Shown here: in pieces, positions 1 to 64,000 of the stretch
Layout of the letters: each line of letters starts with the position of its first letter
Numbering within the stretch: position 1 is the stretch's first letter
Notes under the pieces: model-generated
What the model saw: the letters and a program-made list of their open reading frames with translations, nothing else
Told to the model about the DNA's origin: nothing
Database searches by the model: none
Virus record (IMG/VR): IMGVR_UViG_3300007513_000004
Span: 1 to 64,000 of that record
Length of the DNA stretch: 64,000 nt
Reading direction: 5' to 3' (one strand)
Program-made: the position numbers and the translations under genes

Positions 1-72
1 CTGACTCTGCAAATACAATCCAGCCGTTACTTGCACGACGGATTATTATATCACCAGACTCAATTGTTGGTT

Positions 73-351
73 TCATTTGATATCCTCGTTAAGTTTAAGT
101 TTCTTAAGGCATAGGTCTAGTGACTCGATCAATACCTTCTCGAACCTTTTGTCGCTCCATCTTTTTAGTCCAAACGATTCCTTAAACCATTCTTTGAACT
201 CGTCTTCGAGTTCGAATACAAGGGTTGCTGTTCCGTCTGGGTTGTCGACTACTTCTGTGATTTCTAGTCTCTGCCAATCTTCCTTTTTAGTCTCGCTCAT
301 TACTTTCGTTTCCTTTTGAATAGCAATACGCCTGTCTTGTGATTTACTCAT
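73..351 (-). CDS. hypothetical protein (start uncertain: 351 or 300)
   Basis: ORF; ATG at 351 overlaps the stop of the upstream gene. Confidence 0.65.
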   Translation of the reverse strand: MSKSQDRRIAIQKETKVMSETKKEDWQRLEITEVVDNPDGTATLVFELEDEFKEWFKESFGLKRWSDKRFEKVLIESLDLCLKKLKLNEDIK

Positions 352-646
352 TTGTGCTCTCAACAAACTCTGTCAAATAATCTCGCAACTCTTTTGCTTG
401 CTCAACTTTCATAACGGTTTCGCCAAACTCTCCGTATCGAGAGCGATAGCCAAAAACATATCGAATACCATACCAGATCCGCTTAAAGATGTTTGGTTCG
501 GTGGATAGATGAGACGAAATGTAGATCTCGCTATCCCAATCATCTTGTGGTTCAAAATGCGTGAGCCTTACTGTGTGGGAGTGATCCGAACACTCGCAAA
601 TAACGTGATGCACATAATGATAAACACCATTTAGTTTAATCTTCAT
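344..646 (-). CDS. hypothetical phage protein
   Basis: ORF with TAATG coupling to upstream gene; CECSDHSH motif. Confidence 0.7.
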   Translation of the reverse strand: MKIKLNGVYHYVHHVICECSDHSHTVRLTHFEPQDDWDSEIYISSHLSTEPNIFKRIWYGIRYVFGYRSRYGEFGETVMKVEQAKELRDYLTEFVESTNE

Positions 647-1236
647 TACTCTTCCCACCTTTTTCTTCTAATCTCATCCCAGTTCTTGTGGCATGTATCG
701 CAAAGAGTTCGAATCCAGCCGCCACTTCTTGCTTCTCCTGACTCTCCACACTCTTCGCAGGTTTTACAGGAGAGTGCTTCGGCCTTGTCTATCAACTCAT
801 AGATCTCATCTGTTCCGATTGTCATGTAAAATCTAAGACTACCAAATTTTTCTTTAACTTGTGCTGCTTTTGGATAGCCTCCTATGTAAGCCTCGCAGAA
901 ACAAGCCCTGTAGCTTCCAGGTGGTTCCTCTTCTGAATATGGATCAACATAAATTGATGAACACTTCCCTGGGCTATTTGTTTTACAGGCATAGTGCCTA
1001 TCTCTATCACATGCACAATTAGAGCAACTTAGGTTTGGATTATCGTCAATAAACTTCTGAATCAAAGGTTCAAGCTTGGATGATAGGTCCCAGATAATGT
1101 CGAACCAACCGTCGCCGGGGAATCCCCAGCACATGAGGGTTTCAGTCTTGTCGCCATATCTATCTCCATAGAGAAGGGGAAATGCTTTAACCAGTTTATT
1201 GTCTAGTTCTTCTTTCATTACTTGCTCCTTATTCAT
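646..1236 (-). CDS. conserved-type phage hypothetical protein with C-terminal Zn-finger
   Basis: GDGWFDII...QVKEKFGSLRFY...CEECG...GGWIRTLCDTC motifs typical of a widespread phage family. Confidence 0.75.
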   Translation of the reverse strand: MNKEQVMKEELDNKLVKAFPLLYGDRYGDKTETLMCWGFPGDGWFDIIWDLSSKLEPLIQKFIDDNPNLSCSNCACDRDRHYACKTNSPGKCSSIYVDPYSEEEPPGSYRACFCEAYIGGYPKAAQVKEKFGSLRFYMTIGTDEIYELIDKAEALSCKTCEECGESGEARSGGWIRTLCDTCHKNWDEIRRKRWEE

Positions 1237-1246
1237 GTTCTAAAAG

Positions 1247-1813
1247 TTATTTTGCTAAATTATTATTTTCAACAACAGCTTTGCAAAATAACTTAACTTC
1301 ATCATCTGAAAAAGAATGTTTGCAATAATTTGCTATAATCGCTATAAACCTTACGTTATCTTTAATATAGCCTTTAGAGCTATCAATCCGATCAAGGGAA
1401 GCGCGGTATATTGAGCTGTTATTCCCAGGCTTAGAAGAATCCTCTGGAAGAGAAATGCTCCAACCAGTAAGCGGGCATATGCCTTGCTGCCTCTTCCATA
1501 TATCTCTTAGAAACTCTAAAGTAAGATCAGTCTCACCTTTATTAACCCTTCTCTTAACGGACCTCATAACATAGCGGAACTGTGAAAACTCATCCTTAAG
1601 CCTTCTTCTTCCCTTAAAGCTTTCGAGTGTTCCGTTCCCAAGATATTTTCCTAAGCTCTTCTTGTTTTTTGTTCCAGCGCACGATAAGGAGCAGTACCAT
1701 AATCTATCGGGATTTTTATTAATCTGTCTTTTATGCTCCTTCAACAGTTTCTCGAAGTTTGCGTCACAAATGCCGCACGTTAACATTATCTTCTTTGCTT
1801 TATTCTTTCTCAC
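1247..1813 (-). CDS. HNH-type (homing-like) endonuclease
   Basis: CPLTG...SLDRIDSSKGYIKDNV...ANYCK motif; N-terminal CxxC/YCSxxC; GGAGG SD before GTG. Confidence 0.8.
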   Translation of the reverse strand: MRKNKAKKIMLTCGICDANFEKLLKEHKRQINKNPDRLWYCSLSCAGTKNKKSLGKYLGNGTLESFKGRRRLKDEFSQFRYVMRSVKRRVNKGETDLTLEFLRDIWKRQQGICPLTGWSISLPEDSSKPGNNSSIYRASLDRIDSSKGYIKDNVRFIAIIANYCKHSFSDDEVKLFCKAVVENNNLAK

Positions 1814-1819
1814 TCTGAA

Positions 1820-1864
1820 CCTCCACTGTCTATTGTGCTAAATTAGTAACAAAAACAGTGGAGG
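1820..1864 (-). promoter_or_regulatory. hairpin sequestering the SD of the HNH gene
   Basis: perfect 10-bp inverted repeat CCTCCACTGT (1820-1829) / ACAGTGGAGG (1855-1864); one arm contains the GGAGG SD. Confidence 0.65.
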
Positions 1865-1877
1865 CGCGGAGAATAGA

Positions 1878-2227
1878 TGGTGGAGGCGGGCGGAATCGAA
1901 CCGCCGTCCAAAGCAACTCATACTTCAAGTCATTCACAAGCTTGTCTAGATTTTATAATCTAGCAAATCCTCCCGCTAAGTTATACCATCATATCCGCAG
2001 GATGATATGAGTCGAGTATTTTTTGTTATCAGTGATACTAGTCCACCTATCTCACGTTGGGTAACAAGGCCCTGAGAAGCCCCGGAACTATGCCGCTAAA
2101 GCGACTGGTTCGTAGTAATAATTGTTATTGGCAATTATAGTTTTTTGCAACAAGTTTTGAGTCATTCGTTACCGTAGACTGCTTGCACTATTCGCACTTA
2201 CTACCCTGTCGATACCATTTCGCCCCC
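1878..2227 (-). ncRNA. ssrA: tmRNA; tag peptide ANNNYYYEPVALAA* (2132-2088)
   Basis: 5' GGGGGCGAAATGGTATCGAC, 3' GGTTCGATTCCGCCCGCCTCCACCA, resume context ATAATT-GCC, tag ending ALAA. Confidence 0.96.
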
Positions 2228-2316
2228 ATATTAAATTTGTTAAAGACCAAGGCAAACTACACCTTATCAGATTATAAACGGTGCTAAAATGATGTTAGAA
2301 ATCTTTTAACACCCTA

Positions 2317-2763
2317 TTAGGCGTGAGATAATTCGTAGATACAATAGTTGTTCTTTCTTTCTTTAACCACAGGGTAATCAAGCGAAACATTCCTCTGATA
2401 ACCCCTGGAGGTTTTGCCCTCTTTCTTTATATCACGCCTAACGGAAAGATAGGCTTTTCCGTTTTTCTTTAAATGTTTTAATATATTTGAGATTAGTTCT
2501 TGCTCATCCTTTTCCTCTACAACATTTAAAACATATGTGCAAAGAATTGTATCATACATATTTCTTTTTAAATCAATTGGATTCCAAAATGGATCATAAG
2601 AATCTATAGACATACTTTTTGATGACAGATACCTTTCGTCTGCACCTTTTCCACATCCATAATCTAAAATCTTTCCATTTATTAAGCCCATCTTCTCCAA
2701 AGATAACAATGGAGAAGATGCACCCTTTCTTGATATAGCCGTGTTATGACTTGCAATGGTCAT
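2317..2763 (-). CDS. class I SAM-dependent methyltransferase
   Basis: ILDYGCGKGAD motif I; YDP; YDTILCTYVLNV. Confidence 0.8.
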   Translation of the reverse strand: MTIASHNTAISRKGASSPLLSLEKMGLINGKILDYGCGKGADERYLSSKSMSIDSYDPFWNPIDLKRNMYDTILCTYVLNVVEEKDEQELISNILKHLKKNGKAYLSVRRDIKKEGKTSRGYQRNVSLDYPVVKERKNNYCIYELSHA

Positions 2764-3104
2764 AGCCTTTCCTTTCTATAAGTCCCTCTGGTAATATGAG
2801 CCTTAATAGCTCGAACCTGTGGAGTCTTTAATCCCAGCTTTTTTGCAATAGCATCTGAATCATCGCCTTCGTCAGTAAGGCGGCTAACATCATTCTTTAA
2901 TTCATCAGTATAAAACATAGGAGTGTAGCTAGTTTTGACGCTTAGCTTTCTTCCCCATTTGGATGTGGCATCCAATTCTGCGCTTCTGGCTTTGGGGTAA
3001 GAGCCCCCTATGTTTTCAACCTCTTGTGTATCCTTACACAGAGAGGCAGACCACAAACCACGTTTGTCCATATAAACATTGATAAACTCCATATTAACCT
3101 CCAT
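2760..3104 (-). CDS. hypothetical protein, possible C-terminal HTH
   Basis: ORF; DAIAKKLGLKTPQVRAI resembles an HTH. Confidence 0.6.
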   Translation of the reverse strand: MEVNMEFINVYMDKRGLWSASLCKDTQEVENIGGSYPKARSAELDATSKWGRKLSVKTSYTPMFYTDELKNDVSRLTDEGDDSDAIAKKLGLKTPQVRAIKAHITRGTYRKERL

Positions 3105-3121
3105 GCAGTTTAAGCTTTTGC

Positions 3122-3460
3122 TTAGTGGTCTAGACCTTCATCAGATGGAAACATATCCATTAGTTGAAGGGGTAGATATTCTTTAGCTTTTCTTCTCTCT
3201 TCGTCCGTTGGCTCAAAGCTTTCGCCTTCACGGGTTAAGTCTTCCAACTCACCAGCCGCTCTTACAAGGGCTTCTTCGGGAGAGAGGTTCTTTTCTGAAA
3301 TTAAATAAGAAATCATTTGACTTAATAAATCAAATTCTAAATCTGATGAACTATTTTTGATTAACAAATCAACTGCTTCATCTAAAATATCAGCTTCTTT
3401 TATAAGCCCTAAATCATCAATATCTTGTGCTATTATTGTTAATTCCTTTGCTATCTGCAT
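3122..3460 (-). CDS. shared-leader family protein
   Basis: N-terminus KELTIIAQDIDDLGLIKEADILDEAV matches the leader consensus. Confidence 0.75.
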   Translation of the reverse strand: MQIAKELTIIAQDIDDLGLIKEADILDEAVDLLIKNSSSDLEFDLLSQMISYLISEKNLSPEEALVRAAGELEDLTREGESFEPTDEERRKAKEYLPLQLMDMFPSDEGLDH

Positions 3461-3472
3461 TGCTGCTCCGGT

Positions 3473-3676
3473 CTAGTCTAATGTTTTAATATTAGCATCT
3501 TCAAGCAGCTGATCTTCTGTGCCTGCTCTTAACCTTAGTTGATCATCTATATTTTTAGAAAATTTTAGTAACTCTTCAGACGAAAAGGTTTCCAAATGTA
3601 AAAACCCTATATCATCTCTCCAAATTAAATATCTATACTTTTTATAGTAGTCATTAGACTTGGGCTTGACTTTCAT
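3473..3676 (-). CDS. hypothetical protein
   Basis: ORF tiling with neighbours. Confidence 0.6.
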   Translation of the reverse strand: MKVKPKSNDYYKKYRYLIWRDDIGFLHLETFSSEELLKFSKNIDDQLRLRAGTEDQLLEDANIKTLD

Positions 3677-3705
3677 ATCTATATAATACCTGAAAAGTAA
3701 TAAAT

Positions 3706-3900
3706 CTATTTGCTATTTTTAATATCACGAAGAGCTATTGCTGTTTCTGCAAAAACCTTTTTAAGCTTTTCTCTATAGCCCTCCTGCACCCATCCGTCAT
3801 TGCGAAAGTTTTTCGCTTCATTCTTCCATTCTTTTATTGAAGAAAGTATAGTTTCTAAATCTGCACGTTTTAAATAATCTTTATGATTCATATCACACAC
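3706..3900 (-). CDS. hypothetical protein
   Basis: ORF overlapping the sigma-factor stop. Confidence 0.6.
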   Translation of the reverse strand: MCDMNHKDYLKRADLETILSSIKEWKNEAKNFRNDGWVQEGYREKLKKVFAETAIALRDIKNSK

Positions 3901-4732
3901 CTCTTATGTCATATTGGCTTGCTAATCTTTTCTTCATTCTATCTAAAGCTTTTATCTCTAACTTTCTAACCCACTCTCTAGATATTTTCATATCTTTAGC
4001 CAAATCTCTTAAGGTCTTTGGACTGTCAGAGAAAAACCTTTCTTGTATGATGATCTTTTCATCTGGAGGTAAAGACTTTATAACTTCACACATTGCATTA
4101 GAAACAAACGTATTCTCATTTGTATTAAAGATATGATCCTCTAACGAATGATCGTCCTCAACAAGATCTACCTTTAGAGTTTCTCCATCATTCTTGACTG
4201 GAGAATCAAGCCTTACATCAAACCCTTTTAGGGTTGTAATCATTTGACTTAAAGAGTCTTTGTTTACCCCGATTATTTTTGCAACTCTGTCTAGCTTTTT
4301 ATCTCCGACCAAACCGAGTTCTTCTGCTTCGTTTATGGCTTTGGATAAGTTAGAGAAGATTGCTCTATCTGCTCTTGTTGTTCCCATTCTAACTACGGAT
4401 CTATAGTCCATTACATATCGTCGCATGTTTGCTTTGATCCACCACATAGCATACGTTAAAAACGTAACATTTTGTGTGGAATCAAACATATCGGCGGCCT
4501 TTAATAAGCCTGCCATTCCCTCCTGTATTAAATCATCATATGATATATAATAATTTTTAGCCTTTATCTTTGACGCCTCTTTAGCTACGGCCTTAATGTT
4601 TGATAAAACTAATTTATCAAGCGCTGTTTTATCGCCAATCTGCTGCCAAGACTTTACAAGCCTTATCTGCTTATCGGACGGTAATACTGGATAGCTTTTT
4701 ACAATATGACTTATTAAATCAAAAGCCTGCAT
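3893..4732 (-). CDS. RNA polymerase sigma70-family factor (RpoH/RpoD-like regions 2-4)
   Basis: DDLIQEGMAGLLKAADMFD, FLTYAMWWIKA (region 2), region 4 HTH TLRDLAKDMKISREWVRKLE; AAGGAG SD before ATG 4732. Confidence 0.92.
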   Translation of the reverse strand: MQAFDLISHIVKSYPVLPSDKQIRLVKSWQQIGDKTALDKLVLSNIKAVAKEASKIKAKNYYISYDDLIQEGMAGLLKAADMFDSTQNVTFLTYAMWWIKANMRRYVMDYRSVVRMGTTRADRAIFSNLSKAINEAEELGLVGDKKLDRVAKIIGVNKDSLSQMITTLKGFDVRLDSPVKNDGETLKVDLVEDDHSLEDHIFNTNENTFVSNAMCEVIKSLPPDEKIIIQERFFSDSPKTLRDLAKDMKISREWVRKLEIKALDRMKKRLASQYDIRGV

Positions 4733-4743
4733 ACACGCTCCTT

Positions 4744-4956
4744 TTACCACTCTTGTTTGTTGTATTTGTTTTTCTCAGATCTATCAAGTCTTCTCTTTCT
4801 GTTTTCAAAAATATTCTCATCATATATGTAGTCCCAACTATCATCATAGTCATCACCAACTTGGGGACTGTCTTGATCAGACTTGTCATCGTCTTTTTCT
4901 GCAACATTATTATTCATTGAATCATCATGATTGGTCAAGCTCTTTTGGCTTTCCAT
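4744..4956 (-). CDS. hypothetical acidic protein
   Basis: ORF tiling. Confidence 0.55.
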   Translation of the reverse strand: MESQKSLTNHDDSMNNNVAEKDDDKSDQDSPQVGDDYDDSWDYIYDENIFENRKRRLDRSEKNKYNKQEW

Positions 4957-4964
4957 AGTCTGTA

Positions 4965-5240
4965 CTATATCCTCTCTCTTGCTAACCTAGATACAGTAAT
5001 GGTAACGGTATTGTCGTCATTAAGTATCTTGGTCATAATTTTAGTTCCATACTTCTTAGTAGAAAACTCTTTAAAATAATTTTTTTTCCAATTATCAATT
5101 TGATAATTATATCCTGTAATACTTGTAACAACTCTGGATGGATCAGATTCAGATCTGTGTTTAGTTCTCTCCGTCCAGTTAACTTTAAATCTATCAATTT
5201 CATACATTTTTGACTCCATCTTAATTAAAAAGAGGGTCAA
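4965..5240 (-). CDS. hypothetical protein
   Basis: ORF tiling; start uncertain. Confidence 0.6.
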   Translation of the reverse strand: MTLFLIKMESKMYEIDRFKVNWTERTKHRSESDPSRVVTSITGYNYQIDNWKKNYFKEFSTKKYGTKIMTKILNDDNTVTITVSRLARERI

Positions 5241-5247
5241 AATATAA

Positions 5248-5460
5248 TCAATATTTAGACCTTCCTCTCTTTCTTTCTGATTTTCTCTGACCCTTTGATG
5301 CTTCTAAAATCTTTGTCCATAAACCATCCCATGTTGTAGATTCTACTGAACCAGAAAAGGTATGGCAAATTGCAACAAAATTATCATCTTTTAAATTTTT
5401 ATAGGATTCCCATTCGAACCCATAGCATTTACGGATAGCTTTGAATTTTAAGTTAGTCAT
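5248..5460 (-). CDS. hypothetical protein
   Basis: ORF tiling. Confidence 0.55.
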   Translation of the reverse strand: MTNLKFKAIRKCYGFEWESYKNLKDDNFVAICHTFSGSVESTTWDGLWTKILEASKGQRKSERKRGRSKY

Positions 5461-5564
5461 ATTTTTAACAACTTGTATATAAGTTTAGTTGCTATACTTC
5501 CATTGTAGAATATAGTCATAAAATTTTGATTGTCAATAGTTTTTTATAATTTCTATTAAATAGA

Positions 5565-5999
5565 TTAAGCTGAAATATTAGTTTTAAACACAGCGTCTAG
5601 CACAGGGTATATGCCACCAAAGTTGACTTTGGGATTAACCTTATGGTGATACATGTGATGCTTTGCCCAATCTGCTTCTGACTCATGGTGCGCCTCCCAA
5701 TGTCTATAAGTATAGACTGGAAAGAATGAACAAAGGCCGACAGCAAAGGGTAGGCTTATCGAGCCTAGAACTATCATAATTCCAGCTATTAAAACCTTTG
5801 ACCAATTTGGAAAAAATAATTTCTCTAAGTCTTCTGGTCTTGCATGATGCATACTGTGAATTTTCTTTATCCTTTTTAATACAGGAAGCTTTCCAAGCTT
5901 TCCATGAAATATAAATCTATGGAAAAAATAGAATAAAAATGCACCAAAACAATGACCAGCAATTAGCAGCGAGAAGATGCCAAGTATGTGAAGAAACAA
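5565..5999 (-). CDS. fatty acid hydroxylase / sterol desaturase superfamily membrane protein
   Basis: His boxes HRFIFHG, HSMHH, HWEAHH, HHMYHH plus NFGG and hydrophobic segments. Confidence 0.85.
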   Translation of the reverse strand: MFLHILGIFSLLIAGHCFGAFLFYFFHRFIFHGKLGKLPVLKRIKKIHSMHHARPEDLEKLFFPNWSKVLIAGIMIVLGSISLPFAVGLCSFFPVYTYRHWEAHHESEADWAKHHMYHHKVNPKVNFGGIYPVLDAVFKTNISA

Positions 6000-6056
6000 G
6001 ATAACCGACCCCTTGTATTTTATATTTTTTAATTACCTGATTATCATTGTTTAATG

Positions 6057-6398
6057 CTATTTCTTTTTAGCTTTTCTTATAATTCGTATGATTTCCCAAT
6101 CAAAAGTAAAACTTTCTGTTTTGCTAAGCTTTTCTTTTCCAGAGTATGGAACACAAGCTTCCTTTAACGCATACAAATCTTTCCTTCGAACAAAGCATCC
6201 TTCAAAGCCTTTTGCTTCTATAATTTCTTTTTTATTATGAGCTGAAAGCGATCCCCACTTTGTTTTGGTATGAATCTTTTTTAAAACTCTTTTTTGAATA
6301 ATTGGTCCTGCAAATGTTTTTACCTCTAAAACATCACCAACATCATATTTAATCGCCTTCTTCCGTCTTTTCGTGGTCTTTTTCGTTGTGGTCTTCAT
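6057..6398 (-). CDS. hypothetical basic protein
   Basis: ORF. Confidence 0.65.
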   Translation of the reverse strand: MKTTTKKTTKRRKKAIKYDVGDVLEVKTFAGPIIQKRVLKKIHTKTKWGSLSAHNKKEIIEAKGFEGCFVRRKDLYALKEACVPYSGKEKLSKTESFTFDWEIIRIIRKAKKK

Positions 6399-6729
6399 TT
6401 TGATAACCTTTTTCTAAGATTCCTTTTGTGATAAGAAAGTCCTTAAGACTTAATAGTACCATTATTTTTTCAGAATTAAGATAAAACCAAGGGTCTTTTA
6501 AGACAACTACCTTTTGCTGTTGATCAAACTTGTTAATGGCTGATACCGAATACTGATGTTTATCTACGCACCACCAACATGGGATTCTGAATGACAACTT
6601 CTTTGGTGTTTCTTTTATAAAGACCCCCAATTCCATACCCCATCCTCTTACAGAGAATATGCAAATGTCTCCTGGAGCTATTTCGTTTCCCAATAAATCA
6701 ATTGGATTATTTCGATTAGAATCATTCAT
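6349..6729 (-). CDS. hypothetical protein
   Basis: ORF; DLLGNEIAPGD motif common in small phage proteins. Confidence 0.65.
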   Translation of the reverse strand: MNDSNRNNPIDLLGNEIAPGDICIFSVRGWGMELGVFIKETPKKLSFRIPCWWCVDKHQYSVSAINKFDQQQKVVVLKDPWFYLNSEKIMVLLSLKDFLITKGILEKGYQNEDHNEKDHEKTEEGD

Positions 6730-6940
6730 CTTCTTCGTTATCGTTAGGGTCCTTGTTTATTTGAAGGCTTAACATTACGGCTGCGTAAGAGAAGAGGGAG
6801 AGAAACATAAGCTCAAAGTCATTAATGATAAATCCAAAAATAAAAATAATTGCATTTACTATTAGCAATGATATTAAAAATACTCTATTTTTGAACAACT
6901 CTGCAAGGTTTTTTAACACAAAGATTTTCCTATCTGCCAA
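6722..6940 (-). CDS. small membrane protein
   Basis: two hydrophobic segments. Confidence 0.65.
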   Translation of the reverse strand: MADRKIFVLKNLAELFKNRVFLISLLIVNAIIFIFGFIINDFELMFLSLFSYAAVMLSLQINKDPNDNEEDE

Positions 6941-6963
6941 AAGGCAAGGACATTTAAAAGACT

Positions 6964-7314
6964 TTAGTCTCCACCATAAATGGTATACAACTCTATTTCA
7001 TCTTCATATGTTTCTATATCTCCACACTCAACAAGGGCTTTGTCTAAAGGCAGGTATTTTTCCCAACGCCATTGACCATCAGAGTCTTGTGAGAAAACCC
7101 CATTGTTGTAGAACCATTCGTTAACTCCTTCTTCGTCAACATCTTTTGCAGCTCTTTGTAACTCTTCCGGACAAAGAAGGTTTGTATGACAATAGGAGGC
7201 AAAGCCTTCTCCGTCTTCTCTGTCATAAACCTCAACTAATTTACACGTTTCTTTTGTGTCATTTGAATCTGTTGAATCAACATGAACTAATATCATTGAA
7301 TATTTCCAGAGCAT
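6964..7314 (-). CDS. hypothetical protein
   Basis: ORF with GGAGG SD. Confidence 0.7.
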   Translation of the reverse strand: MLWKYSMILVHVDSTDSNDTKETCKLVEVYDREDGEGFASYCHTNLLCPEELQRAAKDVDEEGVNEWFYNNGVFSQDSDGQWRWEKYLPLDKALVECGDIETYEDEIELYTIYGGD

Positions 7315-7396
7315 ATTAACCTCCTAAGTATAAAATGTTTGGCTATAAAGTTGTTATTTATAAATAGCAAATACTTTTTGTGCAAACAAAAATATA

Positions 7397-7759
7397 CTAA
7401 AGCAAAAAAGACTCCCATTCTCCATTCCAATTTGTATAATAGACCTTCTTTACGCCATGTTCTCGTAAAAACTTTTGACAAAAGTGGCATGGTTTAGCCA
7501 TAGTGACTTCTCCATCTTTCTTAAATCTAATAACATGAATGGTATCGACAGCGTTTTCTTTACACTTTTTTAATAATGCCATTTCTGCATGAAGATGATA
7601 ACCTATTTGTCCATCTTTATACTTTCGTCTAAAACGTACAGAGCATTCATCAGAGTTGGTTCCATAGATGAACGAACTTCCTTTCTTGGTCCAAGCCGCA
7701 AGATGAAAGGGCTGCTCGTTATTCATCGCTATTTCACGAACAAATGGTGGATAGTACAC
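7397..7759 (-). CDS. Zn-dependent cytidine/dCMP deaminase-fold protein
   Basis: HAE...AKPCHFC motifs. Confidence 0.85.
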   Translation of the reverse strand: MYYPPFVREIAMNNEQPFHLAAWTKKGSSFIYGTNSDECSVRFRRKYKDGQIGYHLHAEMALLKKCKENAVDTIHVIRFKKDGEVTMAKPCHFCQKFLREHGVKKVYYTNWNGEWESFLL

Positions 7760-7798
7760 TTGGCATAAGGCCTCTCCTAATTCATTTGAAAATTATAT

Positions 7799-8062
7799 TT
7801 AACACGGCCAAGTATGATAGATCGTGTAATCTTCTTTTGGAATTACGGCAGAAAATGAAAACAAACTCCATCCGTAACTTCTCCACAGATTAGGACTAGG
7901 CGGGACTATACCTTTCATTTTAATGGTTCGCTTAGAACCAGCTCTATCAAAGGCATTTACCGCATCTTGTCTCTTTTCTGGAAAGCAGCTTTGCTCTGCC
8001 AAAAGGTTGTGCGGAAACTTGCCCGCTCCTGTAACTTCAAAATAATATGTATTACCAGTCAT
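7799..8062 (-). CDS. hypothetical protein (paralogue of 17265-17486)
   Basis: FEVTGAGKFP...LWRSYGW. Confidence 0.7.
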   Translation of the reverse strand: MTGNTYYFEVTGAGKFPHNLLAEQSCFPEKRQDAVNAFDRAGSKRTIKMKGIVPPSPNLWRSYGWSLFSFSAVIPKEDYTIYHTWPC

Positions 8063-8324
8063 ATTCTGGAAACTCCTCATAAATAGGTCCATCGGCATCT
8101 AGCTTTAAATACTTACAATTTAATGATACTGCAAATAAAACAAGAAGCTTAAGTCCTTCGCTATAATTTGAAGAAAAAGCGCTTACCGCTTCTTCGTCCC
8201 CTACGTAAACAATCCATCCACATTCATAATCATTTATTCTCCACGCATCATCTAGTTGCAATAATTCAAGATCATCAAATTCGATGTGAACCGTGGATGC
8301 AACTAGGGTTCTTTCGATCTCCAT
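8052..8324 (-). CDS. hypothetical protein
   Basis: ORF; YLKLDADGP...YDW. Confidence 0.7.
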   Translation of the reverse strand: MEIERTLVASTVHIEFDDLELLQLDDAWRINDYECGWIVYVGDEEAVSAFSSNYSEGLKLLVLFAVSLNCKYLKLDADGPIYEEFPEYDW

Positions 8325-8327
8325 AAC

Positions 8328-8840
8328 TCACCAATCAACAGGATCATTCGCCAAAAATCTATCAATATGAGGCTTTGCCTTTCGTTTTCCTGTTTTATTA
8401 TCAAACTCTTTATTGTAACACTCTATGCACCTGCCGCTATCTACCTTTCTAGCTTTTTGATTACAGACAATACAGGTGAAATAACAATCTTCATCGCTTA
8501 TTACTCCATCAGTTTTTATGTTTGACATTTTAACCTCTAATAAAAATGGCTCTTCTATTTCATGGCCTAATTCGATTAGCTTTATATCGGCAACAAACTT
8601 TGCCTGTTCAAGCGATTCAAAGTTTTTTCCATAGCTTACTTTTGTGCTATACTCAGAATCTTCCAAATAAATCTCATACCCATCATTCGCCTTCTTGTCG
8701 GTGTTTGTAACAATCATTCGTATTGCAGGAAAATTACAAATTGGTATACGAAACTCCCCATCCCTAATTGCGGTTTTGCATCCAAGATCGAACCCAAGTC
8801 GCGAGAATGATGGAGACTCTCGCCAAGCTTTTAGTTTCAT
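8328..8840 (-). CDS. hypothetical protein with C-terminal CxxC pair
   Basis: ORF. Confidence 0.7.
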   Translation of the reverse strand: MKLKAWRESPSFSRLGFDLGCKTAIRDGEFRIPICNFPAIRMIVTNTDKKANDGYEIYLEDSEYSTKVSYGKNFESLEQAKFVADIKLIELGHEIEEPFLLEVKMSNIKTDGVISDEDCYFTCIVCNQKARKVDSGRCIECYNKEFDNKTGKRKAKPHIDRFLANDPVDW

Positions 8841-8841
8841 A

Positions 8842-9027
8842 TTATGGCTCTATAATCGAACTTTCTTCTGCTTCTTCGTCCTCTACAAAACTAATTATTC
8901 CGGCCGCAGCAAGAGCTTCGATAACTTGAGATAGCATCAACTCAAAAAACTCCATTCGTTGCTGCAACTCTCCTACGTCTTGTGCTAATGACTTTAATAC
9001 AATATCTGTATGATTTGGTATCGACAT
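8842..9027 (-). CDS. small coiled-coil hypothetical protein
   Basis: ORF with AGGAG SD. Confidence 0.65.
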   Translation of the reverse strand: MSIPNHTDIVLKSLAQDVGELQQRMEFFELMLSQVIEALAAAGIISFVEDEEAEESSIIEP

Positions 9028-9029
9028 TT

Positions 9030-9500
9030 TTAACTCCTTTGTTTTTCTATAAAAGATTCAATAGAGTCACCCTCTGTAACTCCATCTGGATTAATAATCA
9101 GTACTGGTTTGTCCTGCTTTCTGGCCCGCCTTATCGTAGCCCAAGTGCCAGACCTTACTATCTCTTTTTTCTCCGCTGGTGTTGCTACGATAATATCAAC
9201 ACTATTAACAATTTCTTGATTTCTAGCCAAATAAGATAAAGGCTTTCTAGATTCATCGGCAGAACAAAAGGCTCGTTTTGCCTTCTTCTTGGGAGGATGA
9301 AGAACGGTTTTTACAGGACTGTCAAGATACTTCGCTAGAGCTAAAACAGAATCATGAGCATCTTTGTCGGCACCAACACAATCGCCATGATGAAACTCTG
9401 CAAAGCCAATAGAGTCTAGCTCTATTATAACTGCATCAAATATTAGCTTTTGAGAATCAGTCATTCCTTTTTGCGTTCCAGTGAATCCTACTTTATACAT
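9030..9500 (-). CDS. SLOG superfamily (DprA/Smf/YpsA-like) nucleotide-binding protein
   Basis: VGFTGTQ, HHGDCVGAD, YLARNQEIV, SGTWATIR motifs. Confidence 0.8.
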   Translation of the reverse strand: MYKVGFTGTQKGMTDSQKLIFDAVIIELDSIGFAEFHHGDCVGADKDAHDSVLALAKYLDSPVKTVLHPPKKKAKRAFCSADESRKPLSYLARNQEIVNSVDIIVATPAEKKEIVRSGTWATIRRARKQDKPVLIINPDGVTEGDSIESFIEKQRS

Positions 9501-10110
9501 ACTTTTCACCCAGAAGTTTTCTAAGCTCAACAACGGGAAAGGGGTGGCTATCAACCCGAAGATTAACAGTAGGACATTCTTCTTTCGAATAAATGATTAA
9601 TGCAGCAGACCTAAAGTCTCCACCGCGTTTATCTCCACCGCGTTTATCTCCAGCTTCAAGAGCAAGCATTAACCTTTCCTTTAAAGATAAATCGCCAGTA
9701 CTTTGAAATACATCATACATATCCTTGATTACATCTTCGCTTGTAAGCAGGTTTCCTTGAACAGAAATATTTTTATCATTTATATGTCCAGACCATTCAA
9801 AACAATCTTTGCCAGTCCAAGCACACGAGTTTCCATTGTTATCCACTATGCCAAGCTGTCTCTTGTCTTTGTCTTTATCTTTTTCCAAAACAACCTCTAA
9901 AACCTCTTCGACTCTTTTGCCTTTAGCCAAAAGCTTCAACCCATCAACTCCTAGTCTTTGGTTCAACAATGACTGAACAGAGATTGCTCCCAATTCAGCC
10001 TTTACATAAGGACATAGTGAGCCAACATTGGGTACTGCCGTAGAAACAGCAATGCCCAACTGGCCTGTTTTGTCGCATCTTGCACATATTGAAAAGGTAT
10101 TTAACTCCAT
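9493..10110 (-). CDS. DUF1028-type Ntn-hydrolase-like protein
   Basis: TFSICARCDKTGQLGIAVST...GAISVQS...QGNLL...GGD.RSAAL. Confidence 0.85.
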   Translation of the reverse strand: MELNTFSICARCDKTGQLGIAVSTAVPNVGSLCPYVKAELGAISVQSLLNQRLGVDGLKLLAKGKRVEEVLEVVLEKDKDKDKRQLGIVDNNGNSCAWTGKDCFEWSGHINDKNISVQGNLLTSEDVIKDMYDVFQSTGDLSLKERLMLALEAGDKRGGDKRGGDFRSAALIIYSKEECPTVNLRVDSHPFPVVELRKLLGEKYV

Positions 10111-10121
10111 ATTGATTAAAA

Positions 10122-10322
10122 TTATACTTTACTATCTACATCTTCTTCAATCAATTCAGCAGTCCAACTATCAGTATCGGTACAATCAACAAACTCCATA
10201 GAGTTATCTACCCACCGACCATTGCCACTCGCAGCTTGGTCAATAGCATCTATTTCATCCAGGGCTTCAACCTCTATTTGAATCTGATGAATTTCTAAAA
10301 CATAAACTGTATACTTATTCAT
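10122..10322 (-). CDS. hypothetical protein
   Basis: ORF. Confidence 0.65.
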   Translation of the reverse strand: MNKYTVYVLEIHQIQIEVEALDEIDAIDQAASGNGRWVDNSMEFVDCTDTDSWTAELIEEDVDSKV

Positions 10323-10355
10323 TTTAACCTCACGGAATGAAATCTTTTCATTTAA

Positions 10356-10766
10356 CTATAAAAGAATATTGTCTGTATATGGCCTTAGGGTTTCAATTGC
10401 AATTCCAAACAGCATCCATGCAGGATAATGCTTTAAGCTTATGATGCCTTTCCAGTTATATTTTATATCTGAATAATCCCAAAGCTTTCGTTTTGTTGGA
10501 AGTCCGATAACTAATTCGACAGCCCATACCCAAAGAGGATATGAAATCCACCTTAATAAGCTTCCGCCACTAATTAATGACATTGTGTAAAAAATAAAAT
10601 CCAAACCATATGTCAGTCCAAAGCCATAAATAGGAAGCATCCATATAGATGCCGTGCCCTTTAAAGATAAGTCTCTATCCCCATTTGAAAAAAATACTCT
10701 AAAAGCATTAAATACAATCTCGACAGCTATTCCTATTGTTGCATATAAAAATATGGACGCAATCAT
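10356..10766 (-). CDS. putative ABC-transporter type IV-like membrane protein
   Basis: GIAVEIV...PIYG...ELVIG...WDYS...KGIISL. Confidence 0.75.
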   Translation of the reverse strand: MIASIFLYATIGIAVEIVFNAFRVFFSNGDRDLSLKGTASIWMLPIYGFGLTYGLDFIFYTMSLISGGSLLRWISYPLWVWAVELVIGLPTKRKLWDYSDIKYNWKGIISLKHYPAWMLFGIAIETLRPYTDNILL

Positions 10767-10789
10767 TCTATAATAGACCCCTTTGTATA

Positions 10790-10865
10790 TGGAGCGGGGA
10801 ACGGGAATCGAACCCGCAACATTCAGCTTGGAAGGCTGATACTCTACCTATTGAGTTATCCCCGC
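10790..10865 (-). tRNA. tRNA-Gly(TCC)
   Basis: full cloverleaf, anticodon loop CT-TCC-AA, encoded CCA. Confidence 0.96.
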
Positions 10866-10870
10866 ACAAT

Positions 10871-11101
10871 TTAACATTTTCTAACCGTTAGTGTAACTTT
10901 TCTTGTAGCTTCAATCATATATCCATCGTGTCTATATGAGAACTTATCTGTTTCGTTTGAATAGCTAATTGAGACTTGATTTGGGGTACGATTTGCTTGG
11001 TCTTTTATTAGTGACGTTAAGTCTTCCGTAACCCCAACCTCATGAAGCTCCTGCGAAAAACGCCGCATAAGCTCTTCATATTTTTCTTTACTCATTTCCA
11101 T
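10871..11101 (-). CDS. hypothetical protein
   Basis: ORF coupled to upstream gene. Confidence 0.65.
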   Translation of the reverse strand: MEMSKEKYEELMRRFSQELHEVGVTEDLTSLIKDQANRTPNQVSISYSNETDKFSYRHDGYMIEATRKVTLTVRKC

Positions 11102-11544
11102 TATATACTCTTAAATAGATATTCAAAATTTGCAGTAGTTTCATTTACTTGCAATTCAATTGCATCATTTCGCAGATGAAACTTGCGAGCCATTTCTGTC
11201 AATGGAGATAGGGTGACAACTCTTGAGATATTATTTTTTTCCATCAAAAGTAATGCTTGATTTATAATTTCTCTACCGGCACCCTTCTGATAGCTCCAAA
11301 CCGTATAAGGAACAGCTATGTTTCCATCGACAGAAGTTAGCACCCCCATTGATACAATGTTCTTTGGAACGTCTGTAGTATAGGCTATGCACATAAAGGC
11401 TTTATACTCTCCATCTTCGCCCCTTAATCCAAAGACTTCTCTGCCAGCCTTCGTTCTAAACTCAACATTCAAACCGGGCCTGACCGGGTCTTTGTTAAAC
11501 CAAGCATCAATATTTTCTGTTACATTTTCAAGTGTATAATTCAT
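11101..11544 (-). CDS. hypothetical protein, possible acyltransferase-like fold
   Basis: YTVWSY.KGAGREII...VTLSPLTEMARKFHLRN. Confidence 0.7.
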   Translation of the reverse strand: MNYTLENVTENIDAWFNKDPVRPGLNVEFRTKAGREVFGLRGEDGEYKAFMCIAYTTDVPKNIVSMGVLTSVDGNIAVPYTVWSYQKGAGREIINQALLLMEKNNISRVVTLSPLTEMARKFHLRNDAIELQVNETTANFEYLFKSI

Positions 11545-11795
11545 TTTTGCTTCTTATCGTAACTTTCCTTTGCCTGACCACCCAATGCTCCAATTGAGCC
11601 AAGGAAGTCATGCAACTTTTCATCGCCTGTCTTTGAGCCGGTAAAGTATCCTGGGTTAATGCGAACAACATCAGGTGCGTTTGGCATTTTGCCAGTCTGC
11701 ATATTCCTTTGTATTTCTTCGTCTGTATCACCATAAGGTGACCACCAGCCTCCACCGGGTTGAAGAATCTTTCCATCTGGTCCCATCACACTCAT
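11541..11795 (-). CDS. hypothetical protein
   Basis: ORF with ATGA overlaps. Confidence 0.65.
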   Translation of the reverse strand: MSVMGPDGKILQPGGGWWSPYGDTDEEIQRNMQTGKMPNAPDVVRINPGYFTGSKTGDEKLHDFLGSIGALGGQAKESYDKKQK

Positions 11796-11977
11796 TTCAT
11801 ACCTCGTATTTCTTTAATCTTTCTACAGATTCTGTGATTTAATACTGCAACTTCTTTTGCTTCATAAGAAGGATGATCAATCATTAACCAGCATAGCAGG
11901 TGATTGACTTCCTCTAGAAGCTCTATATCTTTGTTGGTAGACAAACATGGTTTATCTTGTATATTACGGCTTTCCAT
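11792..11977 (-). CDS. hypothetical protein
   Basis: ORF tiling. Confidence 0.55.
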   Translation of the reverse strand: MESRNIQDKPCLSTNKDIELLEEVNHLLCWLMIDHPSYEAKEVAVLNHRICRKIKEIRGMK

Positions 11978-12224
11978 CGAATCTCTCTTCGTCAGAAAAT
12001 AACCATCCCTTTGCTTTGGTATTCTCCATCAATTCATCATATTCATTTTTAGATATACTTCCAACATATACTATGCCAATATATTTATTAGCCGAACCAT
12101 CGAAGCCAACCTCTTCTATCTTTATGTCTTCAACAAGCTTCTTGAAGAAGGTTTCTAAATAAGAAAACTCATGATAGTCATCACAATCAATCCTAATTGG
12201 CAATTCTATTGTATACTTGCTCAT
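11964..12224 (-). CDS. hypothetical protein
   Basis: ORF tiling. Confidence 0.65.
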   Translation of the reverse strand: MSKYTIELPIRIDCDDYHEFSYLETFFKKLVEDIKIEEVGFDGSANKYIGIVYVGSISKNEYDELMENTKAKGWLFSDEERFDGKP

Positions 12225-12605
12225 TTATATTTCTTTCCGGTTCGACTTGAACCTTCTATCATATTGTCTCAGAACGTTTACTAAGCCAAACTTATCATTT
12301 TCAAACACTTTGGTCTTTACTTTGCCTCTTGGTGTATCAATATATTCTCTTATTAGATCAGATATATCTGGAACATCCTCTTCCCATTCGTAAGGATATA
12401 CCTCAAAGTCTCCTGGGTAATCCCAAACAGTCTCTTTGGTTTTGCCCTTACCTATTGTAACCCAATAGCGAGGAATCTGTGGACTAGATGATTGAGACTT
12501 TGGCATCCTATATGCTCTACAATGAATCTGAAAGTTATCGCTTCTATCCATCAGGTTGTAGACAGCTTTCTGTAGTTTGCTCCAACGCTTCACTTTTCCT
12601 TCCAA
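12225..12605 (-). CDS. hypothetical protein (RWSKLQ...QIHC...PRYW...WDYP family)
   Basis: motifs resemble a conserved bacterial hypothetical family. Confidence 0.7.
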   Translation of the reverse strand: MEGKVKRWSKLQKAVYNLMDRSDNFQIHCRAYRMPKSQSSSPQIPRYWVTIGKGKTKETVWDYPGDFEVYPYEWEEDVPDISDLIREYIDTPRGKVKTKVFENDKFGLVNVLRQYDRRFKSNRKEI

Positions 12606-12637
12606 TAAGAATGATTCTTCTGCCTCATTCTGTGACT

Positions 12638-12895
12638 CTATAATTGATCTTTCTTCTGCATGATGTAGTCTGGAGCGTGTTCTAATTCATCTTCAAGCAC
12701 GGTTGCTGTGCAGAAGTTCCATACGGCTTGCAACTCTTGAATGTAGGGCTTTCTGCCCCATGCTTCTTCGTATTCTTTGATAACTTCTTCTATAGCATTG
12801 CCAAGAATATCTGCTGGACCATCACCATTGTATAAGCCTATGTTTCCAAACGGAGATATGCCTCCGTTTTTATCAGTAATTGACCACCATCCCAT
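12638..12895 (-). CDS. hypothetical protein
   Basis: ORF with GGAG SD. Confidence 0.7.
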   Translation of the reverse strand: MGWWSITDKNGGISPFGNIGLYNGDGPADILGNAIEEVIKEYEEAWGRKPYIQELQAVWNFCTATVLEDELEHAPDYIMQKKDQL

Positions 12896-12909
12896 TGTTT
12901 TCTCCCGTT

Positions 12910-13095
12910 CTATTCTCCAGGCATTTCGCCTTTAATGCAACACTCGCCATGAGATCCGTTTGGACATAGGTAAGTCCAAATGTCTAATTTTTTAGACAAG
13001 AAGATTGTTCCCTCTGGAAACGTAGCTCCAAGAATATTTGAGTGCCACTTTTCAGTTAAGCGAACTAGCGTTTTCTTGTTTTTAGTGATTTTCAA
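12910..13095 (-). CDS. hypothetical protein
   Basis: ORF. Confidence 0.55.
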   Translation of the reverse strand: MKITKNKKTLVRLTEKWHSNILGATFPEGTIFLSKKLDIWTYLCPNGSHGECCIKGEMPGE

Positions 13096-13131
13096 TTTAT
13101 TATCCCTCTGCCTCTTCCCTCTCTATTTTAA

Positions 13132-13208
13132 TGGTCGGGGTAGCTGGATTTGAACCAACGACCCTCTGCTCCCAAAGCAGATGCGCTGCCAGACTGCGCT
13201 ATACCCCG
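13132..13208 (-). tRNA. tRNA-Pro(TGG)
   Basis: full cloverleaf, loop TT-TGG-GA, CCA end. Confidence 0.96.
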
Positions 13209-13212
13209 TTAT

Positions 13213-13479
13213 CTAACCACCCTTGCAATACCACCAGCCATTGTTGGTCGAAAAAGAAACAACATCTTCTATCTCATGCTCCTCTGTATGCAGGGTGATT
13301 GTGCTAACAATGTTGTCAATTAAACTTATAGTCTGTTCAGAATTGCCGCCGGACCAAAAATCTGTATCTTCGATGCCACAAGCAAAAGCTTCAAGAATCT
13401 GAACAAGCATTTCTGATTCCTCCCTATCTAAAGATAGTTGTATATCATATAGCTTTTCAATATTACTCATACCGGACAC
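13213..13479 (-). CDS. hypothetical protein
   Basis: ORF. Confidence 0.6.
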   Translation of the reverse strand: MSGMSNIEKLYDIQLSLDREESEMLVQILEAFACGIEDTDFWSGGNSEQTISLIDNIVSTITLHTEEHEIEDVVSFSTNNGWWYCKGG

Positions 13480-13778
13480 TCCATATTGTGATCTAATTCG
13501 TCAAAGAAAAAGCCTTGATCATCAGCGTAACCTGACTCTATCCATTCAGTAGGCTCGCCCGCCTCACTCCAACATGCTTCGTGATAACAGCAGCACCCAT
13601 CATCGAAATTAATCTCGTAACAGCCCACTCTGCCATACCCGTCATAACTTCCGTGAATAGGGTCACGCCCAGGCCTGATAAGAACAACATTGTTCATCCA
13701 CGCATTAACTTCATTGGTGGCATAGTTACTAAGCATCGGGTGTCCACACTCATTACAGTTCCAGCTAAAAAATCCCAT
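13467..13778 (-). CDS. hypothetical Cys-containing phage protein
   Basis: MGFFSWNCNECGH...GSYDGYG. Confidence 0.75.
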   Translation of the reverse strand: MGFFSWNCNECGHPMLSNYATNEVNAWMNNVVLIRPGRDPIHGSYDGYGRVGCYEINFDDGCCCYHEACWSEAGEPTEWIESGYADDQGFFFDELDHNMECPV

Positions 13779-13990
13779 TATTTATCCTTGTCGTCCGAAG
13801 GTTCATCAGCATCTTCATTATAAGACTTTTCTAAATTCTGATTTAACCTTTCTAAGTTTTCATTTAACCTTTTAATTTGACCTAGAACAGCCGGAACTGT
13901 TCCTTCAAAAAATCTTTGACCCATTATTGTCTGAAAGAATTTAGGACCCATCATTTTCCTCCCACGGCTTCTCAAGAAACAGCAGTTCAC
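13778..13990 (-). CDS. hypothetical protein (true start probably about 13954)
   Basis: FFQTIMGQRFFEGTVP...coiled coil. Confidence 0.6.
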   Translation of the reverse strand: MNCCFLRSRGRKMMGPKFFQTIMGQRFFEGTVPAVLGQIKRLNENLERLNQNLEKSYNEDADEPSDDKDK

Positions 13991-14156
13991 AAACCTTTCC
14001 TAAGTGTTCTAGAACAGCGGCCTTTTCACCATCCCAAGCTAAAAGCTCTGGAAATGCAGTAATTGACTCATAAATAGTGTTGACGGAACTCTGGCAATCA
14101 TTCTTTGCCATTCCCCGCCAAACGTAACCCATTTTGTACATGAATTCTTCCATCAT
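13941..14156 (-). CDS. hypothetical protein
   Basis: ORF downstream of a CATC-type promoter (14194-14222). Confidence 0.65.
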   Translation of the reverse strand: MMEEFMYKMGYVWRGMAKNDCQSSVNTIYESITAFPELLAWDGEKAAVLEHLGKVCELLFLEKPWEENDGS

Positions 14157-14217
14157 CTTTTATTTTTTGCGAACAATAAACCTCTTCAACTAATTTATAA
14201 GCGATGCAAAAATTGAA

Positions 14218-14487
14218 TTAAATTTCTGCTCCCTCAACCTCTCTTGGTGCAAAACTAGCCTCTGCAAACCACATATCTGATGGGTTTGATTTGTACTCAA
14301 CTTTGTTGAGTTGGTATCTGGTTGTATCATCACCATTCTTTATGATGATGTAATCATCATCAGAAAGCCCTTTTCCCCAACCTGCAAGGCGTAATGATAG
14401 TCCGTTGTTTTCAACATCAATAACCTGGTAATTGTGTCCCCACTCTCTAACGCTATAATCATGTGTACTCATTCTATCTCCTAACAT
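14218..14487 (-). CDS. hypothetical protein
   Basis: ORF. Confidence 0.7.
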   Translation of the reverse strand: MLGDRMSTHDYSVREWGHNYQVIDVENNGLSLRLAGWGKGLSDDDYIIIKNGDDTTRYQLNKVEYKSNPSDMWFAEASFAPREVEGAEI

Positions 14488-14927
14488 TTAAATGAATCAT
14501 AATCAAAATCGGAATGTCCCATTCCATCGAAGATTCCAGAACAATTTAACAAACTTAAAAGATGACACGCATCCGATGGTTCTTCGCCCCAAGACATACC
14601 TCCGGAAAACATATATAATGTATCTTTTAATGTCAGATATGTTACGTCCCGACGATTGTTCAGAATTTCATCTGCCGCCTCTTTGATGCGCCTTCTAACC
14701 ATAGCTCTTATTTTCATAAGATGTAAATCATCTAGTTTATATAAATCATCTTCTTTTAAATCTATTTCTTCTGCATCACTATCTTCATGAAAAAGTAATT
14801 CATCAGCAATCATATCTAAAATATCATTGTTAATATTTTCAATTCGATATTCAACCAAAGGTTTCGCCCTCCTATAAGACGTAGGACATTCGCAATGATA
14901 AAGCAGCATGTCAGCACCCATAATCAC
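14481..14927 (-). CDS. hypothetical protein
   Basis: ORF; SGGMSWGEEP motif. Confidence 0.7.
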   Translation of the reverse strand: MIMGADMLLYHCECPTSYRRAKPLVEYRIENINNDILDMIADELLFHEDSDAEEIDLKEDDLYKLDDLHLMKIRAMVRRRIKEAADEILNNRRDVTYLTLKDTLYMFSGGMSWGEEPSDACHLLSLLNCSGIFDGMGHSDFDYDSFKC

Positions 14928-15145
14928 TCTCCTATAAGTGAGAGGTCAAAAGGATCAACAAACTTTGCTTCATTTCGGTGGCTCACAGGCATTTGTGTAT
15001 CCAAAATGTCAATGATTTCATGACCTGTGATTTCATCATGTTCAAAAGAATAATCCATATCCATAACAACTTCTTGAATAGAATCTTCTGTTTGACCATT
15101 CTTCAAATAAAGTTTTACACTAACATAAACATATGTATCTTCCAT
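14924..15145 (-). CDS. hypothetical protein
   Basis: ORF with GGAG SD. Confidence 0.7.
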   Translation of the reverse strand: MEDTYVYVSVKLYLKNGQTEDSIQEVVMDMDYSFEHDEITGHEIIDILDTQMPVSHRNEAKFVDPFDLSLIGE

Positions 15146-15327
15146 CTTAATACTCCTTAGACTGCTTGCTTCTTTTCTTCAAGCGGCAAAACTTCTGTAA
15201 TATTCCATTCTGGATGGACTTCGTTAAATATTTCCATTATTCGCTTTGCGGTATAATCAATTGCCTCTATAGTGTGTTCTGTTTCAACATCGTTGTTTAG
15301 AACTTTAATTATCCATTTATTCATACT

Positions 15328-16023
15328 TCACTTAACCCCAAGAGTTTTCTTCTCTTTTTTAGAAAGAGTTTTTAATATGACCCTTTTGTTAGAGGACAAA
15401 AGTTTATCAACCCATTCTGGATTTTTACATACATAAAACGAGTAAGCGGCATCCTCCCACTCTTCCAGAGAGGCTTCAAACCATACTCCATCGGTATCTC
15501 GCCTAACAAGAAAGGTTGAAGAATCCTCGGTTTCAATAAGGTTGGGACTCTTCTCGTCTACCCTCCAAGGGGGGCGCTTATCTTTCGGCTCTCTAAGGGT
15601 TCCTTTTTCATCTACATAAAAGGTCCAGTCGCTCTTGTAAAGAGGAGACAGTCCGCCATAACCTGTGCGGTGTGGCTTTCCATCTTTAAAGACAGGGTTG
15701 CGTTCGACAAAGTCAAATAGATGTTGAAAGATATGGTCCTGCACAATACCTCTGCGGTCCATGTTCTCACATATTTCAGAATAAACCTTGTTCCAAGGAC
15801 GGCCACAATTCTTTTTTAAAAACCTAACAAGTGGCTTGAGATATTCGTTAAATTGCTTTCTTTCGTCCCACCTGCGAGACTTTGGCTTCATAGAAGAATT
15901 GCGAGGAAGGCTGTCATAGTCTCCTTCTCTCGATTTTCTTCTTGCTTCCTTAACCTCTCTATTCTTCATACTAGACCCAACGCGGGGCGTAGTAACAAGA
16001 AGCTTGTCCATATCTTTACGCAT
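15328..16023 (-). CDS. hypothetical protein (MRxDMxK...GRPWNKVYSEIC family)
   Basis: resembles a conserved bacterial hypothetical family. Confidence 0.75.
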   Translation of the reverse strand: MRKDMDKLLVTTPRVGSSMKNREVKEARRKSREGDYDSLPRNSSMKPKSRRWDERKQFNEYLKPLVRFLKKNCGRPWNKVYSEICENMDRRGIVQDHIFQHLFDFVERNPVFKDGKPHRTGYGGLSPLYKSDWTFYVDEKGTLREPKDKRPPWRVDEKSPNLIETEDSSTFLVRRDTDGVWFEASLEEWEDAAYSFYVCKNPEWVDKLLSSNKRVILKTLSKKEKKTLGVK

Positions 16024-16031
16024 TGTAAACC

Positions 16032-16235
16032 TTACTTGTAATAACCAATGCCTTTGAAGTTAAAATTACCTGAGCGCACAGCATTTAACTCTGCCTCTTT
16101 AGCCTCATCATATCGAGGGTGTTCTGTTTCTCTCTCCGAACAGTCTGTGCATATTAATCTTTCATCAAACCAAGACATAGAATACATGCTTGTTTTTACG
16201 CCACAACATTGACAAGAGCCTTTCCATTCAGTCAT
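16032..16235 (-). CDS. small Zn-finger protein
   Basis: CQCCG...ICTDC. Confidence 0.7.
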   Translation of the reverse strand: MTEWKGSCQCCGVKTSMYSMSWFDERLICTDCSERETEHPRYDEAKEAELNAVRSGNFNFKGIGYYK

Positions 16236-16244
16236 TTTATTTCC

Positions 16245-16454
16245 TTAGATTTCCGACTCTTCAAGTTCTGCTTTAAACTCTAATCTCAAACAGCCTTTTG
16301 TCATTTTAATCTTTGGCTTATCGTTATTTAGATAGCAGGCCAAAGAGCATGTTTCCACTGTTGATTTAGATCTAGATAGCCAACAAACTATCGCTTCGGT
16401 TAATTCCTCTTCTGAAAGAAGGATGGTTATAGTATTTTCTTTTATGACTTTCAT
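16245..16454 (-). CDS. hypothetical protein
   Basis: ORF. Confidence 0.6.
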   Translation of the reverse strand: MKVIKENTITILLSEEELTEAIVCWLSRSKSTVETCSLACYLNNDKPKIKMTKGCLRLEFKAELEESEI

Positions 16455-16470
16455 TGTTATATTAAATTTA

Positions 16471-16545
16471 TGGAGCCACCTGTCAGACTTGAACTGACGA
16501 CCTGATGCTTACAAAGCAACTGCTCTACCACTGAGCTAAGGTGGC
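16471..16545 (-). tRNA. tRNA-Thr(TGT)
   Basis: cloverleaf, loop TT-TGT-AA, CCA end. Confidence 0.95.
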
Positions 16546-16547
16546 AG

Positions 16548-16817
16548 CTACATTACAACTTCTTTAAGCCATTCTCTATTCTTATTCTTAAATCTAATAC
16601 TGCCATCTTTTTGCCTAACAGCGTATCCTTTCCAGAAGCAAGCCTTAAGATTTCTCAAGCTCTTTATATCAATCCGAGAAGCCATAAGGTTATTGGAACA
16701 ATGAACCATTGATTCTGCTCCAGATTTAGATGATTCAAGATTCCATTTTATTATGGAACCGCAATCTGGACATTTGTTGTTCCAGCTTTTTGGTTCATCA
16801 TCATAATTGAATGTCAT
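16548..16817 (-). CDS. hypothetical Cys-containing protein
   Basis: ORF; CPDCG. Confidence 0.65.
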   Translation of the reverse strand: MTFNYDDEPKSWNNKCPDCGSIIKWNLESSKSGAESMVHCSNNLMASRIDIKSLRNLKACFWKGYAVRQKDGSIRFKNKNREWLKEVVM

Positions 16818-17174
16818 TTAAAATTGTGCGTCCTGTCTTATCTCATCAAATACTGGCCATGAATGATAAAGATAATCCTCTACCCAGCTTGCAACACGGG
16901 GTTCGTGTCCTCCGATGTGCCACTCTGTAATCTCTTCAACTGGAAGTCCGGTTGTTCCGCAATAATTCTTGCCATTCTTCCAGTTATAAATGGTTGCAAC
17001 GAGCCCCCCTTCAAATTCAATTTGCCACTCTGCATCTGTTTTATAATTATCATACGATCCAGATGGTTCTCCAAGTTTTTCAACGAGAAGATGATAGCTA
17101 ACTGTAATCCCCCTCAAATAGCATGACCCATTAATACTTATATCTTCATCGTTTATGCGAACAATCTTAGGCAA
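16818..17174 (-). CDS. conserved-type phage hypothetical protein
   Basis: KTDAEW...VATIYNWK...EWHIGG. Confidence 0.75.
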   Translation of the reverse strand: MPKIVRINDEDISINGSCYLRGITVSYHLLVEKLGEPSGSYDNYKTDAEWQIEFEGGLVATIYNWKNGKNYCGTTGLPVEEITEWHIGGHEPRVASWVEDYLYHSWPVFDEIRQDAQF

Positions 17175-17264
17175 AACAAGCTCCTATTAAATCTCTAATG
17201 GCCGCTTTAGCCGCCTTCTTTATAATCATTGTATAAATTACAATGATTATTAATATCCAAAAAA

Positions 17265-17486
17265 TCATTTTATTATTTTCCACCCAAATGCTTGCCACAA
17301 TTTTTCATCTGGTTTACAAGCACTTTCTAGAGTTACATATCTTACGTTGCTATAAGCGGTAGGGGTTAATCTTGTTACACTAAACGGAATAGAGCTATAG
17401 TCATTTATAGACAACGGATAACACTTCTGAGTTGTTAACAGCGTTGATGGAAACTCTCCCCTTCCACAAACAACAAACCTATACAT
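17265..17486 (-). CDS. hypothetical protein (paralogue of 7799-8062)
   Basis: FVVCGRGEFP...LWQAFGW. Confidence 0.7.
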   Translation of the reverse strand: MYRFVVCGRGEFPSTLLTTQKCYPLSINDYSSIPFSVTRLTPTAYSNVRYVTLESACKPDEKLWQAFGWKIIK

Positions 17487-17611
17487 GAGCTATAGACGGC
17501 CCACGCATAGGTTGTGTGTTAATATTGATGATGCTTTATTCATGATAATGAACAATTATATATATTCCAATCATTATTACAAATGACCAAATAAAAGCTA
17601 TTAACATTAAA

Positions 17612-17687
17612 TGGCTCCCCGAGCAGGACTTGAACCTACGACAAGGTGGTTAACAGCCACCTGCTCTACCAACTGAGCTATCGGGGA
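17612..17687 (-). tRNA. tRNA-Asn(GTT)
   Basis: cloverleaf, loop CT-GTT-AA, CCA end. Confidence 0.96.
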
Positions 17688-17692
17688 ATATA

Positions 17693-17884
17693 TCAATCAA
17701 AGCGAACCTTTTTAAGTCTTGGGTCGGCCTCTCTGCCGGTTCTATAGGGAGGTCTTTCTTCTCCCAACATATATCCCAACTCTTTTTCAAGACCTGCTGT
17801 TGACTTCCCTTTCTTTTCAAATTTGCGAATCTTGCTACTGATACGCCGAATATGTTGATTTTTTCTTTGCGCTTTACTACCCAT
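17693..17884 (-). CDS. small basic protein (paralogue of 44809-44988)
   Basis: KAQRKNQHIRRISSKIRKFEKKG.STAGLEKELG. Confidence 0.8.
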   Translation of the reverse strand: MGSKAQRKNQHIRRISSKIRKFEKKGKSTAGLEKELGYMLGEERPPYRTGREADPRLKKVRFD

Positions 17885-18018
17885 GATTTTTCCTTATTAA
17901 CTAAATTTAACTGCTGGCACCCGCCCGTCAATTCTTATCCAACCAAAATAACAATTGACAACACCAACTTTCCGCTCCTTCTGTATCAAAATATTGAGCG
18001 ACAACACTTTGAATAAAA

Positions 18019-18096
18019 TGGTAGGGCTACTCGGACTTGAACCGAGAACCTACTGCTTATGAGGCAGTTGCTCTAACCTGATTGAGCTATAGCCCT
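18019..18096 (-). tRNA. tRNA-Met/Ile2(CAT), non-initiator
   Basis: cloverleaf, loop CT-CAT-AA, no GGG/CCC anticodon stem, CCA end. Confidence 0.9.
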
Positions 18097-18127
18097 ATAT
18101 AGTATGTTTTAAACATCATAAATTTTT

Positions 18128-18203
18128 TGGTGAGCCGTATAGGACTCGAACCTATAACCTAAAGATTAAAAGTCTTTTGCTCTGCCTGTTGAGCTAACGG
18201 CCC
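18128..18203 (-). tRNA. tRNA-Lys(TTT)
   Basis: cloverleaf, loop CT-TTT-AA, CCA end. Confidence 0.96.
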
Positions 18204-18241
18204 ATATTGTATACATACCATGCTGATTGACAACCAAATCT

Positions 18242-18463
18242 TTAGACAAATTTAGCTAAGTCAACAAGACTGGATCGCAACAGCGGTACAGCAGATGTTT
18301 CACAAACTACTTGCTCTGGAGGGTTTCCGTGCGTAATAACACAGCCGCCTTCTGCTCCAAAGCTTTCAATCTTGTGAATTCTGTCCACAGCAATAAGCAC
18401 AGTGTCCCGCTCTTTGTTGCCCAACAGTTTAGACCTTGTTTCTACTTTTAAAAATAAACTCAT
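18242..18463 (-). CDS. hypothetical protein
   Basis: ORF downstream of a CATC-type promoter (18500-18528). Confidence 0.7.
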   Translation of the reverse strand: MSLFLKVETRSKLLGNKERDTVLIAVDRIHKIESFGAEGGCVITHGNPPEQVVCETSAVPLLRSSLVDLAKFV

Positions 18464-18620
18464 TCGTTGTTTCCCTCTGGATATATTTCTGCCTATGTAT
18501 TCATAGGCGATGCAAAAATCGAATTTAAAAATTTAGTACCCACAAATTATAAAATTGCTTTGCCGGAAGTTTGGTTATACTAATTTAGTTACAAATATTG
18601 TAAGTTATTTAGGAGGAGTG

Positions 18621-19343
18621 ATGGTTGGTGATTTAATTTCAGTTTTGAACGAGTTAACAGATAGGGGTTTAACCAAAGAATCTGAATATTTATACGGAAT
18701 ATTCGAGAAGATTGCTTATGAATCCGAAGCCAGAGCAGAAGCTCTTTTAAACAGGGCTGATCCAAAAAGAAACCCTGAACCTAATGAGAGAAGCGTGGCA
18801 GCAGATCGCCTTGTAAACCTGCTCAAAAACCCCAATCGACCGGAGTTTGGCTATAAAGAACTTGCCAATTTAATTGCTCGAAGTGGCGTGCAAGACACTT
18901 TTGATTCAGAGGGCTTTCTTGGAGGGTCTCTGACCAATGCAGAAGTAACCGTATTGAGGCAGTTGCTGAGTCACGATGAAGCGCCAAGAGAAAGCGGATT
19001 TCGAAACCCCCGTTGGGAACAGGCTTATCGAGAGCAGCAGAGTGCTGGTCGAGAAGACGACACAAAGAAACCAAGATATGATCAGTATGAGGAAGACAAC
19101 CGGGCTGAAGATGTAGAGTTGATAGAAAGAATCCTAAACGCACTAGAGGGTCGAACAAAGCCTGTAAAAATAAAACGAAGCAGCGGCGTTAGTGAAGCAT
19201 GTGTTCTCACAAGAAATGGTGACTATACAACCTTTATAGTTCCGGTTTCAGATGTTAAATTGGGTCACAAGGTTTTATCAATAGATCATCTAATTGAAGA
19301 TTCGTTTCTATTTTTAAATCAAGATTTGGCCGAAATGTTCTAA
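18621..19343 (+). CDS. shared-leader family protein (divergent leader)
   Basis: AGGAGG SD; MVGDLISVLNELTDRGLTKESEYLYGIFEKIA. Confidence 0.8.
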   Translation: MVGDLISVLNELTDRGLTKESEYLYGIFEKIAYESEARAEALLNRADPKRNPEPNERSVAADRLVNLLKNPNRPEFGYKELANLIARSGVQDTFDSEGFLGGSLTNAEVTVLRQLLSHDEAPRESGFRNPRWEQAYREQQSAGREDDTKKPRYDQYEEDNRAEDVELIERILNALEGRTKPVKIKRSSGVSEACVLTRNGDYTTFIVPVSDVKLGHKVLSIDHLIEDSFLFLNQDLAEMF

Positions 19344-19349
19344 AGTAAA

Positions 19350-19856
19350 ATGGCACAATATAAGGTATTTTTAAATTGGTGGTTAGTATTTGTTTTAATA
19401 ATACTATTGTTTTTCCAAGGAACGCTCTCTGGCCTAACGGAGCAAGTATGGCAAAGTGATTTTACAAAATTAAGTTTTGTAAATTTATTATTACTATTGG
19501 GAACGTCAGTATGGTGCGGTTTTCAATCTTGGAATTTTAGCAGTTTAGTTAGTCAGCAAAGAATCCCAACTACAGCTATAAAAAGAATAGAGCAAAAGGT
19601 AGAAGCCGGATGGTTTGTTAGCGACCTAACTCTAACAATCGGCATGATAGGCACGGTGATAGGCTTTATAGCAATGCTTGGTGGGTTTATAAACTTAGAT
19701 ATAGAAAATATAGAGACAATACAAGACTTGATTACAGAACTAGGGTCTGGAATGTCAACGGCTCTATATACAACGCTAACTGGACTAATAAGCAGTGTAT
19801 TATTAAAAATACAATGTTTTAACCTTAGCTACTCTATAGATAAGTTTACAAAATGA
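19350..19856 (+). CDS. MotA/TolQ/ExbB proton-channel family protein
   Basis: GMIGTVIGFIAML...GMSTALYTTLTGL and additional TM helices. Confidence 0.85.
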   Translation: MAQYKVFLNWWLVFVLIILLFFQGTLSGLTEQVWQSDFTKLSFVNLLLLLGTSVWCGFQSWNFSSLVSQQRIPTTAIKRIEQKVEAGWFVSDLTLTIGMIGTVIGFIAMLGGFINLDIENIETIQDLITELGSGMSTALYTTLTGLISSVLLKIQCFNLSYSIDKFTK

Positions 19857-20443
19857 AAAAAAATTATCATTCAAATTTAGCGTTTTTAGACTTATTATTC
19901 AATACACTTTTGTGCTTTGTTGCTTTGTTTGCTATTGCTTTAATTATAGTAAGTCCAGAGAAAGAAACAAAAAATGTAGAGTCAAAAGCTGAGTTTATTA
20001 TAACTGCCAGTTGGCCGGGAGATATCAATGATGATATAGACTTATATGTTGAAGACCCCGAAGGAAATATAGTATACTTTAAAAAGCAAGAAGCAGGTTT
20101 GATGCATTTAGACAGAGATGACTTAGGCTCTCCCAATGATAGAATGAAAACAAAGGTTGGAATTATAGAGCATGATGACAATAGAGAGATCGTTACAGTA
20201 AGAGGCTATATGCCAGGGGAGTATGTTGTAAATATACATGCTTATACAAAAAGAGAAGATGAAGATGTTCCAGTATTGGTAACTGTTGATAAAATAAATC
20301 CTTTTCGTACAATAGTATCTAAGACTATTGAGTTGAGCAGCCAAGGAGACGAGGTGACGGTGTGTAGATTTATACTAAATTCAAATGGAGAAGTTCTTTC
20401 CACAAATGAATTACCAAAATCCTTTACACATTTCGGATGGTAG
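19853..20443 (+). CDS. ExbD/TolR/MotB-like single-TM partner protein
   Basis: TM with conserved Asp (AFLDLLF), ATGA overlap with the ExbB-like gene. Confidence 0.65.
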   Translation: MKKNYHSNLAFLDLLFNTLLCFVALFAIALIIVSPEKETKNVESKAEFIITASWPGDINDDIDLYVEDPEGNIVYFKKQEAGLMHLDRDDLGSPNDRMKTKVGIIEHDDNREIVTVRGYMPGEYVVNIHAYTKREDEDVPVLVTVDKINPFRTIVSKTIELSSQGDEVTVCRFILNSNGEVLSTNELPKSFTHFGW

Positions 20444-20444
20444 T

Positions 20445-21017
20445 ATGGAAGTCACTCTTATATTCGTAATATTAAGCACCATCTTACTATGGGCGGTTAT
20501 AGGTTCCAAGGGAAATTGGACATTAAAGATGGCCGCAATATTTGTTACTTTAATGTTTTCTTTAAACATTATGAGATCATTAGAGAACCTGTCTGGCTGG
20601 CCCTCCGAAGATGATTTGCCCAATCAGTTTTTGGTTCATTGGGTAATGGTAGAAGAGCCAAGCAAAGAGTTCAAAACAGATGGGGGCATTTACTTATGGG
20701 TGCAGAATTTAGACAATGAAACTTATGAAGTTTTGGAGTTCTTTAAGAACAATGAAGACTTTCAACCCAGGGCTTATAGGCTAGACTACTCCGCTGAGTT
20801 ACACGAAATGGCTTTGAAAATGAGGCTTCGACTGTTAGATGGAAGACCAATACTTGGAATGAATGAAGAAGAGTTTAATGAACTTAACTCTCCAGACCGA
20901 TTGCTTCAATTATTATTAGAGGATAATAAGAAAAAACAAATTGGCTCAATACACAATGATGATTCCGACGACCTATTCTTTTATGAGCTACCACCCTCGG
21001 GCGCTCAACAAAAGTAA
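20445..21017 (+). CDS. membrane protein, third gene of the ExbBD-like cluster
   Basis: two N-terminal TMs; co-oriented and abutting. Confidence 0.7.
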   Translation: MEVTLIFVILSTILLWAVIGSKGNWTLKMAAIFVTLMFSLNIMRSLENLSGWPSEDDLPNQFLVHWVMVEEPSKEFKTDGGIYLWVQNLDNETYEVLEFFKNNEDFQPRAYRLDYSAELHEMALKMRLRLLDGRPILGMNEEEFNELNSPDRLLQLLLEDNKKKQIGSIHNDDSDDLFFYELPPSGAQQK

Positions 21018-21031
21018 GATTAAACAAGTCT

Positions 21032-21547
21032 TTAGTCTATTCGGCGCGATTTATTTTTGAAGTCAAGTATATTGGACTGCATTTCTTCGCATCTTTTTAA
21101 GATGCTATACAGATCGCTTGGCGGCAATTGGCTTCTGTTATACAGCCTTAAGCTTTTCCAGTCTACAATGCTGGATAACCCAAGAGCATAAGCTACCCAT
21201 TCACTGCAATACCATTTGTTTATATGCTTTACTCTGAATGGAAGAATATGAGATAGGGTCATTCCAATCCAATCGTAAGATTGATCACAAGTTAGATCAT
21301 AGAAGTCCTGTATTGCCTCCACCTGTTCTGCCGTCGCTCTTAGGTTGATAAAATCCCACTCGTGAAGAAGTTGATCTTCAAGCATGTTATTTCGCACTCT
21401 AGGGCTATCTGGAGGGTATATGCCCATCCACCCCTTGTTGTCCGGTAGAACCAGCTCTACATGGCTGTATGGGCTTCTAGTCCACAATCTTATAAACCTG
21501 TCTCTCAACCGTCCATGGCCCTTATAAAATGCTATTTTGATATTCAT
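21032..21547 (-). CDS. permuted papain-like (NlpC/P60, YiiX-like) amidase/peptidase
   Basis: SPYSHVEL...YDW...WYCSE (His before Cys). Confidence 0.8.
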   Translation of the reverse strand: MNIKIAFYKGHGRLRDRFIRLWTRSPYSHVELVLPDNKGWMGIYPPDSPRVRNNMLEDQLLHEWDFINLRATAEQVEAIQDFYDLTCDQSYDWIGMTLSHILPFRVKHINKWYCSEWVAYALGLSSIVDWKSLRLYNRSQLPPSDLYSILKRCEEMQSNILDFKNKSRRID

Positions 21548-21587
21548 CTAATATACCTTAGGTAATAATATGTTTATTTGGTTTGGT

Positions 21588-21606
21588 TTGACGCGAAATT
21601 ATTTTT
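21588..21606. repeat. 19-bp direct repeat TTGACGCGAAATTATTTTT, copy 1
   Basis: exact match to 22647-22665. Confidence 0.9.
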
Positions 21607-22627
21607 AAGAAACAGGCCCAGGTGTATCGGGATATATTCCAGAGTCATATATTGTTTTTCTTATTATTTCCATTCTTCTTTCTGCATCAATCTTCTCTCT
21701 TCTTAATTTCAGACCTACATTTTTGACCAGCCTAGATACATCGTGGGTTATCACAGGCTCTTCTCCTTTCGCAAGTTCTGCTAACTCATTCATGCCGCCT
21801 GTCTCTGCTAGGATTAAAGCATACGCAATCAATGGAGGGGGAGTTCCTGTGAGAGCTTGTGTTCTTCCGGCTAATGGCGCTCCTTCCAATGCAGCCTGTA
21901 AAGAATTAACGTCTATTTCATTAAAGTCTGCAAGACCTAATGGCCTCGCTCTGCATTGGCCTCTTCTCTTTATTGCTCCGGTCAACCCTTTGTATAAACA
22001 GTTTCTGTTTTTTCTTATGTATAAATCTATCAATTTTGTTTTTGGTCTTCCTATATTATCGAAATTCCATATTGCCAAAGCCGGTATAGCAAAAGCTGCC
22101 ATTGTTCCAAAGCCCAAGTTGAATATACGCTTCATCACAACGCCTTGTAAATGAGATTCCGGTTGGGAACTTATCCAGTCTTGCCAGCTTGAATATTCGG
22201 GAATATTCATAAACATCGAAAACAATGGAGAAGCGGAAGATATGTTGAGCCTTTGTGCTAATTGTGTGCCCAATTGTTTTCCAGCACCTTGTTCAGCCCT
22301 GTCTCTTGTGTCAAGACTTTCTTCTGCAGAAGTCTTTAAGATAAGTTCGTCTACAATGCCTGCCTCTTTAATTAATCCTCTGCTATCCAATTCGTTAGCA
22401 AGAACGATTAGTTTTTTGACAACAAGATCATCAGATGCAAAAGAGTGAACCCTACGCTCCTCCTTCGCGACCCGCTTCTTTGAGGGCTTCCTTGGTCCGA
22501 ACCATCTAAGTATCTTCTTGGGATTGGTCTTTGATACAAGAGCCCATTCTACACGGTCCTTCTTGCCTTTACCTCGCGTCGTCCTTTTCTTTCTTACAAG
22601 CTTTGATTCTTTTATCATATCATTCAT
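21605..22627 (-). CDS. shared-leader family protein with a basic N-terminal extension
   Basis: internal KKLIVLANELDSRGLIKEAGIVDELILKTSA after about 70 aa. Confidence 0.8.
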   Translation of the reverse strand: MNDMIKESKLVRKKRTTRGKGKKDRVEWALVSKTNPKKILRWFGPRKPSKKRVAKEERRVHSFASDDLVVKKLIVLANELDSRGLIKEAGIVDELILKTSAEESLDTRDRAEQGAGKQLGTQLAQRLNISSASPLFSMFMNIPEYSSWQDWISSQPESHLQGVVMKRIFNLGFGTMAAFAIPALAIWNFDNIGRPKTKLIDLYIRKNRNCLYKGLTGAIKRRGQCRARPLGLADFNEIDVNSLQAALEGAPLAGRTQALTGTPPPLIAYALILAETGGMNELAELAKGEEPVITHDVSRLVKNVGLKLRREKIDAERRMEIIRKTIYDSGIYPDTPGPVS

Positions 22628-22646
22628 GTTAGTTTGTTTAGTTTAG

Positions 22647-22665
22647 TTGACGCGAAATTATTTTT
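22647..22665. repeat. 19-bp direct repeat, copy 2
   Basis: exact match to 21588-21606. Confidence 0.9.
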
Positions 22666-22681
22666 GCAACCTAACGGTTGT

Positions 22682-23458
22682 CTATTGCTTTTCCCAGTTA
22701 ACATCTTTTAATAAAATTCCATCTATCCTAGTGTTGCTAAGTGGTTTGTGCAGCCTGCTCCCTCTATCGTCAATATAGTATGCAGTATTTCCATCCGGCC
22801 TCATATACTTTCTCCAGCCTTTAAATCTATATTCAGTTAGATCGCCAGTCTGTGCTTGGGGAGGACTTTCCTCTACCGGCTTTAAGTCATCAGGTAGTCT
22901 CTGTATGAGGTTATCATAACCTGGCCTTCCCTTTTTTATAGAAACAGTCTTCGTGGCGTTTCCCGCTGAATCAAAGAAGCTTGTATTTATCTTTCCTGAG
23001 GTTATTAAAAACTTTGGGCCACCTTTCTCTGGAGGCACATAAACATACTTATAAGGATCTCCAGCTGTATTTATATAATACTCTTCGCCTAAACCATATC
23101 GTCGCAAAACCTTTGCCGTATAAGAACTTGGGCCTATTGCCGTCTTAATCATTCTATAGTTTCTATCTGCTGCCAACTTTTTCCCAGCCTGGAGTCTATT
23201 CTGCGTTTGGGTAATACACTTGTTGTATTGAGGAGGGCCCTTTGTAAGACCCTTGGCTGCACAATGATCTTCTTCCTTTGTCGTATAGGAGGTTGAACCT
23301 TCGCCAAGGTTTGGACTCATACAGCCGTTTAAATCATTGTTCCAGACCATTGGTGGCTTACAATATGCGCTCTTTATTATTGCATCTAAATAGTCAGCTT
23401 CTTTTGTTAAGCCTTTGCTATCCAGATGTGTTGCCAATTTAATTAATTCATTAATCAT
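22682..23458 (-). CDS. shared-leader family protein
   Basis: MINELIKLATHLDSKGLTKEADYLDAIIKSA. Confidence 0.85.
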   Translation of the reverse strand: MINELIKLATHLDSKGLTKEADYLDAIIKSAYCKPPMVWNNDLNGCMSPNLGEGSTSYTTKEEDHCAAKGLTKGPPQYNKCITQTQNRLQAGKKLAADRNYRMIKTAIGPSSYTAKVLRRYGLGEEYYINTAGDPYKYVYVPPEKGGPKFLITSGKINTSFFDSAGNATKTVSIKKGRPGYDNLIQRLPDDLKPVEESPPQAQTGDLTEYRFKGWRKYMRPDGNTAYYIDDRGSRLHKPLSNTRIDGILLKDVNWEKQ

Positions 23459-23533
23459 TTTATAATCTCCTAAAAATTGCCTTGCCCGTTCGAGAAGCTT
23501 TTGGCTTTAATAATATCATTCTTTAAAAGAATA

Positions 23534-24373
23534 TTAATAGGCAATATACGGGCTGGTTTCAAAGTCTTTTGAGAAGGATGCATCAAGAACAACAAGCTCT
23601 CCATTGGAGTTTGTTCCGAGGTTTCCAACCCCCAAATCTTTTGCGTCTATACCAAGCTTTGCCGAGAGCATAGCCAGCCTTCTAAACATTGGGTCTTTAT
23701 TTGCTGAATCCAATAGCTTGCGAATACTCTTCTCTTCTTCGGCGGGGGAACTGAATGGCACATAGGTTCTTAAAGAATTTATAAAAATAAAATCTTCTTC
23801 CCATTGTTTCTCGGTTTCTTTATACGCCGCCCAATGCAATAGTCTTCCTAGTACACTGGAGATAAAAGAAATATTTTGTTCTTCTATTTCCCTGATTAAC
23901 TCAGGAAAGAATTGTCCCAATTCTTTTTCATCCCTTATAACGGATACCTTATCCATTACAACCCAATCGAATTCGGAAGCTTTCATTGGTCTGTCGGAAC
24001 TTGCCGATCTACGTCCATGATGGTGAACTCTTGGAAACAGACCTCCGAATTCTGCTTGTCTATTGAACTCTGACTCATTCATCATTGATCCTCTAGGTCT
24101 TCTAGCTATCTTGACAACAAACGAATCATCCCCCGTTATTCCGATTGCATATCTGAAAGCTCCTGCTCCTGCCCAATAAAGGTTTTTATATTTCTCATGT
24201 ACCGCACGCTTTGCTTCCATGCCATCCGAATGATATAAATCCGTTGCAAGCTGCGGCAACTCTTGAAGCCAATCCCCATAATAACTGTGGATCATTTCTT
24301 CCAACTCTTCGGCCTCTTCTTCATGCTCCATATCTCTCAGGGCTATTGCCAGCTTATTTAATTTATATCTCAT
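23534..24373 (-). CDS. protein kinase-like (PKL fold) protein with a divergent leader
   Basis: Gly loop GAGAFR, VVK lysine, NESE, catalytic DLGVGN, VVLDA. Confidence 0.75.
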   Translation of the reverse strand: MRYKLNKLAIALRDMEHEEEAEELEEMIHSYYGDWLQELPQLATDLYHSDGMEAKRAVHEKYKNLYWAGAGAFRYAIGITGDDSFVVKIARRPRGSMMNESEFNRQAEFGGLFPRVHHHGRRSASSDRPMKASEFDWVVMDKVSVIRDEKELGQFFPELIREIEEQNISFISSVLGRLLHWAAYKETEKQWEEDFIFINSLRTYVPFSSPAEEEKSIRKLLDSANKDPMFRRLAMLSAKLGIDAKDLGVGNLGTNSNGELVVLDASFSKDFETSPYIAY

Positions 24374-24399
24374 CTCTTTCTTTTAACTTCCGAACTCTA

Positions 24400-25075
24400 T
24401 TCCTATTGTAAACGTCCACCAAACCAAACCCAACCGAAAGCATAAAGCATTATGTCCGCAATCCATACATCCGTATGACACCTCGGCTCCCATGCTTTTG
24501 CAATCATTTATATCTATCCTGCAAAACGGTAACATAACTTCTCTCCTATCTAATCTTTATCTTTTATTAGTATGCGTGTGTGTGCATGCCCTGTGTATAC
24601 TTTGCATGCGTGTGTGCGCACTCTATACAGTGCGTGTGGGCGAAGCTCTTTCCGGGGTGCTCGGGCCCTCTTGATTTAAGCGGCCTGTTTCCTTATACAA
24701 AAGTTGAAAAAAATTACCAGTAGAAAAATTTTGAATCCACGTTTTTTCTTATATGAAAAGGCAAAAAAGGTCTGGAGAGAAAAGGGTCGGTGTAGGCGTT
24801 TTTCGCCGTTTTCACAGAAAACTCAAGAATTTCTACCGGAAATATACCCTTTTTGTTCTCAGAAAAAAAGGTCGTCTGTTTTCACAGAAAAAAGGTTCTT
24901 TGGCCCCCAGAAAAAAGGCATTGATGCTTTTTAAAACAAAAAGTCTTTCTCAGCTGGGGAAAAATAAGTCTTTATATACTATATATAATAAAAAAGGCGA
25001 CCTCCGGTTAAGAAAGCCGCCCAATTTGAAGCTGAGTATAATTATATTATTATATCCAACCCATCCCTATGGTAT
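24400..25075. other. long non-coding boundary region with A-tract repeats and (CA/TG)-rich tract
   Basis: no credible ORF; CAGAAAAAA(A)GG at 24860, 24885, 24908; GTTTTCACAGAAAA at 24808, 24878. Confidence 0.6.
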
Positions 25076-25080
25076 TCGGG

Positions 25081-25521
25081 TTATTCATCTTCTGGAATGT
25101 AATCTAATTCTCCTTCAAACATTTCTTCTTCATCTCTATCTCTCTCATCTCTATCTTCATCCTTAATGAATGTGAAATTCATTTGGTAATTGGAATCATC
25201 CGAGTTATGAAACGGATCATACAAAGAATATTCTATTTTATTATCTGTATACATTGAAGTATCCCATTGACTTTGATACTCGGGTAATCCACCCATGTCT
25301 GTGGGACTTACATTCGCAGTATCAAATGTAAATTCAAATGTATTGTTAGAATCTTCTACAACAAAAGGATGAGTTGGTTCATTGAGACTAAGAAAACTTT
25401 TCACAGTATCAACATCAACATCGAAATAAATTTCTTTATCTGTTAATGCATTATACAAGTTGTATGAATCTTCTTCCATTTTATAAATGTAGAAGTTTAA
25501 TGTTTTATTTGTTCCTGCCAT
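25081..25521 (-). CDS. hypothetical acidic protein
   Basis: ORF with GGAG SD. Confidence 0.7.
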   Translation of the reverse strand: MAGTNKTLNFYIYKMEEDSYNLYNALTDKEIYFDVDVDTVKSFLSLNEPTHPFVVEDSNNTFEFTFDTANVSPTDMGGLPEYQSQWDTSMYTDNKIEYSLYDPFHNSDDSNYQMNFTFIKDEDRDERDRDEEEMFEGELDYIPEDE

Positions 25522-25855
25522 TTTGGTACTCCGATGTTTGTTAAGACTTATCTTTCAAATTGATTTAAAGCTAAATACATTTTACTTAGCCGGGTTGGAA
25601 TAGTCTGGAAATAAAAACTAAAATTATGTCAAGACTATTCTGTTCCAATTATAGATAAAAATAATAATATAAAATCTTGGTTGAATATCAAATTGATAAA
25701 CATTCTATTTGTCTGCCCCACTTATTGTCCGTTACAAACTGAGGACATACCGCTCCACATTGGAATAGTCGGTGCCAAACTTCTGTTAAATAATATCTTA
25801 ACAAATTTTGCTGGGTAGGATGGTAAGATAAACGATGGCCGGTTAGAATAGTATG

Positions 25856-26170
25856 TTAAACTTTTGCCCGAAGGATCGGCTCGTAACTCTCAGTCATGAA
25901 GTCTGCACCAAACATTTTCTCCCAACCTAGGTATCTCGTTTTATCGGAAAAGAAAATATCTAAACTATAATGATATTCATCATTAGTTCTGTCTTCTTTA
26001 ATTATCTTATCAGTATTTAATTCAACTTCCTTCATCCCAAAGTATCTGGCTTCAACGAAATAAACATAGTAATAGTTACCATTGCTCTTTTCAAATAAAG
26101 AAATATGGCCCAGCAAATCGCCTCCGCCTCCTGGAGATAAATTTACCATCGTTCTGTCGATAAGTTTCAT
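25856..26170 (-). CDS. hypothetical protein
   Basis: ORF; stop codon lies within a box (ends RAKV*). Confidence 0.65.
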   Translation of the reverse strand: MKLIDRTMVNLSPGGGGDLLGHISLFEKSNGNYYYVYFVEARYFGMKEVELNTDKIIKEDRTNDEYHYSLDIFFSDKTRYLGWEKMFGADFMTESYEPILRAKV

Positions 26171-26417
26171 AACAGAAGTTATGATATTATTAATAGGATG
26201 TTAAGTTTTTGCCCAGGATATTTCATAGCAGTTAAAGCTGGTCTCGAAATCGAGATCCAAGTTTAATTATCATTAGATGGGCATTTAGCGAGCCTTAAAG
26301 TCGCAGCTCCAGAGCTCATGAAGTTTTAAAGACTATTAGATAAGTATCTAATAAAGATTAAAATAAGGAGGCAGCCTGCCGGCACAACTTTAAGGCTCTA
26401 TACATCTGGATGTATTT

Positions 26418-26446
26418 TTCATTTTTAATTTTGCATCGACTACTTC
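26418..26446 (+). promoter_or_regulatory. CATC-type promoter (paralogue 1)
   Basis: TTCATT-TTTAATTTTGCATCGAC-TACTTC. Confidence 0.75.
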
Positions 26447-26499
26447 ATTTCGTAGGGCACAATGTCCTGCACCAACCAATGAGAAAAGGAAAAGATAAA

Positions 26500-27003
26500 A
26501 TGAGCGACAAGACTGCAATTTTTGAGAATGATAACACTGAGTCTCCTCTCCAGGTGATTCGTCAGACTATGAGCGTTTCGCTGTCCGATGGCGGCGCGGC
26601 CCAGGTTTCTTTTGCCACTAATCGTGGTAAGGGTTCCGGTGCCCAGGTTCTTGCTGTCGATGACTTTGCCGAGGTTGTGAGTACTCTCCAGGGTTACTCT
26701 GATGCTGGTATCGAAGAGCGTGAGGAAGAGCAGCTTTCTCCTGCTGATACGATTCGTCGTACCATCCGTATTGAGGATGGTGTGGTCAGCTTCCGTACCC
26801 GTTCGGGTAAGGGCGCGAAGCCTGCTAAGATTCCTGCGAGTCAGTTCGCGGAAGTCTGCGAGCTTCTGTCTGGTACTCTGTCTGCGGTGGAGGCTGCTGG
26901 TCAGTCTCTTTCTCCGGCTGATGAGACTGCTGATGAAGCAGCCGAAGAGCCTGCTATGGACGGAGACTACTCCGACTATGAGGACATGGGTGACGACGAG
27001 TAA
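26500..27003 (+). CDS. tandem-repeat protein, paralogue 1 of 3
   Basis: two internal repeats (SFATNRGKGSG / SFRTRSGKGAK); AGGA SD. Confidence 0.85.
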   Translation: MSDKTAIFENDNTESPLQVIRQTMSVSLSDGGAAQVSFATNRGKGSGAQVLAVDDFAEVVSTLQGYSDAGIEEREEEQLSPADTIRRTIRIEDGVVSFRTRSGKGAKPAKIPASQFAEVCELLSGTLSAVEAAGQSLSPADETADEAAEEPAMDGDYSDYEDMGDDE

Positions 27004-27024
27004 TTAATACTCTGAAACGAAAAA

Positions 27025-27052
27025 GCCCACCCGGTTTAACTTCCGGGTGGGC
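27025..27052. terminator. intrinsic terminator between convergent genes
   Basis: 10-bp stem GCCCACCCGG/CCGGGTGGGC with an A-tract on the left. Confidence 0.8.
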
Positions 27053-27182
27053 ACTCGTTTAATCTATATGTCAAACTTTTGCACGAGGATATGTTGTGCC
27101 GTCGTCTGCCTTATTCCAATTACCGCCTTCTCTTCTGGCTAATTGTGCTGGAGTTAACCTGTGTTCAGGAATGTCTTTTTCT

Positions 27183-27452
27183 CTATCTGCCCAACTGCGA
27201 GAAGACCCCACCGGTTTGTCCCAATCGAGAAAAAGACATTCCATCACCGATAGGTCCTGGAGCAGTTTCTTCAACCTCGCCCTCAGCCCCTACAAGCCAA
27301 CCAGGACCTTCGGCCCCTTCTACTGGGTTTCCATCAATATCTAATGGAATTCCTCCAGCAAATTTAAAAATTACTTTATCAATAACATCAGCTTCTTTCA
27401 CAAGGCCTCTGCTATCTAGTTCGCTGGCTAATTTAATTAATTCTACAATCAT
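27183..27452 (-). CDS. shared-leader family protein (possibly frame-disrupted)
   Basis: MIVELIKLASELDSRGLVKEADVIDKVIFKFAG. Confidence 0.75.
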   Translation of the reverse strand: MIVELIKLASELDSRGLVKEADVIDKVIFKFAGGIPLDIDGNPVEGAEGPGWLVGAEGEVEETAPGPIGDGMSFSRLGQTGGVFSQLGR

Positions 27453-27571
27453 TATAGTCTCACGATATTAATTAAAATAATTAATAGAACTTTAAAGCTC
27501 TCGATAAAACTCTCTATAGAACAAAATTTCTTTGATTAATCTTTTAAAATTACTGGTAGAAATCTTTTTCA

Positions 27572-27754
27572 TCAATCGACTTCTTTACCAAGAGTTAACT
27601 TAACTAATTGAGCTGCATTTTGCTTCAAAGTTCTAAGACCCTTTCTGGCCCTGGTTCCTGCCGCAGCATTACCAGCAGCATTCTTTGAAACATCAGTTTC
27701 TAAACTTGCAACCAACTCTTTAATCTCTTCCCATTTACTTTCTACTGTAGCCAT
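27572..27754 (-). CDS. histone H1-like (Hc1 family) small basic protein
   Basis: GNAAAGTRARK motif; GGAGG SD. Confidence 0.75.
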   Translation of the reverse strand: MATVESKWEEIKELVASLETDVSKNAAGNAAAGTRARKGLRTLKQNAAQLVKLTLGKEVD

Positions 27755-27806
27755 AACTACCTCCTTTGTTTTTTATTATACTATTTGTCAAACTTTTGCC
27801 CAAGGG

Positions 27807-28241
27807 CTACCTGTGGCCCCAGTAAGATTGCGAAGCCTGATTTGGCTCAATAATCCTTACTGTAGTTTGATCATGCCAACATTGACATTCTTCATCATAC
27901 TCTGGGCCGGAGATTTTCTTAATCAAAATCCCATCATCCCTTACTCCTAAAGAGAAATAGTGAGTGGCATTAAACCCAACCTCAAACCATTCCACGGCAT
28001 CGCCACTGAAAGGATCTTTATAAGAATAAGGCCCTGTGGGATCGGAAGAGCAAGAGATAAGCCACTCCTTAATATTGTCGGGACAAAGATTTAGAGCCGC
28101 CTCGGTAGCCGCCCTTCTTTCTGCCCTATATTCCCGATCTCGCTGCTTTGCTGCAATCTCATCTCTGTCGAAATGCCAATCGGGAATCGATGCGAGATCA
28201 TCAATCATGGTTATCTTCCTGTTCTTCCGTAAAGGTTTCAA
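27807..28241 (-). CDS. hypothetical protein
   Basis: ORF ending immediately before a box; start uncertain. Confidence 0.65.
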   Translation of the reverse strand: MKPLRKNRKITMIDDLASIPDWHFDRDEIAAKQRDREYRAERRAATEAALNLCPDNIKEWLISCSSDPTGPYSYKDPFSGDAVEWFEVGFNATHYFSLGVRDDGILIKKISGPEYDEECQCWHDQTTVRIIEPNQASQSYWGHR

Positions 28242-28464
28242 TATTTTCTACAGTTGTGTAAAAGCCTTCCTCGTCATCAATCTGATAACTCATAGAAACA
28301 GCTTTAGATTGATTATGATATCTAACGGCATAATCAATATGCCCCCACTCTGGGAGGTTGGTTATAAAATTATGACCACTATAAAATCTTTCGCCCCAGG
28401 GGACGCCACCACGTTCAATTACAAACATTATTCCATAACCTCCGCGTCGTAAACTTTGATCCAT
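28201..28464 (-). CDS. hypothetical protein
   Basis: ORF; start uncertain. Confidence 0.55.
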   Translation of the reverse strand: MDQSLRRGGYGIMFVIERGGVPWGERFYSGHNFITNLPEWGHIDYAVRYHNQSKAVSMSYQIDDEEGFYTTVENIETFTEEQEDNHD

Positions 28465-28682
28465 TGTTTTTGCTTTTGCGAAAAAGCAAGCGATTGACGA
28501 GAAATATGATTAATTAATTCTTCCCGCTTTTGTGCCTGCGAGCGTCGGATAGGCTCTTCCATCATTAATTCAAAACGAGCCTTGGCTACGCCATAATCCT
28601 TTCCGCTTGACCACCCCATAATATTTCCTGCCAAGTATGCCAAAATTCCAACACAACTAATGACAATTATTTCTGCAATCAT
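28428..28682 (-). CDS. small membrane-anchored protein
   Basis: N-terminal TM; GGAGG SD. Confidence 0.65.
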   Translation of the reverse strand: MIAEIIVISCVGILAYLAGNIMGWSSGKDYGVAKARFELMMEEPIRRSQAQKREELINHISRQSLAFSQKQKQWIKVYDAEVME

Positions 28683-28855
28683 TATTCGGCCCTCCGATAA
28701 TTATTAAAACAATATCCTGCCAAAACTGTGCATAACAATGCAAAGCCCCAGCTGTGGGCAGTAAACGCTTGCCATGCAAATACAGTATTTAGAATTGCGC
28801 AAAACAAGCTGACTCTTCGAGAACTTAAAAAATCCATAGTATTCTCCTATATGTA

Positions 28856-28932
28856 TGGCACGCCCGATAGGATTCGAACCTATGACCCTCGGCTTAGAAG
28901 GCCGATGCTCTATCCAACTGAGCTACGGGCGC
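28856..28932 (-). tRNA. tRNA-Arg(TCT)
   Basis: cloverleaf, loop CT-TCT-AA, CCA end. Confidence 0.96.
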
Positions 28933-28936
28933 TCAA

Positions 28937-29125
28937 TTAAAATTGATGCTCGCCTTCATCTGAATCAACAATCACTCCGCCGTCTCTTAAGGCGATGATT
29001 AAAGTAAGCATAGTATTTTCAATAAAGGTAAGTCTTTCATCAAACGAAGTAACCTGTTCAACCATTAATCTGCATTGGTTCGTAAGCCTCTGCACTTGCT
29101 CTTCCCATAAATCTCTAGTATCCAT
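28937..29125 (-). CDS. small coiled-coil hypothetical protein
   Basis: ORF. Confidence 0.65.
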   Translation of the reverse strand: MDTRDLWEEQVQRLTNQCRLMVEQVTSFDERLTFIENTMLTLIIALRDGGVIVDSDEGEHQF

Positions 29126-29349
29126 TATTCTGACTCTATATCTTTTGGTGCTGTTAACATTATAACACCTAGAAAGTCTAAAATGTCATCCAGCATGGCT
29201 ATTTTTTCTTTCACGCCTTCTTGGTCGCTAGAAAATTCTAAGTCTCTTATAAAAGATAGCAACGCATTATATTGCGCTTCAACTTCTGCGGAATCTTTGA
29301 AAACCTTAATTTGGCTCTTCAACGACTCTATCGTCAGAACTATCTCCAT
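29125..29349 (-). CDS. hypothetical protein
   Basis: ORF, TAATG coupling. Confidence 0.65.
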   Translation of the reverse strand: MEIVLTIESLKSQIKVFKDSAEVEAQYNALLSFIRDLEFSSDQEGVKEKIAMLDDILDFLGVIMLTAPKDIESE

Positions 29350-29857
29350 TACCCTCTTCTTTTATAATTTTCTGAAGTTGACCCATCAGAGCTTCTCCCC
29401 AAGCATCTTCTGTTTCTTGGGACGCCTGATAGTCTTCACTATAATACTCATCTTCTGTAATATAACCTGCATGACGTATAACTTCTCCATCCGGAGGTGA
29501 TAAATAGGTATCACAATCCATGTGCAAGTGCGCGGTCCAACGGTCCTTGGGCAGCGTCATACTCCCAGAGAGGGGAACCAACTCTCGGCATCCTTCCTCT
29601 TTTACAAAGAAGAATTCATCTTCTTGCAAGCCAACACTATCTGCGCCATGCAAGTCCTTGTGCCAACTCGGCTCATAATAAACCTGATGAATCTTGCCGG
29701 GAAAAGCCGTAGGTCCATCATAAAAATATGATGCAACAGTTGGCATAGCCTCCCACCACTCTTTCAGTTCTTCGGCAGACATTTCGGGAATCCAAACCCA
29801 ATGTCTATATCCGTATTCTTCTTCAAGAAGGACGACAATTTCTTCGGCCAAGCTCAT
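29306..29857 (-). CDS. hypothetical acidic protein
   Basis: ORF with GAGGTG SD. Confidence 0.75.
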   Translation of the reverse strand: MSLAEEIVVLLEEEYGYRHWVWIPEMSAEELKEWWEAMPTVASYFYDGPTAFPGKIHQVYYEPSWHKDLHGADSVGLQEDEFFFVKEEGCRELVPLSGSMTLPKDRWTAHLHMDCDTYLSPPDGEVIRHAGYITEDEYYSEDYQASQETEDAWGEALMGQLQKIIKEEGNGDSSDDRVVEEPN

Positions 29858-29874
29858 TCCACACCTCAGTTTTG

Positions 29875-30078
29875 TTACTTGATAACTGATGATAAAACAG
29901 TATTAATTTTTTCTTGAAGATCATAGTTAAGTTTGATCTCAAGAATATTATTAATTTTCTTGCCTGCCTTTTCCAGCAAGCCCTTGGGTGTCTGCACACC
30001 CGCGCATGTGTTACAAGGGTCAACCTCGCCACATAACTCACAGGCTCCTTGGCCTGGATATACCGTTGTTCTATTCAT
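29875..30078 (-). CDS. small Cys-containing protein
   Basis: CELCG...CNTC; AGGAGG SD. Confidence 0.65.
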   Translation of the reverse strand: MNRTTVYPGQGACELCGEVDPCNTCAGVQTPKGLLEKAGKKINNILEIKLNYDLQEKINTVLSSVIK

Positions 30079-30259
30079 TGTCCTTCCTATTAACTATCAA
30101 TTCTAATGCGTGCGCGCACGGGTTCTCTGTCATCATCCTGCACGGTACTCGTTATCCTTTCCATGCTATTGGCAATAGAAAAGAGGGGAAAACTTAAAGC
30201 CATTACCCCAAGGCAGGCTACTATATAAAAAAGAAACTCCATGTAAAACTCCATAATGT

Positions 30260-31387
30260 TTATTCATAATCCCTGACGGCAATTCCGACAGGGAATCTTG
30301 GACGACCATCGTCCGTTAACTCTTGATACCTGACTGTCAAGTATTTTCCAATATAATCATCTAAATTTTTATAGATTACTGCGCGTTCTTCATGACTTCC
30401 GCGTGGACGCACACTAAACTCAAGTCCATCGGAAGTGGTACAGCGATATACGACAAGACCAGCTTCCCGACCGGAACCGTCCTCTCCACCAATAATCTTA
30501 AACTCATCATCAACAAATCTCTTTACCTTTTGCAAATCATATGAACGATGCTTGTACTTGTACGCACTCGCTTGGTTGCGCACCATCATGCCCTCATAGC
30601 CTTGCTGAACAAACATGCTTTCATACATATCAAACTCTGCTTGGTCAACAACATCATATGTTGATATGATTTTAATATTCTTTCCAATGATGGTCCACCC
30701 CTGACAATAATGTGGAAACATTGTTGAGCCAACTCCTTTTTGCGGCAACCTACACTCAAATGCGAGAGAAGGGTGTGGGGAATCATAGATATGATATTCA
30801 AGCAAATCTGTATCATCCCTCTTCTTCTTGACGGCAGCAATGATTCTTTGGAACGTCCACCCATGCACGTACAACTCTCCATCCGTGCATTGCCCGTTCG
30901 CGAGCATGGCACAAAGCTGTGCATTAATCTTATCGGGGATATCAATAACCTTTCCCTTGCGCGACCACATAGTTACAACACCATCGTCTTTGCGTGCGAG
31001 CATACGCACTCCATCCAGCTTAGGCTGAACAAGACAGGGAAAGTTAATCTTCGCGCTATGCTTGTCATACCTGTGCGCGAGCATAGGTAGGAACAATCCT
31101 TCTGACGTAGTAGGAATCTTATCCTTATCCTCTACATATCCTGAATCCTTTTTACGGCTATGTGCAGATTGAGCTTCAGAACATGCCTGTTCGTAGACAG
31201 AGGTTTCGTTTGCTCTACCGAGATTCTTGCCCTCTCCAACATAGCGTTGGTCAAGTTGTTTCTTGCCGTCCTCATAGCCATGTTCAGTTTCGATGTAACA
31301 GGAGCCGTCACCCATCTTGAGAACCGAGATATTCCACTCTTTAATCTTTCCATTGGTGGACTTTCCATATAGTGTAGGTAGATTCAT
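30260..31387 (-). CDS. ATP-dependent DNA ligase with N-terminal WGR-like domain
   Basis: motif I QPKLDGVR, DGELY, GYEGMMVR, LQKVK, OB-fold YLTVRYQELT..G.PRFPV. Confidence 0.93.
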   Translation of the reverse strand: MNLPTLYGKSTNGKIKEWNISVLKMGDGSCYIETEHGYEDGKKQLDQRYVGEGKNLGRANETSVYEQACSEAQSAHSRKKDSGYVEDKDKIPTTSEGLFLPMLAHRYDKHSAKINFPCLVQPKLDGVRMLARKDDGVVTMWSRKGKVIDIPDKINAQLCAMLANGQCTDGELYVHGWTFQRIIAAVKKKRDDTDLLEYHIYDSPHPSLAFECRLPQKGVGSTMFPHYCQGWTIIGKNIKIISTYDVVDQAEFDMYESMFVQQGYEGMMVRNQASAYKYKHRSYDLQKVKRFVDDEFKIIGGEDGSGREAGLVVYRCTTSDGLEFSVRPRGSHEERAVIYKNLDDYIGKYLTVRYQELTDDGRPRFPVGIAVRDYE

Positions 31388-31396
31388 AATATTTCC

Positions 31397-31687
31397 TTAC
31401 AAGCATCCGTCTTTGCGGGCTGTTTCGTATAGATAGTTTGCCGAGGTTGCAAGAAAATCCTCTTGCTTGTGCCACCTATCTCGTTCTCTTTCCCAAACAG
31501 GTTGGGAAACCTTGCCTTGTTTGTAATCTTGAACAGTCAAGCTAAAATCTTTGCCGGAGACATCTCTGAGATTTTGAACATTCAGAATATCCTCAAGTAC
31601 GGGCGTGCATCTTGCCTCAAACTGTTCTTGAGTTTCCTGACTGGAGCATCCCAAGCAAAGAAATAACAATGGTATATATTTTAACAT
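31397..31687 (-). CDS. putative lipoprotein
   Basis: lipobox-like LCLGC after a hydrophobic signal. Confidence 0.65.
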   Translation of the reverse strand: MLKYIPLLFLCLGCSSQETQEQFEARCTPVLEDILNVQNLRDVSGKDFSLTVQDYKQGKVSQPVWERERDRWHKQEDFLATSANYLYETARKDGCL

Positions 31688-31902
31688 TATGCTTCCGCCA
31701 TGTCTGCAAAGGATAACGCAACTTCGCTCATGTATACGTCCGTACCTTCTTTGGAGATTTGAACAAGAGGCTCTCCATCAACCATCCTGATATCAACAAA
31801 GCCCTTTTTATATAAACTCAATAGAGTTTTATCAAAGGCCACCTCGTCTGATGGGCCACTTTTAATCTTGTTTTCCATATATTCAATAACATCCTTACTC
31901 AT
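31687..31902 (-). CDS. hypothetical protein
   Basis: ORF coupled on both sides. Confidence 0.65.
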   Translation of the reverse strand: MSKDVIEYMENKIKSGPSDEVAFDKTLLSLYKKGFVDIRMVDGEPLVQISKEGTDVYMSEVALSFADMAEA

Positions 31903-32482
31903 CTTCATCCTCCTCATAGTATTCTTCTGTGTTTTCAAAAGTTAGGCAACCCTCTTCCCAAACAGCTTCTCCCCGAAAGCCCATACCCGGTTCATCATAT
32001 TGCAAATGAAAGGCAAGGCTGGGCCAATCTTCTGCCACCTTCTCAAAAAACTCCATAGGCGGCCCCCATGCTGTAGTAAAACTATACTGCAAATCGTTAT
32101 CTTCGGAAACATCTAAAGAACTATCGCAGCCTCCCCATTTACAACCCCAATGTGTTCCTTCCCATTTGTATCCACCATACGGGCGAATCTGACCAACAAG
32201 CTCTCCAAGTTCAACAGCTCTTGTGTCATCATAAGGAAAGCATCTAAAGTCTTCCGGCACAGGGTAAAGAGCGTGAAACGAAAGGTCCACAGTGTCTCCC
32301 GGCTCTGGAGGAGAAGATACCATAGACTGCAACCTAATATCATCATGCAAAGGCCAGCTCTCACCACTATGAGGAGAAAAGCTATTGTACGACTGTGTTG
32401 GTCCCCGCGCTTTTACGCGAAACCTTTTGATATCCTTCTCTGGACCTGTAATATACAATGAGTTCATACACCAATTAGGCAT
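31895..32482 (-). CDS. DUF1281/YubB ferredoxin-like family protein
   Basis: MPNWCMN...WGCKWG...FTTAWGPP...YDEPG. Confidence 0.8.
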   Translation of the reverse strand: MPNWCMNSLYITGPEKDIKRFRVKARGPTQSYNSFSPHSGESWPLHDDIRLQSMVSSPPEPGDTVDLSFHALYPVPEDFRCFPYDDTRAVELGELVGQIRPYGGYKWEGTHWGCKWGGCDSSLDVSEDNDLQYSFTTAWGPPMEFFEKVAEDWPSLAFHLQYDEPGMGFRGEAVWEEGCLTFENTEEYYEEDEDE

Positions 32483-32665
32483 TTTATTCCTCGTCTGTTA
32501 GGTTGTTTCCAATCTCTTTAGCTTTACTTACAGTTGCTTCAATGCCTGCATCCACCGAGGCCTTTACGCTTGCAAGGCTTTTCGGATTATTTGTTGCCCA
32601 ATAAAGCAATCCATATACCCCAATACATACTAATGCGATTCTAAATAATTGTTTCATAAGCTCTC

Positions 32666-33061
32666 CTATTCAAGTTCTTGAAGTTTCTCCTCAAACAATG
32701 CACAGTGGCTATCGCATGGTCCAAGCTGCACACCTTCTTTGCACGCATACGTGGACCCCTCAAGCTCTTCTCCCATGATAAACGCACCATGCTCGCAGTC
32801 CATACAAATTTGTGAAGAAGGCCAAGTATTTATTGTAACAGAATCTCCATCATCCCAAATGTCATCTTGGGCAAAAACATTACAACTTTCGTGCTTATCT
32901 CTCAATTCTTGTATTAGTTCAAGCCTTCTTCTTAGCGCATCGTAATGATTGCTTGTGGGAGCAAGCCCTTCCTCAACATCCTTTAGCAAGGCTGAGACAT
33001 GATGAGACAACATCGTGTATTGCCATTCAAGGTCTAATTTATAAATATCTTTCATTACCAC
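32666..33061 (-). CDS. hypothetical protein
   Basis: ORF. Confidence 0.7.
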   Translation of the reverse strand: MVMKDIYKLDLEWQYTMLSHHVSALLKDVEEGLAPTSNHYDALRRRLELIQELRDKHESCNVFAQDDIWDDGDSVTINTWPSSQICMDCEHGAFIMGEELEGSTYACKEGVQLGPCDSHCALFEEKLQELE

Positions 33062-33303
33062 AACCTACCATTGTTATAATCTGCGCCACAGTCCTTACAG
33101 TAAACATCTTCATAGTTGCCCCCACAATTCTTATGTGGGCAGCAATCTACGTGCATAAGATAAATGCCTCCGCTAACAGCTCTGTCGCGAGTATACTCTT
33201 CTGTCTCAAAGACATTATCAAAACATACGCCGCAAGTGCCGATAGCAGCTTTAGCTTCACTCTTCATTCCACTTTCTCCATGCCTCAAGCTGTGGGTCAT
33301 CAT
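33055..33303 (-). CDS. small Cys-rich protein
   Basis: multiple CxxC; start uncertain. Confidence 0.6.
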   Translation of the reverse strand: MMTHSLRHGESGMKSEAKAAIGTCGVCFDNVFETEEYTRDRAVSGGIYLMHVDCCPHKNCGGNYEDVYCKDCGADYNNGRLW

Positions 33304-33505
33304 CCTCTCCCCAACGCTGATTTAGCCCTTGTTCAAGAAACAAACCTTCTTGGTCCAATGCCCAAGCAATAGCTGCTTCCGAAGTTAGAATGTTACTATC
33401 ATCAAGAAAATCAAGAATATCTTTATCATCCCAACACTCGTCCACAGACGTACACGTACCTCTGCCTACCTTTGGATGACTACGAATTGCGTCTACTCTG
33501 TGCAT
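33257..33505 (-). CDS. hypothetical phage protein
   Basis: VGRGTCTSVDECW motif. Confidence 0.7.
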   Translation of the reverse strand: MHRVDAIRSHPKVGRGTCTSVDECWDDKDILDFLDDSNILTSEAAIAWALDQEGLFLEQGLNQRWGEDDDPQLEAWRKWNEE

Positions 33506-33506
33506 C

Positions 33507-33698
33507 TTATTCTCCCGCCTCTTCACTTGTTGCCAAGTCGTGCCCAATTTTGTGCAAAACTTTTACAATTGTTTCTATGGTTTCTTTATCTTCCAAGTCT
33601 AACCCTGTATACATAGCCTCTGAGTATAGAATATCCCAAACAGCTTTCTCTAAACCTTCAGAAAGGTCCACCTGTTTGCTCAACATTGGTGAGGTCAT
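33507..33698 (-). CDS. hypothetical protein
   Basis: ORF. Confidence 0.6.
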   Translation of the reverse strand: MTSPMLSKQVDLSEGLEKAVWDILYSEAMYTGLDLEDKETIETIVKVLHKIGHDLATSEEAGE

Positions 33699-33702
33699 AA
33701 CT

Positions 33703-33969
33703 CTACCCTTCCTCTTTCCAGCGGTCAGTCTTTGAGAAAATCATTGTTGCTTCTTTCGCATCCTCACGCGCAAGTGCATCCTCTGAACGCTTACTGCCAG
33801 AAAGAGCCTTATCTTTGTGATACATGGTTCTACGAGAAGTGTTTACATCCTTTTGAGAAGCATAACGAAGGCGAGTAATCTCCCCACCATCTGATAGATA
33901 CTGCTCAACCATAGCGTTTAGTTCATCGTTAGAAATTCTTTTTGTATCGTCTGACATTGTATTCTCCAA
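33703..33969 (-). CDS. hypothetical protein
   Basis: ORF; YLSDGGEIT motif. Confidence 0.7.
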   Translation of the reverse strand: MENTMSDDTKRISNDELNAMVEQYLSDGGEITRLRYASQKDVNTSRRTMYHKDKALSGSKRSEDALAREDAKEATMIFSKTDRWKEEG

Positions 33970-33991
33970 TATGTAATGTAAAATGTAATCA

Positions 33992-34015
33992 CCGGGGTTG
34001 AAAGGTCAACCCCGG
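33992..34015. terminator. stem-loop
   Basis: CCGGGGTTGA-AAGG-TCAACCCCGG. Confidence 0.65.
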
Positions 34016-34024
34016 CGAAGATGA

Positions 34025-34285
34025 TTAGAAGATTGAAATGGAAGGTCCGTTGCTTTTCTTTGCAGTCCTAACAGACTTCTTCTTTTCAGGCTTTTCAGTT
34101 ACAAAGTCTGACCTTGAACAGCCTCCTGCAATAGCAGACCTTTGAAGCTCACTCCAGAGAGAGACTGGAGCAACAGTGTTTGCTCCGGGGTAAAGCCCTC
34201 CGTTGCCAGATACTCCAACCCAATAGTTGCCTTTCTTTGTCTTACAGTAACGGTATTTGTTTCCGTCAAAAATAGCCTCAATCAC
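34025..34285 (-). CDS. hypothetical basic protein
   Basis: GGAGG SD before GTG 34285. Confidence 0.65.
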   Translation of the reverse strand: MIEAIFDGNKYRYCKTKKGNYWVGVSGNGGLYPGANTVAPVSLWSELQRSAIAGGCSRSDFVTEKPEKKKSVRTAKKSNGPSISIF

Positions 34286-34342
34286 AATAAACCTCCGGTT
34301 TACCCCACGTTGAATCAAGGGGGTTCACAATGAGGTATTCGA

Positions 34343-34358
34343 TGCAAAAACCGTGCCA
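34343..34358 (-). promoter_or_regulatory. sigma54 (-24/-12) consensus site
   Basis: TGGCAC-GGTTT-TTGCA upstream of 34285. Confidence 0.6.
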
Positions 34359-34412
34359 AATAATATTTGAGGACAGTTTGTGGTATTTGTTAAACTTTTG
34401 CCCGGGGATTAT

Positions 34413-34441
34413 TTGATTTCTGTTTTATCATCGACTACTTT
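34413..34441 (+). promoter_or_regulatory. CATC-type promoter (paralogue 2)
   Basis: TTGATT-TCTGTTTTATCATCGAC-TACTTT. Confidence 0.8.
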
Positions 34442-34529
34442 GTATCACAAGGGGTTGAGCCCTTGACCCGCCATCGGGAAGGTGGAGAGCAGCCTCGCTG
34501 GTGTCGGGGCAAACACAAATGGAGTTGTA

Positions 34530-34934
34530 ATGAACATTTTTGGAAATGACAACGAGAGTCCCGCCGCCATTCTTCGTCAGACGATGAGCGTCAGCCTTAC
34601 TGATGACGGTATTCCGGTGGTTTCTTTCGCCACTAACCGTGGCAAGGGTAGCGGTTCGCAGGTGATTCCGGTTGCCGAGTTTTCCGAGTACGTTTCGACG
34701 TTGGAAGACATTTTGGAGTCCGGTATCCCCGAGGATGCTGATGAGGATTTGTCGGCAGGAGAGATGGTGCGTCGTACCATTCGTCAGGATGACGGTGTTA
34801 TCTCCTTCCGCGTGCGTGGAGGAAAGGGTGCAAAGCCCGCCAAGGTCAGCACTGATAACTTCGCAGAAGTTGTCGAGCTTCTTCGGTCCACGGTCGATGC
34901 GGTTGAAGGAGCCTGTGAGTCGCTGACAAAGTAG
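34530..34934 (+). CDS. tandem-repeat protein, paralogue 2 of 3
   Basis: SFATNRGKGSG / SFRVRGGKGAK; GGAG SD. Confidence 0.85.
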   Translation: MNIFGNDNESPAAILRQTMSVSLTDDGIPVVSFATNRGKGSGSQVIPVAEFSEYVSTLEDILESGIPEDADEDLSAGEMVRRTIRQDDGVISFRVRGGKGAKPAKVSTDNFAEVVELLRSTVDAVEGACESLTK

Positions 34935-35069
34935 CGTACACACGCATGCACAATGTACGCACAATGCGTGCGTGTGCGCGAAGTCCCCTCCGCGCAGGGT
35001 AGCGTCGTTAATAGCGGCGCTACCCACTCTTTTAACCTATATGTCAAACTTTTGCCCAGAGGGCAATGG

Positions 35070-35399
35070 TTAGCCAGTCAAAAGATTGATAAAGATATAA
35101 TAATGAAAGATACTTACGGCGAAATAGGCAACAAGTAAAATTCCAATACCCAATTGAGATAACCTGTTGTAAAGAAATTTATTTAATAAATAAATACTTG
35201 GCAAAGATAAAGTTAACTTTGTTATAACAAAGTTAAGCAATGACTTTTCAATTGGGCCGGACAAAACCGGATTAAGTTCTGGAATGTCATAACATGCAAA
35301 CCACACGATAGTCGCAATTAAATCAAACAACACCAGCATCAAAAGTAATTTGGTATGCCGTTGTTTAAAAAAACTTACATATCGCGCATTAGGTGTCAT
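35070..35399 (-). CDS. DUF5658-like membrane protein
   Basis: FDLIAT...ELNPVL...FVITK with TMs. Confidence 0.7.
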   Translation of the reverse strand: MTPNARYVSFFKQRHTKLLLMLVLFDLIATIVWFACYDIPELNPVLSGPIEKSLLNFVITKLTLSLPSIYLLNKFLYNRLSQLGIGILLVAYFAVSIFHYYIFINLLTG

Positions 35400-36047
35400 A
35401 TCACATTACTACCGTTAACTATCCATTTATTCAAACATGTTCCAAACTTCATAAGCCAAACATGTGCCAGCAAGAATCCATAGTGACGATAAAACGCCAG
35501 AGCCAGCAATAATCAATAATGAGTCCATCAAAACCTCCTTCGTCAAGGGCAGTCGTCGCCCTCTAACCCTATGTAGTCGGTGTAAATTTCTTGACAAAAA
35601 ACTTGTAATTACTTTACAAATTGATTTGTAAAACTTTTGCCCAGAACTGGACATTAAAAATCGAATTCTATTTTATCATCGGCTATTTTAGAGTGAAGGA
35701 AAAACGAAGGCAATGCAAAGAGGCAACCAGAATGGCCGTCACGAATCATATCTGATATCCAATTAGTGTTAGAATAGATATATTCAAAGAGCGGGCTGTC
35801 AAGCGGTTACTTTACCGAAAGCGGCGCTACTGTTTAGTCCTTGAGTACCGGGGAAACTCGGTACTCATTTATCTTTATTGTAAATTTTTTGCCCGAAGGG
35901 AAAACCCCGAAGGCACCTAGTACCTTCGGGGTTGAGTTTAATGCCATTGGCATGACCCGCTCACGGGTGAATTATCGGAATGTTTCTGTTTCCAGCCGCT
36001 TGACCCGTTGCAACGGCGCGGCATCTTGTTTATAGTAACCTCCTCGA

Positions 36048-36680
36048 TTAGTGTTTGTGATAGTCGACGTTTGATACCTTGGGGTTCCAACAAGCCCGGC
36101 ACGATCCGCACTTGCCGTCTTGCTTAAGAGCGGGGCAACCATGGCCCATACCCGCATCAATCGTACTCGTAGGCAGGTCGGTGCGCGGCGGCTTGCCACC
36201 TATCATCGTAGCCGATAGCCGGATGACAAGGTTAACGGGCCATGCTGCTACCCGTGCGAACGCTTCCCGGATCATCTTACCTTCACGAGACGGTGCCCAG
36301 AACTCTGCCCATGGTAGGCGTTCGGCTACCTCTACCCACATCAGAACATGATCGACGCTCTGAAAGTCACCGCTATCATGGATACGGAAGTATGGATCGT
36401 CCGGGTTAGTGTAGTGACCGATTAGCTTAACCATACCATCGGTCCATAGTGGATGGGTCAAAGCCTGATAGCGGCGCTCGTGCCCTAACTTGACGTTCGG
36501 GTACATGTAGTTATTTTTCATGGCGTAGCAGTTGCTACAACTTGATCCCTCTATCCCGGCAAGGATACTGCCCAGGATACAGCGTGTTGCACTTAGTGCG
36601 GTGCTGAACCCTGGCATCTTGCTCGGCTTACCTAATCCGCTACGATGCCCGGTTATCTCTTTCGCTTGTTTTAGATTCAT
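36048..36680 (-). CDS. Gp88-like phage protein (Cys cluster, FRxHDSGD)
   Basis: KPSKMPG...CSNCYA...FRIHDSGD...CGSCRACW. Confidence 0.8.
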   Translation of the reverse strand: MNLKQAKEITGHRSGLGKPSKMPGFSTALSATRCILGSILAGIEGSSCSNCYAMKNNYMYPNVKLGHERRYQALTHPLWTDGMVKLIGHYTNPDDPYFRIHDSGDFQSVDHVLMWVEVAERLPWAEFWAPSREGKMIREAFARVAAWPVNLVIRLSATMIGGKPPRTDLPTSTIDAGMGHGCPALKQDGKCGSCRACWNPKVSNVDYHKH

Positions 36681-36929
36681 TGTGTTCCCTTCAATGATTT
36701 GATTTGGTATTGTCAGTATTACCGCCACGTCATCTACTGTCTACAAGTTTTTCAAAAAAGTTTATAATCCCGCTCGGCGCACCCGTCTGGCCCGGTTTAC
36801 ACCGTCGCCCCGTTGATACCGTAGCGGTACTGAATAATATCGGACCCTGCATATTGGGTGAGCATATAATGAAAGGGGTGAGCATTAGCACGTCTGCCCA
36901 CTTACCTGTGACCACCAAACATATTTATA

Positions 36930-37504
36930 TATGTATGATGTACGCACACGGGTGAGTAACACCCTGCACAGGCTTTCTCCCTGTTCTTGTCCTTTGGAGA
37001 CGCTGAACAGCAAGCAATACTTCTGACCGACATTCTGTGCTCAAGTTGGTAAGCTGTACACTTCCCCCGCTTGTTACACGTTATCATTCAACCTCATGGT
37101 AAGGTATCCTAATAACCCCTTTCGGGACGACAAAATCGTTGCCGACTTTGCCAGAGAGACTTCTGCCTTCAGAAGTTAAGTTCTATCAGATTTCTCCGAT
37201 TTACCATGACTCTTTAGTCAGTGCCCTTATCCCGTTTCCACGATGAACCTACAAGTCCGCAGATACCCTCGGCTGCACTTCCACAGTAGTATGTGGACTC
37301 ATGCCTTAGATTACTGAATGATATTCAAGGCCACTACACCTCTTAACTCATTCCCCCTCACAGCCAAGCGGCAGGTCCATATGAATAGCACCCTTCTTGG
37401 GCGGGGTTCTCTCTATCTCCGAAGAGTGCAGGAGCCGGTAACTCCACCTGCATTTAAAGACCCAAGAACGGGGGTCAGTTTAAGTTTTCAAAGAACTTTC
37501 GCTC
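36930..37504 (-). ncRNA. candidate large structured ncRNA (about 560 nt)
   Basis: own promoter, boxA-like leader, more than 12 hairpins including UUCG and GAAA tetraloops, no credible ORF. Confidence 0.7.
37482..37496 (-). promoter_or_regulatory. boxA-like antitermination element
   Basis: GTTCTTTGAAAACTT just downstream of the predicted TSS. Confidence 0.6.
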
Positions 37505-37510
37505 TGTCAT

Positions 37511-37539
37511 AACATAGTTGATGTTAAAACAGAATCCAA
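37511..37539 (-). promoter_or_regulatory. CATC-type promoter driving the large ncRNA
   Basis: TTGGAT-TCTGTTTTAACATCAAC-TATGTT. Confidence 0.75.
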
Positions 37540-37630
37540 AAATTTTCGGGGAAAAGATTTACATAAATGTAAAAGTTTTGCCCCGATGAGTTTATCATAC
37601 GCGTCTGCGCAGATAAACTCAAAGGGAATT

Positions 37631-37825
37631 TTAGAGGTTTTTCCAACTCCAAGGTTCGCCGTCCAGCTTTCGCTGAAGTCGAATTCTGAAGCCCAAAGCC
37701 TTATGCCCCGTCAACGGAGTCAATAACTCAATGGCATACTTGACCTCGTCCTCGGTTGCTTTTCGCAAAAGAGCATCGCGGGCAAAGCCATAAACGAATT
37801 TCCGGTGTTCTGGATTGTCAGGCAT
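37631..37825 (-). CDS. hypothetical protein
   Basis: ORF with GAGGA SD. Confidence 0.7.
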   Translation of the reverse strand: MPDNPEHRKFVYGFARDALLRKATEDEVKYAIELLTPLTGHKALGFRIRLQRKLDGEPWSWKNL

Positions 37826-37887
37826 GTGTGTGTCCTCAAGTTAGGTGGCGAGGGCAGCGGGCGGAAAGTCCACCCGCCGCCTTTGTC

Positions 37888-38328
37888 TTACTCTTCGTCG
37901 GGAGAGCCGCCAGCAAGCTGACTACCCGCGTTCTCGACAGCATCAAGAGTGCTGCGGAGAAGTCCCACGACCTCTGCAAATTCACCGACTGGCATCTTGG
38001 CTGGCTTGGCACCCTTACCGGAACGAACCCGGAAGGAAATCACACCTTCGTCAGACTTGATAGTTCGGCGCACCGTTTCAGCGGCAGAAAGCAACTCTTG
38101 CTCGGCAGTCTCGGGGATGCCATTATCAACGTAGCTTTCCAATGTTTCAACGTAATCCCGATATTCCTCAACAGGAAGAATCTGGGCACCTGAACCCTTG
38201 CCGCGATTCGTGGCAAAGCTGACGACCGCTTGGCCGTCGTCGTCCAGAGAAACAGCCATTGTCTGACGAATCGTCTGGGCCGGAGACTCATTGTGCTCCG
38301 ATGCAAAAATGTTAGTTTTGTCGCTCAT
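37888..38328 (-). CDS. tandem-repeat protein, paralogue 3 of 3
   Basis: SFATNRGKGSG / SFRVRSGKGAK; two CATC promoters upstream (38385-38413, 38452-38480). Confidence 0.85.
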   Translation of the reverse strand: MSDKTNIFASEHNESPAQTIRQTMAVSLDDDGQAVVSFATNRGKGSGAQILPVEEYRDYVETLESYVDNGIPETAEQELLSAAETVRRTIKSDEGVISFRVRSGKGAKPAKMPVGEFAEVVGLLRSTLDAVENAGSQLAGGSPDEE

Positions 38329-38567
38329 TTATTCTACTCCATGCGGCATTTTTGGTTGATAGCTATATTGCTCGCCGCTACTGCGATATAGCCGATGCTA
38401 AAATGAAAATCGAAAATCTCTATCTCTTTCTCTTTCTTCTCTCTCTGCTACAAAGTAGTTGATGTTAAAATCAAATTGAAAAATTGCCAAATGTCAATCT
38501 TTTGCCCCGTCTGTTTTTGAATTCTGTTTTATCATCAGATACATAGAAACATAAGGAGTAAAGCAAT

Positions 38568-38810
38568 ATGTTCATCACAAAAACTTCAATGATTTCTGGC
38601 AGAACCAATACTCTTTGGGTTGAAGGCTTGACCCAGGATATGCTAAAGGCATGGGAAAACGGAGCCTTGATTCAAGACGCCTTGGCAGGAATTCCGCAGG
38701 AATTGCGAGAATTCGTAATGACTGGTGTCTCCCCTGACGAATGGAATAGAACATTCCCGGAAGAGGAAGAAGAGGAATGGGACGAAGATGATAAGAGCCT
38801 TCAGAACTAG
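38568..38810 (+). CDS. conserved-type phage hypothetical protein
   Basis: LIQDAL...REFVMTGV...EW; promoter 38517-38545; AAGGAG SD. Confidence 0.8.
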   Translation: MFITKTSMISGRTNTLWVEGLTQDMLKAWENGALIQDALAGIPQELREFVMTGVSPDEWNRTFPEEEEEEWDEDDKSLQN

Positions 38811-38919
38811 TAAAAGTTTTGCCCAGTGTAGGTTTGCTTCCTGATAAGAAAATATACCGAGAGGGCTGAAAATTTCAACTTTATTTTAGCATCAAATACA
38901 TTTAGACAGGAGAAAAGAA

Positions 38920-39249
38920 ATGGGACTTGACCAATATGGATTTGCCAGAAAAGGCGAAGAACAACTTGATATCGCCTACTGGAGAAAGCATGCCAACCTC
39001 GAAGGCTGGATGGCACGCCTTTATGTTGAAAGAGGTGGGGTAGAGGAAGAGTTCAACTGTACCGAACTACGACTTTTTGCAGATGACCTTTTAGCGTTGG
39101 AACATCAATATCAAAATCTCACCCTTGCTTCTGGCTTCTTTTGGGGAGTCTCGGAAGAGGAAGACGATGCGACGACCAGAGCATTTATTGAAGATGCTAA
39201 ATCGTTGATGGCCGATGGATACGAAATCATTTACACCTCATGGTGGTAG
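38920..39249 (+). CDS. conserved-type phage hypothetical protein
   Basis: MGLDQY...YWRKHANLEGWM...FNC. Confidence 0.8.
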   Translation: MGLDQYGFARKGEEQLDIAYWRKHANLEGWMARLYVERGGVEEEFNCTELRLFADDLLALEHQYQNLTLASGFFWGVSEEEDDATTRAFIEDAKSLMADGYEIIYTSWW

Positions 39250-39258
39250 GAGAATAAA

Positions 39259-39450
39259 ATGGCAAGAGGAATCAACAGGGGCCATCAACGGCGAAGCGAA
39301 ATTGCAGAACGAGTAAAAGTTCTCGCAGAGGAAAGGGCCACGCGCACACCTGCGCAACAACTGGCCTTGCTGGATAAGCGGTTGGGCAAGGACACAGGCG
39401 CACGCAAGGAGCGTGCCAAGTTGACCGCCGAAATAGAATCTAAAAAGTAA
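39259..39450 (+). CDS. small basic protein
   Basis: TPAQQLALLDKRLG...GARKERAKL. Confidence 0.75.
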   Translation: MARGINRGHQRRSEIAERVKVLAEERATRTPAQQLALLDKRLGKDTGARKERAKLTAEIESKK

Positions 39451-39470
39451 ATCTTTTGCCCGGAGCCAGA

Positions 39471-39686
39471 ATGAACATCGAGATTTGTGTCGTGGACGTA
39501 GACGCGGCTTGTTATAATTCGCAAGCCTTGTGTGCTGCCGAGGCACAATTCCCCGGTGGGGCATGGAAGGCTTTTGGTCACCAAGAGGGTACGCCAGCAG
39601 AAAGCACAATTGTGCGTACGCATAGAATTTCGCTCGCTTATGGTCTGCCGAGCTGGGCCTATTGCTACTGGCGGGAGGTAGTTTAA
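39471..39686 (+). CDS. hypothetical protein
   Basis: ORF between two boxes. Confidence 0.55.
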   Translation: MNIEICVVDVDAACYNSQALCAAEAQFPGGAWKAFGHQEGTPAESTIVRTHRISLAYGLPSWAYCYWREVV

Positions 39687-39845
39687 AATTAAAGTTCAGG
39701 CCCAGGAATAATTTAATTTACTTTATTCAATATGTAAAGTTTTTGCACAAGTGCTTATGAATACATAATAATAATGAATATCATAAATAAAGCAATAGAA
39801 GAAAAAGCACCAGTTGCAATTATTACATTACACCATCTGATGAAT

Positions 39846-40136
39846 CTATGTATACTCATTTTCCTGCATCCTAATTTCAGCCATCGGCAGCCACCCGCTC
39901 CATGATTCTTTTTCACCTGGTCGTCCCCACCGAGATAAAGATACATTCTCTTCAAGCGAACGTACGCGTATCCACTTTGCACCACGAGTACAGAACGATG
40001 GTACGGTAGGCTCCTGCAGGATGATAAATCCCGAGCTCCCGTGCTCATGGATTTTATTCCTTGTACGTTGTGATACCTTCTTCCGATCTTGAATCGGAAA
40101 GATATTTATATGGTCGCCTATTTGAAATTCCATCAA
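39846..40136 (-). CDS. hypothetical protein
   Basis: ORF. Confidence 0.65.
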   Translation of the reverse strand: MMEFQIGDHINIFPIQDRKKVSQRTRNKIHEHGSSGFIILQEPTVPSFCTRGAKWIRVRSLEENVSLSRWGRPGEKESWSGWLPMAEIRMQENEYT

Positions 40137-40196
40137 TCACTCGAATCTGTGCTCATTATATTACCACATTCTGCACATTCGCGTATACAAGTTTCA

Positions 40197-40568
40197 TCAT
40201 GCCGGACCACCTTCCGAGCGTCCCTCGATAGGTTGCCGCTCCATCTGAATATCTCCAGAGCAGAGTCCGATGCAAACCTCCAGCATATTCATCCCGAGAG
40301 ATTCTGTATCAACCGGGATGCCCCAATTGCATTCCCGGTCTGGAATCCTCTCAACGAAGATGCCGCTATACTCAACGTTTCCCAAGATGGTAAATGTCGA
40401 CTCATGGCACTTTGGCACCGTAACGGTAACTCGCTCGCCGGATTCATCTTCCTTATCATAAGTAAGGCCGATTCGGGTCATTTGAAGTCTTGACTTTTTA
40501 AAGCCGAGCCTTTTCATGCGGCCAAAAAACTGTCGCCGTGTCATCGGTTTACCTGGGAGTGTTAGCAT
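40197..40568 (-). CDS. hypothetical protein
   Basis: ORF downstream of promoter 40714-40742. Confidence 0.65.
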   Translation of the reverse strand: MLTLPGKPMTRRQFFGRMKRLGFKKSRLQMTRIGLTYDKEDESGERVTVTVPKCHESTFTILGNVEYSGIFVERIPDRECNWGIPVDTESLGMNMLEVCIGLCSGDIQMERQPIEGRSEGGPA

Positions 40569-40792
40569 TTTTCTTTTCCTTTCGTTCAAATTCACGTTCA
40601 AATTCACGCTTGCGACGTTCTTTGATTTGAGCAAGCAGATGCTCCTGCCTGCTCCGGTCTGGCGCGTATACCACTCTAATTCCCCACATTTCCTGCCTCC
40701 ATGCTTACATATGAATGTAAGTGATGATAAAATGAAAATCAAAAATATATGTCAATTTATTGCCCGGAGGGCGGCTATAAGGAAAGCCAGAT

Positions 40793-41122
40793 TCATCGCC
40801 TAATCCTTTTTCGATGTTGAAGCCAAGAAATTCCTTCTTCATCGCAAATATACCTATATGTAGTCTTGGTATAAACCTGTCCAACCTTTATCTTTCCATC
40901 AACATGGTTGCGCCTGCAAGTATGTGTTGATGAGCAAACGAATCGTACCCAGTTGCCATCTTCCCATTCATATCCAGATTCTTGAAGCCAAGGCCTGCTG
41001 GACTCCGCAATAGCACCTTCGTCACAATCACACCCGCCCTCGCTCATGTGATACCGAGTACCACAATAACCACAGTTGGTATAATAGCATCCCCAATCGT
41101 CTGGCACATTATCATAAGACAT
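40793..41122 (-). CDS. Cys-rich hypothetical protein
   Basis: ORF with GGAG SD. Confidence 0.7.
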   Translation of the reverse strand: MSYDNVPDDWGCYYTNCGYCGTRYHMSEGGCDCDEGAIAESSRPWLQESGYEWEDGNWVRFVCSSTHTCRRNHVDGKIKVGQVYTKTTYRYICDEEGISWLQHRKRIRR

Positions 41123-41132
41123 CTTTACTCTC

Positions 41133-41708
41133 CTAAAACTTTGAAGGGAACATATTGATAGAGGCCTGCTTTCTCGTATCCACGAACACAACGCGACTCC
41201 TGCATCCTCGACAGATATGGCCATTGGGCCTCTTTGGCATACGAACCTTCCAGCCCTCGGCGGCACAACCAGTGCAAGTCCACTTGACTTTCTTTTCCTG
41301 CTTCCGACGCAGACCTTCCGTATTGTAGTTATGACAACGATGGTTCTTATACTCTCCGGTGATGTTAGTCATCATCTGCTGGAAACGTCGGGTATGACCC
41401 TTTTCGTTATACTTGTGAACCAAGAAGGCATGAACCATTTCGTGAATCAGAGTTCTCTCAATCTTAGCAAGGTCATAGCCCTCATTTCGAAACAACTTAT
41501 CGGACAGGTCAATCTTGGTAGGCTCAAGATTTTGGCCTCTCGCATAACGGTTGGCAAAAGTTTCGACAAGCCCGCTTCGCTTGTAACGGCAGTAGCCTGC
41601 CGTAGTGGTCATACGGTTATTCCATACGACCGGGATATCGGGAATCTCGCTATTGAAATGCTCATCATTCAATCGGATAAACATTGCTCTGATGTTGGGT
41701 CTGGTCAT
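41133..41708 (-). CDS. SprT-like Zn metalloprotease with C-terminal Zn ribbon
   Basis: WNNRMTTTAG...LIHEMVH...GH...F; CTGC...CRGC; promoter 41727-41755. Confidence 0.88.
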   Translation of the reverse strand: MTRPNIRAMFIRLNDEHFNSEIPDIPVVWNNRMTTTAGYCRYKRSGLVETFANRYARGQNLEPTKIDLSDKLFRNEGYDLAKIERTLIHEMVHAFLVHKYNEKGHTRRFQQMMTNITGEYKNHRCHNYNTEGLRRKQEKKVKWTCTGCAAEGWKVRMPKRPNGHICRGCRSRVVFVDTRKQASINMFPSKF

Positions 41709-41795
41709 GGTTTTCTCCCTTGTTACAAAGTAACTGATGGAAAAATGAAAATGAAAAAAGGCGCAAAACTTTTGCCCAACAATTTAAAAGCAAGC

Positions 41796-41829
41796 TGGCA
41801 TAGTTCTTGCTAATGCAAGAATCGTGCCA
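41796..41829. promoter_or_regulatory. head-to-head pair of sigma54 consensus sites
   Basis: TGGCAT-AGTTC-TTGCT (+) and TGGCAC-GATTC-TTGCA (-). Confidence 0.7.
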
Positions 41830-42032
41830 ATTAAATATGTTAAAGTTTTGCCCGGCAAAGTGTAGGGGCAGGCCCTACACCCAACCCCCTTACTCTTCCC
41901 TGCTACCTTTAGGATGGCACCAGGGTCGAACCACTAATGGTAGTTGCCAAATCTACACGGGGCCTCCCCGAGGCTGGAACTGAACCAGCTTCACCATTAG
42001 CGCACTTCTCGGGCCGACCGGCAGCCCTTGTC

Positions 42033-42428
42033 TTATTCTTCGGAAGAAGACTCTTCCATGGCCTTCCACATCTTAGCTTGCAGTCGTTTTGAGTTTGGAA
42101 ACCGCATTGCCTCAAGTTGTGCTAACTCCAGCTTTACCTCTGGAGTCGCATCGACCTCGCCATCAAAAATGGCGAGATGCAGGTCGGCAGCTTCTTTGCT
42201 CATCGGACTATGCTCTTGAGCTTTGCCATTGATATACATGATTGGAGCTTCACCTTGAAACATCTCAAGAAAGCCAACAAGCTGTCTCCTATGTGCTGCC
42301 TTCTTTTCTTCAGGCGACATAGCTTCATATTCCGCATCCCGCCTGTGCTGCTCAGCAGTCTTCGCCACAGGCTCTGTTCCTTTCCAGTCTTTCTTTTTAC
42401 TCACACACTCTCCTTTGTTGTTGTGCAA
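42033..42428 (-). CDS. hypothetical protein (true start probably GTG about 42403)
   Basis: AAGGAG SD inside the annotated ORF. Confidence 0.7.
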   Translation of the reverse strand: MHNNKGECVSKKKDWKGTEPVAKTAEQHRRDAEYEAMSPEEKKAAHRRQLVGFLEMFQGEAPIMYINGKAQEHSPMSKEAADLHLAIFDGEVDATPEVKLELAQLEAMRFPNSKRLQAKMWKAMEESSSEE

Positions 42429-42665
42429 AAGTTTTTCATATTGTGATTAGGGTTGATGACTCTTCTTATAGAAGAATGAAACAGTGCGGCTTGCCCACGT
42501 CCTTTGCCATCTTTGGGTTCGAATCCCTTTGCTTGCGCGCAAGCAGGAAGAGCCCCTAGCTCCTCCCTTTGTATGAAAAAGTCGGCAGAGTATTGTCCCC
42601 CCGCTCTGCCAGCGGTCGATACGTCGATCTATACAAATGTAGTTGATGATAAAATGAAAATGAAA

Positions 42666-43001
42666 TTAGATAGACAATTCCATCCAAGCATATTCGTGTT
42701 CATCCGCTTCCAAGATACACATGTCTTCCTCGTCGTCAACAAGATTATCAGAAAGACGAGGATATGCGTAAATAATAGGATTAGGAGGTGAGGTTGGATC
42801 TCCAAGACGACGAGTAACAGAAAGACCCGCCACAAAAGTACCAACGGTAGATGCTGCCATATAATGAAAATCACGAAGATCGACAGGACCATCGGCCTCC
42901 ATAAGAGCCAAAATATCTGCTAAAGCGACTTGAACGCTATTAGCTGCACGAGATGCTTCCTCGGTCCAAGCATCCTCTCCTTCAAATAGACGACGAGCCA
43001 T
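42666..43001 (-). CDS. hypothetical protein
   Basis: ORF. Confidence 0.65.
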   Translation of the reverse strand: MARRLFEGEDAWTEEASRAANSVQVALADILALMEADGPVDLRDFHYMAASTVGTFVAGLSVTRRLGDPTSPPNPIIYAYPRLSDNLVDDEEDMCILEADEHEYAWMELSI

Positions 43002-43341
43002 TTTCTTCTTCCTCTTCTTCCTCATCCGCCCAAACGAATGGATTGGTTGTGTCAAGTTCGCTGTTTGCAACGAACGCTATAAATTCCGCTACTTGGTCTG
43101 GGGTTAGCCAGCCCTTAACTTGGTCGCCACCACAGTTGTGCCATTCTCCATCACTGTTCCATGCAGCAACCTCAACGCTCTTTGCTCCCCAATCATCGAC
43201 TCCCATCGGTGCATCAAAAGGCGCATTGCGTCCGCGCTCATCCGTGGGCTCGCAATAGTTGCTCGGCCCCCACTGAACGGAAACGGTATTCCCATTCGCA
43301 AAAGAAATCTGAAAGCCTTTGTTGCCCATTGCTCTAAACAT
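42982..43341 (-). CDS. conserved-type phage hypothetical protein
   Basis: GFQISFANGNTVSVQWG..NYC; promoter 43362-43390. Confidence 0.75.
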   Translation of the reverse strand: MFRAMGNKGFQISFANGNTVSVQWGPSNYCEPTDERGRNAPFDAPMGVDDWGAKSVEVAAWNSDGEWHNCGGDQVKGWLTPDQVAEFIAFVANSELDTTNPFVWADEEEEEEENGSSSI

Positions 43342-43646
43342 TTGTTGTCTCCCTATGTGACAATGTAACTGATGATAAAACAGAAATGAAATAATACCGT
43401 GCAAAAACTTAACATGTGTGTGCAAATCTTTTGCACGGTGGTGCAGCCTAACCCACCCTTTAGGCTGCACCGATTTTCTGCAGGGGGTAGGCCCCGTCAC
43501 ACATTACGCGCAGTTAAGATAATGCCAACCGAAGAAGACCAAGGCAGTCCAGGCTGCAACATCAATAGCTACCACAATCGGAAGCAGGGTCAAACGATGA
43601 GCTAAAACCCATTCAATAGCAGTAGTGCGCCACATAGTTTCCTCCA

Positions 43647-43967
43647 TTATCGGGGCCGACAAGGCCCCTGAGTGGTTCCGGCAGGTCGCGGAGACTTCTT
43701 CCAAAGTCGAAGCTCTGCCTGTTCCGGGGGCGGTGCAATCTCAAAGCCGGAAACGTGAAGCGCAAGGCCCACATGCTTTGAGGTTGTCTGGCTATAATAC
43801 TCGCCACCGCCTCGCGTGTAGTTGAAGACTCGACCAGATTGGCGGTCGCCAATCACAAGGTCATAGGACAAGAGATGCGAACCATCCGTAGTAAGCGACC
43901 CTCGACCATTCGAAGCCTTACTACCAGCAGCCCACGCTCTCACAACTTGTTCATTCGTCATTTTCAA
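43647..43967 (-). CDS. conserved-type phage hypothetical protein
   Basis: LLSY...YYSQTTSKHV; GGAGG SD; promoter 43989-44017. Confidence 0.75.
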   Translation of the reverse strand: MKMTNEQVVRAWAAGSKASNGRGSLTTDGSHLLSYDLVIGDRQSGRVFNYTRGGGEYYSQTTSKHVGLALHVSGFEIAPPPEQAELRLWKKSPRPAGTTQGPCRPR

Positions 43968-44188
43968 AACCCTCCAGGTTAGTACTCCTATGTAGCTGAT
44001 GATAAAACAGAGTTGAGATTTTTATGCAAATCTTTTGCCCAGGGCTAATTTGGTTTCTGTTTTATCATCAGCTACATAAAGACATAAGGAAAGGAACACT
44101 GTTCGCGCTGCCTCCCCATAGGGAATAAGGTGGCCGTCTGGAATCGAAAGATTAGGTTCCCAACCTTTTGACTCACAAAGGAGATTCA

Positions 44189-44446
44189 ATGTTCATCAGC
44201 GCAGAAAAGATTATTGAGCTAATTCAGGCCGCCAACGATTGTGTAGAGAGGTTGCCGGAAGCTGAACAGTGGATTCATGTTAGTGATATTGCCGCTACCC
44301 TTCAGAAGCTGATTGATGATGAAGAGGCAAGGTTGGAAACTTTGGCCGACCAATGGCACGGCGAGGAGTGGGTGGAAATCGACCTTGGGCGGGAACCAAC
44401 TGAAAAAGAGCTTGAAGTAGACTTTAACTGGCCTCATGGAGTATAA
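44189..44446 (+). CDS. hypothetical acidic protein
   Basis: AAGGAG SD; promoter 44050-44078. Confidence 0.75.
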   Translation: MFISAEKIIELIQAANDCVERLPEAEQWIHVSDIAATLQKLIDDEEARLETLADQWHGEEWVEIDLGREPTEKELEVDFNWPHGV

Positions 44447-44454
44447 GACTTTTT

Positions 44455-44530
44455 GGGTCCATAGCTCAACAGGCAGAGCGCCGGACTTTTAATCCGTAGG
44501 TTCAGGGTTCGAGTCCCTGTGGACTCACCA
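44455..44530 (+). tRNA. tRNA-Lys(TTT), second copy
   Basis: cloverleaf, loop CT-TTT-AA, CCA end. Confidence 0.95.
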
Positions 44531-44544
44531 TTTATCAAACTTTT

Positions 44545-44629
44545 GCCCGAGTGGTGGAATCGGTATACACAGCAGACTTAAAATCTGCCGCCTTTGGGCT
44601 TGCCGGTTCGAGTCCGGCCTCGGGTACCA
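44545..44629 (+). tRNA. tRNA-Leu(TAA)
   Basis: class II cloverleaf, loop CT-TAA-AA, CCA end. Confidence 0.95.
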
Positions 44630-44670
44630 AATAAATCAAATCCATTTTAACATCAATTACATTGAGTCAT

Positions 44671-44778
44671 GGGAGGGGAGAAGTAGAACGGCAAGGCCTC
44701 CAGGCGATGAGCCAACCGCTAAATGCGGCATACGGCGTCCGCCCTAAACCAATTGCTGCGCTATTGCTTCCCCCTCCC
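44671..44778 (+). ncRNA. candidate 108-nt structured small RNA
   Basis: own promoter 44635-44663; 15-bp terminal stem with one bulge; U-tract follows. Confidence 0.7.
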
Positions 44779-44808
44779 TTTTTCTTTCACCAACCAGGAA
44801 TAAATCAA

Positions 44809-44988
44809 ATGGGAAATAAAGCACAACGACAGAACCAGCACGTTCGTCGCATCAACAGCAAAATCCGCAAGTTCGAAAAGCGGGGCTGGTCTACGGCGGG
44901 GCTGGAAAAGGAGCTTGGCTTTATGCTGGGCGAGGACCGCCCTTCCTTCAAAACTGGGCGAGATGCTCGCCCAGCAGACAAGGAATAA
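44809..44988 (+). CDS. small basic protein (paralogue of 17693-17884)
   Basis: KAQRQNQHVRRINSKIRKFEKRG.STAGLEKELG. Confidence 0.8.
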   Translation: MGNKAQRQNQHVRRINSKIRKFEKRGWSTAGLEKELGFMLGEDRPSFKTGRDARPADKE

Positions 44989-44993
44989 AACAA

Positions 44994-45010
44994 CCGGGGC
45001 TTTGCCCCGG
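44994..45010 (+). terminator. intrinsic terminator
   Basis: CCGGGGC-TTT-GCCCCGG followed by a T-rich tail. Confidence 0.7.
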
Positions 45011-45049
45011 GCCTTTCTTTATCTTAAATGTCAAACTTTTGCCCGAGGG

Positions 45050-45343
45050 CTACCGAGGGAGTACCCATATATCATCGGATGAAGGATCTCCATATTGTGT
45101 ACACACGCACTTGGATCGAGTAACAGACTCCATCCTTGTTCCAAGATCATCGCACGATTGTTTACATTGAGTTATCGTAGCTTCCTTCAAATTGCAATTT
45201 GACATAAGCATCCCAGCGGTGACCGTGAGGCAAATATAGAATACAGATTTGCTGATTGCTCCAGTTACGGAGATTATCAACTGTCTGTCCGTGTCTGCAT
45301 GCTTATCCATTCCTTCCTTCCTTATACTCTCCATGAAACCCAC
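45050..45343 (-). CDS. membrane-anchored Cys-containing protein
   Basis: TM plus three-Cys ectodomain; stop abuts a box. Confidence 0.65.
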   Translation of the reverse strand: MGFMESIRKEGMDKHADTDRQLIISVTGAISKSVFYICLTVTAGMLMSNCNLKEATITQCKQSCDDLGTRMESVTRSKCVCTQYGDPSSDDIWVLPR

Positions 45344-45992
45344 AACAGTGAAAGTTTATTCCTTTAATCTGCCAATCCTGCAAAACATGATGGTGACCAA
45401 AATACCAATCCACAGGCGCATGGTCACAATAGTCCATGACATTCTGGAGATTTTTGGGGGTGGGATTGGTGTTTCGGTTGAGTCTGTCAATCTCCACACA
45501 AATTGGCGCATCATGGGTTACCACAATTTCTGGCTTCGCCATTTCCATTGACTCGAAGAATGTGTTGAATTCTGCGGCGGAGGGACTTTCCTCGGCCCAC
45601 CAAGAAACTCCTTCGACTCGATGTGCCCGGTCTGTCGATTCGGCACCTCCGAAGAAAATATGCGACTTTCCATCGAGGTCGATAGCCGAACCACGGATGA
45701 CATAAAAGCAGCCTGGCGCCAACTCCACGGTTTTGTCGGAATCTTGGGCCGCCTGCAATTCAAGCCATTTAGTCCAATTTTCATGATTTCCACCGCAGGT
45801 ATACCACGCCGGGCCGGCTCGGCCTTGCCTCTCCCTCTTTGCAAAATACTTTGCGATTGGGCAATTGCTGGCCCAAAGAGCCCCAAAGTCTCCGACTTGA
45901 ACCACAATATCAACACCTGCTGCAATAGCAGCCCGGTCAATTGCAGCAACGTCATCAACCCTGCCATGAATATCGCCAACGTAAAAAATCAC
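45303..45992 (-). CDS. calcineurin-like metallophosphoesterase
   Basis: GDIHG, GDFG, GNHE, THDAP, GHHH; promoter 46008-46036. Confidence 0.9.
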   Translation of the reverse strand: MIFYVGDIHGRVDDVAAIDRAAIAAGVDIVVQVGDFGALWASNCPIAKYFAKRERQGRAGPAWYTCGGNHENWTKWLELQAAQDSDKTVELAPGCFYVIRGSAIDLDGKSHIFFGGAESTDRAHRVEGVSWWAEESPSAAEFNTFFESMEMAKPEIVVTHDAPICVEIDRLNRNTNPTPKNLQNVMDYCDHAPVDWYFGHHHVLQDWQIKGINFHCCGFHGEYKEGRNG

Positions 45993-46101
45993 TCTGCCTC
46001 CTGTTATATGGTAACCGATGGATAAATAGAAATCAAAAAGAAATGTAAAAGTTTTGCCCGGGCTTATTTCAAATCTGTTTGAGCATCGGTTACTTTACGA
46101 T

Positions 46102-46395
46102 ATGGAAAAGAACATTCAGACTTTGGTGGAGTTGTGGCGGGATGCCGAGGCCAGGAAGTTGGAGGCCGACCGTAACGAGTTTGGTGCCAAGATGGAGGTT
46201 CGACGGGCTTTGTCCAAGTCTCTTGGAAGCTACACTGAACCGGGAACCAGTGGCGTTGGAATCTGCGCTGCGGCCATCGATATTGGTCATTGGGCCTGTG
46301 AAACGAGCCCTGTCGCGGTCTGCGTCTATGATGATTGGTCCGACCCGATTCATGACAACTGCCTTTACTGCAACAACCCAGAGGAACGAAAATGA
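46102..46395 (+). CDS. hypothetical protein with C-terminal Cys/His motif (probably leaderless mRNA)
   Basis: promoter 46068-46096, ATG 5 nt after the -10; C..SP..VCVYD..DP.HD.CL.C..PEERK. Confidence 0.7.
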   Translation: MEKNIQTLVELWRDAEARKLEADRNEFGAKMEVRRALSKSLGSYTEPGTSGVGICAAAIDIGHWACETSPVAVCVYDDWSDPIHDNCLYCNNPEERK

Positions 46396-46679
46396 CTTGG
46401 AAAGCCTTTCTTAAATCAAAACTGCGCGAGCGGTCCATCAGTAATCAGACAGTATATATTTCTGTCTTTGTAGCATTCTTCGCCGGGTGGGTCGTGGGAT
46501 AGGCATTTTAATGCCAATAATAAAAACTAAATTATTTACGTCCCCGCCAGCCAATCGTGGGACTGCTCCTTCCAAATTACGAACGCGAATTATAAAATCC
46601 TTTAGCGCAAACCGCCGGGCAAAAAGTTGACATTTATAATAAAAAGAGGCTGCCGAGGCAGCCTCGATATTTAGGCAAT

Positions 46680-47129
46680 TTAGCAACCGTATCGGCGCTC
46701 CATCGCAACCTCCGCTTCGTATTCGGCCTCCCACCGTGCTCGTTCTTCCAAGTCCTGTAGAACCTTCCGATTATTATCGGAGAGCCTATCCTCGTCAACG
46801 ACTGGCGAAACTCGCTTGCCGCCACATTCGTAGCAGGTCACGTCATAGCTTCCAGAAAAATAGTCCCGCTCGAAATCCGGGTCATCATAGAAGTCATCGG
46901 AGGTCAATCCGTTGCAATCGATGGAAGGATTGACGTGGGAGCCTCGACCGGAGCAGGTGGCGCACACCTCAAACTTTACGGGCAGCAGCTCAAAGAATTC
47001 CTCGCCATCCTCATCCTCAATGGCGACTTGAACCATCATCTGGCTCTCGTCAAAGGAATTATACCAAGTGCCACGGCGGGCCGCTCGGGTGCGGGGGTCG
47101 TTGTAATAGTTGTAATCATCGATGGACAT
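46680..47129 (-). CDS. phage protein with DnaJ-like CxxCxGxG motifs
   Basis: CATCSGRG, CYECGG; promoter 47152-47180. Confidence 0.8.
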   Translation of the reverse strand: MSIDDYNYYNDPRTRAARRGTWYNSFDESQMMVQVAIEDEDGEEFFELLPVKFEVCATCSGRGSHVNPSIDCNGLTSDDFYDDPDFERDYFSGSYDVTCYECGGKRVSPVVDEDRLSDNNRKVLQDLEERARWEAEYEAEVAMERRYGC

Positions 47130-47222
47130 TAGACACTCCTCTGTGTATGGATGAGTAAACGATGGAAAAACAAAGTTGAAATAAGCATGTGCAAATCTTT
47201 TGCCCAGAGTAATATTTATCTT

Positions 47223-47363
47223 ATGAAGTGGTTAGATGACATAAAACAGAAACTATGGTGGAGAGGAATTACTGGCAAGGATCTTGCAGTACTTACGCTC
47301 ATGCCCGTATCTTTCGTAGCAATTATATTGTTTTTAATTTGGGGGCTGGCGCAAGGTATGTAA
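47223..47363 (+). CDS. small membrane protein
   Basis: TM ORF between two boxes. Confidence 0.5.
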   Translation: MKWLDDIKQKLWWRGITGKDLAVLTLMPVSFVAIILFLIWGLAQGM

Positions 47364-47378
47364 ATATTTTGCCCGGCG

Positions 47379-47582
47379 TTATAATAAATAAACAAGGCTG
47401 GCGACTAAAACAACACCAGCAGAGAATATTGCCATTGGAACATAGGCTCCAGCGGTGAACGAAAGTGTTGCGCCCGCAGCAGATATCATAAAGGCAAAGT
47501 ACATAACTATAGCTATCAACTCCCCAATATGTTCTGGAACGCCCATTGCCCAGCTTCTATATTTTGCAATTAAGTTATTCAT
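47379..47582 (-). CDS. small two-TM membrane protein
   Basis: hydrophobic ORF between boxes. Confidence 0.65.
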   Translation of the reverse strand: MNNLIAKYRSWAMGVPEHIGELIAIVMYFAFMISAAGATLSFTAGAYVPMAIFSAGVVLVASLVYLL

Positions 47583-47641
47583 TTAACGATGATACTCCGG
47601 GCAAAAAATTGACACAAAGGTTGAACCAAAAGGCTCTCAGT

Positions 47642-47857
47642 CTAAAAGTCATCCCGAGAAACCTTCTTGCGGCAAGCCTTCTTGCTCTGCTCCTTACGAG
47701 CATCACCGTGAGAGCCGGAACCGTTCCGAAGAATCAGTCCAAGCATATCAAGGTTGCGAGTCTTACGTCGCTTACCCTCTCCGCGCATGGTGGCGCGAAG
47801 TTCCCGCTCCTCACGGCGGGCATTACGCTTGCGGTTCTTTCGTGCTGTCTTGGCCAT
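47642..47857 (-). CDS. small Arg/Lys-rich protein
   Basis: GGAGG SD; promoter 47877-47905. Confidence 0.75.
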   Translation of the reverse strand: MAKTARKNRKRNARREERELRATMRGEGKRRKTRNLDMLGLILRNGSGSHGDARKEQSKKACRKKVSRDDF

Positions 47858-47933
47858 GATAGCCTCCTTCTGTCTCTATGTAACCGATGGAGAAATAGAA
47901 ATCAAAAATGTGTTGTAAAACTTTTGCCCAGGC

Positions 47934-48368
47934 TCACCGTCTAATTTTTACATTAGGTATGTCAGCAATCCGGTCAGCCAGTAAATCTCGACCATCAGGA
48001 CAAGAGCGATTCAACATAGTCAGTATAGACTGAATCTCAACCCAAAGCTGTTCTGGGAGCACAAGACAGGAGTATCCAAGATAAACCTTGACCCAATCCT
48101 CTCCCAAGCTACGAAAGGCGCAATCGGATGCAGCGTAAAGATGCTCCGGCTTTACCGAGAAGATTGCGCCCTTTACTGTAAATTCGATGGGTTCCGTATC
48201 AGTAAAGGCAAAGCCACCAGGGTCGAGGTGGGCAACATCAATAGCGGTTTTTTCCTCTGGAGTAACACTATATCGTTCAGCTATGTCATCCTCACACACG
48301 CTCGTACCAACGAGTGAAATGTGCAAACGAATTTTGGAATCTGCGGGGTAACGGATTGACTCAAGCAT
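47934..48368 (-). CDS. hypothetical protein
   Basis: GGAGG SD; promoter 48384-48412. Confidence 0.75.
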   Translation of the reverse strand: MLESIRYPADSKIRLHISLVGTSVCEDDIAERYSVTPEEKTAIDVAHLDPGGFAFTDTEPIEFTVKGAIFSVKPEHLYAASDCAFRSLGEDWVKVYLGYSCLVLPEQLWVEIQSILTMLNRSCPDGRDLLADRIADIPNVKIRR

Positions 48369-48515
48369 ACTTCCTCCTGTGTGTATGTATGTGATGATAA
48401 AATAATACTGGAAAAGTCTGGGGAAAAGATTGACATACGTGTGAATGTTTTGCCCAAATGGGAGTGGGCCCGGTGGAATTACCCCAATTCCACCGGGCGG
48501 CGTGTGCCCATCACC

Positions 48516-48986
48516 TCACACGCCCTCTCGCTCCCAAGGGGGACGCGGGTTACCATTTCTCCAATCATGCTCCCAACGCTCACGCATGTTAGAGATACCC
48601 GTAGCATCAACCCCGTGCTGATTGCGAGTTGCCAACTCCTCATCTGTGCAGCCTCCATCATAAAGAGAGACTACCGAAACCTCGTATCCATGTTCCTCTG
48701 CCATACGCAAGTACGGCTCCATTTCCCATCGCTGGGTAAAAGTATTGTGAACCACCACGGTCGCTGCCAGTCGATTCCTCATGGAATTTTCGGCCTGCTC
48801 CTGACACCAAAAGTGTGCAGCGGGCAGCTTTCGAGGGTTAAAATTGTAAATTCCATCCTCATCAAGAAAGAAATCATCAGCGGCAAAGAAGCACTTGCCA
48901 AGCGGTGCGCCTACGTTCAGTAGCATCCGACCAAGCCTTGTCTTTCCTGAACCGGAAATTCCGCGAACCAAAATAAGTCTATACAT
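48516..48986 (-). CDS. P-loop kinase/NTPase (AAA_33, N4BP2-like)
   Basis: LVRGISGSGKT, AADDFF, AHFWCQ, VVHNTFT..WE..PY. Confidence 0.88.
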   Translation of the reverse strand: MYRLILVRGISGSGKTRLGRMLLNVGAPLGKCFFAADDFFLDEDGIYNFNPRKLPAAHFWCQEQAENSMRNRLAATVVVHNTFTQRWEMEPYLRMAEEHGYEVSVVSLYDGGCTDEELATRNQHGVDATGISNMRERWEHDWRNGNPRPPWEREGV

Positions 48987-49067
48987 GCGTGTCCTCGTTG
49001 GGCAAAAAATTGTCATACTTCTCCCTTGGAGGCCCCCGGCACAATGCCGGGGAACCTCGGGAGGCGG

Positions 49068-49511
49068 CTACTTCTTGACGGCTGCTCCATCAAACTTGAC
49101 GTAGCCTTTGGTAGCAATCCGGGGAAGGTTATCGACAATCTCCGAATCAAACATATCGAGCATCGTCCGATACTTGACCTGCTCATCGGCGGTCAACGAG
49201 CTAACCCGCTTCTCCATCGCAGCTTTGGTCAGACCGGAAAGCCGATTCCAAAGTTCGATAATGTGGTCCGGCGCATACTCTCGCGTGCATCCAAGCTCTT
49301 GAAGGAGCATACAGATAGTCGGAACCGACCGTGCGCGGTTTGTGCCTGCGCGTGTACTGGATGGTCCTCGGGAGAGGACACCTTCCACCTCGGCGGTGAA
49401 CTTGACATGCACATCCGACTCGGGTACAAGCACGGATTCGTCGTTGCAGGATTGAAGGTTGATAACTTTGGCGAGGGCCAACTGTTCGATGGGCGAAAGG
49501 GTCTGGGACAT
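49068..49511 (-). CDS. hypothetical protein
   Basis: AGGAG SD; promoter 49559-49587. Confidence 0.75.
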   Translation of the reverse strand: MSQTLSPIEQLALAKVINLQSCNDESVLVPESDVHVKFTAEVEGVLSRGPSSTRAGTNRARSVPTICMLLQELGCTREYAPDHIIELWNRLSGLTKAAMEKRVSSLTADEQVKYRTMLDMFDSEIVDNLPRIATKGYVKFDGAAVKK

Positions 49512-49640
49512 TGATTGTCTCTCCTAAAGAGGGTGGGTTTGTCTCCCTCTTACATCATAATGTAGCCGATGATAAAACAGAATCGAAAAATGAAATGTTA
49601 AAGTTTTGCCCAGCGGTCTGCAATAATCATGCCAAAAAGT

Positions 49641-49674
49641 TGGCACAGTTCTTGCATTAGCAAGAAGCATGCCA
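49641..49674. promoter_or_regulatory. head-to-head pair of sigma54 consensus sites
   Basis: TGGCAC-AGTTC-TTGCA (+), TGGCAT-GCTTC-TTGCT (-). Confidence 0.7.
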
Positions 49675-49752
49675 GTTAATTAAGTTAAAGTTTTGCCCGA
49701 TTAAATAAATAATTAACTTAATCTGGGCAAAAAGTTGACATTTAAAACAAAT

Positions 49753-50021
49753 AAAAAGAAGGGGGGCAAAGGCCCCTCTGGGTAGCGCGGCTTGTGTGCA
49801 AAACAGCAGCAGGGGAGCTTGCTCTTTGAGAGGTGTGTGGTTCGCGACCCGAACAAATCTCGTGACATCCCTTGGCTTTTCAGTTTGCCTTGCCTTCCCA
49901 GAGGGGCATAGCTGCTCATTACTTTACCGGGGGTCTATCCTGTACCCCGAACAGTTACACGGTATGAGTCAACCGTGCGGTGTATAACTAGTATTCCACC
50001 GTTTCTGAATCTCTCTCCTTG
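49753..50021 (-). ncRNA. candidate 270-nt structured RNA
   Basis: promoter 50028-50056, multiple stems, terminal hairpin plus U-tract, no credible ORF. Confidence 0.55.
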
Positions 50022-50093
50022 TGTTCTAAAGTAATTGATGCAAAAATCGAAATGAAAAACATATTTGCAAAGTTTTTGCCCATACGTAAGGCT

Positions 50094-50127
50094 TGGCACA
50101 CTTTTTGCTAATGCAAGAAACATGCCA
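50094..50127. promoter_or_regulatory. head-to-head pair of sigma54 consensus sites
   Basis: TGGCAC-ACTTT-TTGCT (+), TGGCAT-GTTTC-TTGCA (-). Confidence 0.7.
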
Positions 50128-50181
50128 ACAAACATGTCAATGTTTTGCCCTTGGGCAAAAGTTTGACACAAAGCATAAAAG

Positions 50182-50205
50182 AAGGCCGGGCATATGCCCG
50201 GCCTT
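50182..50205 (-). terminator. intrinsic terminator of ardC
   Basis: AAGGCCGGGC stem followed by CTTTT on the minus strand. Confidence 0.75.
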
Positions 50206-50234
50206 GCGTATGGCCCCACTCGGGGCGTCTGGCC

Positions 50235-51176
50235 CTACTTGCGCTGGCCCTCCCCCTTGTCGATGAGGTAGCGCATGACCTTGCCCGCTTCATTCGCGGC
50301 CCGCTGAATCACGGTAGGGTCATCCTTGAGAGCCTTCCGCCAGTTGGCAAGGTAGGCCACATGGTTGTCCATCAAACCCTCTCGCTTGACTCCCAGATAG
50401 GCGCATGTGAACGCCGCGCCAATCTCGGCAACCAACTCCTCGTAAGCATACGCCTCCGAGCCGAAGCCCGTGAACTTGACGATGCCATCCCGGTTGAGTC
50501 GGTCCTTTGCACCTGACCAGTGGGCGTGCTCATGGATGGTAGTGGCCCAAAAATCAGCAACAGTGGTGAAGGCTCCGGCCTCGGGCACCATGATGTAGTC
50601 CTCGCGAGGGGAGTAGAAAGCACGCCCGCCGCCCGTGCGGAAATCCGCGTCGATACCTTTGACAAGTGCAGCCGCCGCCTCATGGCCCACCTTTGGGTCA
50701 ACCTCTGAAATCTCGGCAGACGGTAGGGGGTTCGTCGTTTGCTGGTTGTTGAAAGTGTACGAGCTTCCAAATCCGATGAACTTTGTGGACCCCTTGACCA
50801 AGAGACTCGCGCCACAGGGCTTGCACTTTTTTGCAAATCCACATGGGCGGCCACAACTGTTGCAGGCCAGCTTCGGGAAGAAAATAGGAGTCCCCTTCTC
50901 GCCTTTGCGCACGTAGTTGCCGCTCTTTTGCCACTGGCCAAACCCGGCCCAACGGTTGTCACCAAACTGAACCCCGGCCATCATCAGCATAAAGCCATTG
51001 AAGTTTCCGCCGTAGGCGCGGCCCGTCAGGATGTTGATTGGCATCCCACCAGCAAGGGACCTATCCCACGGCATAATCCAAGGGGTGCCGTCCTCGGGCG
51101 GGTTGTCGAGGGCTTCGATAATCTGCGCGGCTATACGCTCGCACGTCTCTTGAATCTTGTCGTTGGGCTTGCTCAT
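50235..51176 (-). CDS. ardC: ArdC-family antirestriction / ssDNA-binding protein with an inserted Zn-ribbon
   Basis: WIMPW, N..TGR.Y.G.N, VRKGEKG, RAFYSP..D.I, HEHAHW, YAYEELVAEIGAAF; promoter 51225-51253. Confidence 0.9.
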   Translation of the reverse strand: MSKPNDKIQETCERIAAQIIEALDNPPEDGTPWIMPWDRSLAGGMPINILTGRAYGGNFNGFMLMMAGVQFGDNRWAGFGQWQKSGNYVRKGEKGTPIFFPKLACNSCGRPCGFAKKCKPCGASLLVKGSTKFIGFGSSYTFNNQQTTNPLPSAEISEVDPKVGHEAAAALVKGIDADFRTGGGRAFYSPREDYIMVPEAGAFTTVADFWATTIHEHAHWSGAKDRLNRDGIVKFTGFGSEAYAYEELVAEIGAAFTCAYLGVKREGLMDNHVAYLANWRKALKDDPTVIQRAANEAGKVMRYLIDKGEGQRK

Positions 51177-51432
51177 GGTGGTCCTCCGGGGACTAAAGCG
51201 GGTATTGACGGGGGCTTACATACATGAGTAACCGATGCTCAAATAGAAATGAAAAAACCAATTGCCAATCTTTTGCCCAGACAGGTGTGCTTCTTTATGC
51301 AAAAACCATGCCAACCCAATTGACAAAGTTTTGCCCAGACTCAGACGCATTTCCTTGCAAGAACCATGCCAATGTGTATGAAAATGTTTTGCCCAAATGT
51401 AAAAACATATTTTACAAAACCTCGACAGAGGT

Positions 51433-51466
51433 TGGCATGGTTCTTGCTAATGCAAGAACTGTGCCA
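51433..51466. promoter_or_regulatory. head-to-head pair of sigma54 consensus sites
   Basis: TGGCAT-GGTTC-TTGCT (+), TGGCAC-AGTTC-TTGCA (-). Confidence 0.7.
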
Positions 51467-51567
51467 TATGTTATGCAAATGTTTTGCCCAATGCTTTGGG
51501 CAAAAAAATGACATGTGTACGAAAATACACACGTCTTTACATTTTCTTTACATCGGACAAAAGAAAA

Positions 51568-51595
51568 CCCCTCACCGCCTTTCGGCGGTGAGGGG
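51568..51595 (-). terminator. intrinsic terminator
   Basis: 12-bp stem CCCCTCACCGCC-GAAA-GGCGGTGAGGGG plus TTTTCTTTT. Confidence 0.88.
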
Positions 51596-51623
51596 GTAGG
51601 AGGTTAGCCCCGCCCCGGCCCTA

Positions 51624-52322
51624 CTATGCGTAGGGGATGGGGAGGGGGGAGGAGGCGTCAAACTCGACCCAATCGGCGTCCAGCCACATGTCGGCGGGGA
51701 CGTGCCGCCACTCGATGCGAACTCGGCGGTAGCGGCCAGCGTAGGCACCGGAGCCGAAGGGACGGAGCCAGCACACGGGCTTGCCTTTCGGGGTGGTCAG
51801 GTCCTGACCCTCGGCCCAGACCTTGCTGGCATCGGCGCGGCGCATCATCAGCACCCCGTCAATCTCGGTCAGGAGGCAGACGTAAACCGGGACACCAGCA
51901 TCGACGGCGGCAAGGAAGGCGGCCAGCGGGGTTCCGGCCTTGGCACAGTCGGCCTCAGCATCCCAGACGCCGCTGGTCAGGTCGCGATTCCCGTAGGGGT
52001 CGCCGGTGCTTCCCTTGAAGTTGACCGGGACCATTTCGACAATCGCCGGGTAGGGGTGGCCCGCGAGCGACGGGTGAACCACGGGCCACACGTCATCAAA
52101 GAGGCCCAGACCCCGGCCACGCTGCAAGGGGCGGCCCAATCGGTCCAGGTCGCCATTCTGCGCGACACCATCCCGGCACGGAGGGACCGCGACACCAGCC
52201 GCTTCCATCCAATATGCGACGTGCTTGTACCCGTCGCCCACTCCGGCACCCATTCCGCCCGCTTCCGCGAGGCGGCAGCCGCCCTCAATCTCAAGTCCGT
52301 TTCTGTCGTTCTTCTTAGTCAT
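51624..52322 (-). CDS. hypothetical protein, very GC-rich
   Basis: GGAGG SD; promoter 52339-52367; terminator downstream. Confidence 0.8.
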   Translation of the reverse strand: MTKKNDRNGLEIEGGCRLAEAGGMGAGVGDGYKHVAYWMEAAGVAVPPCRDGVAQNGDLDRLGRPLQRGRGLGLFDDVWPVVHPSLAGHPYPAIVEMVPVNFKGSTGDPYGNRDLTSGVWDAEADCAKAGTPLAAFLAAVDAGVPVYVCLLTEIDGVLMMRRADASKVWAEGQDLTTPKGKPVCWLRPFGSGAYAGRYRRVRIEWRHVPADMWLDADWVEFDASSPLPIPYA

Positions 52323-52395
52323 AGTGACCTCCTACACATAGGTAAGTGATGCTCAAACAGAAATGAAAAACTATTGCCCAAACAAAACGAAAGGT

Positions 52396-52430
52396 TGGCA
52401 CGCGTCTTGCTATATGCACAAAGCATGCCA
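52396..52430. promoter_or_regulatory. head-to-head pair of sigma54-like sites (one mismatch)
   Basis: TGGCAC-GCGTC-TTGCT (+), TGGCAT-GCTTT-GTGCA (-). Confidence 0.6.
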
Positions 52431-52708
52431 ACTTATATGCTTATATATTTTTGACATTTGCCAGCGCATGTTGGCACGGCGCGTGCCACCGCCTACGACG
52501 CATTTCCTGCTCAGGGTATATTTTATTTTGTTTTCTATACCCTATAAAAGAAAAAACCAGCGGTTTGCTGGTTCTTGTATAAGGACTATATAAGGTAGAT
52601 TATATAGTTTATGTTCTTAGGGGATTATTTAAATTACTTATAGGGTTATTGTTATTGGGAACTTACTGTTCTCTCATACTCTAATCAAAAACAATCCGCT
52701 TTTTATTA

Positions 52709-53189
52709 TTATATAATTTGCTTATTATAAAAGAAGTTATAACCAAAGCTTAAAGCCTCTTGTATTTCCCTGCCACCCAAAACATTAGAAATTGCATTGC
52801 CTTTTTTATCATTATATTTCCATCCAGCTTGTGATTCTCTTGTCCAATCATTAATGGCCTGCCAAACAGGCTGTACAGGACTCGCTTTAGCTGCAAGTAA
52901 AGCTTTAGCCTGCTCTTCTGAGGTTGGCTTCAAAGTTATCTTGAAAAGTCCTGGTCGAACTCTTTCCATTGTAACAGGAATATCCAGTTTTGCTCCAGCA
53001 AGAATTTCTTTAAGCTTTGCAACAACTCTGGTGGGTCCTTCGCGCTGCTCACGACGTTGCATACGCTTTTCGGCTTTTGGAGACCTGTCTCTGTTGAGCC
53101 TTCTTAACCACGGCATCCAAATAATCAGCTTCTTTGTGAAGGCCTTTCTTATCCAAATGTGTTGCTAGTTTTATTAATTCGTTAATCAT
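52709..53189 (-). pseudogene. frameshifted shared-leader gene
   Basis: leader ORF from ATG 53189 stops at TGA 53051-53049 (46 aa); body continues in the +1 frame to 52709. Confidence 0.7.
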
Positions 53190-53478
53190 CTTTCTTTTTC
53201 CTTGTCGATTTTGCTATGGCCTTATCATCGCATGGTATACAGAGGTTTCCCGTTGGCGTACTTTCGTGTTCCGTTTTGCATCCGCATGTGGGACAATCGC
53301 GATAATGATATCCTTCATCCATGCCTCCGCGATCATCGTCATACCAGGGATCTCGATATCTTCTTCCCCAGATATCTCTTGGGAGAGCTTTCTTTATAAC
53401 TGCATCAATATAATCAGCTTCTTTGTGAAAACCTTTATTATCTAAATGTGTTGCTAGCTTTATTAATTCGTTAATCAT
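53182..53478 (-). CDS. shared-leader protein with Zn-finger cargo
   Basis: MINELIKLATHLDNKGFHKEADYIDAVIKKA...CPTCG...CIPC. Confidence 0.85.
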   Translation of the reverse strand: MINELIKLATHLDNKGFHKEADYIDAVIKKALPRDIWGRRYRDPWYDDDRGGMDEGYHYRDCPTCGCKTEHESTPTGNLCIPCDDKAIAKSTRKKKDD

Positions 53479-53780
53479 TTTATAATCTCCGTGTAATCCG
53501 GTATCGTGTCTTGACCTATTAAGTTTTCCCCTCTCCAAATAATACCAAGCTCTGCCTGCTTTTCTTTAAGATTCTTTCCCGTATCATTTGGCACAAAGGC
53601 TTGCGGTGTTCGACCATATTGAAATGTTCCAACAACAACTGTATTCCATACATTTTTAATACGCACATTTTTAATGGGTGCTTCCGCATTCTTTTTAATC
53701 ACAGCATCAATATAATTAGCTTCTTTGTGAAGGCCCTTCTTATCCAAGTGTGTTGCCAGTTTTATTAATTCATTTATCAT
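53475..53780 (-). CDS. shared-leader protein
   Basis: MINELIKLATHLDKKGLHKEANYIDAVIKKNA. Confidence 0.85.
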   Translation of the reverse strand: MINELIKLATHLDKKGLHKEANYIDAVIKKNAEAPIKNVRIKNVWNTVVVGTFQYGRTPQAFVPNDTGKNLKEKQAELGIIWRGENLIGQDTIPDYTEIIK

Positions 53781-53792
53781 TATTCTCTTCCC

Positions 53793-54959
53793 TTATTGGG
53801 CGCTTGCCCAAAACATATCGCCCTCATACTCTTTCAAGGCTTCGCCCAAATCTTCATCCTCATCGGTCCTTGCGGCTATTGCCTCCTCCATACTTGAGTA
53901 TTGAGGCTCTTGAGGTCTTCCGGTTCCGAAAAGTTCGTTAACATCTTGAGTAGAAATCGGAGAAGGTTGACCCATAGGAACTGCAGAAGGAACCGGAGGC
54001 GGAGGCGGAGCATCTTGGACCATTGCTGCCAAACTTGGAATCTCATCCCACTTCTTCCAGCCAGGCCAGCCTGTTGTCCAGACTAAATGCCTGGCATTAA
54101 TATCTTCTGAAACCTTAGCCGCTATTTCCTCTACGGATAATTTGGCCTGACCGCTTGGGCCATGATAATGCATTGTGGCTGTCTCCGGAATAGGCGGAGG
54201 GGCTGCTCCTTCTGGGGCGGCTCCCTCTGGGGCTGCAACCGCAGCTGCACCTCCGGCGGCCATCACGGCTGCAACAGCATCTTTTTCTGACATTTCTTTT
54301 TCCGCCATAAGCTGAGAAGCCCTTACGGCCTGCTCTTCGGTTAAGCTCTCTCTCTCCATTAAATCTTTAATTTTTTCTGCTGCTTTGTATTGTTCTTCGA
54401 AAATATCAACTAGGACATTCCAAGCATCAACCCATCCATTTTCATTGTCCAGACCGGTCAACATTCTGGTCGCCGCATTGGCTCCCCAGTAATCATAGAT
54501 GTTATCTTGAAAATATTTTTCATCTATTTTAATATTTTCAAAATCTCCTTTCATCATCTTTTTCATTCTTACATCAAAGATTTCTCGAACAAAGGTTCCG
54601 CCTCTCGCCTTCCCGGCCGGAAAAGAACCAGGGCCGTCTATAAGGTCAGCCTGAGTCAAAGTTGTTCTGAAAGATTCCCAAAGATCTCCGGCAGGGGTGG
54701 CCGTTAGGTCTGTTACTCCCATTGTCTCAAAAACAGACATAGCATCTTCGCTTGCTTTGCTGACGCCAACAGCGGCAGTGGTTCCTGCTACGGCTGCGAT
54801 GATAGCTGCCGTCAGGTATGACACTCCAAAAATGGTTGCAGTTATCGGTTCTGCCATTTTTATCAATGCATCTATCTCATCAGATTCTTTCATCAATCTT
54901 CTTGAATCTAATTCGTTTGCAATTTTAACAAGCTGTTCCAAGGAAGCATTGTTTAACAT
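53793..54959 (-). CDS. shared-leader protein with hydrophobic segment and GYF_2 (DUF4339)-like domain
   Basis: EQLVKIANELDSRRLMKESDEIDALIKMA; YHGPSGQAKLSVEEI...LVWTTGWPGWKKWDEIPSL between Pro-rich linkers. Confidence 0.8.
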   Translation of the reverse strand: MLNNASLEQLVKIANELDSRRLMKESDEIDALIKMAEPITATIFGVSYLTAAIIAAVAGTTAAVGVSKASEDAMSVFETMGVTDLTATPAGDLWESFRTTLTQADLIDGPGSFPAGKARGGTFVREIFDVRMKKMMKGDFENIKIDEKYFQDNIYDYWGANAATRMLTGLDNENGWVDAWNVLVDIFEEQYKAAEKIKDLMERESLTEEQAVRASQLMAEKEMSEKDAVAAVMAAGGAAAVAAPEGAAPEGAAPPPIPETATMHYHGPSGQAKLSVEEIAAKVSEDINARHLVWTTGWPGWKKWDEIPSLAAMVQDAPPPPPVPSAVPMGQPSPISTQDVNELFGTGRPQEPQYSSMEEAIAARTDEDEDLGEALKEYEGDMFWASAQ

Positions 54960-55026
54960 GACCTTTGTCTCCTAGTTGTTAACTCAAATATTACCATGTC
55001 CATTTGACTTTACCTTCACCTTTAAT

Positions 55027-55074
55027 CCACTTTATTACCACTTCAACCCACTTTGCTCCACTATTTACCACCAC
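55027..55074 (-). promoter_or_regulatory. five AGTGG/GGTGG direct repeats at 10-11 bp period (MraZ-box-like)
   Basis: CCAC[T/C] on + at 55027, 55038, 55048, 55058, 55068. Confidence 0.7.
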
Positions 55075-55279
55075 ATAGAAATTATGGGCGAGTTTATCTT
55101 TGATAATCAAAGGCAAATAGATGTATAAAGAGGGTCTGTTCTCTGAAATTCCATTTTTATATAAAAAGATGTGTAATAAAAACCAATGATTTTCAATAAA
55201 AAATTAGTGATGAAAAAAGATGCTTATTGAAACGAATAAGAGATTTTTAAAAAACATATAATTTATATAGTGAAACGAA

Positions 55280-55474
55280 TCAATCAAAGCATCCTATTTC
55301 ATCTGCCCTAATTAGTAATTTCATATGCTGATTTGTGGTCAAACCTTTCTTTCCCAGAGAAATATTTTCATAGCTTTGCTCTATCCTTGGAAGAAGTATT
55401 TTGCATTCCGGTTCGCGGGGCGGTTCACAATAACTAATCATTACAAAAAAGAATATAGATAATTTAAAATTCAT
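55280..55474 (-). CDS. small exported/lipoprotein-like protein
   Basis: hydrophobic N-terminus followed by Cys. Confidence 0.55.
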   Translation of the reverse strand: MNFKLSIFFFVMISYCEPPREPECKILLPRIEQSYENISLGKKGLTTNQHMKLLIRADEIGCFD

Positions 55475-55480
55475 TTAAGA

Positions 55481-55948
55481 TTAAACATCTTCGGGGTTTA
55501 TAAGGCTCCATATATCCTGCCATCTTGCGCTGGGCTTTTGATGATCAGGAGGAACAACATCGTAAACCTTTCGGCCTTCCTCTATTTCTTCCATCTGTTC
55601 TGGACTAACCTTTACCACGGATGCTTCGCCAGAATATGTTTCCTCATCATCTAAAACGACTATATGAAAGTTCATATCTCCAGGCGGCTCTTTGTCTAAC
55701 TCGTCTATAGCCTTTTGTATTTCTGGCCAATTTTCTGCAAGATAACTTCTGTATTCCTCTGGAGTTCTACGCCTTTCTGATCGATCTTTCTTCTTTTCTC
55801 TATATTCATCAAGGTCAACTAATTCGCCAAAGCCTTCTGGACTATCCAGTTCTGTCGAAAGCTTTACAAGGGAATCCAAAAGATCCGCTTCTTTCAGAAG
55901 ACCTCTGCTGTCCAGTTCGTTTGCTATTTTAATTAATTCCTTTAACAC
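55481..55948 (-). CDS. shared-leader protein
   Basis: MLKELIKIANELDSRGLLKEADLLDSLVKLS. Confidence 0.85.
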   Translation of the reverse strand: MLKELIKIANELDSRGLLKEADLLDSLVKLSTELDSPEGFGELVDLDEYREKKKDRSERRRTPEEYRSYLAENWPEIQKAIDELDKEPPGDMNFHIVVLDDEETYSGEASVVKVSPEQMEEIEEGRKVYDVVPPDHQKPSARWQDIWSLINPEDV

Positions 55949-56217
55949 TTTAGGCCACTATTTCCTTCCAGCCTTTCTATGATAATTAAGCATCCAAGAT
56001 TGTACCAATCCTTAAAATAATAATAGAAGCCATGCTCCTTTAGGATGCCAAAAACAAGATCTTTCATGCCAGCACTGTTGCCTGTAATAATCTGAATGGG
56101 GAAGTTTTCCAATAAAACAAAATTAGTTACAGCAGTCTCCGCTTGATCATAGTCCATCCCATGTAAATCAAGGGTTTTTATACTATCTTTTCTTTTTTTT
56201 AGTCTTTTTTTTCGCAT
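55942..56217 (-). CDS. Smr-domain protein
   Basis: TLDLHG...IITG.S..MK. Confidence 0.8.
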   Translation of the reverse strand: MRKKRLKKRKDSIKTLDLHGMDYDQAETAVTNFVLLENFPIQIITGNSAGMKDLVFGILKEHGFYYYFKDWYNLGCLIIIERLEGNSGLKC

Positions 56218-56310
56218 ATTCTTCTAACCTTACACAGTTTGATGTTATATTAATATTTTCAAAAACTTACAAGATGGTCATGAAGACTGTCGATACAAAG
56301 GAGCCGTAAT

Positions 56311-56721
56311 ATGTTAGAATTATTACAAAACTTACTAAATCTTGCCGTAGAACTAGGTATGTCTCTATGGGGCTTGTTGATGTTACTTCTTAGCTTTTCA
56401 GCGGAAACACTTCACTTGTTGCATACAGAGATGCCTCGCCTTGAAGGCTTGCTAGCAGGAGTTTTGCTAGCATGGTTGATGGCAAGGCGAAACAAACACC
56501 CACTGCTTCGCGCTTTAAGCGCACCGCTCAAGCTTGTCTTGGACATACTTGACTTAGTGTGGGACCAATGTGTTGAAGTTCTTCAGGATGTATTGGGAAC
56601 AGCAAAGAATTGGGTAAAAGGATCTTTAGGATGGGTTCGCAATAAGGTTGTGGGATTATACAACTGGAATATGAATCTATTAAAAGGACTTCTGTCCAAG
56701 CTTAAGAGAAAGTCAGAATAA
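56311..56721 (+). CDS. membrane protein of unknown function
   Basis: GGAG SD; hydrophobic and amphipathic helices; terminator downstream. Confidence 0.75.
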   Translation: MLELLQNLLNLAVELGMSLWGLLMLLLSFSAETLHLLHTEMPRLEGLLAGVLLAWLMARRNKHPLLRALSAPLKLVLDILDLVWDQCVEVLQDVLGTAKNWVKGSLGWVRNKVVGLYNWNMNLLKGLLSKLKRKSE

Positions 56722-56751
56722 CGATAATAATCATTGTTATTTTGATACTTT

Positions 56752-56777
56752 AAAAGCAAGGCTTCGGCCTTGCTTTT
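56752..56777. terminator. bidirectional intrinsic terminator
   Basis: AAAAGCAAGGC-TTCG-GCCTTGCTTTT. Confidence 0.9.
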
Positions 56778-57182
56778 TTAGTCTTTACTATATTGAGACC
56801 ATATTTCCAATATCTTTATTAAAGATTCCGGCGTTGGTATAAATTGTAACTCTCGAAGCTTTGTAGGATGAACCCATTGATAGTCATCACTCTCCCAGTC
56901 TATCTTGACTTCTCCTTCCCAGTCAAATGATGTAAAGAAATGAATTTCTTTGTCTTCATCTTTAATTATTGTATCTAAATACATTAAAGTTAAAGGGTTT
57001 ACCTTCAGGGATGTTTCTTCAAAGGTTTCTCGAACAGCACATTCTTTAGCCGTCTCTCCCTCATCTGCGCCACCGCCAGGAAAGCACCAGTAGCCCACAA
57101 AGGTCTCCACTGCGGGACTTCTCTTGACAATGAGAATCTCCTCTTTTTCGTTGAAAACAATTATGACACCAGCATAAAGCAT
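56778..57182 (-). CDS. NUDIX hydrolase
   Basis: Nudix box GGGADEGETAKECAVRETFEET. Confidence 0.9.
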   Translation of the reverse strand: MLYAGVIIVFNEKEEILIVKRSPAVETFVGYWCFPGGGADEGETAKECAVRETFEETSLKVNPLTLMYLDTIIKDEDKEIHFFTSFDWEGEVKIDWESDDYQWVHPTKLRELQFIPTPESLIKILEIWSQYSKD

Positions 57183-57213
57183 TTTGATATTCCATTTTAT
57201 ATTATACTATTAA

Positions 57214-57546
57214 TTAGTTTAAAGTTTCTTTAGAATTTGAATGAAAAGATCCCCAGATATTATTTAGCACATCAAGATCTGGAAGCGATTCTCTCCACGC
57301 GTAAAGCTCTTCAATTGCAACTATTGCATTGCGTAGATCTCGTATAATATAAACCAATTCAATCTCAAGACCCCTGAGCCTCTCTTCGGTGCTTGTCAGG
57401 CGAGCTTGCGACTCTTCATCAAGAGGACAGGGCTGTACATCAACGGCTTTATCCCAAAGCTGTTTTAGTCGCTGATAATTACCTTTTGCAGCAATTTTTT
57501 TCACCTGAATCTCCTGCCAATTACATTTACAGTAATAAGAGTTCAA
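57214..57546 (-). CDS. hypothetical coiled-coil protein
   Basis: ORF. Confidence 0.6.
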   Translation of the reverse strand: MNSYYCKCNWQEIQVKKIAAKGNYQRLKQLWDKAVDVQPCPLDEESQARLTSTEERLRGLEIELVYIIRDLRNAIVAIEELYAWRESLPDLDVLNNIWGSFHSNSKETLN

Positions 57547-57669
57547 ATTTGTGTTAAACTATTTTAAGTAGTTAAAATTGCATTATTTATAGGTTTTTCA
57601 ACCATTTTATGATATTATTTACCATCTTTTTCTTTTTTTCTTCCCGCCCCGGGAAGACTCTTGGTCCGC

Positions 57670-57897
57670 TCACGTATCGACCAAATCATGGGTTTCATTT
57701 TCCTGCTCTGTATCTTCAAGCATTTCAGACAGATTTTTAAAATAATATAGCTCATCACCAAGGCTTTGCTCGCAATCTGATTCATCTCTTTCAAGACTAT
57801 GAGATATCTTTTTAATTATAACATCCAAATAATCAGCCTCGACCTGCAAGCCGTTGCTGTCTAAGAAGTCTGCAAGTTTAATTAGTTCACTTATCAT
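57670..57897 (-). CDS. shared-leader protein (short)
   Basis: MISELIKLADFLDSNGLQVEADYLDVIIKKIS. Confidence 0.8.
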   Translation of the reverse strand: MISELIKLADFLDSNGLQVEADYLDVIIKKISHSLERDESDCEQSLGDELYYFKNLSEMLEDTEQENETHDLVDT

Positions 57898-57899
57898 CT

Positions 57900-58934
57900 T
57901 TAGCCTACCAATGTACCTTCTTCTGAAATATTAGTCGATTGCTTGGACTTATCCACAATTGCGGCTTCTTCTTCGTTTAGATTATAATTAGTCATATGAA
58001 TGAGCCTGTCTGGATCAAGCTTAAACGAAGAAGAAGAATCTTCATGCTCTTCAAACAGCGTTGCAATCTCCTCAGTGGTTAGAGGTCGGTTCTCCCTATC
58101 TCCCAAAGCCTCATTTAAAGTACTTAATTCATCTGGCGCTTTAAGCTCTGAGTTGGGTGTCGATAAGAACTCCTTCCCAGCAGAGGTAACTCCCAATACG
58201 GTGATATGCCAATGAGGCCCTGCCTTAGCCCTTTCTTCCTCGGACAGCTCCATTCTCCTTTCGTCAATTGGATCTAATCTGACCAAATTATTCTTTATAA
58301 TATATTGTAGCATTCTAGATATTTCTTCATCACTATTGCTTACAATGCCATAGTCTATAGCTTCCCCATCCTGATGAGAAGATATACCGCCTGCATCTTC
58401 TATTATCTTTGCAGAAATCTCCATCCCCTCTGGTTTGATAGCATAGCGATGCTCCGGAGGTTGCGCATATTCTTCCCATACAGAAATCAAGTCTTGTGCG
58501 ATAGATCCAGCACTAGCATGACAGCTTGCACAGTTGGAGTAAAGATTTGCTATATATTTGCTTCCTGTATTTTCAGTTCCCAAAAGACCATTCGCAACAC
58601 CGTCTGGTCCTCCATTCTTTTTCCACAGCCCAAGCATGGCCTGGACCTGTCTAAGGGGAGGTCTTAACCCACTTGTTACTATAGGTTCTGAAAATCCCAA
58701 CAACTCTGATAGCTTATCCATTATTAGCGCGAAACCTTGGGCTTCCTGAGTGACATTCAAATCAGAACCACTAAAGGAAACCTCTGTATCTTCCCAGTTG
58801 CCAGAGTAAGCTCCGGCTGCTGGTAGACTCATTTTTTCAGAATATTTTTTAATTATTTCATCTAAACAATTAGCTTCGATAATCAAATTTTTATTATCTA
58901 AAAAATCAGCCAACTTTATCAGCCTGCTTAACAT
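57900..58934 (-). CDS. shared-leader protein with peptidase M15/LAS-type domain
   Basis: MLSRLIKLADFLDNK...; TSGLRP, SSHQDGEAID, PHWH. Confidence 0.8.
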   Translation of the reverse strand: MLSRLIKLADFLDNKNLIIEANCLDEIIKKYSEKMSLPAAGAYSGNWEDTEVSFSGSDLNVTQEAQGFALIMDKLSELLGFSEPIVTSGLRPPLRQVQAMLGLWKKNGGPDGVANGLLGTENTGSKYIANLYSNCASCHASAGSIAQDLISVWEEYAQPPEHRYAIKPEGMEISAKIIEDAGGISSHQDGEAIDYGIVSNSDEEISRMLQYIIKNNLVRLDPIDERRMELSEEERAKAGPHWHITVLGVTSAGKEFLSTPNSELKAPDELSTLNEALGDRENRPLTTEEIATLFEEHEDSSSSFKLDPDRLIHMTNYNLNEEEAAIVDKSKQSTNISEEGTLVG

Positions 58935-59539
58935 TAGCTCTCCAAGAGATCCCCTAAGTCAACAGTCTGGTGTGTTGATCGCTCTCTCTTTGACCCACCT
59001 ATTGTTCTCTCAAGCTCTTTTATCGTCGCCCCAGTTTGCGCCATGGCCTCTCGGGCTCTAGCCTCAGCCTCTTGTTGCTTGAGGTCTCCTTGTGCCTTAT
59101 AGGGGTCAAGGTCATCATATTCTGCTTCTTTTTCTGCACCTGCATCAGGAGGAGAGCCTTTCTCCAACACTAGTTCTTTTTTTCCAGAGAAGAAATCTAA
59201 AACAGCTTTGACCGTCGCCGTATGTTCATCGGCACTTAACATGTCCGTTAGTTCGTCAATGTCCGTTTCTGCGTCTTGGCCAAATACGGGAGTTCCGCCG
59301 ACAATCCATCCCGCCACTTTTCGAGCATCGGCCATCTTTGCGTTCTCTCGGGCATAGAAGTTATGCATTTCTTCGCCAGCCTCTGCTCCGGGAGCTTCCA
59401 AAGACTTAGCGTGTTCTTCATGCTCCATCCCCTCGTCTCTTCCCGCTGTCTTTCCCAATAATGAATCAAGATAGTCAGCTTCTTTTCTCAAGCCTTTCTT
59501 GTCCAATTCATTTGCTAGTTTTATAAGTTGTTTAATCAT
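58934..59539 (-). CDS. shared-leader protein
   Basis: MIKQLIKLANELDKKGLRKEADYLDSLLGKTA. Confidence 0.85.
   Translation of the reverse strand: MIKQLIKLANELDKKGLRKEADYLDSLLGKTAGRDEGMEHEEHAKSLEAPGAEAGEEMHNFYARENAKMADARKVAGWIVGGTPVFGQDAETDIDELTDMLSADEHTATVKAVLDFFSGKKELVLEKGSPPDAGAEKEAEYDDLDPYKAQGDLKQQEAEARAREAMAQTGATIKELERTIGGSKRERSTHQTVDLGDLLES
59442..59529. repeat. 88-bp near-identical leader DNA, copy 1
   Basis: one mismatch versus 60364-60451. Confidence 0.9.
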
Positions 59540-59548
59540 TAGTTCACC

Positions 59549-59884
59549 TTATCTATATTTAATAATCTTAAGATTTGAGTAATCACCGCCCCCGCGAGCT
59601 GTGGTGTCGGTGCCAATAAGATTCTTTGGACCTTCAAAATTTTCATAGCTTCCATCAGACGAAGTAAACTTGTAATTGGGAGGCTTTGCATAAGGAGTTG
59701 ACATCAAAGTGCCAATCCTCTTTGCTTTTGGACACGGATCCTCTCCTGGGCATTGATCACTTGTGGTAATATCATCAACCAATGTCCTAGCCGTTTTCTT
59801 AATCACAGCATCAATATAATTGGCCTCTCTATGAAGCCCCTTCCTATCCAAATGTGTTGCTAGCTTTATTAATTCGTTAATCAT
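59549..59884 (-). CDS. shared-leader protein
   Basis: MINELIKLATHLDRKGLHREANYIDAVIKKTA. Confidence 0.85.
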   Translation of the reverse strand: MINELIKLATHLDRKGLHREANYIDAVIKKTARTLVDDITTSDQCPGEDPCPKAKRIGTLMSTPYAKPPNYKFTSSDGSYENFEGPKNLIGTDTTARGGGDYSNLKIIKYR

Positions 59885-60461
59885 TCTGCTCAGGCCCCCA
59901 GTTTGGATCAGTCCACGATGGATGACCAGTCTCTTCCTTGGGCCACACCTTTGCCTTAACTCCAGAAACTGACACAATTAGACCTTCCTGGGAGGCAAAA
60001 TAAGGCAGTCCATCGAGCCACCGACCGTCCGCTCCTCTGTATTTCTTAGATGATTTTCCGACAATCCTATCCCACATTGGGTCAGACCATGGTTTGGAAT
60101 TTCCTTGTGTATCTGTAAACATTATTGTTGACTCCAAAGGCGATGCTCTTCCCTTATATTTTACATCATACAAAGCTTGCGGAAGCTCTACTTTTATTTT
60201 GTCCTCATCTACCCCAAAGTGTGCTGCGCCCAATGGCCGAGCGTTTTTGAAAACGGAGCCAAAAACATTAAAGATAGACATGGGAGAATCAAGTTTGGCA
60301 TTCCCCAGGTCCACAACCTTTGGGTTTGGATGCTTTTTTTCTACGGGGAAGCTCACCCTGGCCCCCGCTGTCTTTCTCAATAATGAATCAAGATAGTCAG
60401 CTTCTTTTCTCAAGCCTTTCTTGTCCAATTCATTTGCTAGTTTTATAAGTTCATTAAGCAT
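59877..60461 (-). CDS. shared-leader protein
   Basis: MLNELIKLANELDKKGLRKEADYLDSLLRKTA. Confidence 0.85.
   Translation of the reverse strand: MLNELIKLANELDKKGLRKEADYLDSLLRKTAGARVSFPVEKKHPNPKVVDLGNAKLDSPMSIFNVFGSVFKNARPLGAAHFGVDEDKIKVELPQALYDVKYKGRASPLESTIMFTDTQGNSKPWSDPMWDRIVGKSSKKYRGADGRWLDGLPYFASQEGLIVSVSGVKAKVWPKEETGHPSWTDPNWGPEQND
60364..60451. repeat. 88-bp near-identical leader DNA, copy 2
   Basis: one mismatch versus 59442-59529. Confidence 0.9.
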
Positions 60462-60924
60462 TTGCGACCCCTCCTGCCGAGTCAGTGTTTGCTGCGGCCA
60501 ATAATCCGAAGCTGGTTCTAAGATTTGCAATAAATGGCTCAACCTCTGCACCGCCATGAAGCCTCCCGGCATCAGACAGCCAATACCCTATGTCATCATC
60601 TGTCAGCGGTGGATTATAATCATCTTTTGCGCTATTAAAAGCAGCTTTTGTTTCTTGAAGAGTAATTAAGGATGCTCCCAAGTCTTTTTCTTTGTAAGAT
60701 ATGTTTCCACCTGCACCCTCAGGTACAATATGGCCTTTTATTATATTCCTTTTAAGCTTAGGAATAACATTTTCACCAACGAAATATTCTATTAATTCAA
60801 GAAAACTCTGTTGCTCATCTGACATGCCGGCGTGCTTTTTAAGCATGTCATCCAAATAATCAGCCTCTTTGCACAAGCCTCTGCTATCCAAAAAGTCCGC
60901 CAATTTTATAAGTTCATTAATCAT
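60454..60924 (-). CDS. shared-leader protein
   Basis: MINELIKLADFLDSRGLCKEADYLDDMLKKHA. Confidence 0.85.
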   Translation of the reverse strand: MINELIKLADFLDSRGLCKEADYLDDMLKKHAGMSDEQQSFLELIEYFVGENVIPKLKRNIIKGHIVPEGAGGNISYKEKDLGASLITLQETKAAFNSAKDDYNPPLTDDDIGYWLSDAGRLHGGAEVEPFIANLRTSFGLLAAANTDSAGGVANA

Positions 60925-60954
60925 TTGATTCTCTATAATAATCCCACTTTGTTT

Positions 60955-61743
60955 TTAAAAATTAGTAGGTATCTCTTCTTCCGGTTCTTCCGCTTCTTCT
61001 TCGGCGCTTGAAGCTCCCTGATTTGGAAGAATCACGGCCCACACAGGACTCTCCGTGCCGCCCCATTGAGACGACTTGGGCACCTCCTGCCCCTCTATGG
61101 TCATACCACCGGGAAAGGCCGAAGCAAGAGCATATAGATCGCCATCATCGCGCACATCCGCAAGACGCTCTTCGACCAAAGCTTTCGTTGCTTCATCAGC
61201 ATACTTGGGGTCATAGTTAGGAACAATTACCGTTGTCTCATCCGTTGAAAAATCTTCAATACTTGCCGACGTTGCAACCTTGGCCACGGGAATGTCCACC
61301 CAATCACCCGCCTCTTGGCTAAACTCTCGCTTATGAGGAGGGCCATCTTGCCTTTCGGCATCGGGCAACTCCATAGCATGTTCATAAGGTTTAACAAGCT
61401 CGTATCCGCCTCCTGGAAACTTTGCGGAATAAAATGGACTGCCGCCAGATTTTAAATCAGCCGTGGACAAGAAATCAAGAATTTGTTGAGGACTTATGTT
61501 TCCGGAGAAGATAGATCCAATGCCAAGCTCTTGGTGCGTTCCGATATGATCAAGAACTTCTTTTCCAACCAATACAACCTTGCCATCGGTTCGATTTACA
61601 AGCGTCACATCTCCAACCTTTTCAAAGGTTGAGTCTCCCATTTCTTCGGCAAACTTTAAGATCACAGCATCCAATCTGTCCGCGAGCTTTAGATGCCCTT
61701 TCTCATCCAGAGTATTTGCAACTTTTATTAATTTATTAAGCAT
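60955..61743 (-). CDS. shared-leader protein
   Basis: MLNKLIKVANTLDEKGHLKLADRLDAVILKFA; AGGAG SD. Confidence 0.85.
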   Translation of the reverse strand: MLNKLIKVANTLDEKGHLKLADRLDAVILKFAEEMGDSTFEKVGDVTLVNRTDGKVVLVGKEVLDHIGTHQELGIGSIFSGNISPQQILDFLSTADLKSGGSPFYSAKFPGGGYELVKPYEHAMELPDAERQDGPPHKREFSQEAGDWVDIPVAKVATSASIEDFSTDETTVIVPNYDPKYADEATKALVEERLADVRDDGDLYALASAFPGGMTIEGQEVPKSSQWGGTESPVWAVILPNQGASSAEEEAEEPEEEIPTNF

Positions 61744-61761
61744 TTATTTTCTCCTTGATTA

Positions 61762-63999
61762 TTATAATTGTTTTGATTCTAAAGCAAACTTTCGAAGCTC
61801 CAGCCATCTCGAAAAGTCCGAAGCAATATTTTCGTCCAAGCCCGCCTCTTCTTCGTCCTCTTCATCTTCTTGTTCCAAACCCAGCGGTTCGACAGGCTCA
61901 TGCTCAAACCCTTCAGGCTCAAGGCTCTTAAGGTCGGGCACGGCCTCTTGCGGCTCCTCGGCAGCCGGAGGCGCTTCTTTTATAAAGATATCAAACCTTT
62001 CCATCCGTCGAACCTGATCACATTCGCCAGAATAAAGCCTTTCCAAATCCTCTTCATCCAATAAGAAATTAAAAAACGGAATACTTTTTACTTCTTTTAA
62101 ATATTCTTCTTTATTATTTTTTGAAATTCTATTTAATTCATTTCTTTTGCCTTCATAAAATTTTAACACTTTATTCATCACAATCTTAACGCCATTAATT
62201 GATCTGTTCCATACCTTTTGCTTTTCTCCCTTTTTTACATAAGAGCTTACATGCTGGGGATCTTCTTCGGCAATATCCATTCTTCTCCATCCATAAAATT
62301 TTGACATAAGCATACTTGTTTCTGTTTCAGAATACAAAAGCAAAGCATTTCCAAGCTTGGAGTTTACACTTAACATAAGCTTGAAAAAGTTAAAAGCAAA
62401 ATCTTCCACGCCTCTTTCTGTATCAAAGATATCCGAATTTCTTTTGTGAAGAGAACGCAAATAAAGATTGCCATCGGAACATAGTCCGTAAATATTATTC
62501 TTGGAAAAAATCTCTTTCATCTTATCCAACTTCAGTTTGGCTCTTTCTTCGGAAGATGCAGACACTCTTTCATTATACGGTCGAGACTCATCCAAAAGCT
62601 TAATGGCCTCGACTCGATCTCTTTCCAGCTGCTCAATTTCCGACGCTCCATCGGTTACGATGGCCTCTATGGTATGCGCGCAAGGCTCTCCCATAATGGG
62701 GGTCTCATGAGTTATCGGCTTTTTAATTATCCTATTGGACTTTAATACAACACTTCTTATGTATTTTCTTACATCGCCAATTGTTCGAAAGTATGTTTTT
62801 TTGGCATATGTGCGAACCATTGGGTCGGTTATAAGGCTTGTGCTATGCTCTGGGTTTGCCGCTCTTCCAAACCTTGTATCTTTACCGATATCTAATTTAG
62901 CAGCCTTACCATAATATCCTTGAAGCTTATGCCTTGTGAGCCATTTTTCGCCCATCTCCATCTCCAGGGCTTGTCCAGATACATTATGACTTGGCTGATT
63001 GGCATACATGTCTTCTTCGCTCATTCCTTTTCGGTATTGCTCACGAGCCCATGTATACTTCTCTCTATACTGCTCTTGCTCCCATTCGTTTCTTTTTTTT
63101 CTATATTCACAAGGCAAAAAGTTGGTGGCATTTTGTTTAAATGCAGGTATTGCAGCATAGCTGAGTGCTTCTAAGTCTTTTTGAACATCTTCCGAAAATC
63201 CATTTAATAGAATAATTTTTGTTAACTCTTGAACAAGAGGGCTGCGCACATGGTTCCATTGCCTTCCCGGCTTGCCCTGCACGTCCCACAGAGTCTTTAT
63301 TGATAATTCTTTATTGATAATTTTATAAACAAACTCTTCTAAAGACTCCTCTTCTATGTTGTCAACATATTTGTCGTTGATTCTTCTGATTACAGACATA
63401 AAATTCTCTTGCCTTCTCGCTCCGCTATCAGACCTTCTTTTGACTCTTCCGACCAAGTTTCCTCTGATCTTTCTTCGCAAGTATGAATCTTCTTCTGGTT
63501 CTAAATTCTCTGTATCAAAAGAGGTTAGGCCTGCGGCCACATCCTTCATTTCATCATCATATTCGCTTGCCAATGCTCTTTCTATATTTTCAGGATGGTT
63601 GCTGCCTGCTTGAGCACCGGGCCATTTTATCGGAATCCAAGGAGCTTGCTCCAAAGAGCACTGGCCACCGGATACGCCTCTGACAAATCTTGTTCCGACC
63701 AGATTATAAAGCATTATCGTTAGGTCTTGTTCTCTTTCGATTCTCAAGTTCCTTCTTACTCTGCCATCCTCTTTGTCCCAAGGTGGCGTATCTGGACTTC
63801 TGAGGTTTAGGTTTTCTAAATAAAAAATCTCTATAGGCCTATGAGCCCTCGTCCAAATGGCCCCACAGGATGTTGCGGAAATATCAAAGCCATCTTCGGC
63901 AGAATCGATATCTTCAATTATGTTTCTAAAAAGCTTTATCTCTCGCGCAACCACAGATCTCATTTCATTATAATCACGAGGACTTAACTTCTTTCTCAT
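61762..63999 (-). CDS. large hypothetical protein (may extend beyond the window edge)
   Basis: 745-aa ORF, acidic C-terminus, no recognised domain. Confidence 0.8.
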   Translation of the reverse strand: MRKKLSPRDYNEMRSVVAREIKLFRNIIEDIDSAEDGFDISATSCGAIWTRAHRPIEIFYLENLNLRSPDTPPWDKEDGRVRRNLRIEREQDLTIMLYNLVGTRFVRGVSGGQCSLEQAPWIPIKWPGAQAGSNHPENIERALASEYDDEMKDVAAGLTSFDTENLEPEEDSYLRRKIRGNLVGRVKRRSDSGARRQENFMSVIRRINDKYVDNIEEESLEEFVYKIINKELSIKTLWDVQGKPGRQWNHVRSPLVQELTKIILLNGFSEDVQKDLEALSYAAIPAFKQNATNFLPCEYRKKRNEWEQEQYREKYTWAREQYRKGMSEEDMYANQPSHNVSGQALEMEMGEKWLTRHKLQGYYGKAAKLDIGKDTRFGRAANPEHSTSLITDPMVRTYAKKTYFRTIGDVRKYIRSVVLKSNRIIKKPITHETPIMGEPCAHTIEAIVTDGASEIEQLERDRVEAIKLLDESRPYNERVSASSEERAKLKLDKMKEIFSKNNIYGLCSDGNLYLRSLHKRNSDIFDTERGVEDFAFNFFKLMLSVNSKLGNALLLYSETETSMLMSKFYGWRRMDIAEEDPQHVSSYVKKGEKQKVWNRSINGVKIVMNKVLKFYEGKRNELNRISKNNKEEYLKEVKSIPFFNFLLDEEDLERLYSGECDQVRRMERFDIFIKEAPPAAEEPQEAVPDLKSLEPEGFEHEPVEPLGLEQEDEEDEEEAGLDENIASDFSRWLELRKFALESKQL

Positions 64000-64000
64000 C

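What the first reader, a model, noticed from the sequence alone, without database searches (positions are those of the whole stretch)
25081..52700. A 27-kb early block bounded by non-coding DNA with a GC gradient peaking at its right edge: candidate terminal repeat / first-injected DNA
Seen: boxes, most CATC promoters and all sigma54 pairs are confined here. GC rises from AT-rich at 25 kb to roughly two-thirds (by eye) at 51.6-52.3 kb, then drops abruptly at about 52.5 kb. Most genes point away from that edge, and ArdC is the second gene from it. Known: SPO1 and T5 place host-takeover genes with strong promoters in terminal repeats or first-step DNA. Inference: the physical genome end lies near 52.5 kb.
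Basis: partly seen in the sequence, partly recalled or inferred. Interest (0 to 1): 0.6.

Follow-up and report, generated by a model that had tools for sequence, protein, structure and literature searches.

The report
GC-rich early gene cassette array
A marine giant phage carries a conserved row of about 20 self-contained small genes (including the anti-restriction gene ArdC) whose codons get steadily more GC-rich and less dependent on the phage's own tRNAs toward one sharp edge; this looks like a phage counterpart of the codon-adapted 'leading region' of plasmids, but nothing available shows that the edge is a physical genome end or that the block is a terminal repeat.

Summary
In the 223-kb viral record, 34 of 37 boxes, 24 of 25 CATC promoter-like elements and 15 of 18 sigma54-like sites lie at 25.8-52.5 kb. 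GC climbs from 33% to 67-69% in the last gene, then falls to about 30% at 52.5-52.9 kb. ArdC is the second gene from that edge.

The block has two parts. 25-34.3 kb is ordinary phage backbone. 34.3-52.4 kb is an array of promoter-gene-terminator cassettes.

The GC signal sits in third codon positions: GC3 is 0.41-0.79 in the array against 0.31 in the backbone, while spacers stay at 35-50% GC. It is a step, a plateau and an edge peak.

Four further lineages show the same sharp junction and GC peak. Synonymous sites between orthologs are saturated yet stay GC-rich. Two paralogs in one relative have GC3 0.77 at the edge and 0.52 mid-array. Edge genes avoid the codons read by the phage's own tRNAs.

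Best reading: a conserved early anti-defence cassette array with selected, host-like codon use.

The 27-kb terminal repeat is not supported: contig depth shows no two-fold step, and all assemblies cross the junction. A physical end near 52.5 kb remains untested, because no raw reads exist.

The parts
24374..25080 (.). Left non-coding gap (707 nt). It holds a hairpin plus T-run terminator after gene 25081-25521, CAGAAAAAAGGT-type units iterated at about 24-nt spacing (24.85-24.92 kb), and TGCGTGTGTG three times (24.57-24.64 kb).
   Evidence: The iterated motifs occur nowhere else in the record. Function is unknown; it may be an origin or another cis-acting site.
25081..34300 (-). Left sub-block. 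Mostly tightly packed minus-strand genes with backbone-like codon use (GC3 0.22-0.46, mean 0.36). It includes the ATP-dependent DNA ligase (30260-31387), a DUF1281_C protein (31895-32482) and tRNA-Arg(tct) (28856-28932).
   Evidence: Only four boxes and one CATC element lie here, all at 25.8-27.8 kb.
26410..27003 (+). Outlier cassette: a CATC element at 26415 (+) drives a gene that is a 62%-identical paralog of array gene 37888-38328.
34301..52400 (-). The cassette array proper. About 21 called small genes (15 on the minus strand, 6 on the plus strand), most with their own box plus CATC module and a strong SD. GC is 48.5% and gene GC3 is 0.41-0.79; 18 of 21 genes exceed 0.45, the backbone maximum.
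   Evidence: A codon-usage gene caller trained on the phage's own long genes fails here.
52337..52370 (-). Example CATC element, consensus on the gene strand TTTTTCATTTCTrTTTTATCATCrnyTACaT. Start coordinates of the other copies: 26415+, 34410+, 35658+, 37509-, 38383-, 38450-, 38514+, 38871+, 40712-, 41725-, 42634-, 43360-, 43987-, 44047+, 44632+, 46006-, 46065+, 47150-, 47875-, 48382-, 49557-, 50026-, 51223-. One copy lies outside the block at 18498-.
   Evidence: Homologous modules in other sequence dialects precede the array genes of relatives.
45030..45049 (-). Example box, GGGCAAAAGTTTGACA on the gene strand. There are 34 copies in 25.8-51.5 kb, usually 5-8 nt upstream of a CATC element. 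Some are inverted, and some are paired as palindromes (for example 51498-51524 with 51478).
51433..51466 (.). Sigma54-like face-to-face palindrome, TGGCA-N6-TTGC-TAAT-GCAA-N6-TGCCA. Other pairs start at 41796, 49641 and 50094. Single units lie at 34344, 39404, 47273, 49620, 51299, 51357 and 52396/52415.
   Evidence: The motif is also frequent in relatives L020 and L024 but absent from L032.
51624..52322 (-). Edge gene (232 aa), 66.7% GC, GC3 0.79. It belongs to a metagenome-only family and has a PD-(D/E)xK nuclease-like predicted fold.
   Evidence: pLDDT 87.9; Z 6.2 to DpnI, 6.0 to NhoI; most of the top 30 rows are nucleases of this fold. No Pfam or PHROG match.
50235..51176 (-). ArdC anti-restriction homolog (313 aa), GC3 0.72.
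   Evidence: ArdcN E = 3.5e-20 and MPTase-PolyVal E = 9.6e-38. The HExxH motif is visible in the query peptide TIHEHAHW.
49068..49511 (-). 147-aa cassette gene of unknown function, GC3 0.64. It is the third high-GC3 edge gene.
48516..49016 (-). AAA_33 kinase-like protein.
45303..45992 (-). Calcineurin-like metallophosphoesterase.
44455..44629 (+). tRNA-Lys(ttt) and tRNA-Leu(taa), downstream of the CATC element at 44047 and gene 44189-44446.
41133..41708 (-). SprT-like zinc metallopeptidase.
36048..36728 (-). GP88-family protein.
51568..51595 (-). Intrinsic terminator after the edge gene (12-bp stem plus T-run). Similar terminators lie at 50182-50205 (after ArdC), 46646-46665 and 44994-45010 (bidirectional).
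52323..52708 (-). Right gap and junction. It holds the terminator of backbone gene 52709-53116 (52552-52576), an AT-rich stretch (28-34% GC), a sigma54-like unit and the first box plus CATC module.
   Evidence: The same backbone-to-array junction is found in L020, L024, L034 and L038-40.

Best explanation
The core of the block (34.3-52.4 kb) is a conserved, recombination-prone array of autonomous gene cassettes. Each cassette is an A-tract box, a promoter-like CATC module, a strong SD, a small gene and often a terminator. The array stands at the head of the phage's almost unidirectional gene map.

Inferred: its genes (a nuclease-fold protein, ArdC, SprT, a phosphoesterase, a kinase-like protein and many unknowns) are expressed first and independently of one another, to blunt host defences and take over the cell.

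The GC 'gradient' is not a property of the DNA end. It is a codon-level bias held by selection: the closer a gene lies to the 52.4-kb edge, the more it uses C/G-ending codons and the less it uses the A-ending codons read by the phage's own tRNAs.

Inferred: this lets the first genes be translated quickly on the tRNA pool of a GC-richer host, before phage tRNAs accumulate. That would make the array the phage counterpart of the GC-rich, codon-adapted leading region of conjugative plasmids.

The repeated regulatory modules also act as homology patches through which cassettes are exchanged between related phages. The 25-34.3 kb part is ordinary backbone (ligase operon) with one stray cassette.

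Shown: the anatomy, the motif confinement, the third-position location of the GC signal, its maintenance and position dependence, and conservation in five lineages.

Inferred: early timing, anti-defence roles beyond ArdC, and host-adapted translation as the selective force.
For: 1. Cassette anatomy. The CATC module sits 26-35 nt upstream of SD and ATG in most copies and occurs in both orientations. Strong terminators follow single genes.

2. Confinement. Motifs are confined to the block genome-wide.

3. The GC signal is in codons. Array GC3 is 0.41-0.79 against a backbone of 0.31 +/- 0.05 (maximum 0.45), while spacers stay at 0.35-0.50 even between genes with GC4 of 0.6-0.8.

4. The bias is maintained, not inherited.
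- ArdC, window against L020: third-base identity at four-fold sites is 0.37 (near saturation), yet GC4 is 0.64 and 0.59.
- The 147-aa gene, window against L024: identity 0.23, GC4 0.62 in both.

5. Position dependence inside one genome. Two paralogs in L024 (71-73% amino-acid identity) have GC3 0.77 at the edge and 0.52 mid-array, with equal GC2.

6. The same sharp junction with a GC peak at the edge and an inward decline recurs in four further lineages: L020, L024, the 345-kb TARA scaffold (L032/L034) and L038-40. The TARA scaffold lacks the window's motifs but has its own homologous module before each gene.

7. tRNA independence. Backbone against edge-gene fractions are AGA 0.54/0.02, TTA 0.32/0.00, ATA 0.47/0.03, AAA 0.57/0.18, CCA 0.43/0.10 and ACA 0.43/0.12. 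Mid-array genes are intermediate. The phage encodes tRNAs for just these codons.

8. Cassette exchange. L024/L021 is collinear with 52.3-37.6 kb, but protein identity ranges from 39% to 100% (95-100% at 37.6-39.7 kb beside neighbours at 60-66%), with insertions and moved genes.

9. The only CATC copy outside the block (18498, minus strand) heads the gene train that carries six tRNA genes, a phage sigma factor and the tmRNA.

10. Precedents. Plasmid leading regions are GC-rich and codon-adapted, with anti-restriction genes the most adapted (PMC13478746). PeSL promoter-terminator cassettes mediate shuffling in T4-type phages (PMC2839356, PMC4122927).
Against: - No expression data exist. No listed run is on record as RNA, so 'early' is inferred.
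- The host is unknown, so adaptation to host codons could not be measured. The edge genes' codon pattern (C-ending codons, AAG, GAG) is what any high-GC bias would give.
- The promoter module is not a textbook sigma70 promoter in this dialect: the TTGACA-like hexamer of the box lies about 22 nt from the TAyCAT-like hexamer. The phage encodes two sigma factors. The class could therefore be middle rather than immediate-early.
- Only ArdC has a documented anti-defence role. The ligase, GP88 and other genes are not obviously host-takeover genes.
- Within 34.3-52.4 kb the GC3-position correlation is not significant. The gradient rests on the last three genes plus the comparative data.
Confidence: 0.55

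Rival explanations
1. One reading: the 27-kb block is a long direct terminal repeat of the SPO1 or T5 type. It would be present at both ends of the packaged genome and collapsed in the assembly, with boundaries at about 24.6 and 52.5 kb.
For: - The block is bounded by two real non-coding gaps.
- Its size would be about 8% of an estimated 330-kb genome, the same proportion as in T5 and SPO1 (my own knowledge).
- It holds early-type genes with repeated strong promoter-like modules.
- Assemblies that run through both boundaries are what a collapsed repeat would give.
Against: - Per-contig k-mer depth shows no two-fold step across 52.5 kb. In X5 it is 5.13, 5.42 and 7.78 inside against 5.7 and 4.9 outside. 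In X1 it is 11 against 8.8.
- The block is not one unit. 25-34.3 kb is backbone-like in codon use and motifs, and the array starts at about 34.3 kb.
- In the distant relative L034 the array edge abuts different backbone genes, homologs of window 19.3-20.9 kb.
- The depth evidence is weak, because it comes from contigs and not from reads.
Confidence: 0.05
2. One reading: the packaged DNA has a fixed end, with a short terminal repeat or none, at about 52.4-52.7 kb, and the array is the first DNA to enter the cell. Gene order and the codon gradient would then mirror order of entry, as with T7 ocr, T5 pre-early genes or a plasmid leading region. This is compatible with the best explanation and adds a physical claim to it.
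For: - Nearly all genes run one way from this junction: 185 of 210 are on the minus strand.
- The junction is the sharpest compositional and regulatory boundary in the record and is conserved in five lineages.
- The anti-restriction gene is second from the edge.
- Codon adaptation is strongest at the edge.
- In plasmids the same combination marks the DNA that enters first (PMC11541004, PMC13478746).
Against: - There is no direct evidence of any kind.
- No contig from any sample ends at the junction. Contigs end at 51733, 52622, 52704, 53153 and 53473, and all larger assemblies cross it.
- No terminase was found from which to infer packaging.
- Headful packaging with permuted ends is common in giant phages (my own knowledge).
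- An early region needs no physical end.
Confidence: 0.22
3. The GC-rich array is recently imported foreign DNA, from a plasmid or a GC-rich bacterium, that is still drifting toward phage composition. New genes would enter at the edge, so that position reflects age.
For: - ArdC is typically a plasmid gene (PMC7213743).
- Codon use differs so much from the backbone that a phage-trained gene caller fails.
- The GC of the same gene family is lower mid-array than at the edge.
Against: - The array, its order and its junction are shared by lineages whose orthologs are only 37-79% identical.
- Four-fold sites are saturated between orthologs (identity 0.23-0.37) yet equally GC-rich in both, which drift toward 31% GC3 would have erased.
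- There is no DNA match to any plasmid.
- The edge-gene family is known only from metagenomic, phage-like contigs.
Confidence: 0.04
4. The GC enrichment is a regional mutational or repair bias, not codon selection. One candidate is GC-biased gene conversion driven by the intense recombination among repeated modules, or by a recombinogenic DNA end, and strongest at the edge.
For: - The mosaic identity pattern shows frequent recombination in the array.
- The bias depends on position and not on the gene.
- GC1 is also somewhat raised: 0.68-0.70 at the edge against 0.61 mid-array.
Against: - Spacers within 100 nt of genes with GC4 0.6-0.8 stay at 0.37-0.48 GC, although they are constrained by the regulatory motifs.
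- Third-position C is about twice as frequent as G in four-fold boxes, a strand- and codon-specific pattern that conversion bias alone does not predict.
- The avoided codons are the ones the phage tRNAs read.
Confidence: 0.14

Closest known systems
Hyperplastic regions with PeSL (promoter-early stem-loop) cassettes in T4-type phages (PMC2839356, PMC4122927)
   Same: - Runs of small, mostly unknown early genes.
- Each gene is flanked by a conserved composite promoter or terminator motif.
- Relatives differ by insertion, deletion and replacement of single cassettes and show mosaic identity.
   Different: - The motif sequences are unrelated.
- The module here adds an A-tract box and, in this dialect, sigma54-like palindromes.
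- This is one large array at a conserved junction, not several interspersed regions.
- No position-linked GC3 gradient is reported in the PeSL abstracts I read; I did not read the full texts.
- Whether this phage is T4-related was not tested.
Leading regions of conjugative plasmids (PMC11541004, PMC13478746)
   Same: - Enriched in anti-defence genes, including ArdC-type anti-restriction.
- GC-rich and codon-adapted relative to the rest of the element, with the anti-restriction genes the most adapted.
- Interpreted there as selection for rapid expression on entry.
   Different: - This is a phage with double-stranded DNA, not single-stranded conjugative transfer.
- Entry order is unknown here.
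- The regulatory modules are not the single-strand promoters of plasmids.
- The host, and therefore true codon adaptation, is unknown.
Early regions at genome termini: the SPO1 host-takeover module in its 13-kb terminal repeat, T5 pre-early (first-step-transfer) DNA, and the T7 class I genes beginning with ocr (my own knowledge)
   Same: - A cluster of small early genes with repeated strong promoters.
- An anti-restriction function near the start.
- Genes directed inward from the boundary.
   Different: In those phages the physical end and the repeat are demonstrated. Here a two-fold depth step is not seen, and ends could not be examined.
Morons of lambdoid phages: autonomous promoter-gene-terminator units (my own knowledge)
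   Same: Single genes carry their own promoter and terminator, and their composition differs from that of their neighbours.
   Different: Morons are scattered single insertions expressed from prophages. This is a conserved array of about 20 units sharing one promoter family in a lytic-type giant phage.

Membership tests
Long direct terminal repeat (SPO1 / T5 type) | The repeat is present twice per genome, giving about two-fold sequencing depth over it with sharp steps at its boundaries. | tested here: inconclusive
   Only contig-level k-mer depth is available. In X5 it is 5.13-7.78 inside against 4.9-5.7 outside; in X1 it is 11 against 8.8. There is no two-fold step, but per-contig means are a weak measure.
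Long direct terminal repeat (SPO1 / T5 type) | Fixed molecular ends: read starts pile up at the repeat boundaries. | not testable with these tools
   All 21 runs are held as Logan contigs. The read-laying table of places where molecules begin or end was empty, as it must be for contigs.
Long direct terminal repeat (SPO1 / T5 type) | The repeat behaves as one unit with uniform character between its boundaries. | tested here: not met
   25-34.3 kb is backbone-like (GC3 0.36, few motifs), and 34.3-52.4 kb is the array.
PeSL-type shuffling cassettes / hyperplastic region | A conserved composite regulatory motif is repeated between small genes. | tested here: met
   There are 24 CATC modules and 34 boxes in the block, at a fixed distance from SD and ATG, with terminators after single genes.
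PeSL-type shuffling cassettes / hyperplastic region | Relatives differ by gain, loss or replacement of whole cassettes, with breaks at the motifs. | tested here: met
   Against L024/L021 there are collinear but mosaic identities (39-100%), an inserted 403-aa gene, an extra paralog and a moved SprT/OmpA segment. The exact breakpoints at motifs were not mapped base by base.
PeSL-type shuffling cassettes / hyperplastic region | Membership of the T4 superfamily, and sequence similarity of the motif to PeSL. | not tested
   No T4 core gene was sought specifically. The matches found were tail-fibre and baseplate PHROGs, RNR, PhoH and helicase. The motif was not aligned to PeSL.
ArdC anti-restriction proteins | An N-terminal ArdcN (ssDNA-binding) domain plus a C-terminal zincin metalloprotease domain with HExxH. 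| tested here: met
   PF08401 E = 3.5e-20 over residues 11-102, and PF18818 E = 9.6e-38 over residues 167-295. HEHAH is present in the query peptide TIHEHAHW.
Sigma54-dependent promoters | A -24 GG and a -12 GC element in the TGGCAC-N5-TTGCW geometry. | tested here: met
   There are 15 matches to TGGCA-N6-TTGC in the block against 2.2 expected by length. Four of them are face-to-face palindromes, which is an odd arrangement for promoters.
Sigma54-dependent promoters | A cognate AAA+ enhancer-binding activator and sigma54-dependent transcription. | tested here: inconclusive
   No PF00158 match was found in the record, which is only about 67% complete. A host activator is possible. Transcription cannot be tested with these tools.
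Leading-region-like first-entry module | GC-rich and codon-adapted relative to the rest of the element, with anti-restriction genes the most adapted. | tested here: inconclusive
   The GC3 excess and the avoidance of phage-tRNA codons are shown. Adaptation to host codons cannot be measured because the host is unknown.
Leading-region-like first-entry module | It is the first DNA to enter the recipient cell. | not testable with these tools
   This needs virion-end mapping and time-resolved entry or expression data.

The most novel reading that the evidence does not exclude
The array is the leading end of a phage genome with fixed termini. The DNA would enter edge-first, and selection for the fastest possible expression on host tRNAs alone would have produced a standing codon gradient that mirrors order of entry and expression. 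The gradient runs from the nuclease-fold gene through ArdC and the rest of the array to the tRNA and sigma-factor train. It would be a phage equivalent of the plasmid leading region, conserved across at least five lineages of marine giant phages even though their promoter sequences have diverged. The structured gap at 24.4-25.1 kb, about 28 kb from the edge, could then be an entry-pause or replication site.
Probability: 0.2. Interest if true: 0.8.

Novelty: new variant of a known kind. Interest (0 to 1): 0.6.

Why it matters
If the reading holds, composition alone can locate the first-expressed anti-defence genes in uncultured phages. A sharp step to high GC3, with avoidance of the phage's own tRNA codons, would mark them. 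About 15 of the array genes have no known function, and the conserved nuclease-fold edge protein sits ahead of ArdC, so the array is a ready list of candidate counter-defence genes.

It would also extend a principle just described for conjugative plasmids (codon-adapted, GC-rich leading regions) to phages. And it gives a clean natural experiment on selection at synonymous sites: two paralogs in one genome whose GC3 differs by 0.25 according to position.

For the original claim, the practical message is that a compositional and regulatory boundary, however sharp, does not locate a physical genome end.

Tried and rejected
- **Read-level test of ends and depth.** It was impossible: all 21 runs are Logan contigs, and the single read-laying run (49601-55600) gave only contig placement and per-contig depth.
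- **Read laying 'joints'.** Those at 49700->52342 and 51466->52342 have only 23-27 nt on one side and fall inside repeated modules. A loose end at 52368 matches the module at 43.4 kb. I treat them as cross-alignments, not as proof of deletions.
- **DNA similarity.** Searches against cultured phages and plasmids found nothing beyond a tRNA.
- **Cultured relatives.** A protein search with a conserved kinase found only Thermus phages at about 35% identity.
- **ArdC in the viral collection.** A single-protein search found nothing.
- **Sigma54 palindrome scan of viral contigs.** It found one unrelated contig.
- **The one metagenome scan.** It used the edge module and returned only a contig I already held.
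- **Packaging and polymerase genes.** Terminase_6N, a sigma54 activator and a T7-type RNA polymerase were not found in the record; the T7-type search also found nothing in its control genomes, so it is uninformative. PHROG scans of 20 large proteins and Pfam scans of four found no capsid, portal or terminase, so no packaging inference is possible.
- **Chi-like octamers.** They show no enrichment or orientation bias near the edge, so I dropped that idea.
- **Second promoter class.** K-mer enrichment upstream of backbone genes found only AT-rich words.
- **Rfam.** It found only the tRNAs in the block.
- **Box hexamer as a sigma70 -35 element.** It fits the L034 dialect (TTCACA-17-TACACT) but not the window, where the spacing is about 22 nt. 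The promoter assignment stays open.
- **Edge protein fold.** Foldseek against PDB found no significant match.

Full report
**Setting.** The window is the first 64 kb of a 223,402-bp viral record classed as linear and about 67% complete. Its overall GC is 39.3%. It is a novel marine giant phage. DNA searches against cultured phages and plasmids found nothing beyond a tRNA. Twenty public runs from 12 studies of marine samples hold parts of the region. Of about 210 called genes, 185 are on the minus strand. All nine tRNA genes and a tmRNA lie in the window.

**Checking the observation.** Every element of it is real.
- GC rises from 0.33 at 25-26 kb, through 0.40-0.44 (27-34 kb) and 0.44-0.51 (34-50 kb), to 0.55-0.56 at 50-52 kb.
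- At 200-nt resolution, GC is 0.67-0.69 across 51.6-52.3 kb and falls to 0.28-0.34 by 52.5-52.9 kb.
- Nine of the ten GC-richest 1-kb windows of the whole record lie in 34-52 kb (Mann-Whitney p = 3e-11).
- The box GGGCAAAANNTT has 34 of its 37 copies in the block.
- A position weight matrix for the 34-nt CATC element finds 25 copies in the record. Of these, 24 lie in 26.4-52.4 kb, and none appear in shuffled sequence.
- The sigma54-like TGGCA-N6-TTGC has 15 of 18 copies in the block, including all four face-to-face 34-nt palindromes.
- ArdC (ArdcN plus the MPTase-PolyVal protease domain) is the second gene from the edge.
- Both bounding gaps are truly non-coding.

**Four refinements matter.**
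1. The 67-69% GC patch is exactly one gene, 51624-52322.
2. The 'gradient' is a step at about 34.3 kb, then a plateau, then a peak in the last three genes. GC3 against position gives rho 0.79 over the whole block but only 0.34 (not significant) inside the array.
3. The signal is in codon third positions. Array genes have GC3 of 0.41-0.79, against a backbone of 0.31 +/- 0.05 (maximum 0.45). Spacers stay at 0.35-0.50.
4. Genes pointing away from the edge is a genome-wide habit, not a local one.

**Anatomy.** The block has two parts.
- *25-34.3 kb* is ordinary backbone. Its genes are tightly packed and have the phage's usual codon use. They include an ATP-dependent DNA ligase and tRNA-Arg.
- Within that stretch, one stray cassette at 26.4-27.0 kb is a paralog of an array gene.
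- *34.3-52.4 kb* is an array of autonomous cassettes. Read on the gene strand, a typical unit runs as follows: the box GGGCAAAAGnTTTrCA, then 5-8 nt, then TTTTTsATTTCTrTTTTATCATCrGTTACAT. About 10 nt further on come a strong GGAGG-type SD and the start codon.
- Units occur in both orientations.
- Strong hairpin plus T-run terminators follow individual genes, for example after the edge gene and after ArdC.
- Recognisable products are ArdC, an AAA_33 kinase-like protein, a metallophosphoesterase, an SprT-like peptidase and a GP88-family protein. The rest have no family.
- The edge gene belongs to a metagenome-only family of about 34 members.
- A confident model of the edge protein (pLDDT 87.9) has no significant Foldseek match. 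Its best structural neighbours are almost all PD-(D/E)xK nucleases, at modest Z: DpnI 6.2 and NhoI 6.0.

**Is it a terminal repeat or a physical end?** The decisive test (read depth and read starts) could not be run, because every run is held only as contigs. What the contigs show is this.
- In X5, from a study independent of the probable source, a 1,562-nt contig spans 51592-53153 with one mismatch.
- In X5, contigs wholly inside the block have k-mer depths of 5.13-7.78, and contigs wholly outside have 4.9-5.7.
- In X1 the figures are 11 inside and 8.8 outside. There is no two-fold step. This is weak evidence, because it is one mean figure per contig.
- A second IMG/VR contig is 100% identical over 51733-64959. 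It crosses the proposed end and stops inside the GC-rich gene.
- Contigs from four further lineages all cross the equivalent junction.
- No contig ends at the junction.

Continuity does not exclude a collapsed repeat or a short terminal redundancy. The end therefore remains untested, and the long repeat is unsupported. No terminase was found in this partial record.

**Comparative evidence.** This turned out to be the most informative part.
- *L020* (a 63.6-kb contig) has backbone genes at 34-44% GC. These are followed by the edge-gene homolog (58% GC) and ArdC (56%), with boxes and sigma54-like sites starting exactly at the junction.
- *L024/L021* is collinear with the window from 52.3 to 37.6 kb. 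Protein identities swing between 39% and 100% from cassette to cassette, and genes have been inserted and moved. This is the signature of repeated cassette-level recombination.
- L024/L021 carries two paralogs of the edge gene. The copy at the edge has GC3 0.77 and the copy 11 kb inward has 0.52. GC2 is the same in both.
- *A 345-kb TARA scaffold (L032/L034)* has backbone at GC3 0.33-0.39. An array then begins at 65% GC and declines to about 40% over 20 kb.
- L032, sampled from that scaffold, lacks the window's motifs entirely. Each array gene is instead preceded by its own homologous module, GGGGAGAAAAGATTCACA-TTTCTAATCTTTAyCnC-TAyACT-ATTATATAATGTAACC. This reads as a good sigma70-type promoter.
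- *A still more distant lineage (L038-40)* has an edge protein only 37% identical. It jumps from 30-44% to 68% GC exactly at that gene, with ArdC 4 kb further in.

The junction, the edge gene, ArdC and the GC peak are therefore an old, conserved architecture.

**Why the GC is high.**
- At four-fold sites under conserved residues, ArdC of the window and L020 share the third base at only 37% of sites. The 147-aa gene of the window and L024 shares it at 23%. Both values are at or near saturation.
- Yet GC4 is 0.59-0.64 and 0.62 in both members of each pair.
- A recent import drifting toward 31% GC3 would have lost this signal. The bias is therefore a maintained equilibrium, and the paralog pair shows that it depends on position.
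- A regional mutation or conversion bias is disfavoured. Spacers next to genes with GC4 0.6-0.8 stay at 0.37-0.48 GC, and third-position C outnumbers G about two to one. It cannot be excluded, because the spacers are constrained by the motifs.
- The codons that the backbone uses heavily, and for which the phage carries tRNAs, almost vanish from the three edge genes and are intermediate mid-array. Backbone fractions are AGA 0.54, TTA 0.32, ATA 0.47, AAA 0.57, CCA 0.43 and ACA 0.43. Edge-gene fractions are 0.02, 0.00, 0.03, 0.18, 0.10 and 0.12.

The simplest reading is selection for translation on host tRNAs alone, strongest for the genes needed first. The same combination was reported in 2026 for plasmid leading regions: GC-rich, codon-adapted, with anti-restriction genes the most adapted (PMC13478746; also PMC11541004, and PMC7213743 for ArdC).

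**Timing.** 'Early' is inferred, not shown.
- In favour: the gene content, the single-gene units with short leaders, the tRNA independence, and the location of the only CATC copy outside the block. That copy (18498, minus strand) heads the train carrying tRNAs, a phage sigma factor (3893-4750; regions 2 and 4) and the tmRNA.
- Against: in this dialect the module is not a canonical sigma70 promoter, and the phage has two sigma factors. A middle class therefore cannot be excluded.
- A crude search for a second promoter class in the backbone found nothing clear.

**Comparison with known systems.**
- In function and evolution the array most resembles the hyperplastic early regions of T4-type phages, whose PeSL promoter-terminator cassettes mediate modular shuffling (PMC2839356, PMC4122927).
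- In composition and content it resembles plasmid leading regions.
- It differs from both in being a single conserved array at a fixed junction with a position-linked, selection-maintained GC3 gradient.
- It cannot be filed as an SPO1- or T5-type terminal repeat. The depth test gives no two-fold step, the block is not uniform, and the ends could not be examined.

**Verdict.**
- The terminal repeat is unsupported.
- The physical end is open.
- The conserved codon gradient is the interesting result, and it is directly testable.

Noticed in passing
window 53081-53796, 55.9, 57.9, 59.5, 59.9, 60.4, 60.9 and 61.7 kb; also 23.4 and 27.4 kb; G000 72.0 and 95.6 kb: At least 12 genes share a conserved N-terminal stretch of about 30-50 residues (M-I-x-E-L-I-K-L-A..L-D..G-L-x-K-E-A-D) followed by unrelated C-termini. 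The family has no Pfam match. It flanks the array edge in relatives L020, L024 and L038 as well. It may be a targeting or leader peptide family, for example for virion-packaged proteins.
   Followed up: partly
window 24374-25080: A 707-nt non-coding gap holds iterated CAGAAAAAAGGT-type units at about 24-nt spacing and three TGCGTGTGTG units. Neither occurs elsewhere in the record. It is a candidate replication origin or other cis-acting site.
   Followed up: partly
window 41796-41829, 49641-49674, 50094-50127, 51433-51466, plus single units; L019 4941-4974 and 5448-5480: Sigma54-type -24/-12 units are arranged face to face as 34-nt palindromes. They are abundant in close relatives (L020, L024) and absent from L032. 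An unrelated viral contig (L019) has the same kind of palindrome. No activator gene was found in the partial record. Their function is open: promoters, operators or sigma54 traps.
   Followed up: partly
window 3893-4750 (-) and G000 about 129.7-130.3 kb (-): The phage encodes two sigma70-family proteins. The first has regions 2 and 4. This implies phage-directed promoter switching.
   Followed up: partly
window 35658 (+), 37509 (-), 42634 (-), 50026 (-): Four high-scoring CATC modules have no ORF of 30 or more codons downstream. They may drive small RNAs or very small peptides.
   Followed up: no
window 1878-2227 (-) and 10.8-18.2 kb: A one-piece tmRNA (tag ANNNYYYEPVALAA) and a cluster of six tRNA genes lie in the leftward gene train headed by the CATC copy at 18498. 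The tRNAs mostly read A-ending codons that the backbone favours.
   Followed up: partly
window 37.6-39.7 kb compared with L021 14.3-16.5 kb: Five consecutive small proteins are 85-100% identical (four of them 95-100%) to those of a relative whose neighbouring cassettes are only 60-66% identical. This points to a very recent exchange of a 2-kb segment between diverged phages.
   Followed up: partly
L034 9417-10000 (TARA scaffold_59): A tRNA-like sequence, with recognisable acceptor and T-arm parts separated by extra sequence, sits between array cassettes of the distant relative. It may be an intron-containing or degenerate tRNA.
   Followed up: no

What the first reader, a model, noticed from the sequence alone, without database searches (positions are those of the whole stretch)
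25853..52380. About 40 copies of a genome-polarised box TGTnAAAnTTTTGCCC that punctuates gene units
Seen: about 34 copies on + and 6 on -, almost all intergenic. Orientation is fixed to the chromosome, not to the adjacent promoter: the same strand precedes + promoters (34396, 38500, 44033, 46052) and follows - promoters (41770, 47922, 49604). Many copies sit right at a stop codon, supply the stop (25856 and 27071 ORFs both end RAKV*), or continue as GCCC-N1-3-GGGC. Density rises towards 52.4 kb. Reversed copies read GGGCAAAAA(A/G)TTGACA, close to the GTCA-N6-TGAC dyad bound by the sigma54 activator FleQ. Inference: a directional protein-binding or recombination signal, either for DNA entry/organisation or for cassette shuffling analogous to PeSL elements of T4-type phages.
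Basis: partly seen in the sequence, partly recalled or inferred. Interest (0 to 1): 0.8.

Follow-up and report, generated by a model that had tools for sequence, protein, structure and literature searches.

The report
Repeated linker box between phage gene cassettes
A 16-21 bp asymmetric DNA box, repeated 45 times in one 26-kb stretch of an uncultured 223-kb marine phage, sits next to the promoters and terminators of small self-contained accessory-gene units, and related phages in other ocean samples have gained, lost and reordered those units at these repeated control sequences.

Summary
TGTNAAANTTTTGCCC occurs 46 times at up to 2 mismatches against 1.2 expected. Forty-five copies lie in 25854-52379 (33 on +, 12 on -), and 42 are intergenic or at gene ends. 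No copy occurs in a further 28.5 kb of the same contig.

The box is one part of a composite intergenic linker. It lies 12-17 nt upstream of a conserved ~40-nt phage promoter motif (PROM) pointing either way, and 7-8 nt upstream of sigma54-type -24/-12 elements. It also follows terminator hairpins. Promoter-side boxes keep the + orientation whatever the promoter direction. Terminator-side boxes follow the terminated gene.

Related contigs and runs show insertions, deletions, replacements and reorderings of the units. These breakpoints fall on box, PROM or sigma54-like repeats. Two insertions are flanked by direct box copies. The box alone is not enriched for breakpoints over other intergenic positions.

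Best reading: an asymmetric protein-binding site of a promoter/terminator linker, which also supplies short homology for cassette shuffling. This is a new variant of the PeSL principle of T4-type phages. The binder and its regulatory sign are unknown. The DNA-entry and FleQ ideas are not supported.

The parts
25854..52379 (.). Hyperplastic cassette region holding all 45 boxes, 26 strong PROM promoter motifs and all 14 sigma54-type elements. G+C is 0.42-0.55, against 0.34-0.41 in 1-26 kb and 0.37-0.44 in 52-64 kb. Most ORFs are orphans.
25854..25869 (+). Box that supplies the stop codon of ORF 25856-26170(-), which ends RAKV*.
26199..26214 (+). Box 29 nt upstream of the start of ORF 25856-26170(-).
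27025..27084 (+). Terminator hairpin of gene 26500-27003(+), followed by a co-oriented box at 27069-27084. Relative L149 diverges at 27086.
27786..27801 (+). Box between two leftward genes, 6 nt after one stop codon and 32 nt before the next start.
34344..34432 (.). Linker: leftward sigma54-type element 34344-34358, box 34388-34403, rightward PROM 34419-34432.
34997..35057 (+). Terminator hairpin, then a co-oriented box at 35042-35057.
35627..35680 (+). Box 35627-35642 and rightward PROM 35667-35680.
35842..35894 (+). Terminator hairpin, then a co-oriented box at 35879-35894.
37520..37583 (.). Leftward PROM 37520-37533, reversed box 37548-37563 and forward box 37568-37583, arranged tail to tail.
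38394..38536 (.). Two leftward PROMs (38394, 38461), one box at 38492-38507, and rightward PROM 38523-38536. One box is shared by divergent promoters.
38809..38893 (+). Box overlapping the stop codon of gene 38568-38810(+), then rightward PROM 38880-38893.
39446..39461 (+). Box overlapping the stop codon of gene 39259-39450(+). A GGAG ribosome site and the next start codon follow directly.
39733..39748 (+). Box after gene 39471-39686(+).
40723..40765 (.). Leftward PROM 40723-40736 and box 40750-40765. Relatives L122 and L139 diverge one base after the box.
41736..41853 (.). Leftward PROM, box 41762-41777, face-to-face sigma54-type pair 41796-41829, and box 41838-41853. Four relatives diverge at 41855/6.
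42423..42438 (-). Reversed box 18 nt upstream of the start of gene 42033-42404(-). Synteny with L139 breaks inside it.
43371..43436 (.). Leftward PROM 43371-43384, reversed box 43399-43414, and a near-palindromic box at 43420-43436 that matches on both strands.
43998..44069 (.). Divergent PROMs sharing box 44025-44040. The GCCC-A-GGGCTAA continuation is the vestige of a second, inverted box that relative L133 still has in full.
44533..44548 (+). Box between tRNA-Lys and tRNA-Leu. Its GCCC forms the first four bases of tRNA-Leu. L139 carries a 234-nt box-RBS-ORF-box insertion here.
44994..45044 (+). Bidirectional terminator hairpin and box 45029-45044. L139 has a 361-nt extra unit here, flanked by two direct box copies.
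46017..46087 (.). Divergent PROMs sharing box 46044-46059.
46617..46665 (-). Leftward terminator 46646-46665, followed by a co-oriented reversed box at 46617-46632.
47161..47205 (.). Leftward PROM and box 47190-47205. In runs X6 and X7 the box start is joined to the end of PROM 49581.
47359..47374 (+). Box 5 nt after the stop codon of gene 47379-47582(-).
47599..47614 (-). Reversed box 16 nt upstream of the start of gene 47379-47582(-), with a GGAG ribosome site between them.
47886..47929 (.). Leftward PROM and box 47914-47929. Contig joints lie at 47904 and 47929, and loose ends at 47879/80.
48393..48455 (.). Leftward PROM, reversed box 48420-48435 and forward box 48440-48455, arranged tail to tail.
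49000..49052 (-). Leftward terminator hairpin, followed by a co-oriented reversed box at 49000-49015.
49568..49776 (.). Linker: leftward PROM, box 49596, sigma54-type elements 49620(-), 49641(+) and 49660(-), box 49683, reversed box 49725, leftward terminator 49763-49776.
50037..50205 (.). Linker: leftward PROM, box 50066, face-to-face sigma54-type pair 50094-50127, head-to-head box pair 50135-50150 and 50153-50168, and the terminator of the ArdC gene 50182-50205.
51234..51595 (.). Linker: leftward PROM; boxes 51263, 51321, 51379 and 51474 (the first three 58 nt apart); sigma54-type elements 51299, 51357, 51433 and 51452; reversed box 51498-51513; terminator 51568-51595.
52348..52430 (.). Last linker: leftward PROM, degenerate box 52364-52379, and sigma54-type pair 52396-52430.

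Best explanation
The box is the sequence-specific protein-binding core of a repeated intergenic linker. The linkers separate small accessory-gene units, each with its own promoter and often its own terminator, in one hyperplastic region of a 223-kb marine phage.

Shown:
- The site is asymmetric, with consensus A-t-A-TGTmAAwnTTTTGCCC-R-R. It has two conserved blocks, TGTnAA and TTTTGCCC, about one helical turn apart.
- It lies at a fixed 12-17 nt from the conserved phage promoter motif PROM on either side, and 7-8 nt upstream of sigma54-type -24 elements.
- It follows terminator hairpins.
- Most copies lie between a terminator and a promoter, or between divergent promoters, so most are probably not transcribed.
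- Some copies form head-to-head inverted pairs, and many single copies keep a GGGC vestige of a lost partner.

Inferred:
- A phage or host DNA-binding protein occupies these sites and co-regulates or insulates the units. It could be a monomer with two reading heads, or an architectural bending protein acting on the AAAnTTTT core.

Shown by comparison:
- The same linkers are the places where related phages differ by insertion, deletion, replacement, reordering and inversion of units.

Inferred mechanism of exchange:
- Recombination occurs at short homologies supplied by all three repeats (box, PROM, sigma54-like). The mostly direct orientation of the boxes favours excision and insertion over inversion. 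This would also explain why the orientation is fixed to the chromosome and not to the promoter.
For: - Excess and confinement: 46 matches against 1.18 expected. No copy occurs in contig 64-92.5 kb. One weak hit occurs in the other 37.5 kb of the window.
- Logo from 103 distinct copies in the window and relatives.
- Spacing to PROM and to the sigma54-type elements, and the intergenic position.
- Orientation statistics.
- PROM also occurs without a box outside the region, for example upstream of the tmRNA gene. The box is therefore an added element and not part of the core promoter.
- Relatives at 67-77% identity keep the boxes and the arrangement.
- Head-to-head ancestry of the GCCC-N-GGGC continuation.
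- Junctions: insertions in L139 are flanked by direct box copies, and divergence starts 0-2 nt after GCCC at 27086, 40766 and 41855.
- L143 has the units in another order.
- Contigs of four other runs join at box, PROM or sigma54-like edges in 26 of 46 end clusters, against 16.8% expected, p = 1e-9.
- Cargo is typical of a plastic accessory region: ArdC anti-restriction, SprT-like, metallophosphoesterase and an ATPase, while most of the 32 ORFs scanned have no PHROG match.
- Three paralogous genes lie in different units and orientations.
Against: - No binder was found. No HU/IHF, helix-turn-helix or recombinase domain appeared among about 110 window proteins.
- No transcript data exist, so promoter activity, start sites, and the activating or repressing sign are all inferred.
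- Against an intergenic-only null the enrichment of breakpoints is weak (p = 0.057 for any repeat; 0.32 and 0.10 for the box alone).
- Logan contigs break and can mis-join at repeats, so some joints may be assembly artefacts. The JGI contigs with identical junctions come from at least three assemblies (L122, L138, L139), but from what appears to be one sample series.
- One divergent relative lacks the box next to an otherwise conserved PROM, so the box is dispensable at some promoters.
Confidence: 0.5

Rival explanations
1. Dedicated site-specific recombination site. The box, or the head-to-head double box, is the crossover site of a phage recombinase that inserts and excises circular gene units, in the manner of an integron.
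For: - Two insertions in L139 are flanked by direct box copies, one with nothing but 16 bp of box in common.
- Most box-side junctions fall 0-2 nt after GCCC.
- The direct-repeat polarity of 33:12.
- Units of the form box-RBS-ORF exist in both orientations (47599, 42423, 39446).
Against: - No integrase or recombinase domain appears in the window.
- Breakpoints use PROM and sigma54-like repeats as often as the box, and the box alone is not enriched over intergenic background.
- The spacing between inverted box arms is 2, 8 or 26 nt in the window and 3 nt in relative L133, which is unlike a fixed overlap region.
- Junctions at the GCCC edge are expected anyway, because PROM conserves the other side.
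Confidence: 0.15
2. Binding site of a host nucleoid protein such as IHF or Fis, or an UP-like element. It would bend the DNA upstream of the sigma54-type and PROM promoters, with no phage-specific binder.
For: - TGTCAAnnnnTTG resembles the IHF consensus WATCAANNNNTTR, and copy 44533 matches it perfectly.
- The site is asymmetric and has an AAAnTTTT core, a type of tract known to be intrinsically bent (from my own knowledge).
- It lies just upstream of sigma54-type promoters, where IHF sites usually lie (the usual IHF position is from my own knowledge).
Against: - Only 12 of 45 boxes are within one mismatch of the IHF consensus.
- G2 is 98% conserved where IHF has A, and position 4 is variable where IHF has its most conserved C.
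- T9, T10 and GCCC are nearly invariant, yet they are not part of the IHF motif.
- About 26 bits of information is far more than nucleoid-protein sites carry.
- PROM works without the box elsewhere in the genome.
- The host is unknown.
Confidence: 0.12
3. Stoperator-like silencing site. A phage repressor binds the asymmetric sites and blocks both initiation and elongation across the cassette region, as in cluster A mycobacteriophages.
For: - The site is asymmetric, has dozens of copies, lies in short intergenic spaces and overlaps stop codons.
- Its two blocks one turn apart fit a monomer with two DNA-reading domains (PMC9283540).
- All 9 boxes met by rightward transcripts are co-oriented with them (my tally).
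Against: - For leftward transcripts, the first box met is co-oriented in 7 cases and opposed in 12 (my tally). The defining link between orientation and transcription direction therefore fails.
- The sites are confined to one region and not spread over the genome.
- No repressor-like protein and no sign of lysogeny appears in the window.
Confidence: 0.1
4. Selfish miniature repeat of the REP/BIME or MITE kind, which has spread through intergenic DNA and has no role for the phage.
For: - Extragenic inverted pairs occur, and single copies look like decaying pairs.
- The copies cluster after gene ends.
Against: - The fixed 12-17 nt and 7-8 nt spacing to promoters is preserved in relatives at about 70% identity.
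- There is a strong strand bias.
- No transposase was found.
- No copies were found in unrelated genomes.
Confidence: 0.06
5. Polar signal for DNA entry, packaging or chromosome organisation, read by a translocase along one strand.
For: A 33:12 strand bias that is independent of promoter direction.
Against: - The box is confined to 26.5 kb of the 92.5 kb examined.
- A quarter of the copies are reversed, in a context-dependent way.
- The precise spacing to promoters and terminators is not expected of a translocase signal.
Confidence: 0.03

Closest known systems
PeSL (promoter-early stem-loop) regulatory cassettes of T4-type phages (Arbiol et al. 2010, PMC2839356; Comeau et al. 2014, PMC4122927)
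   Same: - Repeated composite promoter/terminator motifs lie in the intergenic spaces of a hyperplastic region rich in orphan genes.
- Stop codons of upstream genes sit in the A+T-rich part upstream of the promoter.
- Indels and replacements between close relatives end in the motifs.
- Each unit is transcriptionally self-contained.
- GCCC/GGGC inverted motifs occur at the junctions. The 2010 paper recalls GGGC/GCCC at T4 deletion endpoints.
   Different: - The most conserved part here is a discrete 16-21 bp asymmetric box upstream of the promoter. It is not the sigma70 hexamers or a G/C stem-loop.
- The promoter is an unusual ~40-nt motif with a conserved spacer.
- Sigma54-type elements are part of the linkers.
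- Terminators are separate hairpins next to only some boxes.
- The box orientation is largely fixed to the chromosome.
- No T4 hallmark gene was seen in the window, and the phage encodes an RpoH-like sigma factor.
- Mini-circles were not tested.
Operators and stoperators of cluster A mycobacteriophages (L5 gp71 and relatives; PMC9283540, PMC6550527)
   Same: An asymmetric site of 13-16 bp occurs in dozens of copies, in short intergenic spaces and over stop codons. Its two blocks suit a monomer that reads two successive major grooves.
   Different: Orientation does not follow the direction of transcription on the main coding strand. The sites are regional, not genome-wide. No repressor was found. 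There is no sequence similarity.
Integron attC/attI cassette system
   Same: Small gene units are bounded by a repeated site. Box-ORF-box alternates with a single box between relatives, and the repeats are mostly direct.
   Different: No integrase was seen. Most units carry their own promoter and terminator and lie in both orientations. The site is 16-21 bp, not a 57-141 bp folded attC. Exchange also occurs at other repeats.
IHF sites and UP elements upstream of sigma54 and sigma70 promoters
   Same: An asymmetric A/T-cored site just upstream of the promoter core, partly matching WATCAANNNNTTR.
   Different: The conserved G2, T9, T10 and GCCC, together with the variable position 4, do not fit the IHF consensus. 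The information content is far higher than for such sites.
REP/BIME extragenic palindromes of enterobacteria
   Same: Extragenic repeats after gene ends, found as inverted pairs and in clusters.
   Different: The box is phage-borne, precisely spaced from promoters, mostly a single arm, and has no RAYT-type transposase nearby.

Membership tests
PeSL regulatory cassette | Repeated intergenic motif concentrated in a hyperplastic region rich in orphan genes | tested here: met
   All 45 boxes lie in 26.5 kb. None occurs in 64-92.5 kb and one weak hit occurs in the rest of the window. Most of the 32 ORFs scanned have no PHROG match.
PeSL regulatory cassette | Contains a strong sigma70-like early promoter with an A+T-rich upstream region | tested here: inconclusive
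   PROM has TTGAWT and TACNTT hexamers 17 nt apart and sits 15-60 nt upstream of ribosome sites. Its conserved spacer is atypical, and its activity and sigma factor cannot be tested here.
PeSL regulatory cassette | Contains a stem-loop terminator as part of the motif | tested here: not met
   Hairpin terminators adjoin only about 10 of the 45 boxes, and they are separate, non-homologous hairpins.
PeSL regulatory cassette | Indel and replacement breakpoints between related phages map to the motifs | tested here: met
   Of 46 end clusters, 26 lie at linker repeats (p = 1e-9 against a uniform null; 0.057 against an intergenic null).
PeSL regulatory cassette | Circular excision products (mini-circles) | not testable with these tools
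   This needs inverse PCR or long reads from infected cells or virions.
Mycobacteriophage stoperator | Asymmetric site, more than 20 copies, in short intergenic spaces | tested here: met
Mycobacteriophage stoperator | Orientation strictly correlated with the direction of transcription | tested here: not met
   Rightward transcripts meet a co-oriented box in 9 of 9 cases. For leftward transcripts the first box is co-oriented in 7 cases and opposed in 12 (my tally).
Mycobacteriophage stoperator | Sites spread across the genome, with a cognate HTH immunity repressor | tested here: not met
   The sites are confined to one region. No HTH protein was found in the window. The remaining 131 kb was not examined.
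Sigma54 -24/-12 promoter (for the box itself, read on the reverse strand) | GG and GC ten bases apart within TGGCAC-N5-TTGC | tested here: not met
   The reverse strand reads GGGCAAAAnTTTnACA. The GG is in register, but the -12 GC is AC in about 80% of copies. True matches to the consensus lie next to the boxes.
IHF binding site | WATCAANNNNTTR | tested here: not met
   Only 12 of 45 boxes are within one mismatch, and the conserved positions differ.
FleQ box | GTCA-N6-TGAC dyad | tested here: not met
   Only one TGTCAA/TTGACA half-site is present, in 38% of copies, and no second half is in register.
Integron cassette site | Tyrosine integrase next to the array, with promoterless cassettes in one orientation | tested here: not met
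   No integrase domain was found. Most units have their own PROM and lie in both orientations.

The most novel reading that the evidence does not exclude
The box, or its head-to-head double form, is the crossover site of a dedicated and still unidentified phage recombination function. The 26-kb region would then be a phage-borne, integron-like platform that captures and reshuffles self-expressed anti-defence and host-takeover genes. Sigma54-type promoters and a conserved phage promoter would serve as plug-in expression signals.
Probability: 0.12. Interest if true: 0.85.

Novelty: new variant of a known kind. Interest (0 to 1): 0.6.

Why it matters
- Accessory and anti-defence genes of large phages turn over quickly, and how they move is poorly understood outside T4-type phages.
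- Here an uncultured marine phage lineage shows the same principle with different parts. Standard control linkers flank small genes, and natural variants from several ocean samples differ exactly at those linkers.
- The box is a sharply defined 21-bp asymmetric site that invites a direct search for its binder.
- Fourteen sigma54-type promoter matches cluster inside the same phage region. I found no precedent for this in one literature search, and it points to a host with RpoN.
- The linkers could also serve as sequence tags for finding phage hyperplastic regions and their cargo in metagenomes.

Tried and rejected
- Box as a sigma70 promoter on either strand. The TTGACA-like end and the TTGCCC end never have a -10 hexamer at 16-19 nt (inspection). 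Rejected.
- Box as a FliA/sigma28 -35 (TAAAGTTT). No GCCGATAA follows at the right distance, and the GCCGATG in PROM points the wrong way. Rejected.
- Box as an RNA element. Most copies lie between a terminator and a promoter, or between divergent promoters. GCCC-N1-3-GGGC cannot form a hairpin. Rejected.
- CRP, NifA (TGT-N10-ACA) and Fis similarities are only partial, so I treated them as unspecific.
- Megablast of 12 kb against GenBank phages gave only a tRNA hit.
- The exact 15-mer of PROM in IMG/VR gave only chance hits.
- The box+PROM pattern in GTDB genomes gave 16 chance hits without boxes. This yielded no host clue.
- An exact-protein look-up for walking along the contig failed. I walked with the search for related loci instead, reaching 92.5 kb of 223 kb.
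- Rfam found nothing for the noncoding stretches.
- No RNA run holds the phage at a useful level, so start sites could not be mapped.
- A literature search for phage sigma54 promoters found nothing relevant.

Full report
**Source**

The window is the first 64 kb of IMG/VR contig IMGVR_UViG_3300007513_000004, which is 223,402 bp long. Fetched pieces of that contig are 100% identical to the window, and the coordinates coincide. Marine and seawater metagenomes hold the sequence fully or in part.

The phage encodes an RpoH-like sigma factor (3893-4732, -), a tmRNA, nine tRNAs, an ATP-dependent DNA ligase and an ArdC-type anti-restriction protein. Nothing closely related is in GenBank phages.

**The observation**

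TGTNAAANTTTTGCCC at up to 2 mismatches occurs 46 times against 1.18 expected. Forty-five copies lie in 25854-52379, 33 on + and 12 on -.

- Forty-two copies are intergenic or at a gene end.
- The GCCC-N0-3-GGG(C/G) continuation occurs in 9 of 45 copies against a 2.2% background.
- Half of the copies lie in the last 6.4 kb.
- I fetched 28.5 kb more of the contig (64-92.5 kb) and found no box there.

The box is therefore a regional feature, at least within the first 92.5 kb.

**Anatomy of the box**

A logo from 103 distinct copies in the window and its relatives gives A-t-A-TGTmAAwnTTTTGCCC-R-R. It has two nearly invariant blocks, TGTnAA and TTTTGCCC, about ten base pairs apart, around an AAAnTTTT core. 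The site is truly asymmetric, because T1 and T3 are conserved where a palindrome would need G.

The box is one of three repeated elements in the intergenic spaces.

- **PROM.** This is a roughly 40-nt promoter-like motif, approximately tTTTTcATTTCTGTTTTATCATCrGyTACaT. It lies 15-60 nt upstream of ribosome sites and start codons. There are 26 strong copies in the region, 18 leftward and 8 rightward. Weaker copies without a box lie elsewhere, for instance upstream of the tmRNA gene. PROM is therefore a general promoter motif of this phage, and the box is an addition specific to this region.
- **Sigma54-type element.** TGGCAY-N5-TTGC occurs 14 times against 0.34 expected, all in 34.3-52.4 kb. Nine copies point leftward like most genes. 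The five rightward copies exist only as face-to-face partners of leftward ones. The arms of these pairs differ exactly at the positions that the sigma54 consensus leaves free. This argues for recognition as DNA and against an RNA hairpin (inspection).

**Position of the box relative to its neighbours**

- Thirteen boxes lie 12-17 nt from a leftward PROM. Five lie 14-24 nt from a rightward PROM. Three serve both promoters of a divergent pair (38492, 44025, 46044).
- Six boxes lie 7-8 nt upstream of a leftward sigma54-type element.
- Ten boxes follow a terminator hairpin or a gene end. All ten are co-oriented with that gene (4 of 4 on +, 6 of 6 on -; Fisher p = 0.005), and nine of the ten are of the TGTCAA subtype.
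- Promoter-side boxes are + in 15 of 18 cases, with no relation to promoter direction (Fisher p = 0.52). The three reversed ones each have a + box just behind them.

Inverted pairs also occur, both head to head (50135/50153, 51474/51498, 49683/49725) and tail to tail (37548/37568, 48420/48440). A relative at about 72% identity (L133) has a full head-to-head pair where the window has one box followed by A-GGGCTAA. The GCCC-N-GGGC continuation is therefore the remnant of a second, inverted box.

**Comparative evidence**

A pattern scan of JGI metagenome contigs found eleven related loci that carry many boxes. Loci at 67-77% identity keep the boxes and their arrangement.

Synteny with the closer relatives breaks as follows:

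- one or two bases after a box at 27086, 40766 and 41855;
- inside a box at 42430;
- at 44532/44548, where L139 has a 234-nt insert of the form box, ribosome site, small ORF, box, between tRNA-Lys and tRNA-Leu;
- at 45003/45010, where L139 has a 361-nt extra unit between two direct box copies.

L143 carries the same units in another order.

I laid contigs of four other runs on 46600-52500. They show joints and loose ends at these places:

- box edges: 47190, 47929, 49595, 50151, 51280, 51490, 51513;
- inside PROM: 47879/80, 47904, 49581, 51224-7;
- sigma54-like edges: 49674, 50093/4, 51431-3, 51466.

These joints include back-joins, opposite-strand joins and joins to distant linkers of the window.

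The statistics are as follows.

| Data set | Ends at repeats | Uniform null | Intergenic-only null |
|---|---|---|---|
| Run contigs, any of the three repeats | 26 of 46 clusters | 16.8% expected, p = 1e-9 | p = 0.057 |
| Run contigs, box alone | 12 of 46 clusters | p = 4e-4 | p = 0.32 |
| BLAST ends of close relatives, within 5 nt of a box | 4 of 18 | p = 0.005 | p = 0.10 |

The units are clearly exchanged at the linkers, but the box is not a privileged crossover point within them.

Two caveats apply. Short-read contigs tend to end at repeats and can mis-join there. The longer JGI contigs repeat the same junctions in at least three assemblies (L122, L138, L139), but these appear to come from one sample series.

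**Cargo**

The units encode ArdC, a SprT-like protease, a metallophosphoesterase, a GP88-family protein and a small ATPase/kinase. Most of the 32 ORFs scanned have no PHROG match. Three paralogous genes, at 60-67% amino-acid identity, sit in separate units and in both orientations. G+C is 0.42-0.55 in the region, against 0.34-0.41 in 1-26 kb and 0.37-0.44 in 52-64 kb. This fits acquired DNA.

**Interpretation**

The box is best read as a specific protein-binding site that belongs to a promoter/terminator linker. Four features support this:

- its asymmetry and information content;
- its placement, in most copies, between a terminator and a promoter or between divergent promoters;
- its fixed distance from two kinds of promoter, in either orientation;
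- its preservation in diverged relatives.

Whether the bound protein activates, represses, insulates or merely bends the DNA cannot be decided here. No candidate binder was found among about 110 window proteins. There was no HU/IHF, helix-turn-helix or recombinase domain, and only one Hc1 histone-like hit.

The same linkers act as short homologies for unit exchange. This is the PeSL principle described for T4-type phages (PMC2839356, PMC4122927). A largely direct orientation of the boxes would favour excision and insertion over inversion. It is also the simplest explanation for a polarity fixed to the chromosome. This step is inference.

**What it is not**

- The box read on its reverse strand keeps the GG of a sigma54 promoter in register, but has AC instead of GC at -12 in most copies.
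- Only 12 of 45 copies come within one mismatch of the IHF consensus, and the conserved positions differ.
- There is no FleQ-type dyad.
- The stoperator rule that orientation follows transcription fails on the main strand, with 7 boxes co-oriented and 12 opposed (my tally; rule from PMC9283540).
- There is no integrase, most units carry their own promoter, and the spacing between inverted arms varies (2, 8 and 26 nt in the window; 3 nt in L133). This argues against an integron-type core site, although that reading is not excluded.
- A genome-wide translocation or entry signal is contradicted by the regional confinement.

**Verdict**

The feature is a new variant of a known kind. Its distinctive points are a discrete polar box, an unusual conserved promoter and a cluster of sigma54-type promoters in a phage.

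Noticed in passing
window 34344-52430 (14 sites, e.g. 41796-41829, 49641-49674, 50094-50127, 51433-51466, 52396-52430): Near-consensus sigma54 -24/-12 elements (TGGCAY-N5-TTGC) occur 14 times against 0.34 expected. Five pairs are arranged face to face with 4-5 nt between the -12 elements. No enhancer-binding protein or rpoN gene is in the window. These elements imply a host with RpoN.
   Followed up: partly
window 2280-2293, 14203-14216, 18509-18522, 29888-29901, plus 26 sites in 26.4-52.4 kb: A conserved ~40-nt promoter-like motif (PROM) has an unusually conserved spacer, TCTGTTTTATCATC. It is also present without a box upstream of the phage tmRNA gene. The sigma factor that reads it is unknown. 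The phage's own RpoH-like sigma (3893-4732, -) is a candidate.
   Followed up: partly
window 36690-37505 (- strand): An 816-nt stretch without an ORF lies downstream of leftward PROM 37520-37533. It folds better than shuffles (z = -3.7 with 20 shuffles) and has no Rfam match. Relative L149 lacks 36031-36831. It may be a large structured RNA.
   Followed up: partly
window 49757-50030 (- strand): A promoter-to-terminator unit of about 270 nt has no convincing ORF. Its fold z-score is only -1.0 and it has no Rfam match.
   Followed up: partly
window 42480-42560 and 41900-41945: Intergenic stretches carry tRNA T-arm-like sequence (GGTTCGAATCC and GGTCGAACC), but ARAGORN and Rfam do not call them. 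They may be tRNA remnants. Relative L139 has a shorter sequence at the first place.
   Followed up: no
window 26500-27003(+), 34530-34934(+), 37888-38328(-): Three paralogous orphan genes (60-67% amino-acid identity) lie in separate units and in both orientations. DNA similarity is limited to the coding part.
   Followed up: partly
window 1878-2227 (- strand): A phage-encoded one-piece tmRNA has the tag peptide ANNNYYYEPVALAA.
   Followed up: no
window 39259-39450(+) or 47642-47857(-): One small basic protein of the cassette region matches the Hc1 histone H1-like family (E = 2e-12). I did not resolve which of the two basic candidates it is.
   Followed up: partly
window 19350-19856(+): A MotA/TolQ/ExbB proton-channel-family protein lies on the + strand island at 18.6-20.4 kb.
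   Followed up: no
window 26000-52000 against the flanks: G+C rises stepwise from about 0.37 to 0.55 towards 52 kb. It falls back to 0.44 in the next 2-kb bin and 0.41 in the one after. The richest units (ArdC 50235-51176 and ORF 51624-52322) look recently acquired.
   Followed up: no
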